From: Nitrososphaerales archaeon
Lineage (GTDB): Archaea > Thermoproteota > Nitrososphaeria > Nitrososphaerales > UBA213
DNA length: 64,000 nt
Direction of reading: 5' to 3'
Assembly (NCBI GenBank): GCA_965197925.1
Contig: CBDAOC010000019.1
Coordinates: 64,001 to 128,000, forward strand
The notes beneath the pieces are model-generated. The model was not told where the DNA came from. It ran no database searches and was given only the letters and a program-made list of their open reading frames with translations. This document shows, piece after piece, positions 1-64,000 of the stretch (its first letter is position 1; every line of letters starts with the position of its first letter). Made by a program: the position numbers and the translations under genes.

Positions 1-89
1 TGAATCATTTAATTTAGTGTGTTCTATTATGAATTTGCAATACATTATTCAACAACTATTAATTACCTGCACCAACGAAGCGGCTAATA

Positions 90-926
90 ATGGTAGATTC
101 CTCTGGAATAATATTCACACTTATAGCGGCCGTAAGCTGGGGCACCTACTTGGTACCAATCAAAAAGTTTGGTATCACTAATATTTTTCATACTCAAGGT
201 GCAATTGGAATAGGAGCGATTCTTCTAGCATTGGTAATATTGCCTTTTTATGGTTCCTTAACAATAGATATTTCTGGAATAACCGCAGGTGCCATTTGGG
301 TCTCAGGTAGTACCCTAGGTATTTTTGCCATCAAATACTTAGGTTTAGGAAGAACAGCACCATTAGTAGGAAGTATAATAATTATAACATCATTTCTCTG
401 GGGCCTAATATTTTTCCAGGAGCAATTAAATTCGCTTTCTTATGCAGTAATAGGTGTAGCAATGCTTTCTTCTGGAATGCCATTAGTTGCTGTTAGAGAA
501 AAGAAACGCAGAGATTTGAGGGGCTACATTATAGCTGTGCTTGCCGGAATTCTGTGGGGAAGTGTTTTCGTTCCAATTCGGTTGATAAGTGAAATGGAAA
601 ACAGCTTCTTTTCGATGTCCGTGGTAATATTTGTAGTTGGTATTGGGATACTTATTGCCACGAGGCGCTTTCGAAAGAAAGAGACGATAACTGGTATAGT
701 GTCTGGCGCAATATGGAACGTAGGAAATGTTGCGAGCTTTCTTGCAGTTGCTGTACTAGGTCTAACTATTGGATATCCATTAACACAATTAGCCTTGCTG
801 TTCAACATATCGTGGGGCTTATTCTACTTCAAAGAAGCATCACGGCGTAAGAGCTTTGCAACAATATACGCCGGGGCAGCAATTATGATTCTAGGTTCAG
901 TATTCCTATCGTATAGTTCAGGATGA
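90..926 (+). CDS. DMT-superfamily (GRP/glucose-uptake-like) transporter
   Basis: 278 aa, about 10 hydrophobic segments in two repeated halves (WGTYLVP / WGSVFVP; G.IW..G), typical of the GRP/DMT family. Confidence 0.75.
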   Translation: MVDSSGIIFTLIAAVSWGTYLVPIKKFGITNIFHTQGAIGIGAILLALVILPFYGSLTIDISGITAGAIWVSGSTLGIFAIKYLGLGRTAPLVGSIIIITSFLWGLIFFQEQLNSLSYAVIGVAMLSSGMPLVAVREKKRRDLRGYIIAVLAGILWGSVFVPIRLISEMENSFFSMSVVIFVVGIGILIATRRFRKKETITGIVSGAIWNVGNVASFLAVAVLGLTIGYPLTQLALLFNISWGLFYFKEASRRKSFATIYAGAAIMILGSVFLSYSSG

Positions 927-1907
927 CTTTAAGATAGCCGCTGCTTGTTTCGCAAAATATGTTATAATTATGTCCGCACCTGCACGTTTTATTGACGTCA
1001 ACAATTCGAGAATTACTACATCTTCATCTATCATTCCTTGCTTCCCAGCAGCTTTTACCAGTGCATATTCTCCTGACACGCTGAAAGCTGCTAACGGTAC
1101 ATGATACATCTGTTTTGCTCTGTAGATGAGGTCTAAATAAGCAATAGCTGGTTTGACCATCACTAGATCGGCACCCTCGTTTATGTCAAGTTCGATTTCC
1201 CGAAGGGCTTCATTTGGATTTGAATAGGATAATTGGTAGCTTTTGCGGTCCCCAAATTTTGGGGCAGAGTGCGCAGCATCCCTGAATGGGGCATACATTG
1301 GAGAAGCATGCTTTGCAGAATACGACAATATTGCCACATCCGTGAAACCATTATCATCCAGGCCTGCTCTTATTGCCTTCACTTGCCCGTCCATCATAGC
1401 AGACGGAGCAACGATATCTGTTCCTGCTCGTGCATGACTTACAGCTATCTTCGCAAGTGTTTCAATACTTCTATCATTGTCTATAGTTGTATCATTTACA
1501 AGCCCGCAATGTCCATTTGTAGTGTATTGACATAAACACACATCAGTTACAATTGCAACTTCGTCTGCAACCTCTTTCCTGATCAACGAGACTGCTTTTT
1601 GCACAATACCGTTGTCGTCAAATGCTGATGTGCCAAGGTCGTCCTTTTTAGCTGGTATACCGAATATTATTACCGCAGGGATGCCTAAAGATGTTATTTC
1701 CCTTACTTCATCTGTAACAAATCCTATTGGCAAGGTCTTCATTCCTGGAAGTGATCTTATATCCTCCGGTTCTGACAACCCTTCTTGCACAAACAATGGA
1801 GCAACAAGATCACTTGTGGAAAGACGGACATCTTGCAACAAGTCTCTAATCTTTCTATTTTTTCTTAATCTTAAAGACCTTACCTTTGGAAAACAACTAT
1901 CGCTCAT
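918..1907 (-). CDS. hemB: Porphobilinogen synthase (ALA dehydratase)
   Basis: DVCLCQYTTNGHCG Zn-binding motif, APSAMMDG, YSAK, MVKPA, SGEY. Confidence 0.97.
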   Translation of the reverse strand: MSDSCFPKVRSLRLRKNRKIRDLLQDVRLSTSDLVAPLFVQEGLSEPEDIRSLPGMKTLPIGFVTDEVREITSLGIPAVIIFGIPAKKDDLGTSAFDDNGIVQKAVSLIRKEVADEVAIVTDVCLCQYTTNGHCGLVNDTTIDNDRSIETLAKIAVSHARAGTDIVAPSAMMDGQVKAIRAGLDDNGFTDVAILSYSAKHASPMYAPFRDAAHSAPKFGDRKSYQLSYSNPNEALREIELDINEGADLVMVKPAIAYLDLIYRAKQMYHVPLAAFSVSGEYALVKAAGKQGMIDEDVVILELLTSIKRAGADIIITYFAKQAAAILKSS

Positions 1908-3156
1908 ATTTGAACAGCTTTAAAACAGCCTTCATAAGTTCTTTATCGTCGTATTCCGAAGCCTTTCTAAAAGTATCCATGGGATTTGAGAGAATTCCTT
2001 CTACGATCGCATGGCTTAGCTGTTCTACAACTTTCTTTTGTTTCTCATCTAGATCACCGAGAATCTGCAAAGCCTTCCCTAACTCTCTTTCACGAATATT
2101 ATGAACTTTCTTGAATAGTGTATCCACCACGGCGTCAGCTTCTAATCTCTTCAACCTTGCTTCTACTGAATACACTCCATCCTCTATGATTCTTTCTGCA
2201 TCCTTCACCTCTTTCATCCTTACATTCATGTTCCTTTCGACCAACGATGAAACATCATCTATGTTAATCAAATGCAGATTCTTCAATGCAGCAGCTTTCT
2301 CATCCACAGTTCTGGGACTGGATAGGTCTATAATGACCATTGGCGTGTGCCTATCACGCATAGCATCCTTCGCTCTTTCAAAAGTAATAAGGAAGTAAGG
2401 CGCGGTGGTTGCAACGAACAGAACATCAATTTCCTCCAACATCTCAAGTGCATTATCAAATGGAATTGGTTTACCCCCGGCAGCCCCAGAGAATGATCTT
2501 GCTCGTTCTAACGTTCTGCTGGTAACCATAAAGTCGATCCCTCGCGTATTCAATGTCTTTGCAACTAGACTCGCAGCTTCACCAGACCCTATGATCATTA
2601 CCTTCTTGCCATTAAGACTATTCATATGTTCTTCAGCAAGTTTAACCGCCATAGAACCGTATGATACAGTTCCTTTGTTGATGCTTGTACTCGATCTAAC
2701 CCTACCTCCTATTTTTATTGCATTGTCAAACAAAAGCCCAAGAAATGAACCAGCAAATCGATTCTTCTTTGCAGAATCAAAAGCACGCTTCACCTGACCA
2801 AGGATTTGATCCTCTCCTATGACTAGTGAATCCAAGCCTGAAGCAAGTTTCATTAAATGCAGCACGGCTTCTTTTCCTGCACTAATCTCCACATGATCTT
2901 CAAATAATTCACTTTTGAAGCCAACACTCTTGGCCCAGGAATCTACAACGTTTTTATGATCTAAATTATCCGTTGCAATATAGACTTCGACCCTGTTACA
3001 TGTCTGCACGATAACACATTCCTTAGATCCATTTGTTTTGAATGATTGATATGCAGCTTCGAGTTCCTTAAAGGTGAACTTCTCGAGTAGATGTATAGAA
3101 GTTTTCCTATACGTCACCCTTGCATTGATCACATGAAGATCGTTCATCATTGCCAT
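1897..3156 (-). CDS. hemA: Glutamyl-tRNA reductase
   Basis: TCNRVEVY catalytic motif, GLDSLVIGEDQILGQVK, Rossmann GSGE; overlaps hemB. Confidence 0.97.
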   Translation of the reverse strand: MAMMNDLHVINARVTYRKTSIHLLEKFTFKELEAAYQSFKTNGSKECVIVQTCNRVEVYIATDNLDHKNVVDSWAKSVGFKSELFEDHVEISAGKEAVLHLMKLASGLDSLVIGEDQILGQVKRAFDSAKKNRFAGSFLGLLFDNAIKIGGRVRSSTSINKGTVSYGSMAVKLAEEHMNSLNGKKVMIIGSGEAASLVAKTLNTRGIDFMVTSRTLERARSFSGAAGGKPIPFDNALEMLEEIDVLFVATTAPYFLITFERAKDAMRDRHTPMVIIDLSSPRTVDEKAAALKNLHLINIDDVSSLVERNMNVRMKEVKDAERIIEDGVYSVEARLKRLEADAVVDTLFKKVHNIRERELGKALQILGDLDEKQKKVVEQLSHAIVEGILSNPMDTFRKASEYDDKELMKAVLKLFKYER

Positions 3157-3812
3157 TTCTCCAGTATCTCTATTGCGGTACTTTTAGCATCATCAAAGTT
3201 CTTACTCTTAATGAGGCTATTAATTTTCTTATCTTTAATTACAGAATAAAGATACTTCTTTCTAGCATTTGAGTCTTTAAGTACACCCCTAGCGGCACCT
3301 CTTGCGAAATTGGCCAACTTTACATATTCAACATCTTCTTTCCTAATCAGTCTCCTTAGAGTACTCTCCGCCTTTATTCTTAAAATTCTAGCCATTGCGG
3401 GGCTCTTCCCTTTAGTAGAAATTGCAACAAACACTGTATCATCAATGTTTATGATCGACAAGTAGGTAAGATCGCTAACTACTGGATCATCGGCTGCATA
3501 AGCAAATGCACCTATCTTCTTTGCTTTATTCACGAGTTCTCTATTCAGTGAGCGATCATTTGTACATGCAAGAAGTAGGAAGGGTTTCTCAAACTTGTCG
3601 ATTAAATCAGCGTCTTTCAATGTTGTTTTGACAATATCTATCTTGCCCTCATTAGCGAGTTCGAGGAGAAATTTATTTAACCTATTACTCACAACCATTA
3701 TCTTGCAATTCTGTCCCAAAAGCGATTTTACCTTCCTAGTGCCTTCGATGCCTCCACCGATGACTATAACCAGCTTACCAACAATATTCAGGTCTACTAT
3801 CAACCTATTCAC
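3147..3812 (-). CDS. Precorrin-2 dehydrogenase / sirohydrochlorin ferrochelatase (SirC/CysG N-terminal type)
   Basis: VIVIGGG Rossmann motif, ADDP, AISTKGKSPAMAR; first gene of the heme operon. Confidence 0.9.
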   Translation of the reverse strand: MNRLIVDLNIVGKLVIVIGGGIEGTRKVKSLLGQNCKIMVVSNRLNKFLLELANEGKIDIVKTTLKDADLIDKFEKPFLLLACTNDRSLNRELVNKAKKIGAFAYAADDPVVSDLTYLSIINIDDTVFVAISTKGKSPAMARILRIKAESTLRRLIRKEDVEYVKLANFARGAARGVLKDSNARKKYLYSVIKDKKINSLIKSKNFDDAKSTAIEILEKWQ

Positions 3813-4106
3813 CGAGATGGGCTAGCGTGTGTTTGTAAGGTATTTATACATTCTACTTGTTTAAAAAAACAGGTTTAGAATTGAGTTATATAACTCATAG
3901 ATAACAACTAGATAACACAAATTCATCATTAATACCTTCGTAGAGGAATAAACCTAAACCCAGATTTAACAAATAATTCCTAGATACTATCCGTTATCAT
4001 TTCTACTAAACTCAACCACCAGATAGAATTTTGTGACATGCTCCAAGTTAATTCTTAATAGAAAATTCTTAATAGAAAAGACATTTTTATAAACTTACTA
4101 GAGGAA

Positions 4107-4325
4107 TTGAAGACTGGATTGGAACGTTCAAGAATTAGAAAGAACATAAAGATAGGTGCAAGAGTAAAAATAGTTGAAAAACAGAATCAAAAAATAGGAA
4201 AACTAACTGAAGGAATTGTAAAAGAAATTCTAACTCATTCTTCTGAACATCCATACGGAATTAAGATCATGCTAGAAAGTGGTGCCATTGGACGTGTGAA
4301 AGAAATTGTAGATCTACATAGTTAA
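4107..4325 (+). CDS. YwbE/DUF2196-family small protein
   Basis: LTEGIVKEILT..HPYGIKIMLESG.IGRVKEI pattern. Confidence 0.75.
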   Translation: MKTGLERSRIRKNIKIGARVKIVEKQNQKIGKLTEGIVKEILTHSSEHPYGIKIMLESGAIGRVKEIVDLHS

Positions 4326-4328
4326 AGC

Positions 4329-4517
4329 ATGTCGGACAGCAAATCAAGTACGCTAGAAAAAACTATACAAGCTGGAGATGGCCTAACAATAGAATACAAA
4401 TCCTCTTTCAAATATGATATAAATAGATTTAAATCCACTGGTGTTAAGACACAAAACAAGTTTGTGGAAAAAGAGTCTCGATATCATTACTATTGGGAAC
4501 GAAATCGAATAAAGTAA
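4329..4517 (+). pseudogene. Truncated AlbA_2/Schlafen-like domain fragment
   Basis: GDGLTIEYKSSF matches the start of AlbA_2 domains (E...EFKSS); the ORF ends after 62 aa. Confidence 0.5.
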
Positions 4518-4791
4518 AGATTAGTCAATTCACCTTTATCATAAATTTCATAATATTGAAAGATTACACCATATCACAACATGTGTGGGAGGTCAAGGGT
4601 GTACTCATACCCTTCACCTGAGAACCCTTTCTAGTATTATCCCCTGAATGGGGAAACAGAGGGAATTGGATGAAGGGATATAAGTATTGCAACGAACAAA
4701 ACAGAAAGTGTCAGGTAAATATGCAGACGAAAAGGCAGATCTAAACCCTAGGTCATGGTTATAAAAATATCGTCAAACTTCTATCCGTTAC

Positions 4792-5310
4792 ATGATAAAA
4801 ATGGCACTTTTTTATCATGGTCTTAGTTACATTCTTGCACTCATTGGAGTAGTTATAGCTCAGCAGGTTATTCCGGAGTACGAAGCGCCTCTTATTCCGC
4901 TTACGTTAGCTGATGCTCTAAGTGCGGGACCATTTGAGGAGAGAATATTTTTTGGCATACCATTTTATGCAACAGGTAAGCATTATGAAGTTTTGGGAAT
5001 GGGAATTGTTTGGGCATCAGGCCATATACTAAATACAGAAATTCTTGAATTGAGTAATTTAGCTTACGAAAACTTGTCGTTTGTTATACCTACGATATTC
5101 TTCGGTCTTAGAACTTGGGCTAGCGGAAAGGGTTGGTTTGCTATCATAGTGCATTCTTCGTGGAATGATACTATCTTTGGTATGTTATATGTTGCTGGTG
5201 AAATTCAATGCAGTGTCTTTAGAAATAATGTGGAGGTCCTTGTTATAGAAATAGGTACTATCGTATCAAGCGGTGTACTTTTAGCAATAACATACAAATT
5301 ATATCTATAG
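4792..5310 (+). CDS. CPBP (CAAX/Abi) intramembrane metalloprotease-like protein
   Basis: EERIF, WASGH and HSSWN motifs in a multi-TM protein. Confidence 0.7.
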   Translation: MIKMALFYHGLSYILALIGVVIAQQVIPEYEAPLIPLTLADALSAGPFEERIFFGIPFYATGKHYEVLGMGIVWASGHILNTEILELSNLAYENLSFVIPTIFFGLRTWASGKGWFAIIVHSSWNDTIFGMLYVAGEIQCSVFRNNVEVLVIEIGTIVSSGVLLAITYKLYL

Positions 5311-5805
5311 AGACGAGATCGGGGGGGGAAAACCTTGACAGTGTTTAATTTTACTAAACTAACTCTCTATTTTATAACATAAACAATTTGCTATAAACTC
5401 ATTGCATAATATATGGAGCTTCATAATAGCGCATTCTCCACTTACCTTTCCTTGCATCCATTCCTTATAGCCTTGGATAGATTCCGGACCCATAGGCACC
5501 AATAATGAAGAACAACAATTATCTCAGGAAAGAACTGACGCTTGGCTCAAGCTTTTTTCGATGCCTAAATTTCATAGTCATTGTTCAGGTCATGCCAGGG
5601 GAAGTCATTTGCTTATGTCGGTTTCAGAATTAGGGGCAAAAACACTAATCCTATTCATACTTGATATCCAAGTGAACAAAACAATCTCAAAGAATTTAGT
5701 TCTGGTTGAAGAGAGGAAAAGATATAATTTATCATAAGCATACAAAGAGAAACCATTCTCGAGTAAGAAAAAAATTCAGGTGAAGCTAAATCAGAAAAAT
5801 AAGGG

Positions 5806-5955
5806 TCAATTACTGTGTCCACAACCGCAACCTCCCATGCCACCGTGATCGTCATGACCACGACCTTCAGAACAGGTTGGACATGTCTTGGTATCGGTTT
5901 CGGACATGAATGTTGTGCCACATGTAACGCATTTTACTTTTTGTATGCCTTCCAT
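5806..5955 (-). CDS. 49-aa Cys/His-rich metal-binding microprotein (not in ORF track)
   Basis: Hand translation MEGIQKVKCVTCGTTFMSETDTKTCPTCSEGRGHDDHGGMGGCGCGHSN: two CxxC motifs plus an HDDH/GCGCGH tail. Confidence 0.7.
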   Translation of the reverse strand: MEGIQKVKCVTCGTTFMSETDTKTCPTCSEGRGHDDHGGMGGCGCGHSN

Positions 5956-6159
5956 TAACTTACTCAATCTGTTGGCACTATTAAACTATTCGCTGGGATT
6001 GGCTTTACTTTTTGTATGCCTTCTCGCTATTCCTATAAAGTGAATAGTGTAATTACTGATATGACATGTGGATATCTATGAGAAGTTTATGAAGATATTA
6101 CCAGTATTGGTTATAGCAACAACATTCTAAATTATTAGCGAATATTTTATGTATAAGTT

Positions 6160-6465
6160 GTGGTTAAGAAAAACATGTCTTTAGAACCTAAGGCAAGGGA
6201 TGTGTTAGACCAGTTGATCGATAGTGCAATCAGATACTTGCCAAAGAATTTGAAAATTACTCGTGATGCAAAGGATAGATTGAAGTACGAGCATGATGCC
6301 GAGGTCTTCTTCGGTATGGTTTGGGGCTCAGTCTTGGTAGGCTTTCAAGGTTATATGTCGCAGTTTTTCGGTAGGCAACCAACAGATAAAGAATTTAAGG
6401 AGCTTGTTGATGTTTTTACAGCACGGGCACAGCAAGTAAAAACTAAAATTTCTACTTCCGATTAA
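6160..6465 (+). CDS. Hypothetical protein
   Basis: 101-aa ORF with protein-like composition and an AT-rich upstream region. Confidence 0.55.
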   Translation: MVKKNMSLEPKARDVLDQLIDSAIRYLPKNLKITRDAKDRLKYEHDAEVFFGMVWGSVLVGFQGYMSQFFGRQPTDKEFKELVDVFTARAQQVKTKISTSD

Positions 6466-6673
6466 AATGGAAAAATCAAGAGAAATTCTGAGTGTGTGGA
6501 GAAATTAACCAATAAGGACCTTCATACACAGCATAATACAATCTTATAAAGAGAATCCAAACACTGACGTAATGGAGGCAATAGGACCTTGTACAAGAAA
6601 AGAAGCGAGAATTTGTAAATTATTATGAAGACATTAAAATTTGTCCAGTCATTAAAGTGTGAAGTACATAATC

Positions 6674-8221
6674 TCATTTCTTGGAACGACGGGCCGAGTT
6701 TCCGACGGCAGTAAGAAACATAATGCTCTTGCCTTCTGCATGGGGTGAGAAAAATTCTGTTACAGGATCATCATAAAATGTTATACCCGAAGCACCAAGG
6801 TTTAAGGCATAGGCTGCAAGGTATAGTTTCCCCCCTGTGATAGCTGCTTCTAATTGCGCAACGCGATAGCCTCGATCACCAAGACGTTCTAACGCACTTT
6901 TTAAATCAGTTAGAAAGTAAACGTTCACTGAGGCGTCGCCGGCCAAATCCTGACCTAAATCCAGAAAGCGCGCTTCTTCACGAAAATTCCCTTTTTCTAA
7001 GAGTTCTAAAGCCCGATTTTCTCGATGCAACATATAGCTACCACTTTCTAGTCCGTTAACATCATTGACAATGAGGTATATGTCGTTCAGGTAGCCGCCA
7101 TTTCCTAAACAATCAAACGGTGTACCATGAGTGGAGGCGTCTAGAATTGTAGAAATTTCTTGGAAAGTAATTGGAGTTGGATGAAACTTACGTATCGATC
7201 CACGTTTAGTAATTACTTTCTCAATTGACTCAACAGGTTGATCTTTAGTGACAGGTTTTAACTGAACCAATTTTCCTTTTGGTGGAACCTTGGCGTAAGA
7301 TAGCGGGGACTCACGCCATTTATCCACTTCGGCACTGCTAGATAGATTCGAAGCAGTGTGAGTAGCAGATACTACAGTATAGTTTATCTGTGATTCTGAT
7401 AGTGGAATTGTTTTTAGATTTAGAGGCTCAATTCGCTTGACATCAGTAGGACACATAGAAGGCGCATAGCCCAAAGGGACCAAGCTCATTGTTGCCTCGA
7501 ATTTACTATCAATGTCCAAAAGACTATTCACCTCATCATCAACAAAACCCATAACCAGTTTTGTAGGCAAGTTTAACGCACTTGCTTCTGCCAACGTGTT
7601 AGCCAATATTGTACCATTATCCCAGAAACAATGACGATATGTACGATCATTATACTTCCAACTATTTCGCCAAAACGTACTTGTGAATGCTATAGTAACA
7701 GGTGCGTCTATGATAGAAGTTTCCTTGCCCGTAGCATTCGCCAACGTTCCTCGATAGTCACCATCTCTAATACGGTTTAATTTCATGTCAGGAAAGCGAA
7801 CATCAAAATGATAAACGCCTGCCTTTAAATCGGGCAACTCACCACAAATTGCGTAAAGATCAATGTGATAGAGAGCACCTGTACATGCAGCGGCCCGGAA
7901 TGGATGAAATTGATCTCCGTAATTAATGACTTTGGTAATACCAGCTGAAAAATATAGAACTTGACTTAATTCTTGCAGAGTAGGCACGCGGTCTCGGTCA
8001 CATGATATTTTATTGGACGATATTGCATCAAGGGCAGTAATTCCAAATACGCTAATTTTGTCCGGGAACAGAATTTGTTCTACTCGTTCATCATTATAAA
8101 TCTTATAAGGAATTGGCTTCATTCTTGGATCCAAAGCATATGGATAGGACCCATGTCCATATGGTGAGTGTTTTGTAAAGTTGTGATATTTTAGTGCCAC
8201 ACTTGTATCATCATTCTTCAT
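6674..8221 (-). CDS. SagB/ThcOx-type tandem nitroreductase-domain dehydrogenase
   Basis: YHNFTKH, RAAACTGALY, WKY..RTYRHCFWDNG, second domain with R.SIRKF and GITFYDD; ATG at 8221 preferred. Confidence 0.85.
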   Translation of the reverse strand: MKNDDTSVALKYHNFTKHSPYGHGSYPYALDPRMKPIPYKIYNDERVEQILFPDKISVFGITALDAISSNKISCDRDRVPTLQELSQVLYFSAGITKVINYGDQFHPFRAAACTGALYHIDLYAICGELPDLKAGVYHFDVRFPDMKLNRIRDGDYRGTLANATGKETSIIDAPVTIAFTSTFWRNSWKYNDRTYRHCFWDNGTILANTLAEASALNLPTKLVMGFVDDEVNSLLDIDSKFEATMSLVPLGYAPSMCPTDVKRIEPLNLKTIPLSESQINYTVVSATHTASNLSSSAEVDKWRESPLSYAKVPPKGKLVQLKPVTKDQPVESIEKVITKRGSIRKFHPTPITFQEISTILDASTHGTPFDCLGNGGYLNDIYLIVNDVNGLESGSYMLHRENRALELLEKGNFREEARFLDLGQDLAGDASVNVYFLTDLKSALERLGDRGYRVAQLEAAITGGKLYLAAYALNLGASGITFYDDPVTEFFSPHAEGKSIMFLTAVGNSARRSKK

Positions 8222-8346
8222 TCCAACTCTCCTAAAGTGAACAAGTATCAAAACTATTTATAACATTACTTCATGGGAAAGTGTTGTCAAAGCCGGAGTG
8301 GCTATGTAGTGCTTGAACAAATGTATGCCTTACCGTAGTAAAGAGT

Positions 8347-8411
8347 ACTTAGAGCCTATCTTAAAATTAACATCATAGCCTAATTGTTTATACCGAAACA
8401 GATCTAGAATA
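8347..8411 (+). repeat. 65-bp dispersed repeat, probable orphan IS left end (copy 1)
   Basis: Near-identical to 51547-51611; also resembles the sequence upstream of the IS5-type remnant at 37059 (..aaaatta..cagatctag.at). Confidence 0.7.
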
Positions 8412-8612
8412 GTACTATTAGCATTTTACAGGCACGGTATTTTATGTTTACCATAAAATAGGGCATAAAATAGCACGAGTTTTCAATTTAGGTAGCACAC
8501 CTAGGTAGCACACCTAGGTTTACAAAAAGGTGTGTACTAGGTAGCACACACACCTTTACGTAAAAGTGTGCTACCTAAAATGCCCTAATAGTACTGCGCT
8601 AGCGCAGCACTA
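8408..8612. repeat. Iterated and inverted repeat cluster (origin- or terminus-like)
   Basis: TAGGTAGCACAC at 8489, 8502 and 8538, inverted at 8566-8577; 8411-8428 pairs with 8576-8595; perfect palindrome CTGCGCTAGCGCAG near 8594. Confidence 0.85.
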
Positions 8613-8732
8613 TGATGTATTAAAAGTAAAGTAATAAGTCAATAATATTTACATTTTTCGAGGGGTAGCCAGACGATACGAAGGACCGAGGTCCCTATAT
8701 ACATATAGTATATTATTACTGTTTAAAGATTC

Positions 8733-8741
8733 AACGTCATA
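8733..8741 (+). promoter_or_regulatory. Element motif A (AACGTCATA)
   Basis: 27 nt before the ATG at 8760; recurs six times in the two viral segments. Confidence 0.6.
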
Positions 8742-8759
8742 TACTCCCCTCCCTATACC

Positions 8760-9047
8760 ATGGGCTTACTACAGATACTCACTACTGCACTACAGCAATA
8801 CAGGCAGGGTATAGTATTCGCTATCCAGCAGGGTAAGGTATATGATATTATGCTATATATCAACTCAATGAACAGCGTCCTACCAAAACAGTCACGATGC
8901 AAACTACCCAAGCCACCAAGCAGGGATAACACAAGACCGTCGTCAATGAGCACCGCACAATGGGAGTGGGCTAATGAGGCACTGCCAAAACTTGAGGACA
9001 CGATCAGCGAATACCTACAGAGCACATTCAAGGATATGGAACTATGA
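8760..9047 (+). CDS. Hypothetical viral protein
   Basis: 95 aa, coupled to the ATPase by an ATGA overlap, preceded by motif A. Confidence 0.65.
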   Translation: MGLLQILTTALQQYRQGIVFAIQQGKVYDIMLYINSMNSVLPKQSRCKLPKPPSRDNTRPSSMSTAQWEWANEALPKLEDTISEYLQSTFKDMEL

Positions 9048-10060
9048 GCGAACAACAACAAAAACACTACAGCGAGAGAACCACGACACTGCTAGGCATC
9101 CCCATCCTTCAAAAACACTCACCTAACCCCGTAGTCAACAATATCCTTAACCATAACTCGTTAAGCGGATATACGGGCATACTATCGATAGGACATAGCG
9201 GCTCAGGCAAAACTACGATAGTTTCCTTGTTATCCCACTTATTACACGAAAAACAAAACTTTGCGGTCTATGATTACGGGGCGGATGAACTGATGGACGT
9301 TAATAACATCATAAAAAAAATGCCAAAAGCACCGTCAATACTGAAATTCGATGATGCCAGCTACACTTTTGCGTCAATGTCTGAACCTGAGCGCAACAAG
9401 CTAGCGTCAGGCCTTACGACGATCAGGCATGAGGTTAAGAATCCAGTGATAGTGTTTATGAATATCCACTACAGCAAGGCACTCGAAAAATTCTTCAGGG
9501 ACACGGATTTCAAGATTCTCACATCAATATCGGATGAAGAAATGGATAACTTCCAAAAATTGTTTGGATTTAAAAACACAATGAAACTACATAGATTCAC
9601 CAGGCTATATCGCTCAATGATGCTGCGAAAAAAATTCATTATAGGCAAGTACACCTATTCCACACACAAACCATTCCGCATTGCATTGATTAGCGAATTG
9701 GGTAAACTGCATGGAGTTCTTTATTATCGTGATGCATGTAACAAATGCGTCAAGGATTTTCATACGGAAGAAATGCCCGCAAGGGATCTAGTGGATAAAT
9801 TACTTGCAGAAAATGGCAGGGATAAGACACGGTCATGCCTACGGTGGTATCTATATTTCAATCAGAATCGGAACACTGCAATTGACAGCAGGACACGTTC
9901 AGTATTCAATACGATAAACAAGTATGCACATGAATGCAAAATCGATTGGGATGAGATGGAAAAAATAATACATGAGGAATTATTCCGTGAAAGAAAAAAA
10001 CGACATGAAACACTGGTCAAGGTAACACATGAAAAGAAAACCGTGGATGATGCGGCTTGA
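9044..10060 (+). CDS. Viral P-loop ATPase (possible packaging/assembly ATPase)
   Basis: Walker A GHSGSGKT, Walker B ILKFDDAS, C-terminal CxxC. Confidence 0.8.
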   Translation: MSEQQQKHYSERTTTLLGIPILQKHSPNPVVNNILNHNSLSGYTGILSIGHSGSGKTTIVSLLSHLLHEKQNFAVYDYGADELMDVNNIIKKMPKAPSILKFDDASYTFASMSEPERNKLASGLTTIRHEVKNPVIVFMNIHYSKALEKFFRDTDFKILTSISDEEMDNFQKLFGFKNTMKLHRFTRLYRSMMLRKKFIIGKYTYSTHKPFRIALISELGKLHGVLYYRDACNKCVKDFHTEEMPARDLVDKLLAENGRDKTRSCLRWYLYFNQNRNTAIDSRTRSVFNTINKYAHECKIDWDEMEKIIHEELFRERKKRHETLVKVTHEKKTVDDAA

Positions 10061-10114
10061 TACCAGTCTTAACAACTCTTATCCAATGGCGAGCGGAATA
10101 AAATCCTAAATTCC

Positions 10115-10126
10115 AACGTCATAACC
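10115..10126 (+). promoter_or_regulatory. Element motif A (AACGTCATAACC)
   Basis: 32 nt before the ATG at 10147. Confidence 0.65.
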
Positions 10127-10146
10127 CTACAAATGATTGGTAGGAC

Positions 10147-11178
10147 ATGCTGAATGTCAACATCCCAGTCATAAAAAATAAGTACGTCATCATATTGACG
10201 GTCCTTACACCGATCATTTTTCTCAAGGCGATAATAATCCTCTCACATCCAACATGTATTGGTTATGACTGTAGTACCTATATCAGAATACTTGAGCATC
10301 CTGAAGAATGGCAGAAAAGGCACGGACTCATCGAACCACTGTTTTTCGTCATTGCAAAACCATTGATGTTATTATCCAGTCCTGATGACACCATAAAAAT
10401 AATACAGTTTGGTGCACATGCCAATCTTGCAGTCGGCACGTTCATCCTGATGCGCAAGCAGTTTGGCATGAATTCCGCAATAATTGGTACATTGCTGGTG
10501 AGTTTCATCGCACCAATGAACGTGTATGTAACGGAATTGGTACGCAACATGATTTCATTGAGCATTTTTCCATACGTCCTTTACTTCATTTGTAATAATA
10601 AAAATGAAACACCAAGACAACATGCCTACATCCTGATATTATGCGCTCTAATGCTATTCGCACACAGATCATCAATCGTACTCATTGGAGCAATAGGCAT
10701 CTACATGATCTGGCGACATAGGAAGTCAATATTACATATCCCAATAATCGTGGTATTGCTGGCGGCTGTAATTGGTTACGGCCTGGCGATACAGACCACC
10801 AGTTCGGCAGCAGGAAGCCCGACACCAGGACATAATCTAATCCTGTTGTTGCTACCGTATTTATGGGTCCTGGTCCCGATATTCAAGACAAGGCTCCACC
10901 ATCATTGGATGGTTAAAATTTTACTGCTCTCAGTAATTCCCTCATTGGTAATATTCCCATTTGTAGGATTCAGCATGGCACAGCGATTGATAATGGAGAC
11001 ATACCTACCATTCACCTACATGCTGGTCATCTTTATGTCAACGTTATTTGAGGGGAGGACACCATCATCAATAAGATCGTCACACCTACGAATAATTGCG
11101 ATCACATTACTATTCGTATTGCTTATCATTGATACCCCTATCTCACTAACATTCCTGATCACCAGGTATGGTCGGTGA
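10147..11178 (+). CDS. Multi-TM protein, GT-C/EpsG-like glycosyltransferase candidate
   Basis: About 9-10 TM segments, GYD..TY in the first external loop, EP.F, RNMIS and HRSS motifs. Confidence 0.55.
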   Translation: MLNVNIPVIKNKYVIILTVLTPIIFLKAIIILSHPTCIGYDCSTYIRILEHPEEWQKRHGLIEPLFFVIAKPLMLLSSPDDTIKIIQFGAHANLAVGTFILMRKQFGMNSAIIGTLLVSFIAPMNVYVTELVRNMISLSIFPYVLYFICNNKNETPRQHAYILILCALMLFAHRSSIVLIGAIGIYMIWRHRKSILHIPIIVVLLAAVIGYGLAIQTTSSAAGSPTPGHNLILLLLPYLWVLVPIFKTRLHHHWMVKILLLSVIPSLVIFPFVGFSMAQRLIMETYLPFTYMLVIFMSTLFEGRTPSSIRSSHLRIIAITLLFVLLIIDTPISLTFLITRYGR

Positions 11179-11568
11179 TAGATATTGATGACCGGGTATG
11201 ATAATAGGTATGATGTAGATGATTATGGCTCTGTAGAAACCATGCCATAAACAATCAACCCATGCATGTTGTAGGCTATCACTTTGGATGTCAACCTGTT
11301 CTGCATCTTCACCAGTCTTGATGCCATATGCCCACCAAACATCCTCTTTACCACATTCATAATTTTGGCAGGCTTGCTCTATCATGGATAGGCATGATAG
11401 GGATCTAACAGATTGATCTCACTGCAATTCTATATTCTATATACAATGGGCTAAAATCGGTATTGGGAAATAATAGTGGGAAAAAGTGGTTGGGAATGGT
11501 TGTTTTAGAAACCAGAACTAAAAATACCGCTAATCCTATATGTCAAGTTGTTCAAATAATGTACCTTA

Positions 11569-12378
11569 ATGGTTGACTGGTCATCAGTTGTCATAATACT
11601 TCTAGGAAGTGGCGGAGTTGCAAGTTTAGTGGGTTCTGTATTAGGATATTGGCTTGATAAAAAAGCTAAAGAGAGGGCTGAAATTATTGAAATGGCTAAA
11701 TTCAGGATGGAAAAAATATCTGATAGAATTCCAGATTATGTTATTTTAATGAATCTTTGTCAATGGCTTTCTGTCTCATTGAGGCGTATCTGTGATAACA
11801 ATTCAATAAGTTCTGACCGAGCTTTTATGCTAACAATGTTTTGGTTTTATGTCAGCCTATTACAAAAATCTCGCAATGTTTTTCTATTCAGGGGGGGACT
11901 TTTACTAGCCGATCAAGACGCTGAAAGTGTTATTGCCGGGCTTTATAATATGTTTAAACAAGAAATGGACGCATTCAATTTTCTTGATGGTTCCAAGGTA
12001 CGCCAATTAATTAACGAGGATGATCCGCCGTCCGTATTGGAGCGAGTCATTAAACATGAATGTGAACCTAATCACACTGAAGCAAATGGTTATTTTGAAA
12101 CATTTGTAAATTGGGTTTGTTATCATGGAAACCGTTCAAAAATTGAACATGTTGCAGATGTCTTACAATGCATGCATGAATTGATAATGTTTGAAACTAA
12201 TTATACATTCGAGAAATGGTATAATAAGAGAATCACAGCGGCGGGACAATTAGGAAAAGAAACTCTTAACCTGTTATATGAAAAACCACTGCTTGGTAGT
12301 ATAAAGGGCGAAAAAAAGACTTTAAGGGAATCAAAGCCAGGTTATTTCAGAAAGATCTTCATAGATAGAAGATCATAA
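11569..12378 (+). CDS. Hypothetical protein with N-terminal TM helix (AT-rich insert in the element)
   Basis: 269-aa ORF, T-richer codon usage than neighbours, lacks the element motifs. Confidence 0.6.
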   Translation: MVDWSSVVIILLGSGGVASLVGSVLGYWLDKKAKERAEIIEMAKFRMEKISDRIPDYVILMNLCQWLSVSLRRICDNNSISSDRAFMLTMFWFYVSLLQKSRNVFLFRGGLLLADQDAESVIAGLYNMFKQEMDAFNFLDGSKVRQLINEDDPPSVLERVIKHECEPNHTEANGYFETFVNWVCYHGNRSKIEHVADVLQCMHELIMFETNYTFEKWYNKRITAAGQLGKETLNLLYEKPLLGSIKGEKKTLRESKPGYFRKIFIDRRS

Positions 12379-12550
12379 AAATTCCTAAAGCTTATCCCGT
12401 TGGTACGATGGGAACATTTGATTCCATCTTTAACATGCCAAATATATAGTATAACCACCTAATAAGCGTTATATCCTGTCATACCTAATATCATTATCAA
12501 ATCCATCCCATCTTTCTCCATTACTCATTAACTTGTTGCAATTGCTTATT

Positions 12551-12613
12551 CTACCATCCACCTACATGCTGGTCATCTTTATGTCAACGTTATGAGGGGA
12601 GGGCACCATCATC
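12551..12613 (+). repeat. Duplicate of 11005-11069 (3' part of the GT-C-like gene)
   Basis: cacctacatgctggtcatctttatgtcaacgttat..gaggggagg.caccatcatc present at both sites. Confidence 0.85.
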
Positions 12614-12621
12614 CAGATTTT

Positions 12622-12634
12622 AACGTCATAACCT
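12622..12634 (+). promoter_or_regulatory. Element motif A (AACGTCATAACCT)
   Basis: 32 nt before the ATG at 12654. Confidence 0.65.
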
Positions 12635-12653
12635 ATTACACCATTTCACAGTT

Positions 12654-13121
12654 ATGAGAAGCCAACTATTCCTGACAACCATTGGTATTATCACGGTCAT
12701 TGCCCTGTTGTACAATTATTCAATGGCACCAACATCATTAACACTGACCGACAGCGATCACTATTTTATTGGCGGCGGATTCTCGGGGAACACGACATCA
12801 ACGACAATCAACTACATGACGGTATTTGGTGATAGCGTATCAGGCACTTACGATGACACATACATCACCATGCCGCATAATGCAACACTGTCAAATCTGC
12901 ATGTCACACATCATGGCGCAATACCTGTAACCTTCACCTTGCATCACAATGGTACGGCAACAGGGATGACTTGCACGACAACAGGCATAATTCAGGACTG
13001 CTCCGACACGACAGATACAGTCCAAGTGGTAAAGGGCGACACAATAGCACTAGCATACACCTTGAGTTCAGGTGTTGATAGCGGTCATTTCAGGTACACA
13101 ATGGAGGTAGATCCAGCTTAA
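12654..13121 (+). CDS. Membrane-anchored beta-rich viral structural protein candidate
   Basis: N-terminal TM helix, Thr/Gly-rich beta domain with several N-x-T/S sequons. Confidence 0.6.
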   Translation: MRSQLFLTTIGIITVIALLYNYSMAPTSLTLTDSDHYFIGGGFSGNTTSTTINYMTVFGDSVSGTYDDTYITMPHNATLSNLHVTHHGAIPVTFTLHHNGTATGMTCTTTGIIQDCSDTTDTVQVVKGDTIALAYTLSSGVDSGHFRYTMEVDPA

Positions 13122-13127
13122 CATTTT

Positions 13128-13141
13128 TTTCTTTAATATAT
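13128..13141 (+). promoter_or_regulatory. Element motif B (TTTCTTTAATATAT)
   Basis: Upstream of the ATG at 13170; recurs seven times in the two viral segments. Confidence 0.7.
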
Positions 13142-13169
13142 CGATACAAACCCCGTATAGGAGTTACAA

Positions 13170-13487
13170 ATGCCAACACTTGACGCAGGCCTGTTTCTCA
13201 TCATATCGGCGATTGGGTTCATCTTCATGTTCGTTTCATCAAGAACCTATATCGACGTGGCGTTTCGCTTGATACCTGTTTTCCTGTTTTTCGGCCTTGG
13301 AGTAGCACTGATAGCAGAGTATGAGGTGTCCTATATCGCAGAAAGCACTGACGGCGCCACGACGGTCACGGAAACCAGGTACATACTGCGGAACAACACG
13401 GACTGGCTGGGATGGGTATATGTGATGCTTGGAACCTTTTCTATTGTCCTATTTTACAAGGAGATAATGTACGCAAGAGAGGCATGA
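13170..13487 (+). CDS. Small 3-TM viral membrane protein
   Basis: 105 aa, three hydrophobic segments, preceded by motif B. Confidence 0.65.
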   Translation: MPTLDAGLFLIISAIGFIFMFVSSRTYIDVAFRLIPVFLFFGLGVALIAEYEVSYIAESTDGATTVTETRYILRNNTDWLGWVYVMLGTFSIVLFYKEIMYAREA

Positions 13488-13505
13488 GGACAGGGGATGG
13501 CATAG

Positions 13506-13868
13506 TTGATACGGATACTGATGCGGCTATACCTACTGATGCTAGCAATCAATGTCTGCTTGGCATTTGTCACGGAGGCCTACGGTGAGGCAGGCATCAT
13601 AACGGACTTTGGAGGGTCAAGCAATCTTGAGATCCTGAATGAGAAATTCAAGTCGGAAACGGAGGACCTGTCACTGACAATCATCCCGCTTGGCGATTTC
13701 ATAGCAGCAGTACAATTATTTTTCAATATAATTGGTGGTGGATATATAATACAAATGTTGCAACTGTTCGACCTTTCGTCGACATTTGTAAGTGGCATAC
13801 AGGTGATAATCGCATTCATAACTGTGCTGGCGACAATCTACTTCATCTCGGGTCGTGGAAGCATGTGA
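13506..13868 (+). CDS. Small viral membrane protein
   Basis: 120 aa, N-terminal and two C-terminal hydrophobic helices ending in ..ISGR. Confidence 0.65.
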   Translation: MIRILMRLYLLMLAINVCLAFVTEAYGEAGIITDFGGSSNLEILNEKFKSETEDLSLTIIPLGDFIAAVQLFFNIIGGGYIIQMLQLFDLSSTFVSGIQVIIAFITVLATIYFISGRGSM

Positions 13869-13892
13869 AGGGACCCATATATTCTTGGCAAC

Positions 13893-13906
13893 TTTCTTTA
13901 ATATAT
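13893..13906 (+). promoter_or_regulatory. Element motif B
   Basis: TTTCTTTAATATAT; its C lies 33 nt before the ATG at 13929. Confidence 0.7.
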
Positions 13907-13928
13907 GGTAATCGGGGTTCATTCGACA

Positions 13929-14183
13929 ATGGCAGTTAACCTGATAATACGTTTCATCATATCAATGTTTGCCCTAGGACTTGGGATGTTCATTTTCATG
14001 CCAGTACTATACCAGCTTGCCTACAACGAGGACCTATGGACAGGCTTGCCCTCGGACGTCTTGCAGACACGTGACTACGTCTATAGTATCCTGATGGCGA
14101 TGCCGTTGATTTCATTCGGTGCGTTAATCCTCTGGGGGTACATGCGGGCAACAACGCAGGACCCCTACGAACAGTATCGCTAG
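13929..14183 (+). CDS. Two-helix hydrophobic protein, spindle-virus VP1/VP3-like capsid candidate
   Basis: 84 aa, helix (..FIFMPVLYQ)-loop-helix (SILMAMPLISF..) with Pro positions like fusellovirus VP1/VP3; start refined using motif B spacing. Confidence 0.55.
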   Translation: MAVNLIIRFIISMFALGLGMFIFMPVLYQLAYNEDLWTGLPSDVLQTRDYVYSILMAMPLISFGALILWGYMRATTQDPYEQYR

Positions 14184-14191
14184 GTGGTATA

Positions 14192-17100
14192 ATGGCAGGC
14201 AACGGACTGACATCCGTATTGATATGCGTAATGTTGCTGGTAGGGATGCCCTTCCTGTCGTTTTTCTCCACGGCACAACAGGCATCCCTACCATATGCGG
14301 AAGCACAAGGTCTTGAACTCGTGGAACGTGGCAGGGATTTTGAACTATATTGGAACGGCAGTACGGAACAACACACAATGGTAATAGGCGTGCCGACCTG
14401 GGTATTGGATGGTAGTGAAGGGGAAGGAGGATACAGGTCCTACACATTCAGGGAACTGGGAAACAATGTGGTCGAGGTAAAAACAGGACTGGTGTCAGGC
14501 GTGGTTTATGAGGATCATATGGAATTGTATGATCCCGACCTCACCGAACTGAGGGCGGTTGAAAGGCTTGATCTCCATATCGGCGGCAAGGTGACACTGG
14601 CATTTACAAGCCAGGTGGTTAGCCACGATACGAACGGCATAGACATAACCAACCACTATAACCTGGATCAGGACACCGTAACAATATGCACCATAAGCAT
14701 CACATATTCCTTCCAGGCAGGCAAACCCCTGTCCAGGCTAATAAGTGACAACGATTCATGCCCAAAGGGGCTATCAAAAGTACTTGACACCGTATGGCAC
14801 ATGCCGACAACAATTGATGAAGTGGATACGGCCAAATCAAATGCAACCAAATCAAGTGAATCAAATGACAAGCTATCATCGAAACCAATAACCAAGACAA
14901 ACAATAATGACATTGACAGCATACTGATGAAGAAAAATGACACGATGTGGATAAGGGAAGCCACCATGCCGAACAAGGACGTCCTTGATTCGATAAAGAT
15001 GAACAATAATAGCGTGAGATTCAGTTATGACCTTGGCCAAGATGGCATTGACTTCAGACATGCAGACACATACACGTCAGATAACCCAACGGTAGATGGT
15101 GATGTTACCGATAACGATTCAGATAGTGGTTGTAATGCAGGTGATGAAAAAATTACAAGTAACACATCACTTAGAGTTAGTAGGGGGAACTATATTGTTG
15201 CCTGTACTAGGGCATTCGTTCAATGGGATATAACCTCGATTCCTGACAGGGCCGATGTCACCAATGTCCAGTTTGGTTTTCAAATTACTGGTCCCAATAA
15301 TTCGTCAGGATGTGATTTCAAGGAGATGGACACGGAACCGGATCAGGCAAGTGCGGCAACCATATTCACTGACATTGGTGATGGCACTACATTCATCAAT
15401 TCAGACACGACATGCGACACGCAGGGCAGTAACAAGCTTGTTGACCTGGGCGTGGCTGCAGACGCAGATGTTGAGGCGCAGTTGTCAGCCGACTGGTGGG
15501 CGGTGGGAATAAAGCAGGATAATGAATCCACAATTGCAAACATGTATACATACTTTAGGTCAGAAGAATATACAACCGCAACCCCAAGACCGACATTGAC
15601 AGTAACATACACGGTTCCACCAAACAATCCACCTGTAGCAGACGCAGGCGACAGTAGGATAGTCAATGAAGGGAACAGGATCACCCTGGACGGCAGGGGG
15701 TCCAGCGACCCTGACGGTGATTCCCTGACATATTCCTGGACACAGGCTTCAGGTATCACCGTGACACTGTCCAACCCTACCGCTGTCAGGCCAAAATTCT
15801 TCGCACCGGAAGTCCCATCACTGAGAACCATGGTATTCGTATTGGTAGTCAACGATGGCACCGTGGACAGTTCACCTGACAGCGTCACCATATACGTTAT
15901 CAACACCAACGACCCACCGGTGGCAGATGCCGGTCCCGACCAGACAGTCGATGAAGGAACGAGCGTTACCCTGGATGGCGGGGATTCAAGTGACCCTGAT
16001 AATGACTCTATAACATATTCCTGGGTACAGTCTTCCGGTACCACAGTGACCCTGTCCAGCTACAGCACAACCAATCCAGTATTCACCGCACCATCCGTTT
16101 CAACACAAGCAGTCCTGGTATTTGCGTTAACTGTCAACGATGGCACAGTGAACAGCCAGGCTGACAGCGTTACCATATACGTCAACAATGTCGTGGTGAT
16201 ACCTACAACGGTAATACAGCCAATAAGACTCACACTTGCAAACACGGGCTCAGGGATAACCTACAGCGTGACGACATGCAGTGCATCACCATCAACTATT
16301 TCCGGTGACGGCATAACGCACAATATATCGGTAGATGCAGGCTGTAGCATCACGCTAACAAGTTCGATCAGCAGTACTACACGATATGTATTCGACAATG
16401 GTTCTATATCCAGGTCCTTCACCAGTTGTTCTTCAGGAACCTGTTCACTACAGTCACATGACTACTGGTACCAGCGCAATTCAGAGTTCGACATAACGAT
16501 AGTCTATGGCGGATTCATGCAGCCATTATTGAGTTACACAAAGACGGGCACGGCATTATCACAATTGTTGTCAATAGGCACAAATTCCATCTGGGCTGAT
16601 AACGGCACGCCCTGGACGGTGAGAAACCCGGAAGTATCAGGTGACGAGCGATTCATGAGCCAGGACTACACCAGTGGGATCATACCATCCATAAATGACA
16701 TGACATTCGTGCACCAGTTTAACAAGGGACTTGCATATTCACTGCCACTGGGAGGGACGCTGCCAGGCGTTCCCACCATCACATTAAGCCAGAACCAGGC
16801 ATCAATAAGCCATCCTCTTACACTGACAGTCACGGACACATGGACGGACGCAACGGGTTACACGACATCCACGATCAACAATGGTAATGAAAGATTCATG
16901 CCTCCTGGAGGTGGCGTGATAACGGACGCCACGGGTCTCACAATACCTTATTATCTGCAATATAGGTTCACGATAGGATTCACGATACACGCAGGCGGCA
17001 TGCCATTGAATGCAGCAGACAGGATCTATACCACATACGAAAATATGACCAATATAGTGATAGTGACATTTGACTCTCCAAGGTCACAGCAAATCTGGGC

Positions 17101-19128
17101 TGACAATTCCAACATAATGACATTACCACGGTTGACCACAACAAGCAATGCAGCAGAGCGGCATGTAACGCCAGGCGCAACCACCGTAACACCATCACCA
17201 GGAGGGTCGCACATACAGGTTTATTTCAACCAGTTGGCACTTGACCTCAGGACCACGGGTACACCAGTCCCGAAGCCAAGGATCACGTTCACGGGTAATG
17301 CGACCACAGTGGATGCACCACTTGGGGAAACACGGTCAACACTCTGGGCGGATCGTGGTTCAACATATACAATAGAAAGGACGGTAACGATTTCCCCTAC
17401 AGAGCGCTACAGCACGGACGCAGCAACGACAGCGGCAGTAACGGCAAGCGAGACACGCATAATACCATACCGGCATGATTTCCTTGTAGGCAACCTGGCA
17501 ACAAGCAGTAACTATGCAACCCAGAACGGCAAGGCGTTGAGGACCAAGATCACCAGTCTCAAGGTAACAATGTCAAACGGCACTTCGTTCACGGACCCCA
17601 TGGGGTGGCTTGGCCAGATGGACGGTGTAGGAACAAACAACGTGGACTGGTATGTATGGAATAGCATTAACAAGACAAATCCATCACCATTTACAATCGG
17701 TTCGGATACGACAATCACGCTACAGGGTCTTGCCGCAGACAACAACAACATCCAGATCGGCATTGACGGCAATGCAATAATCACGGCAGTGACATATGAT
17801 ACGTCCAAGTCCACATTCACCTGGACCGCTGGCATTGCAAGTTCCACAACAAGCGGCACATACGATCTTGTCGTGGACATGGTTGACGACACATACAGGG
17901 AAGAACCAACACTCCTGACGATCAACGAGGGAAGATATGCGAATACATCATCACGCTGGAATTATGATGATGAGAGACACATCTTTACATTCAAGAATGT
18001 ACGGTTCGATGACATACGATCAGAACCGGAACAATACAACAAGTTCATCCTGGGATTCTTTGCGACAGAGTTGACACTGGATATATGACGAATTCGACAA
18101 CACCAACTTCCTGGACGGCGACTATTGCGCCGAGGTGTTCGGGACACAGAACACGACCAGGACTAACCTATGCACGGACGGGCACAGCATAAATGCAACA
18201 ATCAATGGCAACGTGGAATACGTGAGGCTCACACGATCACCGCTTACGGATGACGGCTATTGGAGGGAGTTATGGGTGAGAGGTCCATCCTCGGGAAAGA
18301 CGACACTAGACTTCTTCATGACGAACCAGACAGATCGTAACCCAAAGGAATACAGGCTGTTCCTGCAGACGTCAACATCAAAATGGACCCCTGACGTAAC
18401 AGTATGGCACATCCACAAGCAAAGTGAACTGGTCGAGGACATCAGCATTGAGCGCCAAAGGATGGACTCGGAATTGAAGACACTGATGCACCTGGTTGCA
18501 GGGGAAACCTACAGGCATGAGCTATACCATATCAAGACAGGAGAGACACTGGAACTCGGGGAACTGAAGGCGGATGCAGACCTGAACAAGTTCTTCCTAC
18601 CGGAACTGGGCATTGTCTCACAGGGCGAGGTCTGGCTTGTAAACCATGTGCGTGCAAGCAACTACACGTCACTGATAGTGAACATTAGCAAGATCACACC
18701 ATCCAACATCAACCTGCACGTATATGATCTGATATCGACAGATACATGGTATAACCATACCGGTGTCACCCATATTGAACAAGTAATTCCGATCATGGCG
18801 AACAGGACGTACTACGTTACTGGGTATTCAACAAAGTCCCGAGAGTGCGGTGCTCACATTCTTCAGCCCACGCCAAAGCATAGGCATAAAGGCACTGGGA
18901 GGATTCTCGGAACTCGGCCTGGTATTCGGAGTCCCCATTGCAAACCTCTTCATCCTGTCACTGGCATCCGTGGCACTTATCAGGAACACATACATATTCT
19001 TCATAATCCTAGGTGCGGCATTGGGACTGCTCGGGCTGATTGGCATACTGTCAATTGATAACTGGGCATGGGGAATTATCACCGTCATAATAGCCATAGG
19101 TGTCATGATGGGACGTAAGAGTTCATGA
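14192..19128 (+). pseudogene. Giant viral adhesin/tail protein split by two frameshifts (ORFs 14192-18088, 18135-19058, 18850-19128)
   Basis: Signal peptide, DNRLRE-like domain (RAFVQWDITSIP...RSEE..PRPTLTVTY), two PKD/REJ repeats (NNPPVADAG), Thr-rich beta repeats, C-terminal TM cluster; frames join by +1 shifts near 18085 and 18820. Confidence 0.75.
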
Positions 19129-19152
19129 CACTGGAAGTGCAGTTCTATAATC

Positions 19153-19166
19153 TTTCTTTAATATAT
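19153..19166 (+). promoter_or_regulatory. Element motif B
   Basis: TTTCTTTAATATAT; its C lies 34 nt before the TTG at 19190. Confidence 0.7.
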
Positions 19167-19189
19167 GATCACAATCACTTCATATTATA

Positions 19190-19645
19190 TTGCCTTTCGG
19201 AATAAGGGACAGGATAAGCAGCATCACAAAAAAATACAAGGAAAAGCAGGCTTTAAAATACAAGACCAAGAAGGAACTTGACACCATTTATGAGGAAGCG
19301 AAGGCCAAGCAAATGAAGAAAGAGGTTGCGAAGAAGGCAAGGGAAGCCGCAAAGAAGGAATCACTGAGAACCTATCCAAGACAGTCACCAATAGACCGTG
19401 TTGTCGGTGGACTGCAAGCAATGAACCGTGTTATGAAAGCGACAGATTCGGATAGGAATCCATTTGCACATGGGGTAGAGGTAAAGAAGAAGAGGAGTAA
19501 AAGTAAGAGCAAGCGTAAGACCATGAGAAACTATCTACCACAATCGAATAACTTGCTTTACAACCATCCTGCAAGGCGTAACACAACCATCATCAATAAG
19601 GACCCATTTGAGGCCGAGGGCAAAAGATGGCTTGATGGCATGTGA
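19190..19645 (+). CDS. Highly basic viral protein (possible DNA-binding/nucleoprotein)
   Basis: Lys/Arg-rich 151 aa (KKKRSKSKSKRK), preceded by motif B. Confidence 0.6.
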   Translation: MPFGIRDRISSITKKYKEKQALKYKTKKELDTIYEEAKAKQMKKEVAKKAREAAKKESLRTYPRQSPIDRVVGGLQAMNRVMKATDSDRNPFAHGVEVKKKRSKSKSKRKTMRNYLPQSNNLLYNHPARRNTTIINKDPFEAEGKRWLDGM

Positions 19646-20034
19646 AAAGGCGCACGTTGGAAAATCCAATGTTATACAGGAATTTCATAAAATCCATACG
19701 GCGTAAGGTAGGCCATGACATTGACCACATCGACCTGGAAGAGATAGACCGCACATTGGAACCTGGCGAGGCAATGAACGAGTTAGAAGAAAAATATCCT
19801 TACATTAACCTTGGTCACATCCATAGAAAGTCAGACCCTATTTCTGAAGGGATGGAAGATCTCCAGCGCATGCATGATGAACGGTCACAACGTTCACGGA
19901 CAATCGACGGCATGAAGAAGGCTAAAACAGTTTTCAAAAATCCGTTCGACCCAGACATTGGAAAATGGATGAAAGACCCACATCGTTATGACGTCTTTGG
20001 GATTGACACACCAAAACGCAAAAGGAAAAAATGA
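19642..20034 (+). CDS. Hypothetical viral protein
   Basis: 130 aa, GTGA overlap with the upstream gene. Confidence 0.6.
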   Translation: MKRRTLENPMLYRNFIKSIRRKVGHDIDHIDLEEIDRTLEPGEAMNELEEKYPYINLGHIHRKSDPISEGMEDLQRMHDERSQRSRTIDGMKKAKTVFKNPFDPDIGKWMKDPHRYDVFGIDTPKRKRKK

Positions 20035-20073
20035 GGGGTTAAATTGGACAAACCAATTTTATAAATCTACTGA

Positions 20074-21243
20074 TTAATATCCAGGTAAAGGTGCCAGTTC
20101 AATTGGTTCAATTGGTTCAGTCGGTGTAGTAAGTGTCTCCTCTGATTCAGGCGCAACATCTTCTTCCGATGTGGAATCAATGCCAAGGAACTTATCAGCC
20201 TGTTCCCCGACAGAGGTAATGATGCCCGATAAGTTCGACATCAGTATTGCAAACCCGAGAATACCTGCAATGACAAGTATCATGGGTATCGATTTCTTCT
20301 GCCTTTTTGACAAGCGCTTGATCTCATCATGCCCGTGCTTGATCTCGGATGCAAATATGTAGACGATCATGGGGTCATAGGCACGTAGTCCCACCAATGA
20401 AAAATTTGTATTAATCATCATTGGTTGGCGTACCCCGTATTCCTGTAGCAGCAAAGTGACATCCTCCTTATTCTTGGTCTTCTCTACAAGTTTGGCAATA
20501 TCCTTCTTCTCTAATACCCTGGAGCCAGAATCCATGGGATAGAAGTATAGCTGTTGTCTTTTGGAATTATATGCATACCCTCTCCGTTGCTCAAGTATTC
20601 CATGCTTCGAAAAGGAGTGGCTCTTCCCAAACGGCAATTTAATGATGTCAATATGCCTGTTTGGCAGTTCAACAATGGCTGCGGCATTCCATCCTTTTGG
20701 AAACGTGGACTTCATGTTCTTACTGTACCTCTCGAACATCTTGCCCCTGTAATGCACTTCCGTAATCAGGGAAACAAGTCCATCGTCATCATGCTCACTA
20801 TATGAACACACAAACCGCTTGACACTGGCATCCAGGGAAGTGATATTATTGACACAGTCCTGGACATCATAGTCGGAATCACGGTCCCCATTATCAGATA
20901 CACCTTCCGAAACTGTTGCCTTGACCTCTTCATCTATGCGTCTCAGGTTCTGGAATGACTTGCATTCCATTAGCGTATCACATTCCTCCTTGGCCAAGAA
21001 TGACATGAGTTTGTTTACGGAATGTAAGTCAATAGGCTTCCCATTGGTAGAATCATAAAAGTATATCAACTGCTTGCCATACCTGTATGCGTACTTGCTC
21101 TCGACCTGGTAGACACCATACTTGCATACAAAGAACCGTCCCTTTATTGCACGCATTGATATGAACTCAACGGTCTTGTTGGGCATGATCAACACGGCGA
21201 TTGGGTATCGTGTGTACCTCATGTTAAAAACTGGTATCGTCAT
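20074..21243 (-). CDS. Viral membrane-anchored protein with an internally duplicated domain
   Basis: 389 aa, two homologous blocks, C-terminal TM helix and acidic tail, preceded by motif A on the - strand. Confidence 0.65.
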   Translation of the reverse strand: MTIPVFNMRYTRYPIAVLIMPNKTVEFISMRAIKGRFFVCKYGVYQVESKYAYRYGKQLIYFYDSTNGKPIDLHSVNKLMSFLAKEECDTLMECKSFQNLRRIDEEVKATVSEGVSDNGDRDSDYDVQDCVNNITSLDASVKRFVCSYSEHDDDGLVSLITEVHYRGKMFERYSKNMKSTFPKGWNAAAIVELPNRHIDIIKLPFGKSHSFSKHGILEQRRGYAYNSKRQQLYFYPMDSGSRVLEKKDIAKLVEKTKNKEDVTLLLQEYGVRQPMMINTNFSLVGLRAYDPMIVYIFASEIKHGHDEIKRLSKRQKKSIPMILVIAGILGFAILMSNLSGIITSVGEQADKFLGIDSTSEEDVAPESEETLTTPTEPIEPIELAPLPGY

Positions 21244-21256
21244 ACCATTGCCTTAT

Positions 21257-21276
21257 TTTCTTTAATATATGACGTT
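21257..21276. promoter_or_regulatory. Overlapping divergent motifs B (+) and A (-)
   Basis: TTTCTTTAATATATGACGTT: motif B before the ATG at 21291, reverse AACGTCATA 33 nt before the ATG at 21243. Confidence 0.7.
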
Positions 21277-21290
21277 ACATTTCAAACCCC

Positions 21291-21599
21291 ATGCCGACAT
21301 GTTTTGAACTTGGTAACTGCGATATCGCTGCAAAACCACTTGAAACAATCCTACTTCCATTCACCAACCTGATAGGCGACTTCATATACCCGGCATTCTG
21401 GGGATCAATCCTCTTCATTATATGGCTGCGTACCCATGACTCGACATTTGTCGGATTGGTAGGCGTGATAATAAGCACGGCCTTCATAGGCGGTGCCGTG
21501 ACGCTACTGCCCGAAGCCCTCTATATTGGAATCATGTTGTTGGGCGTGTCGGTAGGCATATCACTCTACAGATTATTAACAGAGCGATTGTTCAACTAA
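21291..21599 (+). CDS. Small 3-TM viral membrane protein
   Basis: 102 aa, hydrophobic, preceded by motif B. Confidence 0.65.
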   Translation: MPTCFELGNCDIAAKPLETILLPFTNLIGDFIYPAFWGSILFIIWLRTHDSTFVGLVGVIISTAFIGGAVTLLPEALYIGIMLLGVSVGISLYRLLTERLFN

Positions 21600-21605
21600 A
21601 AATTT

Positions 21606-21618
21606 AACGTCATAACCT
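21606..21618 (+). promoter_or_regulatory. Element motif A (AACGTCATAACCT)
   Basis: 33 nt before the TTG at 21639. Confidence 0.65.
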
Positions 21619-21638
21619 ATGTCGTACAACATCAACCA

Positions 21639-21998
21639 TTGTCAAGCGATAGACTGATGGAACTTATACAGGAGAGCAACAGCAACAGGCAAGGCGATAG
21701 CTACTACCCTGATCCCATGAGACAACTCTACTCTTCAATGATAAGCACTGATGCCCTTCCACTGGTGGTCTTTGAAATCGAACACATACCGTTACTGATT
21801 CATGCATTGCCACCAAAACTAAGGCATCTTGCAAGGGATTATTATAATCTGTTCATCCGGTCACTGACTGCAACCAGGTCAATCAACGGCGCCCTGATAA
21901 AGGAGTTGACACAGACCAAGGTGCGCTATGAGTACGATGATGTAAAGGGCAAGAAGGGCATCAACAAGATGTTTGCGCCCAAGGGTGAGCAGGCATAG
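21639..21998 (+). CDS. Hypothetical viral protein
   Basis: 119 aa, preceded by motif A. Confidence 0.6.
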   Translation: MSSDRLMELIQESNSNRQGDSYYPDPMRQLYSSMISTDALPLVVFEIEHIPLLIHALPPKLRHLARDYYNLFIRSLTATRSINGALIKELTQTKVRYEYDDVKGKKGINKMFAPKGEQA

Positions 21999-22000
21999 GT

Positions 22001-22372
22001 ATGCAGGTCAAGTGCAGAAAACTCAAATCAAGCCTCAGGGATAATCGAAGACATATAGTGTTCTGTGAGAATTGTAGGCATTATACCTGTATTACCGATG
22101 GCCACTGCGTGTGCTGCTTCGGTAGGGTCAGGCTGTACAAAAAAAATAACAGGTGGCTGGCAAGTACACTGAACCTTGCTGCAAGACAATACAGGCAACA
22201 GGTGGAGGAATTTCTCCTGTTTCCAGAGGCCAACATTTCAATCATAATAAAACGCAAGGGGATTACTTATAAAATCCCGATCAAGATCATAGCCCTTTGG
22301 GCACAGAACCTCCCACGCCAAAGAATCCTGGCGTATGCCCATGACAACATAACAACGATAACAACGCTGTGA
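22001..22372 (+). CDS. Viral zinc-finger protein
   Basis: CENC...CVCC motif. Confidence 0.6.
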   Translation: MQVKCRKLKSSLRDNRRHIVFCENCRHYTCITDGHCVCCFGRVRLYKKNNRWLASTLNLAARQYRQQVEEFLLFPEANISIIIKRKGITYKIPIKIIALWAQNLPRQRILAYAHDNITTITTL

Positions 22373-22385
22373 TTCTTTAATATAT
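22373..22385 (+). promoter_or_regulatory. Element motif B
   Basis: TTCTTTAATATAT; its C lies 34 nt before the TTG at 22409. Confidence 0.7.
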
Positions 22386-22408
22386 CATTTACCATCAAAA
22401 AGATAATA

Positions 22409-23407
22409 TTGTCATCCGAATTGTCATTGGAAATCGTCAACAGGCTTGCAGGGGACGAGGAATCATTGGAGGCCGCAAAAAAATATTACATGGCAAGGTC
22501 GGTACCACGGCAAACGAGTGTGGGAACGGCCATGGGTGCGAGGCGAGCAGGATTTGTAATACAGGCAGAGATGCGTGCCGGCGAGACCTTCAGGTCCACG
22601 TTGACGGAAAGGGGGTTTACCGATGAGGAACAAGCCAATATCTCACGTAATCTATTCAATATCTTTGAAACCCATACCTTTCGGGATTTCAATCCCAGGG
22701 CTACACACGGGTATCCAGACGACACAAGAATCAGGTCTGCCAAGGCGGTATTACGAGGAACACCAAAGGACCCAAGGCAAGTCAGGCTGGATGCGGCTGC
22801 AAGACAATTAGATGATCGCTCACGTAGGATAGACACGACAATAAAGGCAATACAACAAAAAAATCCAGGAATATCATATGAGGCCGCAAAACTCAGGGGA
22901 AGGGGACTGGTACAGGGCGGGAGAATAACAGGTGGCGCTGGAATAAGCGTTGTACCGGCATCTACCACAGTTGAAAGAACACTGGCAAAAGCAATTGACA
23001 GCCGTGGCAGTGTAGACCTTGCAAGGCTTTCAAAAAGTGAAATGAAGATGCTTGGCGCAGCACAGGCCAACGGAAGAAACGTCCTGACCTCGATAGAGGG
23101 AATGAAGGTGGCACCACAGACCGCAGCGGCAATAACCGTTGGGAAAAGCACGACAATATATCCATCAAGGACTGGTGTCAGGGCAGTAACAGGTACACAT
23201 GGACACCGTAGCAGGGCTGTAAGGTATGCCGCATCGGAATTCGATTTAGCAGGAACCGTTGATGCTGTGACACCAGAGGAACTTGCGACATCCAGGATAC
23301 CCCTTTTCCTATTAGGTTTTGACCAAGGAATCACGTCAATCAAAAATAATATACGAAGAAGTATCGAGTCTGAGATAAACACATTACCAATGAAAATTGA
23401 AACCTGA
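22409..23407 (+). pseudogene. Arg/Ala-rich viral protein truncated by an IS fragment
   Basis: The last ~36 codons are the antisense of a transposase 5' end. Confidence 0.65.
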
Positions 23408-23446
23408 TCTTATCGTTTCGACCGGCTTAATTATGCCCAAGCCTCA
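23298..23446 (-). mobile_element. IS 5'-end fragment (same family as 32123-33214)
   Basis: About 150 bp highly similar to 33069-33214, including the terminal repeat AATTATGCCCAAGCCTCA. Confidence 0.9.
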
Positions 23447-23939
23447 TATAATTAAGAATGAATCAGAAGCGCTTGCACATTATCGCGAAAATGACGATGG
23501 TCATTAGAAATTCTTCTAATATTACCACAATGATTGATTTCTGTTCAAATTCCAATTTGGAATATTTTGTAATTGTATAGAATTCACGCTAATTGGCCTG
23601 CAGTAATGTGTTCAAAAATATCCGTATATGGTTTTGAGTATGGAAGTTAAGTTTTAGAATCACTAAAAAATATTATAAATAAATTTTGATATGAAAAGAT
23701 TTCTTTGTGTTCAAAGACCGTAAGAACATCATATTTTTGCTTCCCAATAATGGTATTACAACAGACCATTTTTAGATGTTCTAAACTTTATTGCATTTTC
23801 CCATCTGTTCTGAGATCATCAAAAAAAATAACAAAGCATAGGATATTATCTTTAATTTGATGCCTAACTTGGCTTACCTGCATCACCCAATTCAAATAAT
23901 CCCTCCCCAATGAGATTGGGCAAGTATTCATTATACTAT

Positions 23940-25700
23940 TTATTTAACGGTAACAGATTTTGCCAGATTTCTGGGATAGTCTGGATTTGATTCCCTCTTT
24001 ACAGCTGTGTGATATGCAAGAAGCTGTAACGGTATAACTTCAAGTATTGGGTACAAAAGTTCATTAACTTTCGGTATTCGTATCCATTCGTCATATTTGT
24101 TATTATTAATGTTGGACACTCCTACCACAATAGCACCTCTAGCCTTGATTTCATGTACATTAGCTAATGTGTCTACATATGTTTCGTCTTGTGGATTTAA
24201 CATTACGACAGTAGTATTCTCGTCCATCAGTGCTAATGGTCCATGTTTTAATTCCCCAGCTGGAAGACCTTCTGCGTGCAAATAAACAAGTTCCTTCAAT
24301 TTTAGCGCAGCCTCTAACGAGATAGGATAATGCAAACCCCTTCCCAAGACATAGATATTTCCAATATGCTCGATTTGGTCAGCTATTTTGGAAATGATAT
24401 TCATATTATTCAAGATATTAGTTACAGATTTTTCAATCTCAAGAATATCTTTGAGATGGCCACGATTTGATATCTCATCTAAGATCCTGTAAATGAGGGA
24501 TAACTGTGCAGTGAAACTTTTTGTAGCGGCTACACCAATTTCTGGGCCACAGTTTAACCCCAGAAAAAGATCACTTGCTCTTGCCAGTGAAGACGTAGTA
24601 ATATTAACTAATGAAAGTGTCTTCGCCTTCGAGCCTTTGGCAATCTTCACCACCCTTAAAATATCTGCGGTTTCTCCACTCTGGGATATCGGCATTAGTA
24701 CAGTCCCTTTTGTTAAAACATCAGAACCATACTGGAATTCACTTGCTAATATTGCTTCACACGGCAATTTGGAGTATTTTGAAAAAAGCTTCTTGGCGAT
24801 CATCGCTGCATTATAGCTACTCCCACTTCCTGTTATCATAATCTTTTCAGAAGACATCAACGCTTTCACAAATTCCTGTAAATCTGACTCTCGAACGGAG
24901 AACGCCTTTGCGATTGTGTGTTTTTGTTCGTTGATCTCTTTCAAAGTATAATGGGCATATTTACCCTTATCAGCATCCGCGAGCTCCCACGCTATCTGGG
25001 TAATTTGCTTCTTTACCTTGGACCCATTATCGTCATATATTGCAAGACCATTGTTGTCTATAATTACGAATTCATGATTGTCTAGAAAAATTGCCTGATC
25101 AGTATATTCTATAAAACCTAAAATGTCACTTGAAATATAATAACCGTCCTTAGCAACACCTACAATTAATGGTTCGTCGTATCTAACTCCCGCAAGGGTA
25201 TTATCATCGAAAATAGCTACTAATGCATATGCACCTCTCAGCTTGTTGGTGACATTTTTCATTGCACGTTTGATATCACCATTCTTGTTGAGAAATTCTC
25301 CTAGCATATGAGCAATAACTTCACTATCAGTTTCACTCTTGAATTTATGTCGTCTTGCTACCAGAGATTTCTTGAGTTCTTTATAATTGTCAATAATACC
25401 GTTATGTACTACCGCGATATCATTCCTGCAGTTGTTGTGTGGATGTGCATTCTTATCTGTTACACTCCCATGTGAAGCCCATCTCGTGTGACCAATGCCC
25501 GAGATACCTTTCATGTTTTCAAGACGAAGAACCCTGTTGACCTCATCGACCTTTCCCACACACTTTTTAATTAGAACTTGCCTTCTTGAAATAGTGGCCA
25601 AACCTACACTATCATAACCCCTGTATTCCATTCGCCTGAGACTTTTTACAAGAATTGGTGCAGCAGTTTTATTGCCTGAATATGCTATGATAGAGCACAT
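23940..25700 (-). CDS. glmS: Glutamine--fructose-6-phosphate aminotransferase
   Basis: N-terminal MC, EYRGYDS, GHTRWA, HNGII, SQSGET, C-terminal PRNLAKSVTV. Confidence 0.97.
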   Translation of the reverse strand: MCSIIAYSGNKTAAPILVKSLRRMEYRGYDSVGLATISRRQVLIKKCVGKVDEVNRVLRLENMKGISGIGHTRWASHGSVTDKNAHPHNNCRNDIAVVHNGIIDNYKELKKSLVARRHKFKSETDSEVIAHMLGEFLNKNGDIKRAMKNVTNKLRGAYALVAIFDDNTLAGVRYDEPLIVGVAKDGYYISSDILGFIEYTDQAIFLDNHEFVIIDNNGLAIYDDNGSKVKKQITQIAWELADADKGKYAHYTLKEINEQKHTIAKAFSVRESDLQEFVKALMSSEKIMITGSGSSYNAAMIAKKLFSKYSKLPCEAILASEFQYGSDVLTKGTVLMPISQSGETADILRVVKIAKGSKAKTLSLVNITTSSLARASDLFLGLNCGPEIGVAATKSFTAQLSLIYRILDEISNRGHLKDILEIEKSVTNILNNMNIISKIADQIEHIGNIYVLGRGLHYPISLEAALKLKELVYLHAEGLPAGELKHGPLALMDENTTVVMLNPQDETYVDTLANVHEIKARGAIVVGVSNINNNKYDEWIRIPKVNELLYPILEVIPLQLLAYHTAVKRESNPDYPRNLAKSVTVK

Positions 25701-25769
25701 ATATCTAGAAAAATAGGTTATCCGTTATAAAAATCTCTAACCAAGAAAAAAAATCTAAATTAATCGTCA

Positions 25770-26327
25770 TCAATTGGAAGCTGGAGTCTCATTTACTGCC
25801 TTACCGGAACCAGTTTCTGCAGATACTACAGGCCGTGATGCTAGTTTATATGAACTATTTTTTCTTATTGTAATCATACCCTCGTGGTCACTCTTAACCC
25901 TGTAACTTGGTATACTTACTATCTTGTCATTGATTGTAATATGACCATGAACCACGGCCTGCCTAGCCTGCCAAGGACTCTTTGCAAATCCTTTCCTAAA
26001 AACTATGCTCTGCAGTCTTCGCTCAAGTAGTGTTTCAATCGTGAGGTTTAACACATCATCTAGTGTGGCACCATCTTGCACCAAACCCATCCTTGTTAAG
26101 GAGCCAAGCAAATTGGTTTCTCTATGTAGTCTAGCTCCCTTTGGTAATGCAAGTAAGCCTCTTGCCTGTTTTCTAATCCTTGACAATTCAGTTTGGGCCT
26201 TCCAAAGTTCTTGCTTATTTCTCAACCCGTAAGTACCAAGAATTTGCAATTCAGCCATGAGCTGATCAGAATTCCATGGTCTTCTAGGTTTCTTGTACTG
26301 GTTTTTCGGTTTTTTAGGATCACCCAT
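25770..26327 (-). CDS. rps4: 30S ribosomal protein S4
   Basis: MGDPK..K.Y..P..PW, YGLRNK.ELW, LERRLQS, ARQ.V.HGHI. Confidence 0.95.
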
Positions 26328-26344
26328 CACTTTTCACTTTTATC

Positions 26345-26965
26345 TTATGTTGATTTGGATCCTTCTTTCGTCTTTGGCACATCTTTTGCAGAACCAGCAG
26401 TTTGTTTACTTTCTGCAGTGGGAGTAACTCCTTTTGCTGGCGTTGCTTCTTTACCTGCTGGTGCAGCGGTAGTAGCAGCATCTGCTGCTTCGCTAGGTGT
26501 TCCTTTTGGCAATAGTTTTCCAGTCTTCAAAACTGCAACCGCACCACCCTTTCTTCCAGTGGTTCTAGTGCATTGACCCCTCACCTTCAAACCCATCATA
26601 TGTCTGAATCCCCTATAACTCAAAACACCCTTTTCCCGTTCTATATCATTGTGAACTGCAACATCCAACGCGGTAGAAATAAGATGTGTTGTCATACCGG
26701 TGTCCACCTCTCTTCTTCTGTTCAAAAACCATTTGGGGATACCAATCCCTTCAGGGTTTCTAATTCCATTTTCTAAAACATTAACCTCACTTTCTGATAA
26801 AAATCCTGCCCGTAAATTAGGATCTATCTTTAACGTATTAAGTAATACTTGCGCAAAATTAAAACTCAAACCCCTTAGCTGGCTCAATGCTACTACCAGC
26901 TTTCTGCCTCCATCAACATCCTTTCCAAGGATTCTAACTATATACCTATACTCTTTAGAGGACAA
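26345..26965 (-). CDS. rps13: 30S ribosomal protein S13 with Ala/Lys-rich C-terminal tail
   Basis: IPKWFLNRR, SYRGFRH..GLKVRGQCTRTTGR. Confidence 0.95.
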   Translation of the reverse strand: MSSKEYRYIVRILGKDVDGGRKLVVALSQLRGLSFNFAQVLLNTLKIDPNLRAGFLSESEVNVLENGIRNPEGIGIPKWFLNRRREVDTGMTTHLISTALDVAVHNDIEREKGVLSYRGFRHMMGLKVRGQCTRTTGRKGGAVAVLKTGKLLPKGTPSEAADAATTAAPAGKEATPAKGVTPTAESKQTAGSAKDVPKTKEGSKST

Positions 26966-27151
26966 TTCACAACTTTTTTGCAGGTGCTACAATAAAAACC
27001 ATACTACTAATTGTAATTGCTTGGCTAACCGAGGAAGGCTATTTCTTTCTAACTTCTTGGTTTTTATGACTTGGTTAAGATTATTACTGTGAAAACCATC
27101 TGTTGAGTTAATAAGATTTAAATCCAAAATAAGAGAGAGTTTATTGTTGTA

Positions 27152-28798
27152 ATGATCGAAGAACAAAAAACAATTGAACTTGTACATAGATGTTATACCT
27201 CCCAACCCAAGTATACCGAAATAGAACCTGGTGTACCTGAGGACTATCAGCACATAAATACTCTTGGGCAATTGCTAGAAATAAATTATAAGGAATCTAA
27301 AGTTGGTGATCAGCTCAGAAGGAATCTTATTGCAAAGAGGAAACTAAATCAATCCCCTTATTATGGAATAGTAGGCTTTGAAGAGGATGTAATACCTTCT
27401 ACTGACAGGGCTATTCTTGCAGATCATGATATTATCTATATAGGAGAGATTGGACAGGCGAAAACCAAACTTGCAGAAACAATTGCAAGGAATTTACTTT
27501 CACCAATATCAGCAGTTCGGGGTACGCTTACAAATGATATTCCTACAACTATTCCAGAAGATGAACTGGTATCTATGCTTACGGATCAAAAGATCATACG
27601 AACGTCACCAGAATTCTACGTTTCCAAAGAATGTGAAAATATAATAAGAGATAATAAACTTGATACTAAAATAGAATGGGTTGAAGGAAAAAGACGATAC
27701 AAATATGTTCTTGCAACACCCGACATTTCCGTAAAAGACCTTGTTGGACAGATTGACGCAATCAAGATTGCTAAGAAGGGAGTGGAGATTTATGATATAG
27801 AATCCTACTCTCCTGGACAATTATTGCAAGCAAGACATGGTATACTGTGCATTGACGAACTTCCTGTACTAGACCCAAGGAAGCAAGTTGTCTTGCTGAG
27901 TGTATTGCAAGAAGGCAAGTTTACGACGGGTGCTTATCCAGTTATTTTCAAGCCACTAACAAAAATAATTGCAACTGCAAATCCAATAGATTATACTCAT
28001 TCTGGCAAGATAATAGAACCATTGTTTGACAGATTGAGTCATATCGACACGCATTATCCATCTACTCTTGAACAAGAGATGGCGATAATGTTACAAGAGA
28101 TGAAATTTAATGATGATAAGACTTTTCTACCAATATTTATGTTGAAAACTTTGGCTAGAACAGTTCACATGGCTAGAGAACATCCCGATGTAAATAAGTA
28201 CAAAGGTGTCAGTGTAAGAATGAGTATTCATAGTTTAGAGTTGCTTATAAGTGAAGCAATACGAACAAGAACCATGTATCATGATGTACTAACAGTTCCG
28301 AGACCATGCGATATTTACTCTATCCACCAAGCAGCAAAGTTTGAATTATCAGAAATAGAAGATACTAGAGAAAATAGGGTGAGTGTTCTTAACTCATTAA
28401 TCGAAGAATCCCTTAAGCAAACAGCACTTGAATATATGGTGGGGGTTGACCAGGCTCAACTTACGCAAATAAAAGAGGAATTCACTAACAATAAAATATT
28501 TGAGGTGGCGCAGAATTTACTTGGAGATAATAAAAATTCAGGCAACTATGTAAACCAACTGAATAAATTCCAAACCCTGAAAAATTTGGTAGATCAAGTT
28601 AAAAAAATTGTAAAGAACGATCAGGATGCGTTTACAGAAAAAATGAAAAAATATAACACTGAAAGTGTTGTGATATCTCACTTTGATGATTTGAACGGAG
28701 AACTCACTGCGTCTGTAACTGAAATTGTTTTGGAGGGTCTGCGTTGGCTCAAACCAGCAATATTGGATAAGAAAGAGAAGGGCTATGTCACAGCCTAG
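27152..28798 (+). CDS. ChlI/MoxR-like AAA+ ATPase
   Basis: GEIGQAKT Walker A, ILCIDELP Walker B, ATANP.DY, PLFDRL, GVSVR. Confidence 0.85.
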   Translation: MIEEQKTIELVHRCYTSQPKYTEIEPGVPEDYQHINTLGQLLEINYKESKVGDQLRRNLIAKRKLNQSPYYGIVGFEEDVIPSTDRAILADHDIIYIGEIGQAKTKLAETIARNLLSPISAVRGTLTNDIPTTIPEDELVSMLTDQKIIRTSPEFYVSKECENIIRDNKLDTKIEWVEGKRRYKYVLATPDISVKDLVGQIDAIKIAKKGVEIYDIESYSPGQLLQARHGILCIDELPVLDPRKQVVLLSVLQEGKFTTGAYPVIFKPLTKIIATANPIDYTHSGKIIEPLFDRLSHIDTHYPSTLEQEMAIMLQEMKFNDDKTFLPIFMLKTLARTVHMAREHPDVNKYKGVSVRMSIHSLELLISEAIRTRTMYHDVLTVPRPCDIYSIHQAAKFELSEIEDTRENRVSVLNSLIEESLKQTALEYMVGVDQAQLTQIKEEFTNNKIFEVAQNLLGDNKNSGNYVNQLNKFQTLKNLVDQVKKIVKNDQDAFTEKMKKYNTESVVISHFDDLNGELTASVTEIVLEGLRWLKPAILDKKEKGYVTA

Positions 28799-30158
28799 CA
28801 ATAAGGGATTTGTATATTATCAAAGCCAGAAGAATCGGGGGGAGGAGAACAAATTATCCAAAGATTTAACGAACATATTATCCCAAGATATAATGAACAA
28901 ACTACTCCTAACACTTGGCAGAGAAGCAATAAGGGAAAGAACCCCATCCATAGAGGAATTAGAGAAGACCCTTCAGGAGATGCTTTCGATTGAAAGGGGC
29001 AATATAAACAATCTGTTAGAAAATAATTCGTCTAGTGCTGAGAACGGATTGGAGGGCGGGGGAAGTGCAGTTGTGAAATTTCTTATTCACAAAGGTTACC
29101 TGAAGGAAGGGGCAAGATGGTTAACTAATAGGGGGTTCATGAGCATTGGTTCAAAAATTCTCGCGGATTTAATGAAGGCCTTGAAGAGCGGTGATCTTGG
29201 TCTACATGATACCTTGAAGTTAGGTTCTGGCAATATTATATTGGATACTAGCAAGAAGTATGAACTTGGTGATGATATAAGATTACTTAACGTTCCAAAA
29301 TCATTATTTAACACGGTAGAAAGAATTGCAAAAAATTCTAACACAATCAAATTTCCGTTGAATATTGATGTTGATGATTTTGAAGAGTATGAGACGAATC
29401 AAGATGTCCGTCTGGCTATCACTTACTGTATAGACCTGAGTTCAACCATGCGTTATTCCTCTGGGTTAGGTGATGTAACTAGGATCGAAGCGGCGAAGCG
29501 TGCTTTATGGAGTTTATATGTATTAAACAGAAAATTCTTTCCAACTGATTCGATTTACATAGTCGGTTTTGGTGCACTTGCGTCAAAAGTATTACCGCAG
29601 GATATACCGTATCTAAAGACTTTTGAACCAGGTAATGATTTTTTGCACTATACTAATTATCAAGCAGTATTCAGGTTAGCCACTAAGATTCTACAATCAG
29701 ACGGTGCATTCAACAAGAGAATAGTTTTGATAACAGATGGTCATCCAAGTGCATGTTTCGTTGAAAATGATTATGAAAAGGATAAAATACTTTCCGCAAG
29801 ACCTTATTCACATTTCTATAAACCTGATGAGGACACCATTGAAGCTGTAAAGGCAAAAAAAGATATGAAACTTGATATGGGTGGTGGTGAGCAAGTGTAT
29901 TTATGTTACAGGTATAGGCAGGTAGATCCTTACATAGGAATGAAGACCGCTAACGAAGCTAAAAAGTGTAGGGATGCAGGCATCGAGATTGACACATTAA
30001 TGGTTAGTGAGGAAGATGCTTTACTCACATATGTTAACAAATTGGAGAAACAGGTGAAGGGAAGATCTTACTACATCAACCCGGCAAACATTGATAGATT
30101 ATTGATCACAGATTATCTTTCAAACAAGAAACACCGCATCAACACAAGATCATATTGA
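28785..30158 (+). CDS. vWA-domain protein (partner of the AAA+ ATPase)
   Basis: MIDAS motif IDLSSTM, TNYQ, LITDGHP; ATG at 28785 overlaps the ATPase end. Confidence 0.85.
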   Translation: MSQPSNKGFVYYQSQKNRGEENKLSKDLTNILSQDIMNKLLLTLGREAIRERTPSIEELEKTLQEMLSIERGNINNLLENNSSSAENGLEGGGSAVVKFLIHKGYLKEGARWLTNRGFMSIGSKILADLMKALKSGDLGLHDTLKLGSGNIILDTSKKYELGDDIRLLNVPKSLFNTVERIAKNSNTIKFPLNIDVDDFEEYETNQDVRLAITYCIDLSSTMRYSSGLGDVTRIEAAKRALWSLYVLNRKFFPTDSIYIVGFGALASKVLPQDIPYLKTFEPGNDFLHYTNYQAVFRLATKILQSDGAFNKRIVLITDGHPSACFVENDYEKDKILSARPYSHFYKPDEDTIEAVKAKKDMKLDMGGGEQVYLCYRYRQVDPYIGMKTANEAKKCRDAGIEIDTLMVSEEDALLTYVNKLEKQVKGRSYYINPANIDRLLITDYLSNKKHRINTRSY

Positions 30159-30209
30159 TTGATTTTGTCATTATACCTTTAAATATTGCTAGATCCCGAA
30201 ACGAACTAA

Positions 30210-31226
30210 TTGGGCAAAAAAGCTGCTATTATTAAAGGAGATGGTACAGGGCCAGAGCTTGTTGATGCGATGCTAAATGTATTGAAAGCGTGTAAGACTC
30301 AAGTCGAACTAATCCAGTGTGAGGCTGGTTCTGAATGGTGGGAAAAACATGGAGGAGATTCTTACATTTCAAAAGAAACGTGGGGACTGCTAGAGGAATG
30401 TGATGCTTGCTTCAAGGGCCCAACTACTACCGTACCTATTCCAACTGCTCCCCGAAGTTTAGCTGTCAGCATCAGACAGAAATTTGTGCTATATGGAAAT
30501 ATCAGACCGATCAAATCTTACGGCAGAGCGGACAAGAAATTGGATTTTATATGTGTTAGAGAGGCCACAGAAGGACTCTATGCTGGTATAGAATTCAAAA
30601 TTGGTGACGATTCTGCTATTGCTATAAGAAAGACGACGAGGGATAAATGCGAGAGAATAGCGAATAAGGCTTTTGAAATTGCAATTAAGAAAGGTTTCAA
30701 AAAAGTTATTCCAATAACGAAACGCAATATATTGAAGGAGACGGATGGCATATTCATGGAGGCTGTAAAAAAAGTACAGTCACAATATGGCGGCATAGAG
30801 ATAGAAGAGTACTATATTGATAATATGTGTCAACAACTGGTTAAGAATCCTGAACGATTTAACCAGTGCATCCTAGTAAGTACAAATTTGTTCATGGATA
30901 TTGTTTCAGAAACTGCCTCAGGTCATGTTGGTTCCATCGGAAATGTTTACTCTGGCAATATAGGTGATAACTACGCTATGTTCGAACCTGCCCATGGAAG
31001 TGCGCCAAAGTATAAGGGTATGAACAAGGTGAATCCAGTTGCAACTATACTCTCTGCAGCATGGATGTTGGAATATCTTGGTGAGAGTAACCTTGCAACT
31101 GCCATATTTGATGCCACAGATCAGATAATAAATGAGAACAAGTTTGTTACTTATGATTTAGGAGGTAATGCAACCACAGCCGAGGTTGCTGAAAAAATAG
31201 CTGAAAGAGCGACAAAAATGCTCTAG
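30210..31226 (+). CDS. Isocitrate/isopropylmalate dehydrogenase family protein
   Basis: GDGTGPE, FKGP, VRE.TEG.Y, NLFMDI.S, FEPAHGSAP, NP.A. Confidence 0.9.
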   Translation: MGKKAAIIKGDGTGPELVDAMLNVLKACKTQVELIQCEAGSEWWEKHGGDSYISKETWGLLEECDACFKGPTTTVPIPTAPRSLAVSIRQKFVLYGNIRPIKSYGRADKKLDFICVREATEGLYAGIEFKIGDDSAIAIRKTTRDKCERIANKAFEIAIKKGFKKVIPITKRNILKETDGIFMEAVKKVQSQYGGIEIEEYYIDNMCQQLVKNPERFNQCILVSTNLFMDIVSETASGHVGSIGNVYSGNIGDNYAMFEPAHGSAPKYKGMNKVNPVATILSAAWMLEYLGESNLATAIFDATDQIINENKFVTYDLGGNATTAEVAEKIAERATKML

Positions 31227-31298
31227 TGATTTGATCACAGCAGTTTATTGAACTCTTAATGGAATAATTCTTAAATTACTGTTGACGATTCTTTAACC

Positions 31299-31670
31299 AT
31301 GCAATTATACATAATTGGGGGAATTGCTGGAGGTATTGCCATAGTAATAATGGCATTGTCTCTAGTGCAATACTCCAATGAGGAGTATGCACTGGATGTT
31401 GATGCTTTCAAAGATCAATCTGACCTTATGGGTTTTGTCCGTGTCATCCTTACCAACACAGGGCGTTCTCCTCTTACAAACATTATAATTGATTTTGGTG
31501 ATTATAAAGAAGTAATACCTAATCTTCCGTCTGGTGAAAAGATGATAATTTCACCCAGGGTTGATACACAGGTAGATCATGTTGTTGTAACTGCTGATAA
31601 CGGTATAACCATAAAAAAACAGTTTAGAACGGCACCCAAAATGCCAGGTATGATAGGTGGAATGGGATAA
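31299..31670 (+). CDS. Membrane-anchored hypothetical protein
   Basis: N-terminal TM helix, LTNTG..PL beta-sandwich pattern. Confidence 0.65.
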   Translation: MQLYIIGGIAGGIAIVIMALSLVQYSNEEYALDVDAFKDQSDLMGFVRVILTNTGRSPLTNIIIDFGDYKEVIPNLPSGEKMIISPRVDTQVDHVVVTADNGITIKKQFRTAPKMPGMIGGMG

Positions 31671-32122
31671 CCAAATGCCTGAAGCGCTAATTTCTTCAAA
31701 ATCTCTACTCCCAGAACATACCAACACCTAAACTATTGTTTTTAAAATCCTAACGAATTCTGCAGCGATTATGGTGGCTACCCGATTAATCATAATTGAA
31801 CGAATAGATAATTTCGCGGCAAGGTTAGAACACTGCATGGTTCATTATGTTCATAAGTAGACGATCTCTTACTTATCTATAGCCTGTTGTTGTTTGATTT
31901 ATTCTTTATAAAAATAGATTCAGAATCTTGTAAAAGCTTAACTATTATATAGATAAGAATTTTCCATCGAAGCAATTATAAAAATTTCTATCGTAGGGAT
32001 TAGATCAAGGTGGTAATGGGCTTCTCAATGCAGGAGTAGATACTGATTAACTAGATGGCGATGATAATATTTTTGGCACGGAAGGATTGGACATCTGCAT
32101 CAATGGTGAGTTGCTAATTAAC

Positions 32123-33214
32123 TGAGACTTGGGCATAATTCAATTATAATATTATTTTGAAATTATTACTATTAGCTTCCCAACATATACTTCAATGCCC
32201 TAAGAGGCCTTCCTGTCAAGTAGTTGTAGTAAACCATTACCTGATACAACAATACTGATAACAACACTATACTCCTTACCTTATCAAATCCTCTAACAGG
32301 TAGTGGGTCTATATCAAATACATCCTTTATCTGCTCTATCAATGGCTCAACGCTTATGCTCCTCCGAGAATATACATGCTGTCCAAATTCAGAGTTATAG
32401 AACTGCAGCAATGCCAGTCTATTATTATCTGTAGTATGCTTGTACCTTTCCAATGGGAATACTGGATGCCCTCTATACCTGCTGAAATCACATAACTTGT
32501 GATCATCATATCCTTCATCTCCTACAACATACCTTACCATTCCTGTAGGCAATGAAGATGTTATGCTTTCATACATCCTGTTGTCAGTAATGTTAGCTGT
32601 TGTGAAATCAGCTGATAATGGAACTATCAACGAGCCTGTGCTACATGCTAGATGCATCTTGTATCCGAATATCCATCCTTGGTTCTGCTGAATCCCCATC
32701 GAGCATCTGTATCTATACCGGAGCGTGGCACTTCATTCTTCTTCATGTTTGATCTATGCCATACATGTCCCTTTGCTTTCAACAATGAACTGTCAACGGA
32801 TACTATGGCTGGGTCTACCAACCCATCTTTTATGAAGAGCATACCCATAGCACCTATCCTTGATCTTATGTCAATTGATATGGTCTTGAACCTTCTGTCG
32901 AATGTTCTTCTGTCTGGCAACCTATCAAGACCACATGCCTTCATTACCTTCCTGTTGTATGGCATGTCTAACGAAAAATATTGATGTAACACATTGTTGC
33001 CTGGTATTCTTACCCATACTCTAACGATGAAGCATCTACCATAACTGTAGGAGAATAGTAGAATGGTCTACCTCTTTTCCTATTAGGTTTTGTCCAAGGA
33101 ATCACGTCAATCAAAAATAATATATGAAGAAGTATGGAGTCTGAGCTAAACATATTACCAATGAAAATTGAAACCTGATCTTATCGATTCGAACTAAATT
33201 ACGCCTAAGCCTCA
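32123..33214 (-). mobile_element. IS element with frameshifted DDE transposase (DDE_Tnp_1, IS4/IS5/IS982-like)
   Basis: Inverted ends TGAGACTTGGGCATAATT / AATTACGCCTAAGCCTCA; motifs VSVDSS, FGYKMH, GDEGYD, SVEP split over several frames from the ATG at 33153. Confidence 0.88.
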
Positions 33215-33567
33215 AGTAATTGTGAAATCACCTTTGCTTTTAGATAGCTTCATTAATGTTAACTCTTATAAACATGAAAAAACAGATGCCTACTTTTTCC
33301 ATTCATTGTTTGTAGTAATTACCAGTCTGTAATACAAAGATGAATGTTTCCAGACTTAACCTATTTTCGGTTCAAGTATAATAATGATATTTCTGAATTA
33401 CCATTGTTAGATTGATTAATAGGGAAAAAAGTTAGAACAAGATTAAATTCTCATTCATTGAAAAAAAGTAAGGGTTATGTAGCCATCCCTGTGGCTTGAC
33501 CAAAACAATAACTTACATCGTTTTTAGTGAATGATTAATATAACTTCCCACCATTGCAAGTTCGAGT

Positions 33568-36500
33568 ATGCAGTCTGAAAAATTCGACATCAAGGCCATA
33601 GAAAAATTGATGGGGGAGTACTGGAAAGGCATAGATTTACGCAATTTGTTAAATATGGAAGTTGATAATAAGAGAAAGATAGCATTCGTAGAAGGTCCTC
33701 CTACAATGAATGGAGAACCTCATATGGGTCATATAAGAGGAAGAATAATGAAGGACCTTTGGTTTAGGTTTTCAACTCTGCGAAAATTCAAAGTTATTTT
33801 TCGTGCAGGATGGGATACCCAAGGATTGCCTGTCGAACTTCAGGCTGAAAAAGAACTAGGATTAACTGGGAGTAAAGCCGAAAACCTGAAAAATGTAGGC
33901 ATAGAGAAAATTATAGAACAGTGTAAGAAACTTGTGCATAAATATAACGAAAAATGGATCGAAGCAGATAAGTTGCTTGGTATGTCCTTTGATTATGAAA
34001 AGGCGTATTGGACATACAGTGATGAATACATAGAACGTGAATGGAAGTATTTGAAAAAAGCATGGGAACAAGGCATACTCGTAGAAGGATTTCAAGTAGT
34101 TGCGTATTGCCCAAGTTGTCAGACATCATTAAGTCATGCGGAAGTAAGTCAAAGTTATGAAAAGGTTGAAGATCCATCGTTATACTACAAGGTTAAACTC
34201 GCCGATGAAGATACATTTCTTATAATATGGACAACTATGCCGTTCACAGTTGTTACGGATGAAATGGTGGGGGTTAATCCTAGAGCCGATTATCTTTACA
34301 TTAAAGTTAATAACGAAAAATGGATAGTTGCTGAGAACAGGCTTCAACCGCTAACAAATGAATTAGATATTAAGGAATATTCTATATTAAGGAAAATAAA
34401 GGGGATTGATCTTGACGGAACGAGGTACATACATCCTCTACTTGATATCATTCCTGGTTTAAAGAAACTCGTTGATAAAATACATATCATTATAGCAGAT
34501 GATTTTGTTGACATAGAAAGTGGTAGCGGTCTGGTTCACCTTGCACCAGCCAACGGAGTGGAGGACCTGAGGATTGCCAACACTAGAAAGCTGCCAATAT
34601 TCAATCCAATAGACGACCAAGTTAGGTTTACGGAAGAAGCTGGTGAATTCAGCACAATATTCGTGCGCGATGCAGACAAAAAGATGATAGAGATTTTAAA
34701 ACAAAGGGATGCTTTAATCAAGATAGGTAGGATAAAACACGAATATCCAACGTGTTGGCGTTCTCATCATAAAATAGTATGGTTGGCTAGACGTGAATAT
34801 TTCAATATGATAGAAAAACTAAAGGATCTCACAGTAGAAGCAGCTGAAAATGTAGAGTACTTTTACAATGAGCCAAAAAACAGGTTTATTGGTATGATAA
34901 AAGAAAAGGTTCCATGGTGCGTTTCAAGGGAGAGAGTATGGGGAACGCCTTTACCAATTTGGATATGTTCTAATTGCAATAACAAGACAGCACTATTTAG
35001 CAGAAAGGAGATTGCGGCAAGGGCAAGCAAAACACCTGACGGCGAAAACTTTGAGCTACATAGACCATGGATAGATAGAATAATAGTAAAATGCAGTGAA
35101 TGCGGTTCTGATTCCTACCGAGAACCCTTTGTGCTGGATACATGGCATAACAGTGGTGCTGCCCCATATTCTTCATTAACGGATAGCGAATATGAGGAGT
35201 TGATACCTGTTCCCTTTCTAACAGAGGGCATTGATCAAACAAGGGGATGGGCCTATACATTACTAATACAAAATGTTATTTTCAATGGAGATGCTATAGC
35301 ACCGTTCAAGTCATTTCTATTCCAAGGTCATGTTTTGGATAAAAAAGGTCACAAGATGAGCAAGAGCTTAGGAAATGCAATGGATGGAGTTGAACTACTG
35401 AAAAACCATTCGGTTGATTTAATACGTTTTTACAGTATTTGGAAAGCAAACCCTATCGATGCCTTGAACTTTGGTGTAGATGAAATTGCAAAGAGACCTT
35501 ACCAAGTTTTGAGTACAATCTACTATCTGCACACATATTTCAAAAGCAATAGCGGGTATGATAATTTCGATAGTGGTAAGAATTGTATAGAATGGGCATT
35601 ATCCAATGGGCTCATACTGGGACCTGAAATTTGGCTGCTCTCCAAAATACAGAAACTTATTGAAGTGGTTACTAGTGGATATGAAAAATGTAGGTATCAT
35701 GAGGCTGCAAGAGCGATTGAAGAATTTGTGATAAATGATCTCAGCCAAACTTACATACCCCTGACCAGAAATGAGATTTGGGATGATAGTAAAGAAAATT
35801 TGAACAGAAGATTGGCGATCTACGCTACACTTGATGAAGTTCTAAAGATAATCAATATACTTTTACACCCAATAAGTCCGTTTATCACTGAGCATCTTTA
35901 CCACACATGTTTCAGCAGGAAGAAAAGTATACTCTTAGAAGAATGGCCTAACAAGAAAGAAAAATTTGTAGACGAAAATGTTGAACACGCTTTCGATACC
36001 CTTAGGGAAGTAGTTTCTGTTGCGGGGACTGCAAGGATGAAGGGACAACTGAAGCGTCGTTGGCCCTTGAAAAATGCATTCATTTGTATAAACATGAATG
36101 ATATTCATTCATTGCAATCTTTACATGAGTATTTAAAAGCGCAACTGAATGTAAATGATTTCAAACTTATTGGTATAGAAAAAGGAGGTGTCGGTGCAAG
36201 TATACTCGCATTGATTACTAATGATTTACCAGTGACACCAAGAATATCACTGAAACGTGCACATATTGCACCCAAGGTAAAAGCAGACATCGGTCTGGTG
36301 CAGAAAGAATTTGCAAATATAGATCAAGTAGAATTCTTAAAGATTCTTCTAAACAAAGGAGAATTTGATCTTAATTATGGAGGAAAGCAAGTAACTATAA
36401 CCGTTGACGATATTGAAATAGGATATGAAACAGGAAATGGTTTTGTACTGGCAGAACGCGGAAATATGGTTGTTATGCTTTCAACTGTTCGTGACAAAGA

Positions 36501-36768
36501 ACTCACAGCTAAAGGTATAGTTAGAGATCTAGCAAGGAGACTACAGTCGTTGAGAAAGTTAAGGGGTTACAATCCTACAGATATACTCGACACTGCATAT
36601 GTGGCAAATCTCAGTGAAGAGATGATAGAACTCATTGTAGGAATGAAAGATGAACTAGCCTATTTGGTGCGAGTTAAGAATGTTGAGCTGATGCCAGATG
36701 CTAAACAAGGAATAAAATGGGAAGAGGATGAGATAGATGGCATGTCTGTAAGACTATCTATAGAATAA
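33568..36768 (+). CDS. ileS: Isoleucine--tRNA ligase
   Basis: EGPP..NG.PHMGH (HIGH), GWD..GLPVE, WTTMP.T, WCVSRER.WGTP, EGIDQTRGW, KMSKS. Confidence 0.96.
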   Translation: MQSEKFDIKAIEKLMGEYWKGIDLRNLLNMEVDNKRKIAFVEGPPTMNGEPHMGHIRGRIMKDLWFRFSTLRKFKVIFRAGWDTQGLPVELQAEKELGLTGSKAENLKNVGIEKIIEQCKKLVHKYNEKWIEADKLLGMSFDYEKAYWTYSDEYIEREWKYLKKAWEQGILVEGFQVVAYCPSCQTSLSHAEVSQSYEKVEDPSLYYKVKLADEDTFLIIWTTMPFTVVTDEMVGVNPRADYLYIKVNNEKWIVAENRLQPLTNELDIKEYSILRKIKGIDLDGTRYIHPLLDIIPGLKKLVDKIHIIIADDFVDIESGSGLVHLAPANGVEDLRIANTRKLPIFNPIDDQVRFTEEAGEFSTIFVRDADKKMIEILKQRDALIKIGRIKHEYPTCWRSHHKIVWLARREYFNMIEKLKDLTVEAAENVEYFYNEPKNRFIGMIKEKVPWCVSRERVWGTPLPIWICSNCNNKTALFSRKEIAARASKTPDGENFELHRPWIDRIIVKCSECGSDSYREPFVLDTWHNSGAAPYSSLTDSEYEELIPVPFLTEGIDQTRGWAYTLLIQNVIFNGDAIAPFKSFLFQGHVLDKKGHKMSKSLGNAMDGVELLKNHSVDLIRFYSIWKANPIDALNFGVDEIAKRPYQVLSTIYYLHTYFKSNSGYDNFDSGKNCIEWALSNGLILGPEIWLLSKIQKLIEVVTSGYEKCRYHEAARAIEEFVINDLSQTYIPLTRNEIWDDSKENLNRRLAIYATLDEVLKIINILLHPISPFITEHLYHTCFSRKKSILLEEWPNKKEKFVDENVEHAFDTLREVVSVAGTARMKGQLKRRWPLKNAFICINMNDIHSLQSLHEYLKAQLNVNDFKLIGIEKGGVGASILALITNDLPVTPRISLKRAHIAPKVKADIGLVQKEFANIDQVEFLKILLNKGEFDLNYGGKQVTITVDDIEIGYETGNGFVLAERGNMVVMLSTVRDKELTAKGIVRDLARRLQSLRKLRGYNPTDILDTAYVANLSEEMIELIVGMKDELAYLVRVKNVELMPDAKQGIKWEEDEIDGMSVRLSIE

Positions 36769-37058
36769 TGAGTAAGAATATGGCTCTAATAAATATTCGA
36801 TTATGTCATTGTTATGATATCAAGGCAATATTTCTTATATCTTTATTCTGGTTATCCAGTAAAAAAGTTATTCCAATTGGCTAGTATAAAAAATAAATCC
36901 TGTATAACTAATACACCAAACCTATTTAACGAAATATCCAACCCGTTATTTAGAGCTGTGATAGGAAATTGTAAAACCAAGGACCGGTCACAAAATTAGC
37001 CCTCACCCAATTTCTTCCACCAAACCAGATCTAGTATTACCTTATCACATCTCAATCT

Positions 37059-37200
37059 ATGAAGCAAAACAAGGAAAAAATACCAACGATTTGGAAAATA
37101 CCGGATGATTTATGGAATGAAATGAAAAATATACTCATGTCAAAAGCCGGCAGATATAATTAGAAGACCTGTTTTACCATACAGAAAAGTGGTAGACATA
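37059..37200 (+). pseudogene. IS5-type transposase N-terminal remnant
   Basis: MKQNKEKIPTIWKIPDDLWNEMK..RPVLPYRKVVD resembles the transposase at 59704; cut off by the next IS. Confidence 0.65.
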
Positions 37201-37202
37201 AT

Positions 37203-38080
37203 CAACTCATCTCAAAACCCTACAATACATCAAAAATGATGCAAGATTAACAAATGCCAGATAGTTTTCTGCCGTTCTTTCATATCTGATCCTGGTTCTG
37301 TGGAACCCATTCTTCAACCAGGCAAAGAATCTCTCAACTACAAATCTTGTCTTGTTGTAATGTTTGTAATCATTATTTTGCAAGATGAATTTAGAATTTA
37401 TTTTGTATGGGATGCAACATGCAATATTTCTATCCCACAAATACATTCTGATGTATTTTGCATCATTTTGTCTGCATAAACTGATTCTATCTGTTGTATT
37501 GAATCATCATCAAGATAGTCTGAAATTGATTCTATAACATCCATGCATTTTGTACTTTGTGTCATGTTCATTTGCTGGACTCAACAGTATGGATATTGGA
37601 AATCCGTTACTCTCTACTGCGGCATGTATTTTTGTACCTGTTATTCTCTTGAATCCATTATATCCAGTTACATTGCCCCTTTTTTATTAGGAATGGATGA
37701 AGAGTCAACTGATATTTTTTGTAGATTAATTTTGCCAGATTTATGTGCTGAGTGAATAGTACGTGATAGAATCTTTTTCCAGATTCCTTTTTGTTGCCAT
37801 TTGTTTAACCTTCTGTTTGCAGTAGAATCATCACCATATCTTTTTGGCATATCGTCCCATCGGCATCCAGTAGTTAGAACATGGATTATTCCGTTAATGA
37901 TTTTTCTATCATCATCCCTAGGCCTGCCAGTTTTTGCATGTGGTGGTATGTGTGATTCTATCATACTCCACTGTTTGTCTGATAATTCTTGGAATTTCAT
38001 AAAATAATTTTAGATGTCGCTATTCATGGATCTAAATGGTCGCTAAAAATTGTCTAAATGGTTAGTTTTGAGATGAGTTG
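37203..38080 (-). mobile_element. IS5-family (IS427-like) element, decayed
   Basis: 16-bp perfect TIR CAACTCATCTCAAAAC; orfA ELSDKQW..TGRPR..TGCRWDDMP, AAAAAAGGGG slippery site, orfB RFVVERFFAWLK. Confidence 0.92.
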
Positions 38081-38651
38081 TATTTATTGGCATGTCAGAA
38101 CCAATATTTACAAACTTAATCAGGGTTAGATTACTTCACTGATAAGGAATTGGGTAGTATAAGGAAACCAATTGAGAGAATATATTGGTATAATGGGGAA
38201 TTATCTTCTTGTCGTATTACAATTCCGGCTGCTTGTAGCTTCATTATCAAGAAAATTCGTATGATGCATGTGATTTCTAATCATGATGCGAGGTCATGGG
38301 AAAGTCAACCAATATGACATTAACTGGAAAATATTCTGTTATCGAACTACGTAGTAGATGTTCGATGGAAATATTATCAGAACATTTCCTCTATGGTATA
38401 GGTAATTGATTTACCCACGTTTATCAACGCACTGCAATAAGTTAAAACCATGGTCTAAGAAAAAATAAGGCAAACCTTTGGAAAGTATGAGATTAACTCA
38501 ACATATACAAAGCGGAACTCTAGTCCTACGAACCAAAAGAGAGGATGAATTATAAAGAATAATAGATGATTGTGAAGCCTTTTATTATTGTGGTTGTTTT
38601 TGTTATTGTTCAACGATGACTGCATTTTGGCACTAGTATTCTATTATTCCA

Positions 38652-39218
38652 TTACACATTCTTCTTAAATTTTTCAACGATTTCCTTTGTCCTTTCACGT
38701 TCTGATTGTGAAGGTTTTGCTACGTTCGTGTTCATTATCCAATATTTTCCACTATGGTAGACAAGTGGTTCCTTATTTGAATTAGACACATCAACAACTT
38801 CACCAACAAACATTGTATGATCTCCCAGAGAAATTTCATGTAATAATTTACATTCAGCATTCATTGCGGTGTCTTTAATCATGGGTGCTTTAATCTTATT
38901 TGCTTTGTAAAATTCAAATCCAAGTTCCTTAAGGGCGTTTATCTTGTCGTACTCTTTACCGGAGTAGCCCCCAGATACACTGGACATGACTGATTGATCA
39001 TTAGCACAAAGATTCACTCCAAACTCTTTTGTGTGATTAATATTCTCATGAGTTGCGTCATGTGGTCTTATACAAACTGCTATCAAACCAGGGCTAAATG
39101 AGATATGATGGGTCCATTCGCAAGCCATTACCCCAGGTCCATTGGGACCATCACTAGTAATCAAACCTAAATTGGTTATGAATTTGTTTGAACTCTTATC
39201 CCCTAATGGTAAATCCAT
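38652..39218 (-). CDS. Flavin reductase-like (DIM6/NTAB) protein
   Basis: MACEW..ISFSP, T.ENI....EFGVN, ECKL, GDHTMFVGEV, PLVYH. Confidence 0.88.
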   Translation of the reverse strand: MDLPLGDKSSNKFITNLGLITSDGPNGPGVMACEWTHHISFSPGLIAVCIRPHDATHENINHTKEFGVNLCANDQSVMSSVSGGYSGKEYDKINALKELGFEFYKANKIKAPMIKDTAMNAECKLLHEISLGDHTMFVGEVVDVSNSNKEPLVYHSGKYWIMNTNVAKPSQSERERTKEIVEKFKKNV

Positions 39219-39747
39219 TGATTCTTATCTCCCTTCCTTCCTAGTTGCTATGGCCTTTTACCACTATTTTATTTTATCCAGATCTGATATAACAATATAA
39301 TTGCAGGAGATTTATTTTATTAGATTGAATTTTAATCCCAACATTCAAAGTATTTTGCACGAATTCTATCCATCAGAAAGTACCATGTATAGGAAAGGAT
39401 CCGATATTAGATCTACAAGATATTACACTATTTAAATAGCAATTGAGTGGGACAATTCTAGAATAATTTCAGTTAAACAACGCCTAACTCCTACATGTTA
39501 TATACAAGATGATCCGACCAATTTAGGGATAGGATCTAAAGTTACATTCAGAAAAGCTAAGAATACAGATGTCTGTGCGAGACGGTGTTAGCCACAATTA
39601 ACTTTCGTATATCGAACCATATTAGCAGATATAGAATTCTTGATATATAGTAGAATGACCGTATAATAAATAAAATCGTGTATGGTTCAAATGTTACCAA
39701 AGCACAACAAAACAATAAATAGTTAAATTACGATAATATAATCAACG

Positions 39748-42700
39748 ATGAAGATTCTAGCAGCTGTGATTTTATCGGCCGTGCTTGTAATGTCAGTATT
39801 TGCGTCCTCACAAAGCTTTGGTATGCACGATAACCATTCATCTTTGAAAATGACAATTGATAAAACTGATTATCTACAGGGCGAAACAATTGAGCTCTCT
39901 GGAGCAGTAACTCCACTTAAAGAAAATGTTCCCGTGCATATTGAAATATGGGATCCTTTTGGCGACAAGTATATTTTTACAGAAATTTTGCCCGAACAAA
40001 GTGAGGTGAACTCAGGCTCTTACTCTTACAATTTCAGTGTGGCTGAGGAAGCACCACTTGGAATCTGGAATATTCATGCAAAGTACTCTAGCCAATACAT
40101 GTCCTACGGCAGTGCAAATGCATTGTTCAGGGTTAGCGATAGTATAGACATTGTATCAACACCTTTAGCCCAAATTACTGTTGATGGAATTATTGATTCA
40201 AGCTCGGGAGAGTGGGCGCACAAGTATGACACCAAGCACTGGACGCCCTTTGTCTTTGATCCAAGAGAAATAGAGGGCAATATTGCCTTTAATGCTTATT
40301 ACGTTAATGGTATTTTATATGCGAGCTTCGATATCCCAGATAAGGTCTTTCACTCCAAAGACTTTGTAGAATTGGGAATAGATGTCAATAATGTTGGAGA
40401 AGAATTTCAAATAGGAGATGAAGTTTACATCTTCAAGATTTATAGAGATGGAACATACGAATCTTTCAGATTAGGTACCGAGCATGTTGTGGGTCAAGAT
40501 GCTAGTCATTACTTCAGCGCCAAAGCGGATGAGGCTGGAGATATCAGAATACAAATATTTGATCAAGACGGTAACTTTGTAGAAGCTTTTGAATCCCTAA
40601 GGAATACATCATCCAAATCATACAAGGGTGTATTGGGTGTTGCCGGAATAGAGGTTGATCAAGAAGGTAATCTTTTCTTGCTCGATAGTGACAGTGGAGT
40701 TGTAAGCAAGTTTGATGCACGGGGAGAGTTTCAAGGTGCTTTTGGTTCCTTAGGAACTGACATTAAGGAGTTTATTGATCCAACAGGAATTGCTTTGGAT
40801 TCTGAAGGAAACATTTACGTTGCAGACACAGGTAATGCGAGGGTTCAGAAGTTTGACAAACAATCCAAATTCGTAGGAGCCTTTGGTTCAATGGGAATTC
40901 TATCGGTTGGAATGATGCAGGCTGGAGATGATTCGGGAGAAAATATCCGTCATGATTTGTTTGAGAGTCCTGAAGGAATTACGGTAGATCCATCTGGTGA
41001 GATCTTTGTGGTAGATAGAAGAGCCGGCACTGTAAGCGTATTTGACGGGGATGGTAATTATGTAAAGTCGTTTGGCTCGTTGGTAAACCCCTCAAGTATT
41101 GCAATTGACTCACGAGGGTATGTTTATGTTGTTGAGCAAGGAAATAACAGAATAATAAAATCTGACCAGAACGGAAATATCATATTGACATGGGGGACCT
41201 TTGGGAATGATGATGGATTATTCAAGAACGCATATGGTATTGCTATAGATTCTGGAGACAATGTTTATGTTTCTGATAGTGTTAACCACAGCATACAAAA
41301 GTTTGACGGCAATGGTAACTTCATCGCAAAGTGGGGAACCATAGGTGTGAATCCAGGTGAATTAAATGGTCCACATGGCTTGGCAATAGATTCCTCAGAT
41401 AACATCTATGTTGCTGATGCCAACAATTATCGTGTACAAAAGTTCGATTCTGTTGGGGAATTCGTGATGGAAATGGGGACAAAGGGGACTGCCCTTGGGG
41501 AATTCAACAAGCCCAGAGATGTAACCTTAGACTCGGAAGGAAACATTTACGTTACGGATGTTTTTAATAAGAGAGTTCAGAAATTTGATGGTGACGGCAC
41601 GGTTCAACTGGAATGGGGTACAAATGGTGTTGGTAATGGTGAGTTTAGGGGACCATTCGGTATCGCAATAGATGCTGCTGATAGCATTTACGTTGCAGAT
41701 CCATTAAACAGAAGAATCCAGAAGTTTGACTCTGGTGGTAATATGCAACTGAGATGGGGAAGCGGAGAATTTAAAGAGGCCTCTTCTATCAGTGATATTC
41801 CTAATGATGGAAATTATATTGCAATGGAAAGTAATTCTCACGAACCTATTGGAGTGATAGATAGGAAACTTGTTAATGAAAATGGAGTAGGTTCTTACTT
41901 TATCGAGAGTGGGAGTATATGGAAAATTCAGCACATTTTCAGGGACACTGTATATATCAAATCTCTTGACTATGTAAGGAATGAAGATCCTGTTCTATCA
42001 TGGACACCAGACGGAATAGATGTTGATTCATACGGTAATGTGTACATAGTTGATAGGGAGAATGAGGTAGCAAAGAAGTTCGAACCCAATGGTAAACTAG
42101 TTTCAAAATGGGGATCAACTGGAGTAGGTGAAGGCGAGTTCTCAAAGCCGACAGCAATGAAATTGGATTCAGAAAACAACGTGTTCATCGTGGATACGGG
42201 TAACAATAGGATGCAGAAGTTTGATAGCGAGGGTAATTATATAACGGCTTGGGGTTCCCTTGGCGAAGAATCTGGCAAATTCAATGATCCTCGTGGAATA
42301 GATATAGATCGCCAAGACAATGTATACGTACTTGATAATGGAAACAACAGAGTGCAAAAGTTTGACAGTAATGGCAACTTCATAACTGAATGGGGTTCCC
42401 AGGGTTCTTCTTCAGGTCAATTCGATAATCTAAGCACTGAGGGAATAACTGTAGATCCAGAAGGTAGAGTCTATATTGCTGATCTACCGGGGGAGAATAG
42501 GGCATCTCACTGGATAGCTGAGGTGGCTATACCTTTATTTGCAAAGGGTGACACGTTCCGCATGTTTCTTGCTGAAGGAACATATGGTGATCATCAGGCA
42601 GTAGATCTCTCAAAAGCAGATTCTGTGAATATATACGATGTTTACAGAAATGCATGGCCATCAGGGGCAATATCGGTACTTCCAGAAACATGGGCCAAGG

Positions 42701-43743
42701 CTACACTGGTTGATATTGAAGAAATAAAAGTTGAGTCCGAAATAATTATAGACACAGTAAGATCATGTACAAAAGAAATTTGCAGTGACTTGAACGACTT
42801 TACCAATCCAGTGCCAACAGGTGACAATGTTATAGTTACATCAAGAGTTGTAGCTGATACATCCTTTGGTAAGTTCGAATATGATGGAACCCAAGTGACA
42901 CTCCAATATAGCCTAGATGGGGAAGAATGGACAGATGTAGACTCCAAGTTCGTACTGGTATCAAAAGAGGTTCCCGCAGCAGTAACCCTAAAGTGGACTC
43001 CGATGGACTCCGGTGAGGCAATGATTAGGGTAATATCTTCTGGTCTGCTTACAGAAGAATCCACAAGCGACCTTATGACTTTGAAAGTGGAGGAGTCTGA
43101 CTCATTCAAGATAAGGGCTAATGTGGAATGGTCACCAGATAGGATAATGCAGGATGAGCCAGTGGAGTTTGAACTAGAATTTACTGGTGCTGATGAAAAC
43201 ATGTTACAGAGTTTGAATTACGATTTGAGGATAATTGAAGATGATGTGACGGTAGCAGATCTGCCGTTGGTGCATATAGAAGATGGTAAAGATATGTTCA
43301 AGTATAGATTCAAACACTCGGGGTTGCACATCCTACAGGTGCATGTAAACGCAATTGGGGATGTAGATGACTTTATACCAATGAAGAAGATCTTCAACTA
43401 CAAGATTGATGTTCAACCAGTAGATACCCCATTGAAAGTAACTACTATACAAAAGGGAGAGGCTATGAAGATTAAGCTCAAGAATCGTGATATTGGTAAT
43501 CTCCGGTTGAATTCAATAGTTCTAAACCTTACAAATATTGATAAGGTCAATTTCAAACTTCCGGAGAGCTGGACAAGCAGTTTAAATACAGAATCAATGA
43601 CAATCCAATTTAGCACAGAGGAAAACCCACTTTCAGGTGGAGATTCTATGGAATTTATTGTAAGATCAAAAGCTTTTGTAAAATCGCTTTACAGTGTTTG
43701 TTGGGATCTTGAACAGTCAGCATTGGAAGTAAAGGTCTGCTGA
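39748..43743 (+). CDS. Large secreted NHL-repeat beta-propeller protein
   Basis: Signal peptide; more than 12 repeats of F..P.GIAIDS.GN.YV.D..N.R.QKFD..G; Ig-like flanking domains. Confidence 0.9.
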   Translation: MKILAAVILSAVLVMSVFASSQSFGMHDNHSSLKMTIDKTDYLQGETIELSGAVTPLKENVPVHIEIWDPFGDKYIFTEILPEQSEVNSGSYSYNFSVAEEAPLGIWNIHAKYSSQYMSYGSANALFRVSDSIDIVSTPLAQITVDGIIDSSSGEWAHKYDTKHWTPFVFDPREIEGNIAFNAYYVNGILYASFDIPDKVFHSKDFVELGIDVNNVGEEFQIGDEVYIFKIYRDGTYESFRLGTEHVVGQDASHYFSAKADEAGDIRIQIFDQDGNFVEAFESLRNTSSKSYKGVLGVAGIEVDQEGNLFLLDSDSGVVSKFDARGEFQGAFGSLGTDIKEFIDPTGIALDSEGNIYVADTGNARVQKFDKQSKFVGAFGSMGILSVGMMQAGDDSGENIRHDLFESPEGITVDPSGEIFVVDRRAGTVSVFDGDGNYVKSFGSLVNPSSIAIDSRGYVYVVEQGNNRIIKSDQNGNIILTWGTFGNDDGLFKNAYGIAIDSGDNVYVSDSVNHSIQKFDGNGNFIAKWGTIGVNPGELNGPHGLAIDSSDNIYVADANNYRVQKFDSVGEFVMEMGTKGTALGEFNKPRDVTLDSEGNIYVTDVFNKRVQKFDGDGTVQLEWGTNGVGNGEFRGPFGIAIDAADSIYVADPLNRRIQKFDSGGNMQLRWGSGEFKEASSISDIPNDGNYIAMESNSHEPIGVIDRKLVNENGVGSYFIESGSIWKIQHIFRDTVYIKSLDYVRNEDPVLSWTPDGIDVDSYGNVYIVDRENEVAKKFEPNGKLVSKWGSTGVGEGEFSKPTAMKLDSENNVFIVDTGNNRMQKFDSEGNYITAWGSLGEESGKFNDPRGIDIDRQDNVYVLDNGNNRVQKFDSNGNFITEWGSQGSSSGQFDNLSTEGITVDPEGRVYIADLPGENRASHWIAEVAIPLFAKGDTFRMFLAEGTYGDHQAVDLSKADSVNIYDVYRNAWPSGAISVLPETWAKATLVDIEEIKVESEIIIDTVRSCTKEICSDLNDFTNPVPTGDNVIVTSRVVADTSFGKFEYDGTQVTLQYSLDGEEWTDVDSKFVLVSKEVPAAVTLKWTPMDSGEAMIRVISSGLLTEESTSDLMTLKVEESDSFKIRANVEWSPDRIMQDEPVEFELEFTGADENMLQSLNYDLRIIEDDVTVADLPLVHIEDGKDMFKYRFKHSGLHILQVHVNAIGDVDDFIPMKKIFNYKIDVQPVDTPLKVTTIQKGEAMKIKLKNRDIGNLRLNSIVLNLTNIDKVNFKLPESWTSSLNTESMTIQFSTEENPLSGGDSMEFIVRSKAFVKSLYSVCWDLEQSALEVKVC

Positions 43744-43771
43744 TTAACCAAAAGTACAGAGGAGTGGAAGT

Positions 43772-46182
43772 TTGAGTAGTATTGTTGGTATAGGTCTATC
43801 GATTGGTATGTTCCTTGCCATGATTCTGGTAGCAGGTATAGGTAATGTCCATGCAGAGGAGAAGCTGAATACAGCGATCTTCTTGGAAGAGGTTCCTGAA
43901 AAAGTATTTGCTGGGGGAACCATAACGATCAAGGGAATCCTTGTGGTAGAGGATACTGGAGAAGGACTTTCAAAAGTCCATATAACATTAAGAAATGAGA
44001 ATGATTTGACCGGTGGAAATATAATTGCAACAGGATTTACAAATGACGATGGAAGATTTAGTATAAACTGGCATGTTGATTCGAAAGGAGAAGATCTCTT
44101 CGGAGTCTATGCAAATTACATGGGAGGCTCTCTTTATTCTGATTCTCAGAGTGAAAAATATACCATAAAAGTCGAAAGACTTCGTTTGGTAGTCTAGACC
44201 AACAAGAAAGCTTACGATAACGGCGATGACTTGATCATCTTTGGAAAGGGTAGACCTAATGACGATCTTTCTGTTTTTGTGACAACTTCTTTGGACGTGA
44301 CTCTTTTGGGTACCAAGATAACCATCAATGAAACGGGTCAGTTCGAGGCCAATCTTCTGACGTGGGGCGAGTCACACTACAAAGAACCCTCTACCTTATT
44401 CATGTAAGATCTATCAATGATCTTATGTCTTCCGACAGGGTGATGATTTTCCTGAATAAATCTACGTCTGCGCCACCTAATGGTACCCAAACCATCCTAA
44501 CCCTGGAACCTCTTCCTGCCAATGCCACCTATAATGATAATCAACTCTTCACGGGCCAGCTTACAACAGCAACAGGTTTGCCGATCATGGATGCGACCAT
44601 CTTGATAAAGCATAGAAACGAGACAAAAGATAAGGTAATAGCTAGGGGCATAACTTCTGATGGTGGAATATTCATCATCTACTGGAAGGCTCTACAGGTT
44701 GACTCGGACATCTTATCACTTCACGGAGGCTTTGAAGGCGGTAATGGGTTTCTTCCATCAACAAGTGAGGAATTCAACATTACCTTCAAGCCTCGAACCC
44801 TAACAATGGAGCTCAATAAGGTCAAATTTGGACCCAATGATCCCCTGATTGTATCTGGAATAGGCCCGAAGGAAAGGTTGAATATCAAGTTGATCGATCC
44901 CGAGGGCAATCCTGCTGTTACCGATAGCATACTCGTTCCTCCCAACGAAGGTTATGAAAAAACACTTATGCACTGGACCAGGTCCTCTTACTTATTCCCC
45001 GAGGGTCAGTATTCTGTGACGGTTGAGACAGAAAACTCTCCCGTACTTACTGCTTCCATGCCTCTTTATTTCGAAGAACCAAAACCATTATCCCAATACA
45101 AGATAGCAGGCACTATCTTCTATAAGGATCAAGATGGTACTAGACATGCTCTTGAGGGAGCAAAGGTAACTATGACCAGTCCGTATGGAGAGATAGAGTC
45201 CTACACTGATCGCTTTGGATACTACACCTTCAAGGATCTGCATTCAATAGTTGAAAATTTGGGCAAGACATATTCACTTGAAGTTGAGCTTGATGGCAAG
45301 TATTTCAAATTGATAGATGCTACAATCTCACAAGTAGTATCAAAGAGAAGCGGTCCTATCAAGTTTGATGGCAGCCTGCAGGATATATCCCTGGAGCCTA
45401 TATTTTTTTCAGATAAATCAGAAGCAGCAGCCGCAAGAATATTTGCTTTACAGAATGATGTTGTAAGGTTCTATACTGATGTTCTAGGTCTACAACCAAA
45501 GAAGATAGACATCGAGATATTCAGTGAGAAGACACCTAAGGGTAAGTATGGATACGAAACTGATAGAAAGATCCCAAAGATCTGGATAGGCAAGGGAACA
45601 AGCTCTCCTAGAAATCCATACACATGGGACACCCTAACACATGAATATACCCATTATATGCAGGGCCAGTATGCCAGCGTGGATCATTACTATGATATGA
45701 ATCATGGCGGCTTCAGCAATCCAACAACTGCAGATTCAATGGTTGAAGGATTTGCAAATTTCATGTCAGCGATCATCTCCCAACACTACGCGAAGGAGCA
45801 GGCAGGGAAGTTCTTAAAATACGATCTAGAGCACAACTTCAAAGTAGATTCTGTAAAATTTCTCTCAGAGGAGTTGGCGGCAGCTGGCATCTTTTGGGAT
45901 ATTTATGATGAAGGTATGAATGGCGAAGATGGTGATAAAATTTCTCTACCAATTGAGGATATATGGAAAATAATGATTGCAGAATATCAGTTCCCTTCAT
46001 ATCATGAGGACTCTGGATTTGATGCCATGAAGCGCAATGTATACTATCTTAAGGATCTACATTACATCCTTACCAAAGGAGAATATACCATGAAATTGGA
46101 TGAGGGGGTCGTAGAAGAGCTCTTCCGAAGCCATGGATTATTTGATGGCTTTACAGATCCAGAGAGACCGGGTAGAATATAG
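43772..46182 (+). pseudogene. Secreted Ig-like/zincin (HEYTH) protein interrupted by an in-frame TAG and a frameshift
   Basis: Signal peptide; reading continues past TAG 44195-44197 (TNKKAYDNGDDLII..) and then shifts near 44385 into ORF 44362-46182 with HEYTH..EGFA. Confidence 0.7.
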
Positions 46183-46908
46183 AACCAATAGGAATTATAA
46201 TATATGTAAAAGGGTAATAGTATCTTTGGATTTATGTGCAATGGGATTGTAAGTAGTGTTTTCATATATAATAATACGATATTCTGAACTGCAAGGATGT
46301 CTATAGTATGTTCGATGACTCCGGCTATATTAAATAGATTTACATATGAAAATAGAGGTTTGAAATAAAAACCAAAATGAATCCGGCAATTATTGCAGTT
46401 ATTCCCACGTCTATTATATAATCGAATTCCTATACCCCTGTGAGCCTTCCAAAAATCCAATGTGTGAAATGGAAATAATAATTTGTAGGTACAAGCATGC
46501 TATCAGGTCATTCAATATAACAAGGATCATGAAGAAGAAGGTCGACAACAGAAATATGAACAATATGCTATTCAAATTTCTCTCTCCAAAACTGATTTCA
46601 TTACATGTCTTGTATTTCTGAAGTGAATTTTATATATTAAATCTTTTTATTAATAATTCACTGCATACTGACTTGGTTGTATATGATAAGCGGTTTTTAT
46701 GTTGCTCTCTAAATGCAATGTTGTTGCCCAGACTAAGAGATACTAGGGTATTCTTCTATCGTAACAACACATCAATTCTTCTTTTATCTATATATTCATA
46801 CCACTTTTACTACATTGGAGCGATGTATCTTCCACTCAAGTACAAAAAGAGAAATTAAAAAATTTGAGGTAAGTTAAATTCATTAATCTCTATTTACATA
46901 ATTATCAT

Positions 46909-48063
46909 ATGGGACCTAATCATCATTCATTTTTTGCAACATTTATTATAATCATTTTAAGTACCGTTTATCAAACAGCTTTCTCTTCACAGGGAGATCC
47001 TGAAATATTCTTCAACAGATCAGGATATGGTCCTTTTGATGATGTTTATATTGTAATGAGACACCAAAAGTCAAACTCTAATCCTAAAATGATAGAAATA
47101 TTAACCACATACCTTTCCACCCCGTCTATGTTAAAGGATCAGAAACCTGCTCAAGATCTATTGTTCAAGGAAAGGTCAGCAGATAGTGGGGTGTTTGAGG
47201 CCCGCATAAAGTTGACGCCTGACCCTATGCTCTGGCCAGGAGACATCGTTGTTCATCGGGATGATGACCTTATAATCGAATTCAAGACGATAGAAGGTCA
47301 ATTATTCACAGGACGTGCGGACGTTGATTATTATACAAGCGCAGCAATGTTTACAGAACCAACTTACAAAATTTCAGAATCGTCTAGGATAATAGTAATT
47401 GACGTTGATGAAAACCGGAATCCCTACACGTTCGACACCCTGAAGGTCATGGTTTGGTCAAGTACAGACAGGGGAGGATTATCATTAGTGCTGCGTGAGA
47501 CCGGGGCCGAAACTGGAATTTTTGAAGAAGTTATTACCTTCGTATTAGATGAACAAAGCACTAGAACCAGACTGAGGGTTTCTGAAGGTGATACCATAAC
47601 TGTAAAGTATACTGACAGAACACTTCCCCCGCCAGCTGCGTTGAGTGCGAATGGTTTCATGACTATCGAAGTAGAAGAATTATTTGCATCCGCAAAAATT
47701 GGATATTTGACATCCACACTTGAAAGAGCGGTTGCGTCGGAACCAAGAATTGTTGATGAGAAAGGAGAGATTCTCAAGTACGTTCCGGCAGGTCAGCAAC
47801 TGCTTATTCAGGTAGAGATAACTAATAGCCAGAATAGGAAACAACCATTCACATATATAATTCAGATAAAAGATGAATTTGGCTCAACATTGTCACTCTC
47901 TTGGCTAACTGGTGAGCTCCCACAAGCGGAATCGATCACAACAGGACAGTCTTGGATTCCTGATACTAAAGGTCTTTTTTCTGTTGAGGTATTTGTTTGG
48001 AAAAGCATTAATGATCCTCTAGCACTATCACCCGTTCGAAGCATGCAGTTAGCGGTCTCTTAA
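46909..48063 (+). CDS. Thaumarchaeal S-layer-like surface protein
   Basis: Signal peptide, repeated (E/D)(T/S)G.FE motifs, YTDRTLP, C-terminal SLSWLTG...SWIP...FVW.S...P.ALSP. Confidence 0.75.
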   Translation: MGPNHHSFFATFIIIILSTVYQTAFSSQGDPEIFFNRSGYGPFDDVYIVMRHQKSNSNPKMIEILTTYLSTPSMLKDQKPAQDLLFKERSADSGVFEARIKLTPDPMLWPGDIVVHRDDDLIIEFKTIEGQLFTGRADVDYYTSAAMFTEPTYKISESSRIIVIDVDENRNPYTFDTLKVMVWSSTDRGGLSLVLRETGAETGIFEEVITFVLDEQSTRTRLRVSEGDTITVKYTDRTLPPPAALSANGFMTIEVEELFASAKIGYLTSTLERAVASEPRIVDEKGEILKYVPAGQQLLIQVEITNSQNRKQPFTYIIQIKDEFGSTLSLSWLTGELPQAESITTGQSWIPDTKGLFSVEVFVWKSINDPLALSPVRSMQLAVS

Positions 48064-48078
48064 AGGAGGTAAAATTAC

Positions 48079-49110
48079 ATTTCTTACAACAGATCTTTAG
48101 AACGAGGGCATATTTTTCTGATTGTAGGTACTATTCTTTTCATTGGCGGTATTGTTACTACAGGAGTATTTGCTAGTTCATTTGTTCCACACTTCTTGAA
48201 GGAGAGTATCCAAATAACAAAAGGTACAATATTGCCAGAATCATCCACTAGCTCTGCGATCCTTTTAGAAGGGGAAGAGACGAATGTTGCAGTTATTGTG
48301 CACTCTGATCCTTCATCCATTCCGATGATTGTACAGATTAAAGACCCCAAGGGATTTTCTGTTTCTGATTCTAAGTTTAATGGTGAGTTGATCACTACAT
48401 TTAGATCGAAGACCAGTGGAGAATATCTTATTACAGTCACAAACGGTGAAGCTGAATCAGTAAATATCGATAGCGTTTACGCTAAGGTTCCGTTCACAGG
48501 CGGAAACGTTCTACCCGAAGTTCGTGCACTAGGGGGTGTACTGATTGGTACTGGGGTCATGGTCGGAGGTGTTATCGTCCTCATTATAGGCGGAATTATT
48601 CTAGCAAGTGGGCGAGGAAAGGAGGAAATAGACGCTGGTGACTCTGGCGAATTATTTATTGCTAAATGGAGTGATAGGTTTTTCGCTTGGTTGATTGACT
48701 TTGCAATCATAATGATTTTGATGGAAACGATTCTCCATGCTTTCTCTCTTTCATTTTGGTCTGGTGGAGATCCTGCCTCTTGGTTTAGCAGAATAGGGTC
48801 AATGGATTATCTTATTCGAAGCTTAATATTCTTTACATATTGGACATACCTTGAATCAACTAAAAGTCAATCTATTGGTAAGATGATTCTACACTTGAAA
48901 ACAGTAGACATCGCTGGAAAAAGTGCGGGCGTTAGGAATATCGCACTTGCAACCTTCGGCAAATGTTTTATCCTTCCCGTCGACTTGATTCTGGGTTTGT
49001 TGTTCACAAATGAGAAACGACAAAGAATTTTTAACAGGGCAAGTAACACGATCGTGATCAAGGTAAAACAACAGGAAGCTACCAGTAACATATCCTATAC
49101 GAAGGAGTAA
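48079..49110 (+). CDS. RDD-domain membrane protein with N-terminal extracellular domain
   Basis: W.DRFFAWLID, QSIGKM.L.LK.V, RQRIF; the frame is open from 48073, with GGAGGT followed by ATT at 48079. Confidence 0.75.
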   Translation: MSYNRSLERGHIFLIVGTILFIGGIVTTGVFASSFVPHFLKESIQITKGTILPESSTSSAILLEGEETNVAVIVHSDPSSIPMIVQIKDPKGFSVSDSKFNGELITTFRSKTSGEYLITVTNGEAESVNIDSVYAKVPFTGGNVLPEVRALGGVLIGTGVMVGGVIVLIIGGIILASGRGKEEIDAGDSGELFIAKWSDRFFAWLIDFAIIMILMETILHAFSLSFWSGGDPASWFSRIGSMDYLIRSLIFFTYWTYLESTKSQSIGKMILHLKTVDIAGKSAGVRNIALATFGKCFILPVDLILGLLFTNEKRQRIFNRASNTIVIKVKQQEATSNISYTKE

Positions 49111-49815
49111 ACCAAAGGCATGTATAATTTACAATATCGTCAAGAAAAGATATTATTCGCATGTCAAACAAAATAACATATACTTTGATAAACTAGCTTT
49201 GATTCGTCTATGGACTTGTAATTCTCTGTCAAGTTATCTAATAAATCTATTTAATCTTTAGTGAAAATCTTAGTAATAACAAAGAGCTGTGATTCAATTC
49301 CAAGTGCTTTCTCTTTTATCGTATTATGTATTAAATTACCACATTCCTTTACTCATAGGGTAGAAAAATATAAGAAAAAGCTCATCCTCCGAAGTTCTGT
49401 ATTATGCTTCCACATAGCATAACATACAAGGGGTGCCAAATTAGGTGAATTATTGCCGCCGGTATGACTTGTTCCAACGCAATGTTGCGCGTGTTCAACT
49501 CTTCAAATGGTTTGTTTGGTCTTTTAATAGGCTCTCCCCTCTCGCGATTGAAATGGGGTATAGAGAAGAAAAAGATTTTGAACGGTACTATCGCTAATAC
49601 TATAGTCAATACGAAAGTAATCACCAAGTAAAGTAAACATTGCCTGATTGAAGAATTATTAAAATAATATGGTGCGTTTTGGATTAATTAATCAAGTGTG
49701 TATTTTTAATTAATCAAGTGTATATTTTTAGGTTATTTCACTAGAGGCGGGTTAGGAATCAAGCATTTTGATCCCTCATTCGGTTTCCTGCTTTTGCCTT
49801 GGGTATTCTAACCCG

Positions 49816-50313
49816 TTAGATAATCCTGCCCTCCTTCTTTGCTTTGGCGTCTAGCGAAGCTCCAATCGCGGCGCCTATGCTTATTCCTATACCCATTCCG
49901 ATACCCATTCCGATACCCATTCCGATACCTACATTTCCAAGTACAACGCCAAAGACGAGGCCAAAGGAAACGCCAAATACCATGCCTATACTAGTTAGTT
50001 TCCCAACGTTCTCTCCGGTGATGACCAATTTGTGAAGTTTCTGGAGATGTTTTGTCATGGTGTTAATGACCCTTGAGTGGTTTTTGCGCTCTTCTATTGT
50101 CGTAGCTGGATCATCCAGGTTCCTGACAAGCTTTGTGATTTCCCCTCGAAACTGCTGGCATTCATCGCAGCCCATGGAGAAACTGTCGACTCTCTTCGCC
50201 ATTCTGAGAAGAAAATCCAACTTGTACTTCTTGTACGCCTTCTCGCCAAACTTATCCCTGTATCTCCTGATTTCTCCAGCAATCTCATCATACCAATCGG
50301 ACGAATTCGACAA
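49816..50313 (-). CDS. Hypothetical protein with C-terminal glycine-zipper TM (GIGM repeats)
   Basis: CxxC motif, GIGMGIGMGIGMGIG, higher GC than flanks. Confidence 0.6.
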   Translation of the reverse strand: MSNSSDWYDEIAGEIRRYRDKFGEKAYKKYKLDFLLRMAKRVDSFSMGCDECQQFRGEITKLVRNLDDPATTIEERKNHSRVINTMTKHLQKLHKLVITGENVGKLTSIGMVFGVSFGLVFGVVLGNVGIGMGIGMGIGMGIGISIGAAIGASLDAKAKKEGRII

Positions 50314-50812
50314 TATCTGTTCACTCCTCTCTATGTAACCGTTTTTCTTATCATGTTGTGAGAACTCTTCAGTTGTGTCTTGTTAATCGTCTCCAAATAT
50401 AGTTTCCGTAGTCCTACTAACCATTCAGGCATCCTGACCAAAATATTTGGACTAATTTCTGCTGTCAAAATTTCGTTGGCACTATCTTCTCCTTTTCTAT
50501 TTCTGCTTTTATGCCAACCATGTTTCATAGCCGCAATTCAAATTTATTTTTACCGAACTGAACAAATGAACTGACCAAACTTGGAATTCATTTATCTTTA
50601 AATACATCAAATCAAAGTTTCAATTCCTCTCATTATCCTTGATGATGAGATGCAACATCATATGAGATTGGAAGAACAAAACCATCGCATCCATGCAACA
50701 AATGTTGACATGTTCATTGTCGTTCAATGGTGTATAATATGACAACTCCTAGATCAACATTATACTATCTAAGCTTAAGGATATTACATTGCATCTATGG
50801 CTATCGACAAAT

Positions 50813-51202
50813 ATGTCAAACAACAAGTACGAAATAAAGAAGGGTATTCGAAATGGAGCGATTGCAGGACTCATTGCAGGACTGGTGTTAGCGGTTACTA
50901 TGTTTGGTACAAACACTCTGGACCTTCAAGTGCTATTGCCTACCACTCTAATCGTAGGTGCAATATATGGTGTGTTGACATCCAACGATAGTGTTAAACC
51001 AGTAAGAACCAAAGATGCAGTATCATTGGGTGTAATTACTGGATTGGTATCTTTCGCTGTAATAGCAAAGCTAGTATCAATACCATACATGGAATTGCTT
51101 GTGCCATTACTACAGTATGCTCTCTTTGGTGCCATCTTAGGTTGGATGACCTCATTACTGGCTAACAGGGAAGAGAAGCAGAAGATAGGCATCTATGCAT
51201 AA
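50813..51202 (+). CDS. 4-TM hypothetical membrane protein
   Basis: GAIAGLIAG..G.IYG..G.ITG..FGAILG pattern; T-rich terminator-like run downstream. Confidence 0.65.
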   Translation: MSNNKYEIKKGIRNGAIAGLIAGLVLAVTMFGTNTLDLQVLLPTTLIVGAIYGVLTSNDSVKPVRTKDAVSLGVITGLVSFAVIAKLVSIPYMELLVPLLQYALFGAILGWMTSLLANREEKQKIGIYA

Positions 51203-51456
51203 AGAAAGAGCCCGACTCGACTCCATATCTTTCCCTCTTTTTCTTTTTACTAATTCCTTATCATTTAAGATTTGCTTCTGTTATATCATAATTATCCTAG
51301 GCCACACTGCTATATGTGTCAAAGAGTTCGGTAGTTCAGTTGTAAAGCATTGTGATTTTCCAAGAGTCAGTTAGACAACTCTCCTTTTTATTTATAATTT
51401 TGATGTTTTTTATCTTTTGTAAATTCTATTGTCCACTAATTTCTAGTGCAATCCAT

Positions 51457-51545
51457 TTGTGATAGAATAGATACTATCGTATCAAATGGTGTACTTTTAC
51501 CTATAACATACAAATTATATTTATGGAGACGAGATCGGGGGAAAC
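51457..51545 (+). repeat. Degenerate copy of the 3' end of the CPBP gene (about 5240-5333)
   Basis: tactatcgtatcaa..ggtgtactttta..ataacatacaaattatat...agacgagatcggggg shared. Confidence 0.85.
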
Positions 51546-51546
51546 A

Positions 51547-51611
51547 ACTTAGAGCTTATCCGAAAATTAACATCATAGCCTAATTGTTTATACCGAAACA
51601 GATCTAGAATA
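51547..51611 (+). repeat. 65-bp dispersed repeat, probable orphan IS left end (copy 2)
   Basis: Near-identical to 8347-8411. Confidence 0.75.
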
Positions 51612-52292
51612 TACGAAAACGTAAACTAGCCATTTTAAAATTTTGACAAATCTGACGACCATTATATGAATAAAAAATAATGAATGAATCACGCAAGGCA
51701 AGGTCATGATGAACTTTAGCAATTTAATCTGACCAAGTGATTGAATCAGAGCCTTATATAATTGAGTACTTAATGGTAGAACTTATATTGTTGGATTGCC
51801 TGAATCAAAAATTCTCTAGCTTGTTTATCTTCTACATACATATCTATAGATGAATCAGGTTTTGGTTTGAATCTAATACGCTTACAATTAGGATCATCGC
51901 ATTCTTCGCAGTTTGTTCAATATTACTGTTCAATATTACTACCATGCTTACTTCGGCAATGTAGCTAGTTATTCATTCTTCTTCATTCCCAACTTTCATC
52001 TGCACCACCTTTCAAAATCCTGAACTAGAACAAAAAATACTTATACACAATACCAATGCTGACACAGTTCCATTGTCTATAGATTATATTATCCCTGTCC
52101 CCAATCCGACTCCGTCATTATACATGAAATCATATTGTGCAGATGCTACAGCGTTTTTTGGATCGATTTCTTTACGGTAAGCATACGTACCTTTGCATAC
52201 GTCTATATGTCCGCTATAAAGTACATGTTTGTATTCTATATGTCCGTTATAACGGATACCCTTATATATCGGCTATAATTTAGTATTCCTCA

Positions 52293-54045
52293 TTGGTACT
52301 AGGGGGTAGCCAAATTCAAAGATACACTAAATCCTGATCTTGAAAAACAGCTGAGGGAACTTGAGAAGGGGATAGCCAAATTCAAAGATACACTAAATCC
52401 TGATCTTGAAAAACAGCTGAGGGAACTTGAGAAGGGGATAGCCAAATTCAAAGATACACTAAATCCTGATCTTGAAAAACAGCTGAGGGAACTTGAGAAG
52501 GGGATAGCCAAATTCAAAGATACACTAAATCCTGATCTTGAAAAACAGCTGAGGGAACTTGAGAAGGTAACCAAATTCAAAAATGCGCCAAAACTACCGA
52601 GTGACGAGGAGATCCTTAGAATCCTCTATCATCACAATCCTTGGTGGATGAAGAAGCCTATACCGGAAGCCAAACTCAAAGATTTCAAAAGGCGTGACTA
52701 CCACAAACTACTTGAACAATTACAGAATGATAAGATAGTAGCCATAATAGGTGCCAGACAGGTCGGGAAAACGACATTAATATACCAGTTGATCAACGAA
52801 CTAATTTCTAAGACAAATCCACAAAATATTTTCTTTCTGTCTTTAGATGACCCGTATCTTAATGTGACATTTCAAAGTTTGGGGAAGATATTTGATCTGT
52901 ATGCTAGAACCATCATCAAAAAACCACTCGATGAAATTAAGGATCGGGTTTACTTCTTCCTAGATGAAATTCAAGCAATCGATAGGTGGGAGCTCGTGCT
53001 GAAACGTTGGTTTGACCTAGGTTATAAAATCAAGTTTGTTATATCAGGCTCATCAAGTGTTAGCATATTACATGGAACTTCAGAAGCCCTTGTTGGCCGT
53101 ATCAGGCCACAAATTGTTTTACCCATGAAATTTTTGGACTATGTTAGATTCAAGGAGCATGATGAAATTGGTAAAATCGTTAATACGACCAATTGGGATA
53201 TGCGGCGAGCCCTTAGGTATGCCCTAACAGAAAAAGAGCCAGATAATTTTTACGAAATGCTAAGAGAGGAATCCAAGGCTTTAGCAGGTGTAAAAGATAA
53301 AATGCTTGCGCATCTTCAACAATATTTTCTCAAAGGGGGTTATCCGGAGATGGTACCCATTGATGATATAGTTACATGTGCAAAAAATCTTTTGGATTAT
53401 TTGTATTTGACGATATACAAGGATATATTACGAACTAATAAAGTAAGAGATCCCGCAGCACTGGAAAATCTGTTTGCAATATTGGCAAGGGAATCATCAA
53501 ACAGAATCAACCGTACGAAATTAGCAAAAAATCTTGATCTCAAGAGGGAGACTTTGAATACCTACATCTATTTACTGAACAACGCTTTCCTCATCTCTGA
53601 AGCTGAATTTTATTCAAACAGTAGGGTTAAGAGAGCAAGAAGAGAGAAAAAAATGTATGTAAATGATATAGGAATTCGAAACGCAGCTGCATCTACATTT
53701 GACGAACAAATACTAACGAATACAACTGAATTAGGAAAGATCGCTGAAACAGTCATTGCAGATCATACAAGACGACTGCAATTCAACTTGGAACCATCTC
53801 ATGTTCCAAAAATATTCTACTGGCGAGACGTATATGAGGTTGACATGGTGATAGATTTATTCCAGAAATCATTACCAATGGAAATAAAATACAGGGAAAA
53901 TATATCCAATTCAGATTTAAGAGGGCTTGAAGACTTCAATAAGAAATTTAGAACACCGTTATCATTGATGATCACCAAGGATTATCTTGATATGCAGAAT
54001 TCAATCATATTCATACCAGCTTGGCTTTATCTGATTCTATGTTAA
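52293..54045 (+). CDS. AAA_14/DUF4143 ATPase with N-terminal tandem repeats; start frameshifted at a G5 tract
   Basis: NPWW, GARQVGKTT, FFLDEIQ, ISGSS, GGYPE, EVD..MEIKY; the repeat is in frame with ORF 52648-54045. Confidence 0.8.
52307..52581 (+). repeat. 66-bp coding tandem repeat (4 copies plus a partial)
   Basis: GATACACTAAATCC at 52321, 52387, 52453 and 52519; encodes GIAKFKDTLNPDLEKQLRELEK. Confidence 0.97.
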
Positions 54046-54530
54046 ACTCCTAAATTGATGCCGGCCGAACTTTCTAGAGATGCTGATAATTATATAAACT
54101 GCTTTATATTGGTCAAGCATATTATACGATTTAATATGGAAAAAAGGGATTTGGATATGATGGTTGCAGAAGACCTGCAACATATCCCCAAAAGGAGACG
54201 ACATTCAGGGCGAGCTTCGAATGTTGTATAATGCTATAAGACGACATGATCTGACAGTTGGCGATTCGAAAGAGCAGATTTTATCTCATTGTCTTGAAAC
54301 ATTAAAACAAGATATCCCGATCAACAGCCCATTTACGACAGAAGCTTCTTCAGGTTAATTATTGAATAAATTAATTATCTCCCTACAGTTAATCGCTAAT
54401 TTGGGTGACGATTACCTCCCTTAGTTACAAGAACTAAATACAATATCACTTGTAAAGTATGATACAAGTCATATACATTCATTTATGCCTAGCCGCCTCA
54501 TAACTAAAAAAGAGATAGGGTTTGGTTCGC

Positions 54531-54761
54531 TTACCGGTAATCTGCAAATCCACCAAACATGCTAAACAGCGCAAAGAATAATCCCACTGGGAGTATTCCT
54601 ATTACAGTCCAAGCATAGGACTTTGCATTGGCACATGCCCTGACACCGTCGCCCTCTGTTGGGCAAGCGATTGCTCCGTCAATATTGGAGTAGATCAGGA
54701 TACCAATTATGATACCTGTTGCGACCCCAATAAATCCCATTACGAAAGGAAGGTTTATCAT
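54531..54761 (-). CDS. Spindle-shaped-virus major capsid protein candidate
   Basis: 76 aa: hydrophobic helix (GIIIGILIYSNI), Cys-paired loop, second helix (AWTVIGILPVGLFF); motif B upstream and a T-run terminator downstream. Confidence 0.65.
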   Translation of the reverse strand: MINLPFVMGFIGVATGIIIGILIYSNIDGAIACPTEGDGVRACANAKSYAWTVIGILPVGLFFALFSMFGGFADYR

Positions 54762-54792
54762 TTGTGTTTCTGATCGAATTGCCAAAGAGATG

Positions 54793-54806
54793 ATATATTA
54801 AAGAAA
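54793..54806 (-). promoter_or_regulatory. Element motif B
   Basis: Reverse complement of TTTCTTTAATATAT upstream of the capsid-like gene. Confidence 0.7.
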
Positions 54807-54891
54807 ATAATTTAGTATATTAATGAAATTAGTTTTGTCAGTGATTGGTAAAATTCTCCTGTTCATCTTTTTTGTTCCGTAGGAACCTGTT

Positions 54892-54904
54892 AGGTTATGA
54901 CGTT
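54892..54904 (-). promoter_or_regulatory. Element motif A
   Basis: Reverse complement of AACGTCATAACCT. Confidence 0.6.
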
Positions 54905-55237
54905 GAATTTTGTCAATGATGTTATCATGAATTGTTAAAAAATGAGTTGGGAAATTATCACGTTTGTCTGTGCTATTTTCTTTTACCCGTTCATAATTAC
55001 TTCATCACCTTTCTTGTGTATGTCAGGATCTTGTCAGTCATGACGATAGCTATGTCCTGCTTTGTATTTCCTACCTTTCTTACATCGATGACCTCGCATG
55101 TCTATTTGTGTCTCCCGAACATCCTCTCATTGACCGTGCTAATGTACTTTGTACCATCTCTGTGTATGTTGCTAAAATACAGCCCGTGGTTACCGTAAGG
55201 ATTTTTTGTTCACATTGGTTTAAGATGTCGTGTGATG

Positions 55238-55251
55238 ATATATTAAAGAAA
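55238..55251 (-). promoter_or_regulatory. Element motif B
   Basis: Reverse complement of TTTCTTTAATATAT, upstream of a decayed ORF (about 54998-55215). Confidence 0.6.
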
Positions 55252-55370
55252 AAAGGAAGACTCATTTTCATAATCCAAGTGCCTCATAAATAGCGTCATC
55301 CTGTTTCTTCGTCTTGCGCTTGGAGGTCTGCTTTTCCTTGTATTTTTTTATGATGCTGCTTATCCAATCC

Positions 55371-56285
55371 CTAAAGAAGAATACCAAATCGTTCACTCAA
55401 CTTGTTAGTGTATCCATCCGACCCCACAATAATACCGTCCAAAATCTGTCTGACTACGACCTGTTGGAATGTGTTGAGCGATGCAAAGTGTTTGGCGATG
55501 TTCATGATGTTCATCCCGTATGTTATCCGTAACCAGAACCGTTTATGCAATGATTCATTGCCTGCAACATCCTTTGTCTTTATCTCTAGTAGGTAGTATC
55601 CTTGTTTGTCGATTGAAGTTATTAATTTGTGAGGGATACCATGTGGAACCAGGTGCCACTTCTTGTCAATTGTGGGGATGCGGTATAATGTTTCATTTAT
55701 ACCGGATATGCGATCCGATGCTAACAGTTCAAAAGTTATAAGTTCATCCGTCATCGCATCGATGATCACGCACTGCCTATTGGACCTGAGATCTTCAGGC
55801 GTGCAGTTGCTGCCTATCGGAATATTTGGATTTGTTTCCGTGTGGATGCGCATGATTGACAACTCTGGTCTCACGGCATCCACGTAGATCTTCACCTGGT
55901 GTGGTTCCTCGAGTTTGCCTGTCTTATCCTTTGCAAAATAGTTGAATTTTATCATGCCTTTCTGGAAGCCGGTCTGCTTGTATGCCGTGATGTTCTGCCC
56001 TGACTTGAGATAGCATTCACCCTGTCTGCAATCCCCTTCCCCGTAATAAAATGGCGCACCCTGGATAATGATATGCTCAACACCTGCAACGTCATCCGTT
56101 GCCATGAATTTAATCACCGGTGCCTTGTCGTAGTACCATCCCGTTACGTTGTTGTACATGCCATCAATCGTGATATTGGTCCTGGGTGGATGAAAGTCCG
56201 TTGCCCCCTCTACACCTACAATACCTATGATAAAAAATACCGCAGTCGTCAGTAGGGATAATTTAACTGCTTTACAATAAGTCAA
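55371..56285 (-). CDS. Secreted Ig-like/OmpL47-type beta-domain protein
   Basis: Signal peptide, D..PP.T.I, ATDDVAGV, ASDRISGI, DVAGN. Confidence 0.65.
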   Translation of the reverse strand: MTYCKAVKLSLLTTAVFFIIGIVGVEGATDFHPPRTNITIDGMYNNVTGWYYDKAPVIKFMATDDVAGVEHIIIQGAPFYYGEGDCRQGECYLKSGQNITAYKQTGFQKGMIKFNYFAKDKTGKLEEPHQVKIYVDAVRPELSIMRIHTETNPNIPIGSNCTPEDLRSNRQCVIIDAMTDELITFELLASDRISGINETLYRIPTIDKKWHLVPHGIPHKLITSIDKQGYYLLEIKTKDVAGNESLHKRFWLRITYGMNIMNIAKHFASLNTFQQVVVRQILDGIIVGSDGYTNKLSERFGILL

Positions 56286-56296
56286 TTTTGTTGGAA

Positions 56297-57037
56297 TTAG
56301 GCATTTGTCTCTGTTTGTTTATAGTCGGGATATTCCTGTATCTTTCTGCCGTTCAACAATTCACCGCCTGCCCCGTCGCCACCGACCCCTCCAAGTTGCT
56401 TGAACCACACCCTGACGTTCTGCTCCCTGCATTGCCTGATTATGGCCTCTGCCCACTCCGCCTGCATTGGTCTTGGCTGCTGGCCATCCCTATTGACTTC
56501 TTCCAGGCTCTTTGACTCCCCGCCAATTATTACCCATTCAATGTCCGAGAGATCCAGTTCCCCCATATCTTCAATCAATGGCTCGAATGAAACAAAATGA
56601 ATGTTGCATCTAACCTGCCTGAGAAGGTCTATCCTATGTTTTGCATTTTTGATGCCGCAACTCACGCCCAGCCAGACACGATCAGGACAGACCCTCTCCT
56701 TGAAATATACTGGTAGGCGTTCCGCCCTTTTCGTGAGCAGTAGGAATTGCTTGTCATATGCCTTGAATATCCTGTACATCCAGTTATCGATTATCTGATC
56801 TGGAATCTTCTCGTGCAGCCAGTCACTGAATGAGTTCACGAAGATGATCTCGTCATACATCTTCACCTTCTTTATTGCATTCACCATGTCCAGTATCCTG
56901 ACCTCGGTTGGATCTTTGCCAAATTTGGGCATCAATCTGTAGATATAGCAATTCCTGCATTCCTCTGATACCTTCGTGCAGCCCATTGCCAGGTTAAGTG
57001 TTGAATGCGCCCAGGATATACTTGTGTGCTTGCCCAA
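56297..57037 (-). CDS. DUF5131 (phage Gp37/Gp68, radical-SAM-like) protein
   Basis: TSISWA..T.N...GCTKVSEECRNCY, IFVNSFSD, LLTKR..R, VWLGVS, SFEPL, WVIIGGES, FKQ.GG. Confidence 0.9.
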   Translation of the reverse strand: MGKHTSISWAHSTLNLAMGCTKVSEECRNCYIYRLMPKFGKDPTEVRILDMVNAIKKVKMYDEIIFVNSFSDWLHEKIPDQIIDNWMYRIFKAYDKQFLLLTKRAERLPVYFKERVCPDRVWLGVSCGIKNAKHRIDLLRQVRCNIHFVSFEPLIEDMGELDLSDIEWVIIGGESKSLEEVNRDGQQPRPMQAEWAEAIIRQCREQNVRVWFKQLGGVGGDGAGGELLNGRKIQEYPDYKQTETNA

Positions 57038-57042
57038 TTATC

Positions 57043-57696
57043 TCATGTCCCACATGATCTTTGCTCGACCCTTTGACACCTGGCAAAATATTCATCGTTC
57101 TTTTCAATCCCTATGTATCGCCTGTTCAGGCTTGTGCATACACGTATAATGTTGCCTGATGCCCCCATGAAGGGATCAATCACCAGTTCATCCTCCTTGG
57201 TCGAGTTCTTTATTGCCATACTATAAAGTTGCCTTGGTTTTTCTGCGGGCTGTCCACCCCGTATTGCTGTGTAGCGCAACAGGTTTGTGTATTTTTTGTT
57301 CAGTTTACGTTCACCCTTTTCAAAAAACAGTATGTATTCACACTGGTTGACCCAGTGATAACCGAGTGTTCTAACATTTTTATCCCAAACTATCAGTTGC
57401 CTGCACTCAAACCCCGTCTTTTCGATTTGTGTTTTCATCGTTGGGAGGCTTGTAAAGTCGGTCATGAAATAGGCATGCGTGTTGTCATCAAGTATCCTGT
57501 ATAGTTCAGTGGCAATCGGTAGGATGTCGTCGTATGATATCACGTCAAACCATTTCTTCAGTCGTGTGGTCGTGCCAACGGACCTGTGGGTTTCCATGCT
57601 GGGATATGGCATATCCGTCCAGACCATCTGTGCGGTCCTGTCAGGTATTCCCTTCAATAGTTCCCTGCTGTCACCATGTATTATTTTATTATCCAT
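57043..57696 (-). CDS. N4-C/N6-A DNA methyltransferase (beta class)
   Basis: IIHGDS, TDMPY (motif IV variant), IVWDK, PAEKP, VIDPFMG, R.YIGIE. Confidence 0.85.
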   Translation of the reverse strand: MDNKIIHGDSRELLKGIPDRTAQMVWTDMPYPSMETHRSVGTTTRLKKWFDVISYDDILPIATELYRILDDNTHAYFMTDFTSLPTMKTQIEKTGFECRQLIVWDKNVRTLGYHWVNQCEYILFFEKGERKLNKKYTNLLRYTAIRGGQPAEKPRQLYSMAIKNSTKEDELVIDPFMGASGNIIRVCTSLNRRYIGIEKNDEYFARCQRVEQRSCGT

Positions 57697-57711
57697 CCTA
57701 GCATCAATGTC

Positions 57712-57999
57712 TTATGATTGTGCCTTGCCCATACCTTGCGATTGTAGATCTTTCAGACTTTTATTATAGTCACATCTTACAATTGCGCTGTGAAGTCGTG
57801 CGATGATATCCTCATTCACTCGTTGCAATTCTATATGATATGCCAGGGCTGTTTCCAATGACCCGACATTATGACACTTTTCTGCGGTCTCCAAAAGATA
57901 GTGTAACACGGTATAGTTGGCAAAGTTGCTTGACATGCGTTCCCGTTTCGACTGTAGTTTCTGGATATCTTTGTCACTGAATGTTTCAATTCGACGCAT
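57712..57999 (-). CDS. Hypothetical viral protein
   Basis: 95 aa within the co-oriented array. Confidence 0.5.
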   Translation of the reverse strand: MRRIETFSDKDIQKLQSKRERMSSNFANYTVLHYLLETAEKCHNVGSLETALAYHIELQRVNEDIIARLHSAIVRCDYNKSLKDLQSQGMGKAQS

Positions 58000-58011
58000 T
58001 TTCTATCAACA

Positions 58012-58206
58012 TTATATTGTGAGTTTAAACGTGAATGATTTGATAGTTAACTGACCGTTATGGCAACCGCATTCGCATTCTCTCCACAAATATTTTGTAC
58101 GCCCGTAGATCTCATATGGCTGCCTTCTGCCGCCGCTACATTTGTCGTGCTTTTCCATATTGCAGGAAATACTTCTTTTGGCGATTATGTTTTTGATGTT
58201 GTTCAA
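58012..58206 (-). CDS. Small Cys/His zinc-binding viral protein
   Basis: C....H..C...CECGCH; overlaps the upstream stop codon. Confidence 0.55.
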   Translation of the reverse strand: MNNIKNIIAKRSISCNMEKHDKCSGGRRQPYEIYGRTKYLWRECECGCHNGQLTIKSFTFKLTI

Positions 58207-58382
58207 TGTGCATCTATCACGACCACTCTGGTTGCACCTGGTGGCCTATGGGTCTCACAATAGAAACGATGGTCCTCTGTCCATGCGTGTCGTGCGCTTA
58301 TCTGTGACAAGGTTATATCGTTTGTCTCCTTTATACAGCCAACACATCCAATCATTTTATTGGCCAGGTATTTTTGTGGCAT
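58203..58382 (-). CDS. 59-aa zinc-finger microprotein (not in ORF track)
   Basis: MPQKYLANKMIGCVGC...FYCETH..; coupled by a TAATG overlap. Confidence 0.6.
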   Translation of the reverse strand: MPQKYLANKMIGCVGCIKETNDITLSQISARHAWTEDHRFYCETHRPPGATRVVVIDAH

Positions 58383-58642
58383 TATTTATTTCCTTTTTTT
58401 ATCCTCGGTATGATGTGGTCCTGACCTTTCACCAGTATGATTGATTTTCCTTTGCGTGACTTTAGCATCCTGCAATATTGGTTCGGGTATTTCTTCTTGT
58501 GTTTGTACTTGATTCTAAATTTCTTCCTATGTGGGTTCCCTATGGGGTCGCCCTCTTTCGTTGTATACCCCGCAAATGTTGTTGTGACTGCTTTCATCAC
58601 TTCAACTGCCTTGTTCTCATTGATTCTACGCTTCAATGACAT
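58382..58642 (-). CDS. Small basic viral protein
   Basis: 86 aa, Lys/Arg-rich. Confidence 0.55.
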   Translation of the reverse strand: MSLKRRINENKAVEVMKAVTTTFAGYTTKEGDPIGNPHRKKFRIKYKHKKKYPNQYCRMLKSRKGKSIILVKGQDHIIPRIKKGNK

Positions 58643-59088
58643 ATTTTCACCGACCTTGGTTGTCTACCTGTAGCTCTTAATTCATCCAAGTATTCATTTA
58701 GGATATAGGAATAAATTTGTGTTGTTGGTAGATGTCGTATTACTAGATAATCATGTAGTACGTCGGATGATATGTAGTTGTGTTGCAACGCACATTTGAT
58801 ACAATAGTGTTTAGTAATGGAGCCTCTGGAATTATTCCTGCTGACAAAGAGGTCTGCATCATACTTGTCCTTCGGAAATAATTTCCTTTTGCATTCCAGG
58901 CAAGTTAGATATTCCTTTGGTTCGGTGTTCAATGGATTTTTACATTCACGGCATCTCGATGCATCCTTGCCGTGAAGCAACTTGCAGTCGAAGCAGTAAT
59001 TGTGTTGTTGAAAACGTACATGGTCGTTGTAGGGCGTCAGTACGCATCCAGTGACCTTGCCTATGTACTTGTGTGATGATGTCCTCAT
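58633..59088 (-). CDS. Multi-CxxC zinc-finger viral protein
   Basis: CFDC, CREC, CLEC, CIKC. Confidence 0.65.
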   Translation of the reverse strand: MRTSSHKYIGKVTGCVLTPYNDHVRFQQHNYCFDCKLLHGKDASRCRECKNPLNTEPKEYLTCLECKRKLFPKDKYDADLFVSRNNSRGSITKHYCIKCALQHNYISSDVLHDYLVIRHLPTTQIYSYILNEYLDELRATGRQPRSVKICH

Positions 59089-59248
59089 GTCCGTTCACCA
59101 ATTCCTGTTCCTGTTTCTGCCATTCCAACCTTCCAGTGTCCGAGCCTGCATGTACATGCGTTGGAACTGGTTAACGCATCGCCATCCCACCCAATCCATC
59201 CAAGAATTGAGAAAAGTAATGCGTTAACCATAACGGGAAAAATAGGGG

Positions 59249-59374
59249 TCATTGTATATCCTCCACTTCTCTCATGAATTTGTGAAGGGATTTATGGTGT
59301 CGTTTCAGTTCCTCTTTTGTCTTGTGTCTTCTTTTGCAGCAGCAGCATTTGAATGATTTGTTGTCCACCGTCAT
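59249..59374 (-). CDS. 41-aa C2H2 zinc-finger microprotein (not in ORF track)
   Basis: MTVDNKSFKCCCCKRRHKTKEELKRHHKSLHKF..; coupled by a TAATG overlap. Confidence 0.6.
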   Translation of the reverse strand: MTVDNKSFKCCCCKRRHKTKEELKRHHKSLHKFMREVEDIQ

Positions 59375-59631
59375 TATTTGGTCGCCCCCTGCCAGACTCT
59401 AAGGCTGGCCGCCTGGTATGTCTTGTGGACATCCTTCAAATGCTGCTGCAGTTCGTCGGGATTTTCAGTGAAGAAGCGCCTGGGCGTGTCAAAACAAAAT
59501 GTGCATAGGAACCATGCGCTTTTCTCGTCATATGTCCAATTGAGGTCAACAGTCCGCAATCGTGCTTGGTTTGATGGTCTTTCCATAGTTCGCTTGACCC
59601 ATTCTTTTGCTGTGTCGGGTGACATCTCCAA
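59374..59631 (-). CDS. C2H2 zinc-finger viral protein
   Basis: FLCTFC....F......LQQHLKDVH. Confidence 0.6.
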   Translation of the reverse strand: MEMSPDTAKEWVKRTMERPSNQARLRTVDLNWTYDEKSAWFLCTFCFDTPRRFFTENPDELQQHLKDVHKTYQAASLRVWQGATK

Positions 59632-59691
59632 CTGTCCCTGTGCTGAATTTGTTTTTAATATCGGGCATATCTTGCAAAAGTCCTTTGGGTA

Positions 59692-60370
59692 GAGTTCAAA
59701 CTAGTGTTGCCATCAGAGAAACCAGCAAGAACAGTTGGAAGACCAGCTGTACCATTTAGAAAAGTGTTGAATGGAATACTGTACGTATTAAGAACTGGAT
59801 ATCAGTGGAAGAAGGTATCGAAAGAATTTGGTTCTGGTTCAACTTGCCATGCAAGATTTCAGGAATGGATTGGGATAGGAGTACTCAAGAAGGTATGGAA
59901 GAGGCTGCTGGAAATATATGATGAATTAAAGAGTATAGGATGGGACTGGCAATCTATGGATAGCGTACCGAAGGCCCCATTAGGGGGAAAACGGCCGGAG
60001 CAAACCCAACGGATAGAGGCAAGCTAGGTACCAAACGTCACATGCTTGTTGATAGAAGAGGAGTACCTCTCTCATCTGTAATTACTGGAGCAAATAAACA
60101 CGATATGAAATCAGCCTTTCCTACAATAGATAGCATTGTTGTTGATAGGCCCAAAGTTAAACAGAACATATGCATGAATAGGATACGATTTCCCTGAGAT
60201 AGAGTATGGAGTTAGGAAGGGGATATGTAGATCACATTCGTCATAAAGGTGAAGTGTTGAAAAAGAATTTATACAAAGCAAAGAGATGGGTTGTAGAAAG
60301 AACCGCATCTTGGCATAACAGGTTCAGAAAGTTATTGGTAAGGTTCGAGAAGAGAGAGGAAAATTATCAG
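59692..60370 (+). mobile_element. IS5-family transposase remnant lacking its 5' end
   Basis: GRP.VPFRKVLNGILYVLRTG.QW, GGGGGAAAA slippery site, RWVVERT.SW.NRFRKLLVRFEK; several frameshifts. Confidence 0.88.
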
Positions 60371-60661
60371 GCGCTACTATTACCAACCCGACATTTGTTG
60401 CTCCAACTACTAGGAAGGATTTAGGTTTCTCACTGGTAGTTAACGACGGTGTATTTAATAGCATACCAGATAGTGTACAAGTGACACCCGTGACGTTAGC
60501 CTCTCAACATATTTCTTCTAACCGCCAAAGGTTTAGTAAATGGGAATAGAACTAATCTTTGAAGACTAAAGGGAAGGCGATGTCTTTAATGGCTTTGTAA
60601 AGATATCTTTAATGATATTGTTAAATCACTGTTTTATTGCATGGATTAAAGACATAGTATT

Positions 60662-60765
60662 GCGGTTCCAATTTTGTAAGAAGATTCTTGACAAACAAGT
60701 CAGAAGGGCAGATACTTGTAAGTTGTGAAGCTCACAATTAAGGGAGATACAAAACCACATTTTTT
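60662..60765 (+). repeat. Degenerate ~105-bp direct repeat (copy 1)
   Basis: gcggttccaatt.tgtaaga...tgacaaacaagtcagaa.ggc.gatactt shared with 62129-62232. Confidence 0.75.
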
Positions 60766-61043
60766 ATTTGAAATAGTTATGAACTCTGCCTTAGGTTTAT
60801 GTCTACCTATTTAATCACACAAAGGAAAAAGGCTTTCTGCTTAATGTGTAATATGTTACTAATGCATGGTAACGTTAGGTTTGGATTGTTTTTGGATTGT
60901 TAATAGTTTAGTTATTTTCTTGAATTAATAGTAATCTAGGGCTACGTCTGCGGTAAGCGTGGAGGAAGAATAATACTATACAACAGCGTTTAATCCTTTA
61001 TTTTTTATTTTATATACGTCAATAATCCATGTTTTCTTGAAGG

Positions 61044-61976
61044 TTAAAGCTTTCCTTTAATTTCAGCATGTGCTTCCTCTATCATTTCTAATTCGTATTT
61101 TTCAAGCCTCCATCCGGAAGCACCTGCGTTATCCTCAACCTGTCTTAGATTCTTTGCCCCAGGAATCGGTACTACTAGTGGATCTTTGATGAGCCAGTTT
61201 AAAGCAACCTGTGGAACAGTAAAATTTCTTCTTTTCGCAATTTCTGTTAATGACTTGATTAGATTTGATATTGCTTCCATGTAACGAGATGAGAAAATCT
61301 TATCAGATGTTCTGAATCCTATTGTTGGTTTGTTATGCTCATTATACTTCCCCGTTAGTGCTCCCTTGGCAAGTGGACTGTACGCTATTACTGATATACC
61401 TTCTTTCCTTGCATATGGAAGCAAGTCGCCCTCTATTTCCTTTTGAAGTAAGTTGTATCCGACCTGGTTTGATACTATGTCATGTGATGACAATGCTTCT
61501 TGTGCTTCCCTGAGATCGTTTACGTTAAAGTTACTTACGCCTATGTATCTAACCTTGCCTTCGCTAACTAATTTTTCCATAGCTTTCATTGTTTCCCTGA
61601 TTGGTATCGAAGGATTAGGCGAGTGTATCTGGTAAAGGTCAATATAGTCTATGTCTAGCCTAGTCAGGCTTCCTCCTGCAGCAGCAAGCACATCATCATA
61701 TGAAAGATTAGATGAGGAAACCTTTGTTGCAATTAGAAGCTCTTCACGATTTTCTTTAATGACTTCTCCAATTATTTTCTCTGATAAACCATCCCCATAC
61801 GATTCAGCTGTATCAATGAAATTTATTCCGAGCTCAAGAGCTTTGTTTATCGTTTCCACTGCCTGTTCCTTTTCAAAATCGATTGACCATCCCCATCCAG
61901 TGCTACCTATCTGCCAAGCGCCTAATCCTATAACAGAAACTCTTAGATCCGATTTACCTAACCTAACATATTCCAT
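61044..61976 (-). CDS. Aldo/keto reductase
   Basis: LGKSDLRVS.IGLG.W, IDTAESYG, IDLYQIH, IGVSNF, AYSPL, PIPG. Confidence 0.93.
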   Translation of the reverse strand: MEYVRLGKSDLRVSVIGLGAWQIGSTGWGWSIDFEKEQAVETINKALELGINFIDTAESYGDGLSEKIIGEVIKENREELLIATKVSSSNLSYDDVLAAAGGSLTRLDIDYIDLYQIHSPNPSIPIRETMKAMEKLVSEGKVRYIGVSNFNVNDLREAQEALSSHDIVSNQVGYNLLQKEIEGDLLPYARKEGISVIAYSPLAKGALTGKYNEHNKPTIGFRTSDKIFSSRYMEAISNLIKSLTEIAKRRNFTVPQVALNWLIKDPLVVPIPGAKNLRQVEDNAGASGWRLEKYELEMIEEAHAEIKGKL

Positions 61977-62128
61977 GACTCATCAAAGAAGCTAAAAGTA
62001 ATGGTATAAGTTATTTTTACTTTTAGCCTAAATAGGCAAACAGTACGAGGATTACAGTTCAGATACCTATTGAATCACGGCTAGAGCAAGAGTCACTATT
62101 GGGTCTTTAAGATTTTGTTGCTTCTAGA

Positions 62129-62232
62129 GCGGTTCCAATTATGTAAGATTATTCATGACAAACAAGTCAGAACGGCGAGATACTTTTAGATTGTAAAGCT
62201 TCAATTAAATGGAATATAAAACCAACTTTTTT
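62129..62232 (+). repeat. Degenerate ~105-bp direct repeat (copy 2)
   Basis: Homologous to 60662-60765. Confidence 0.75.
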
Positions 62233-63342
62233 TGTTCATAATTTAGACATGGTAATACAAATAAATCTACATTTTTATAATTTTGATACCAGTTAATGAT
62301 ACTATATTGTAGCATCAACTTGAATAATAGTCAATCCCGAGATTATTGATGTGGTCAATGTTCATCTACGAGAAGGTGAAGATACCATGTTGTTCAAGTA
62401 GAAAGATCGATAGATACAACTAAGATACGAGCAGAATTAACAAGAATGCCTAATCCTAAAGAAATTGACGATATTATCGAAGGCGATGTACTCTAAATCC
62501 TTCGTAATTAGGTGTTAATTAGTCAAAATTACATAGTTTATACATCATAATGGGATATGCCTTCCAGTGGAGCTCCATATTATCTGTATGATTCTATGTT
62601 CTCACAAGTGGAAGTACTTCACATAGGAGTACAGGTTATTACAAGTCTTCTACAAATCCCATGGCAAGCTCCTCTTGATCCTACAACACAAATAACCAAA
62701 GTAATGATGGTTTATGTTTTTTCATTATAAGTGTGATATTCGGATCTGAATTAACATCCTTCCTTAATTCCACCGTGAATTAAGAGGGTGTAGGTTTTTA
62801 AGAAAAGAATGAGGGAGAACTTGATAAATAACTCATGGTTATTGTAGATTTTGGGCTAAGATTGTAAAAGAAATGAGATGTAACACAATTTAAATTCGTA
62901 ATGAAATAGTAATCTCCTTTGCCCTAGTTCCAAGGCAATGACGTCCACTTTTATCCCAGTTGTTCGTCAAATAAGAAGATAATACTGTAATAAAATAATA
63001 AGGCTAAACTCATTGACTAGTAATTTATCTTCAAGAATTGATTCTATGCTTCAACAATATACAACTCCTGACAATGGAATCCTAAATTAGTCTTTGTCAA
63101 AATGCTTATTATGTGCTGGCATTAGCTCTTGTCATATAGGAAATTAATTTATCTTATAAGTATACTTGCATTCATACGGGTTTTTGATTAAACTCAAAAC
63201 TACCTCAACATGAAGGAGCTCCCCAAGAAATAATTTAGTTTAGAAAATTTAAAAAGAAAAAATAAATTACTTACAAATTTTTGGCTTCTGTTAATTCACT
63301 AATCTTTCCATAGTATAGGACCCTAATAATCACATTTAGTAC

Positions 63343-63399
63343 TTATTTTTTCTTCTTCTTTTTTTCACTCTTGCTCTTAGATTTTTTCTTACTGGGCAT
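63343..63399 (-). CDS. Putative 18-aa poly-lysine peptide
   Basis: MPSKKKSKSKSEKKKKKK; TATAAAA about 29 nt upstream. Confidence 0.35.
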   Translation of the reverse strand: MPSKKKSKSKSEKKKKKK

Positions 63400-63536
63400 T
63401 AAGATTAAACCAGTTCAAAAGTTTTATATCACCTGTAGTTAGACATAATAGACTAATACAGTGAATTCATTTATAGCCATCAGAAAGTAGGGGAGTAACA
63501 ATTCACTGAGAAATAAATCAGTCACTCAACAACTTG

Positions 63537-64000
63537 TTATATAACCCTCACATGAGCAATTTCTTTAAGCTTCATTGCAGCAACTTCAGCTGCCTTTTTG
63601 CCAGAGTATAACATTGCACCAAAAGTAGGCCCCATTCTAGGAAGACCAAATGTCTCGGTTACAGCCATTCCAGCAGCTATAAGCCCAGGAAATACTTCAC
63701 CAGTTTGATCCACCAATAAATCCTCCGCACTTTCTACGCACATTGGGTTCATACCAGCAAATTTTACAAGACCACGGTCTGTCAGTCTCCTCACCGCAAC
63801 TGAATCATGTCCCGATGCATCTATTACAATTTTTGATTCCAGTGCCACTGGATCAACACATGTTATGTTTCTTGGAAGTGCTGATACGGGCATCCAATTC
63901 ACAACCACTCCTGAAACCTTATTGTCTTTTAAAACTAAATCATCGAATTTTGTAAGGTTCAGGAATTTTACGCCCGCATCACACGCGGCAGCTATCAACT
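63537..64000 (-). CDS. thi4: Thi4-family thiazole synthase (5' partial, runs off the window)
   Basis: GVVVNW, CVDP, IDASGHD, PGL..AGM, PRMGPTFGAM..SG. Confidence 0.92.
   Translation of the reverse strand, partial: LIAAACDAGVKFLNLTKFDDLVLKDNKVSGVVVNWMPVSALPRNITCVDPVALESKIVIDASGHDSVAVRRLTDRGLVKFAGMNPMCVESAEDLLVDQTGEVFPGLIAAGMAVTETFGLPRMGPTFGAMLYSGKKAAEVAAMKLKEIAHVRVI

Follow-up and report, generated by a model that had tools for sequence, protein, structure and literature searches.

It is an open question how archaeal viruses, having no RNA polymerase of their own, turn the transcription apparatus of the host towards late genes (PMC5569661). The stretch of DNA analysed here (the window; 64,000 nucleotides) carries two segments of a provirus in which two short motifs, A and B, recur ahead of start codons. 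A first-pass annotation had taken these motifs for two viral promoter classes, perhaps temporal, that are possibly read by a virus-encoded factor such as one of the zinc fingers or by an alternative host TFB/TBP. Here, we consider what the motifs are, how far they are specific to the element, and what might read them.

A decayed provirus and its nearest named relatives

The provirus is a fragmented, decayed, integrase-encoding element related to Nipumfusiviridae, and its host is an ammonia-oxidising archaeon. The left end of the element (8403..8720, + strand) has a TCTAG|AA junction with the left end of an IS5-like element (about 8346-8408). Direct and inverted AGGTAGCACAC repeats follow this junction, within the same interval, and represent putative att arm sites or an origin. 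ORF95 and an ATPase come next (8760..10060, + strand). For the ATPase, tblastn gave matches in all 11 Nipumfusiviridae records (25-31% identity), and in blastp against 3 of the 11 genomes the ATPase alone of this fragmentary element aligned (25-29%); a quick tree, which came with long-branch warnings, placed it on a branch separate from Nipumfusiviridae. The putative major capsid protein, encoded in the second segment (54531..54761, - strand), has 76 aa with two hydrophobic segments and is 51-61% identical to homologues on related viral contigs. It had no tblastn match in Nipumfusiviridae and only a weak hhalign match to their major capsid protein (probability 29%, E=6e-4). The remainder of segment 2 (55282..59680, - strand) contains a 5' remnant of ORF151 (80% nucleotide identity to segment 1), ORF304, a DUF5131 gene, a DNA methylase and small zinc-finger ORFs; it is interrupted by an IS5-like element at 59683 and has no full A or B motif.

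The likeness to Nipumfusiviridae comprises homologous ATPase, ORF95, ORF389 and ORF102, a small hydrophobic capsid protein and an ammonia-oxidising archaeal host (PMC10866085, PMC12451623). In contrast, neither the HTH-tyrosine recombinase of this lineage nor the A-type signature was found in the three Nipumfusiviridae genomes tested. IMG/VR scans with the ATPase, capsid protein and recombinase gave no confirmed relative, and searches with ORF95 and ORF119 gave no usable match. Thaspiviridae, whose genomes the first-pass annotation proposed for comparison, have a linear genome with a protein-primed polymerase and NSV1-like proteins. No polymerase family was found among the 61 window ORFs, and tblastn gave no NSV1 match, in a collection that may or may not include NSV1; copies of the element occur in integrated form, with a tyrosine recombinase in some of them. 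A tie to Thaspiviridae was not found, and Nipumfusiviridae is instead the nearest named family. Contigs from four DNA runs of three studies, one run perhaps being the source sample, span the stretch with the same deletion joints.

Two motifs at the TATA position

All 13 motif sites were present at their reported coordinates and strands. The distances to the start codon, given earlier as 27-38 nt for A and 31-42 nt for B, were likewise confirmed, at 27, 32, 32, 33, 33 and 38 nt and at 39, 33, 34, 31, 34, 42 and 33 nt, respectively. The 9-mer AACGTCATA was found 6 times in the window (0.67 expected) and the 11-mer CTTTAATATAT 7 times (0.16 expected), numbers that 0 of 100 shuffles reached in either case. 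Motif A reads TTYAAC-GTCATAW and ends 22-23 nt ahead of the start codon. With the start codon as a proxy for the transcript start, both motifs take the place that the TATA box has in leaderless promoters: the A box starts at about -29/-30 and the B box at -29 to -32, and host boxes peak at -32 to -28. At two of the B sites a short leader is present.

Class A promoters precede the ORF95-ATPase operon (8730..8742, + strand; spacer 17 nt here and 22 nt in the C19:428k copy), a glycosyltransferase-like gene (PMT_2, 10147-11178; promoter 22 nt upstream at 10112..10124, + strand), ORF155 (12654-13121; promoter 22 nt upstream at 12619..12631, + strand) and ORF119-ORF123 (21603..21615, + strand; six genomic copies). 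Class B promoters precede the small membrane proteins ORF105-ORF120 (13127..13141, + strand; short leader with GGAG), ORF84 (start at 13929 by homology) together with a PKD-domain adhesin at 14192-18088 (13892..13906, + strand), the basic proteins ORF151 and ORF130 (19152..19166, + strand), ORF332, which is cut by a multicopy repeat at 23298 (22371..22385, + strand), and the capsid gene (54793..54807, - strand). The T run of the site at 13127..13141 may double as a terminator of the upstream gene. A(-)21276 and B(+)21260 overlap and constitute a single bidirectional promoter (21256..21279), with B (21256-21270, + strand) leading to ORF102 at 21291 and A (21279-21267, - strand) to ORF389 at 21243. 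Upstream of the capsid-gene B site lies another class A promoter (A 54904; 54895..54907, - strand), and since the 22-codon ORF to which it leads stops inside B 54803, the capsid gene has a tandem arrangement of A and B ahead of it. The remaining class B promoter (B 55248; 55238..55252, - strand) is followed by an ATG with TGA directly next to it, after which the frame is open for 35 codons; the ATG-TGA is probably a pseudogene of a short ORF.

Compared to the host consensus, each class is without one half, A lacking the canonical TATA box and B the BRE. The class B box, TTAATATA, is TTTAWATA-like and of host strength (4.4 bits, host median 4.1). Its BRE has A at -3 in 0/7 sites, and six of the seven score within the bottom 2% of the host flanks (n=85). 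The flank of motif B had been described as T-rich instead of purine-rich, and indeed a pyrimidine run occupies the BRE position, the flank being pyrimidine-only in 6/7 sites versus 1/85 host promoters with a strong TATA box (Fisher p=7e-8). Another reading of B, as the Sulfolobus A(N)TTTC element, was ruled out by position. With 0.8-2.2 bits, the class A box, GTCATAWM, lies around or beneath the 5th percentile for the host (1.8) and is not TTTAWATA-like (TTTATATA is its repaired version). To call motif A not TATA-like altogether, as was done before, is nevertheless too strong, as the box in register retains T2, A4 and A6. The class A BRE has A at -3 in 6/6 sites, scores at the host median and is without a purine at -6.

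A B box at the host median and a host-typical A BRE would fit a reading in which ordinary host TBP/TFB read both motifs with no viral factor, the classes set promoter strength only, and uniformity results from copying of promoter cassettes within the virus by recombination. On the other hand, host promoters show no excess of C at box position 3 (11 vs 10.6 background), and without help a promoter that lacks a BRE would hardly account for strong expression of the capsid gene.

The best host-matrix score fell at an upstream register (-36) for 2 of 5 A sites. This could be taken to mean that the actual TATA is located a few nucleotides further upstream (TTYAACGT then CATA), and that a viral repressor, e.g., a ribbon-helix-helix-like pair, uses the motifs as operators, or that they are non-transcriptional signals. 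Such an arrangement, in which GTC follows TATA directly if the -36 register is the one in use, would be similar to SIRV promoters, which have GTC downstream of TATA (PMC5569661), and the ORF119 A site has deletion joints nearby. However, the homologous clade-C motif has TTC for GTC in the same register, the motifs have neither dyad nor tandem symmetry, and every site faces a start codon at fixed distance. We regard an operator or non-transcriptional role as extremely unlikely.

No full A or B motif was found in the host parts of the window. In element copies, the motifs were enriched 36- to 558-fold, depending on the pattern, with a fixed spacing to the start codon. Outside the element copies, AACGTCATA occurs 24 times and CTTTAATATAT 5 times, approximately what the shuffle rate predicts (about 30 and 7, with the window rate extrapolated to 2.86 Mb). 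Equal frequency upstream of host genes, which would have spoken against viral classes, was not what we observed: the A-type sequence AAYKTCAWAW was at the TATA position in 0/668 host upstream regions, and the B flank recurred in the single host promoter mentioned above. The earlier claim of element-specificity holds in so far as the motifs are nearly absent from host promoters, but B is not strictly specific. One host gene (C20:740004) bears TTCTTTAATATA at promoter distance, a case that favours host TBP/TFB as the readers, and the bare box TTAATATA is the host TATA in 6/668 upstream regions, including that of IleRS at window position 33568.

Conservation in element copies and related viruses

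Among six genomic copies of the ORF119 promoter, divergence was 0.074 in the motif versus 0.453 in the spacer. (A-to-A recombination was not supported as the origin of the mini-copies, the joints lying upstream of the motif.) In a related clade, the pattern [TA]T[TA]AATTTCA[AT]AT (TTWAATTTCAWAT) had 46 matches in 19/66 loci, and an ATG followed 22-23 nt 3' of it in 39 of the 46 (background 2.2% per position), while pattern plus ATG occurred, once each, in only 6/81 host genomes. Since many metagenomic loci are near-duplicates, the locus counts overstate independence. The sister provirus G040, apparently near-complete and located in a complete genome, holds 13 of the 14 genome-wide CTGACTCTTAAAA sites, with ATG at 22-23 in 8/11 sites inspected; an att repeat was not found for it. 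A second G040 motif, TTTTGTTATATATGTGA, lies 5' of the capsid gene and of one large ORF, and a B-type promoter precedes a large ORF shortly after the ORF119-ORF123 homologues. By lineage, the A-type box core reads GTCATA, TTCAWAT or CTGACTCTT, and box T2, A4 and A6 as well as BRE -3 A are common to all three signatures.

The capsid genes of relatives are mostly preceded by B-like promoters with anti-consensus BRE flanks (12 of 13 scored, with 4 of 17 unscored); the capsid promoter of one relative, L085, is host-like. Host-like promoters were also observed for the small genes of the repressor module in sister copies. A blind scan revealed no strong signature in three Nipumfusiviridae genomes and several other clades, with the window itself scoring 4 versus 3-4 for these controls. 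Classes are sometimes exchanged: ORF84 and ORF105 have B here and an A-like class in relatives, and ORF151 in another copy has a decayed A-type promoter.

Such changes of class between relatives would again be in line with host TBP/TFB alone reading both motifs. Against this, spacers are unrelated between genes and diverged by 45% between copies, yet the non-consensus bases are retained. Taken together, we consider that reading possible, if on balance unlikely. The fixed spacing, the conservation in diverged copies, the equivalents in relatives and the near-absence from host promoters support the existence of two viral promoter classes, as had been proposed from the sequence.

Candidate readers of the motifs and comparison with known systems

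A joint reading, to which we would give about an even chance, is that A and B are core promoters for the assembly and virion genes of a temperate virus of the spindle-shaped type that infects ammonia-oxidising archaea, and that they serve as middle/late promoters read by host TBP, TFB and RNAP aided by a viral activator. A and B would recruit host TBP/TFB poorly unaided and would therefore remain silent in the lysogen. Once the virus is induced, an activator that it encodes and that recognises the motif sequences would stabilise the host TBP-TFB-RNAP complex on them, on the model of Ptr2 and TFB-RF1 on weak host promoters. A would mostly drive non-structural and assembly genes (the ATPase operon, glycosyltransferase, ORF389 and ORF119-123), probably earlier. 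From B, the capsid protein, the small membrane proteins, the adhesin and the basic proteins would be expressed, probably at a late stage and at high level. Co-evolution with the reader could explain why the A-class sequence varies by virus lineage at constant spacing. Activation of weak-BRE promoters is established (PMC5937170, PMC5817253). Counting against this model, and in favour of host TBP/TFB alone, HF2 repeat promoters work without viral genes (PMC8707807); several B T runs could moreover be upstream terminators.

That a viral factor reads the motifs and that the classes serve timing are both plausible proposals; no convincing viral activator was found among the viral ORF sets searched. 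The zinc-finger ORF123 (22001..22372, + strand; a zinc ribbon and an alpha/beta domain, family of about 50 clusters) is a candidate regulator only: no fold match exceeded Z 4.2, and among the loci compared full-length homologues were restricted to this lineage and G040. The HTH-tyrosine recombinase co-occurs with the signature-bearing lineages and invites comparison with VLF-1. A VLF-1-like activator role was rejected; the complete catalytic set, the Xer/Int-like fold and relatives in 38/401 genomes of the order make an integrase the simpler reading. Nor did the fold ranks support a telomere-resolvase role over Xer/Int.

Alternatively, a viral protein might read a lineage-specific core promoter, either replacing host TBP/TFB or as a specificity subunit, with two complementary classes, one TBP-limited and the other TFB-limited, ordering the assembly and capsid genes; we think this rather unlikely. 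Phage late sigma factors and herpesvirus late promoters provide the analogues for such a reader, and a late-transcription system of this kind, if true, would be their archaeal counterpart. Outright replacement of TBP or TFB, with the signature as the protein's own core promoter, has analogues in the herpesvirus late TATT-binding TBP mimic and the T4 late sigma factor. It would accord with the spacing of 22-23 nt, which is far tighter than the roughly 8-nt spread of the host, with a signature that occupies the core itself and varies by lineage, and with the TFII-like proteins reported in another virus family of ammonia-oxidising archaea (bioRxiv 10.1101/2025.08.23.671958). However, host TFB and TBP profiles matched nothing in the viral ORF sets, including that of G040 (two proteins were folded), and the retention of T2, A4, A6 and BRE -3 A in three A-type signatures is what would be expected if host TBP/TFB still bind. 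Outright replacement is therefore very improbable in our view.

The last alternative, raised already by the first-pass annotation, is that a host TFB or TBP paralogue, e.g., a stress-induced one, recognises A and B and is used by the virus for the timing of late genes. The host does have 5 TFB and 2 TBP genes, one TFB has an altered recognition helix (ITGVTLRKL vs VTEVTIRNR), and Halobacterium TFB paralogues differ slightly in BRE preference (PMC5501381). Nevertheless, no host regulon carries an A-type or clade-C sequence, viruses of one host order display three or more different signatures, and the two TBPs are nearly identical. The absence of such a regulon in particular disfavours this reading, and we hold it to be improbable.

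The motifs offer exact orthogonal test sequences from three virus lineages and lead to predictions at single bases, namely C at box position 3 and T at BRE -3, for which the G040 provirus could serve as a test case. In addition, they assist in placing start codons and in detecting a poorly annotated virus group in metagenomes, and could be a source of inducible promoters for use in ammonia-oxidising archaea. The literature covered contained no description of these motifs, Kessler 2004 and Kim 2019 with supplements lying outside its scope; the word 'promoter' does not appear in the main texts of PMC10866085, PMC6563490 and bioRxiv 2025.08.23.671958.

Virus-specific promoter elements are not wholly new, as the HF2 repeats and the SIRV GTC element precede them. 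HF2 also has two repeated promoter classes that are tied to modules, conserved in related viruses and in some cases bidirectional, and viral zinc-finger readers have been proposed (PMC8707807). The HF2 virus is head-tailed, and its repeats form blocks of 58 and 29 bp that are active without viral proteins, whereas here the BRE/TATA core itself is altered over 13-15 nt and the spacers are unrelated. SIRV1 and SIRV2 share with this provirus a virus-specific cis element at core promoters, with GTC also part of motif A; their GTC promoters use the host activator Sta1 (PMC5569661, PMC1635249). The difference is that GTC there follows a normal TATA, while here it takes up box positions 1-3, if transcripts are leaderless, and is TTC in relatives. 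Good TATA boxes with a poor BRE, as in class B, are known from TFB-RF1, the Ara box and ups A(N)TTTC promoters (PMC5937170, PMC5817253). In these promoters, however, a distinct activator site lies 5' of the BRE (A(N)TTTC, -44 to -39), whereas no upstream activator site was found for class B, in which the T run occupies the BRE position itself. Finally, early promoters of rudiviruses and fuselloviruses likewise mark one viral gene class with a common regulatory sequence (Bhoobalan-Chitty 2024, PMC11065993). That motif is a consensus-strength BRE plus TTTAWATA ahead of early anti-defence genes, whereas A and B are anti-consensus and stand ahead of assembly and virion genes.

Motif sites and their enrichment in the element copies

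The decayed provirus carries two repeated promoter motifs, A and B, and these were found at all the positions given by the first-pass annotation (six of six for A, AACGTCATA; seven of seven for B, CTTTAATATAT), at the start-codon distances it reported, with three refinements. The ATG downstream of B at 55248 is directly followed by TGA, after which the frame is open for 35 codons. A at 54904 leads to a 22-codon ORF whose stop codon lies inside B at 54803, so the capsid gene is preceded by A and B in tandem. A at 21276 on the reverse strand overlaps B at 21260 on the forward strand. Shuffled windows held on average 0.16 matches to CTTTAATATAT and 0.67 to AACGTCATA, and the observed 7 and 6 were reached in 0 of 100 shuffles.

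The whole genome (2.91 Mb) contains 38 matches to the 9-mer of A and 14 to the 11-mer of B. The proposed element specificity held up as enrichment: the element copies, delimited by hand to 46 kb for this comparison, hold 14 of the 38 and 9 of the 14, which makes the matches 36 and 112 times as dense there as elsewhere. For TTYAACGTCATW, 12 matches fell inside the delimited copies and 4 outside, and for TTCTTTAATATAT 9 and 1, respectively. Scaled from the window shuffles, matches outside the copies are at about chance level; an A-like site among the outside DNA (C17:17628) has an ATG at 23 nt and no ORF of ≥80 aa. When the ORF119 promoter was compared across six copies, the spacer had diverged by 45% and the 9-mer by 7%. 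We conclude that the A/B promoter signature is real and probably functional.

Comparison with host promoters and possible readers

The host genome contains amoA, five TFB genes and two TBP genes; one of the TFBs (C19:527962-528501) diverges in its recognition helix (ITGVTLRKL). Upstream of host genes, TTWAWA begins between −32 and −28 relative to the ATG, and the consensus of 668 de-duplicated regions (ORFs of ≥150 aa, first ATG as start, free upstream region) was an A-rich BRE followed by TTTAWAT. In this register, the aligned sequences are TTYAAC-GTCATAWM for A and TTTTCT-TTAATATA for B, and the two depart from the host consensus in complementary ways. The TATA box of B scores 4.4 bits, compared to a host median of 4.1, and the bare box serves 6 host genes. 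Its T-rich upstream flank, pointed out in the first-pass annotation, was pyrimidine-only at 6 of 7 sites but at only 1 of 85 host strong-TATA promoters, picked without regard to flank, and A was found at −3 in none of the seven; one host gene (C20:740004) has a B-like promoter. Motif A has a BRE of median host score, and all six sites carry an A at −3. The earlier description of A as not TATA-like was right as to the score of its box, just 0.8 to 2.2 bits, but not entirely, since the box keeps T2, A4 and A6. AAYKTCAWAW occurred at the TATA position in 0 of the 668 host regions. The ribbon-helix-helix (RHH)-like genes of the sister copies form a third class with host-like promoters (BRE 1.3 to 3.1 bits, five scored).

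The proposal of two viral promoter classes is upheld by the position, enrichment and conservation of the motifs, by their complementary departures from the host consensus and by the assembly and virion genes that they accompany; a temporal order and a viral factor are plausible. The preferred model, held at even odds, is one in which basal recruitment to A and B would be weak and a viral factor would activate both on a host TBP/TFB scaffold, the order of use being repressor module, A, then B. It is put forward because activation of weak-BRE promoters and activation by TBP recruitment are known, according to the accessible text of PMC5937170, PMC5817253 and PMC5501381, and because T2, A4, A6 and the −3 A are retained. 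That the host machinery alone reads both motifs is rather unlikely, and reading by a host paralogue from among the five TFBs and two TBPs is less likely again. TFB and TBP profiles found no match among the viral ORFs, and we regard a viral TBP/TFB substitute as quite improbable. ORF123 belongs to a conserved zinc-ribbon family of ~50 clusters; a fold search gave no clear match for it, and among the loci gathered its full-length form was found only here and in G040, another genome. Least probable is that A and B are operators or have some other role. For the activator model, the candidate reader would be virus-encoded.

Identity, copies and integration of the element

Provirus fragments occupy 8403-23297 (segment 1, which has no capsid gene) and 54500-59680 (segment 2), with host housekeeping genes between them. 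The ATPase at 9044 matched 11 of 11 "Nitrosopumilaceae spindle-shaped virus" records at 25 to 31% identity, ten of which now make up the family Nipumfusiviridae, according to the accessible part of PMC12451623. Profile comparison with this family matched ORF389 and ORF102 at 92 to 93% probability and the capsid protein weakly at 29% probability. Because the ATPase alone aligned in blastp against the three Nipumfusiviridae genomes tried, the element is, by the stated membership test, a relative of the family and not a member.

At least seven further diverged copies are present in the genome. Five of these sister copies encode a tyrosine recombinase in which R, K, R, W and Y are invariant and which has an Xer/Int-like fold. 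Upstream of it lie a small zinc-finger ORF and two small genes forming a divergent pair; Pfam gave no assignment for the pair, which looks RHH-like from its sequence. The 5′ end of ORF151 is repeated in segment 2 at 80% identity, so the two segments may derive from different related copies. Isolated capsid gene/ORF84 remnants were seen at C13:79500-79754 (capsid, matching the window at 99.6% identity over 223 bp), C18:169092-169235 and C17:73814-74047, the ORF84 remnant having a B-like upstream region. At 14192-19128, overlapping ORFs (18135-19058 and 18850-19128) come after an adhesin ORF and may represent a single gene with a frameshift; X2, a DNA run covering the window, departs from its sequence at 18102-18285. 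A 269-aa ORF (11569-12378), missing from the C20:293k copy, is flanked by two near-identical 63-nt repeats (11005-11069 and 12551-12613), and 66-bp tandem repeats at 52301-52581 overlap a 93-aa ORF.

All eight copies share the left end TCTAG|AA (window 8346-8410; C19:41988, 143623, 428861 and 460.6k; C20:31773, 293514 and 1021.4k). Six of the eight lie, in both orientations, inside a palindrome (ACAGATCTAGATCTGT) that belongs to an abundant IS5-like element, a site also entered by other DNA; integration looks site-specific, into an insertion sequence. An IS left end (8346-8408) precedes segment 1. After segment 2 comes an IS remainder of the same orientation (59683-60376), lacking ~140 bp of its start. 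Host genes spanning 31 kb separate the two segments, and the arrangement suggests that an IS-linked rearrangement affected one or two proviruses. Five mini-derivatives (L001, L003, L004, L005 and L007; C19:37-42k, 424-429k and 456-460.6k; C20:31.8-36.5k and 1017-1021k) retain the left end and the A-class operons, namely ORF119-123 and ORF95 (alone or with the ATPase). The recombinase and a variable RHH-like pair are also kept, and capsid and membrane-protein genes are missing. By analogy, we take the mini-derivatives to be possible pSSVx-like satellites; a similar gene set was seen in G130:C72. Inverted and direct AGGTAGC...GCTACCT repeats 5′ of ORF95 (8484-8613), with a look-alike in the G040 provirus (L033 17814-17871), are a putative origin or integrase arm sites.

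Promoter motifs of related viruses and known systems

An ATPase profile search retrieved 66 metagenomic loci; of 400 other genomes, 7 gave matches. In one clade, TTWAATTTCAWAT, whose bases align one to one with those of TTYAACGTCATAW, precedes the ORF95, ORF105 and ORF84 homologues. It has 46 matches in 19 of the 66 loci, several of them near-duplicates, with an ATG 22 to 23 nt 3′ in 39 of 46 and any start codon in 41, and in a quick ATPase tree it is limited to one branch (25 rows, support 97). Of 81 host genomes from the family of G040 (the unpublished G140 being among the 81), 6 contain it with an ATG at 22 to 23 nt, one copy in each. The apparently near-complete G040 provirus is placed as sister of the window element in the same tree (support 92, long-branch warning); 13 of the 14 genome-wide matches to CTGACTCTTAAAA lie within it, upstream of ORF95, ORF84, ORF389 and ORF119 homologues, with an ATG at 22 to 23 nt in 8 of 11 inspected sites. 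T-34, A-32, T-28, A-26 and A-24 are common to the 13-mers of the three lineages. A second G040 motif, TTTTGTTATATATGTGA, precedes the capsid gene and one large ORF, and B-like anti-BRE flanks precede 12 of 13 scored capsid genes of relatives (17 found); the class of a given gene changes from lineage to lineage. Another provirus (L041, G092:C18, 750-8460) has paired ACTCTGTA repeats between TATA box and start codon of virion genes, which reads as a different regulatory design. A blind scan, in which the window itself scored just 4, found no strong fixed-spacing motif in three Nipumfusiviridae genomes or in the clades of L049-L064 and L074, which counts against generality of the signature.

Our search of the openly accessible literature, including three relevant main texts, found no account of such motifs for viruses of ammonia-oxidising archaea. 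The accessible text of earlier reports describes two classes of viral promoter in HF2 (PMC8707807) and a virus-specific GTC element in SIRV (PMC5569661); rudiviruses and fuselloviruses are described as having a conserved early promoter (PMC11065993). In contrast to these, the signature described here rewrites the core elements themselves, in TATA-weak and BRE-less forms, and differs by lineage while the spacing stays constant.
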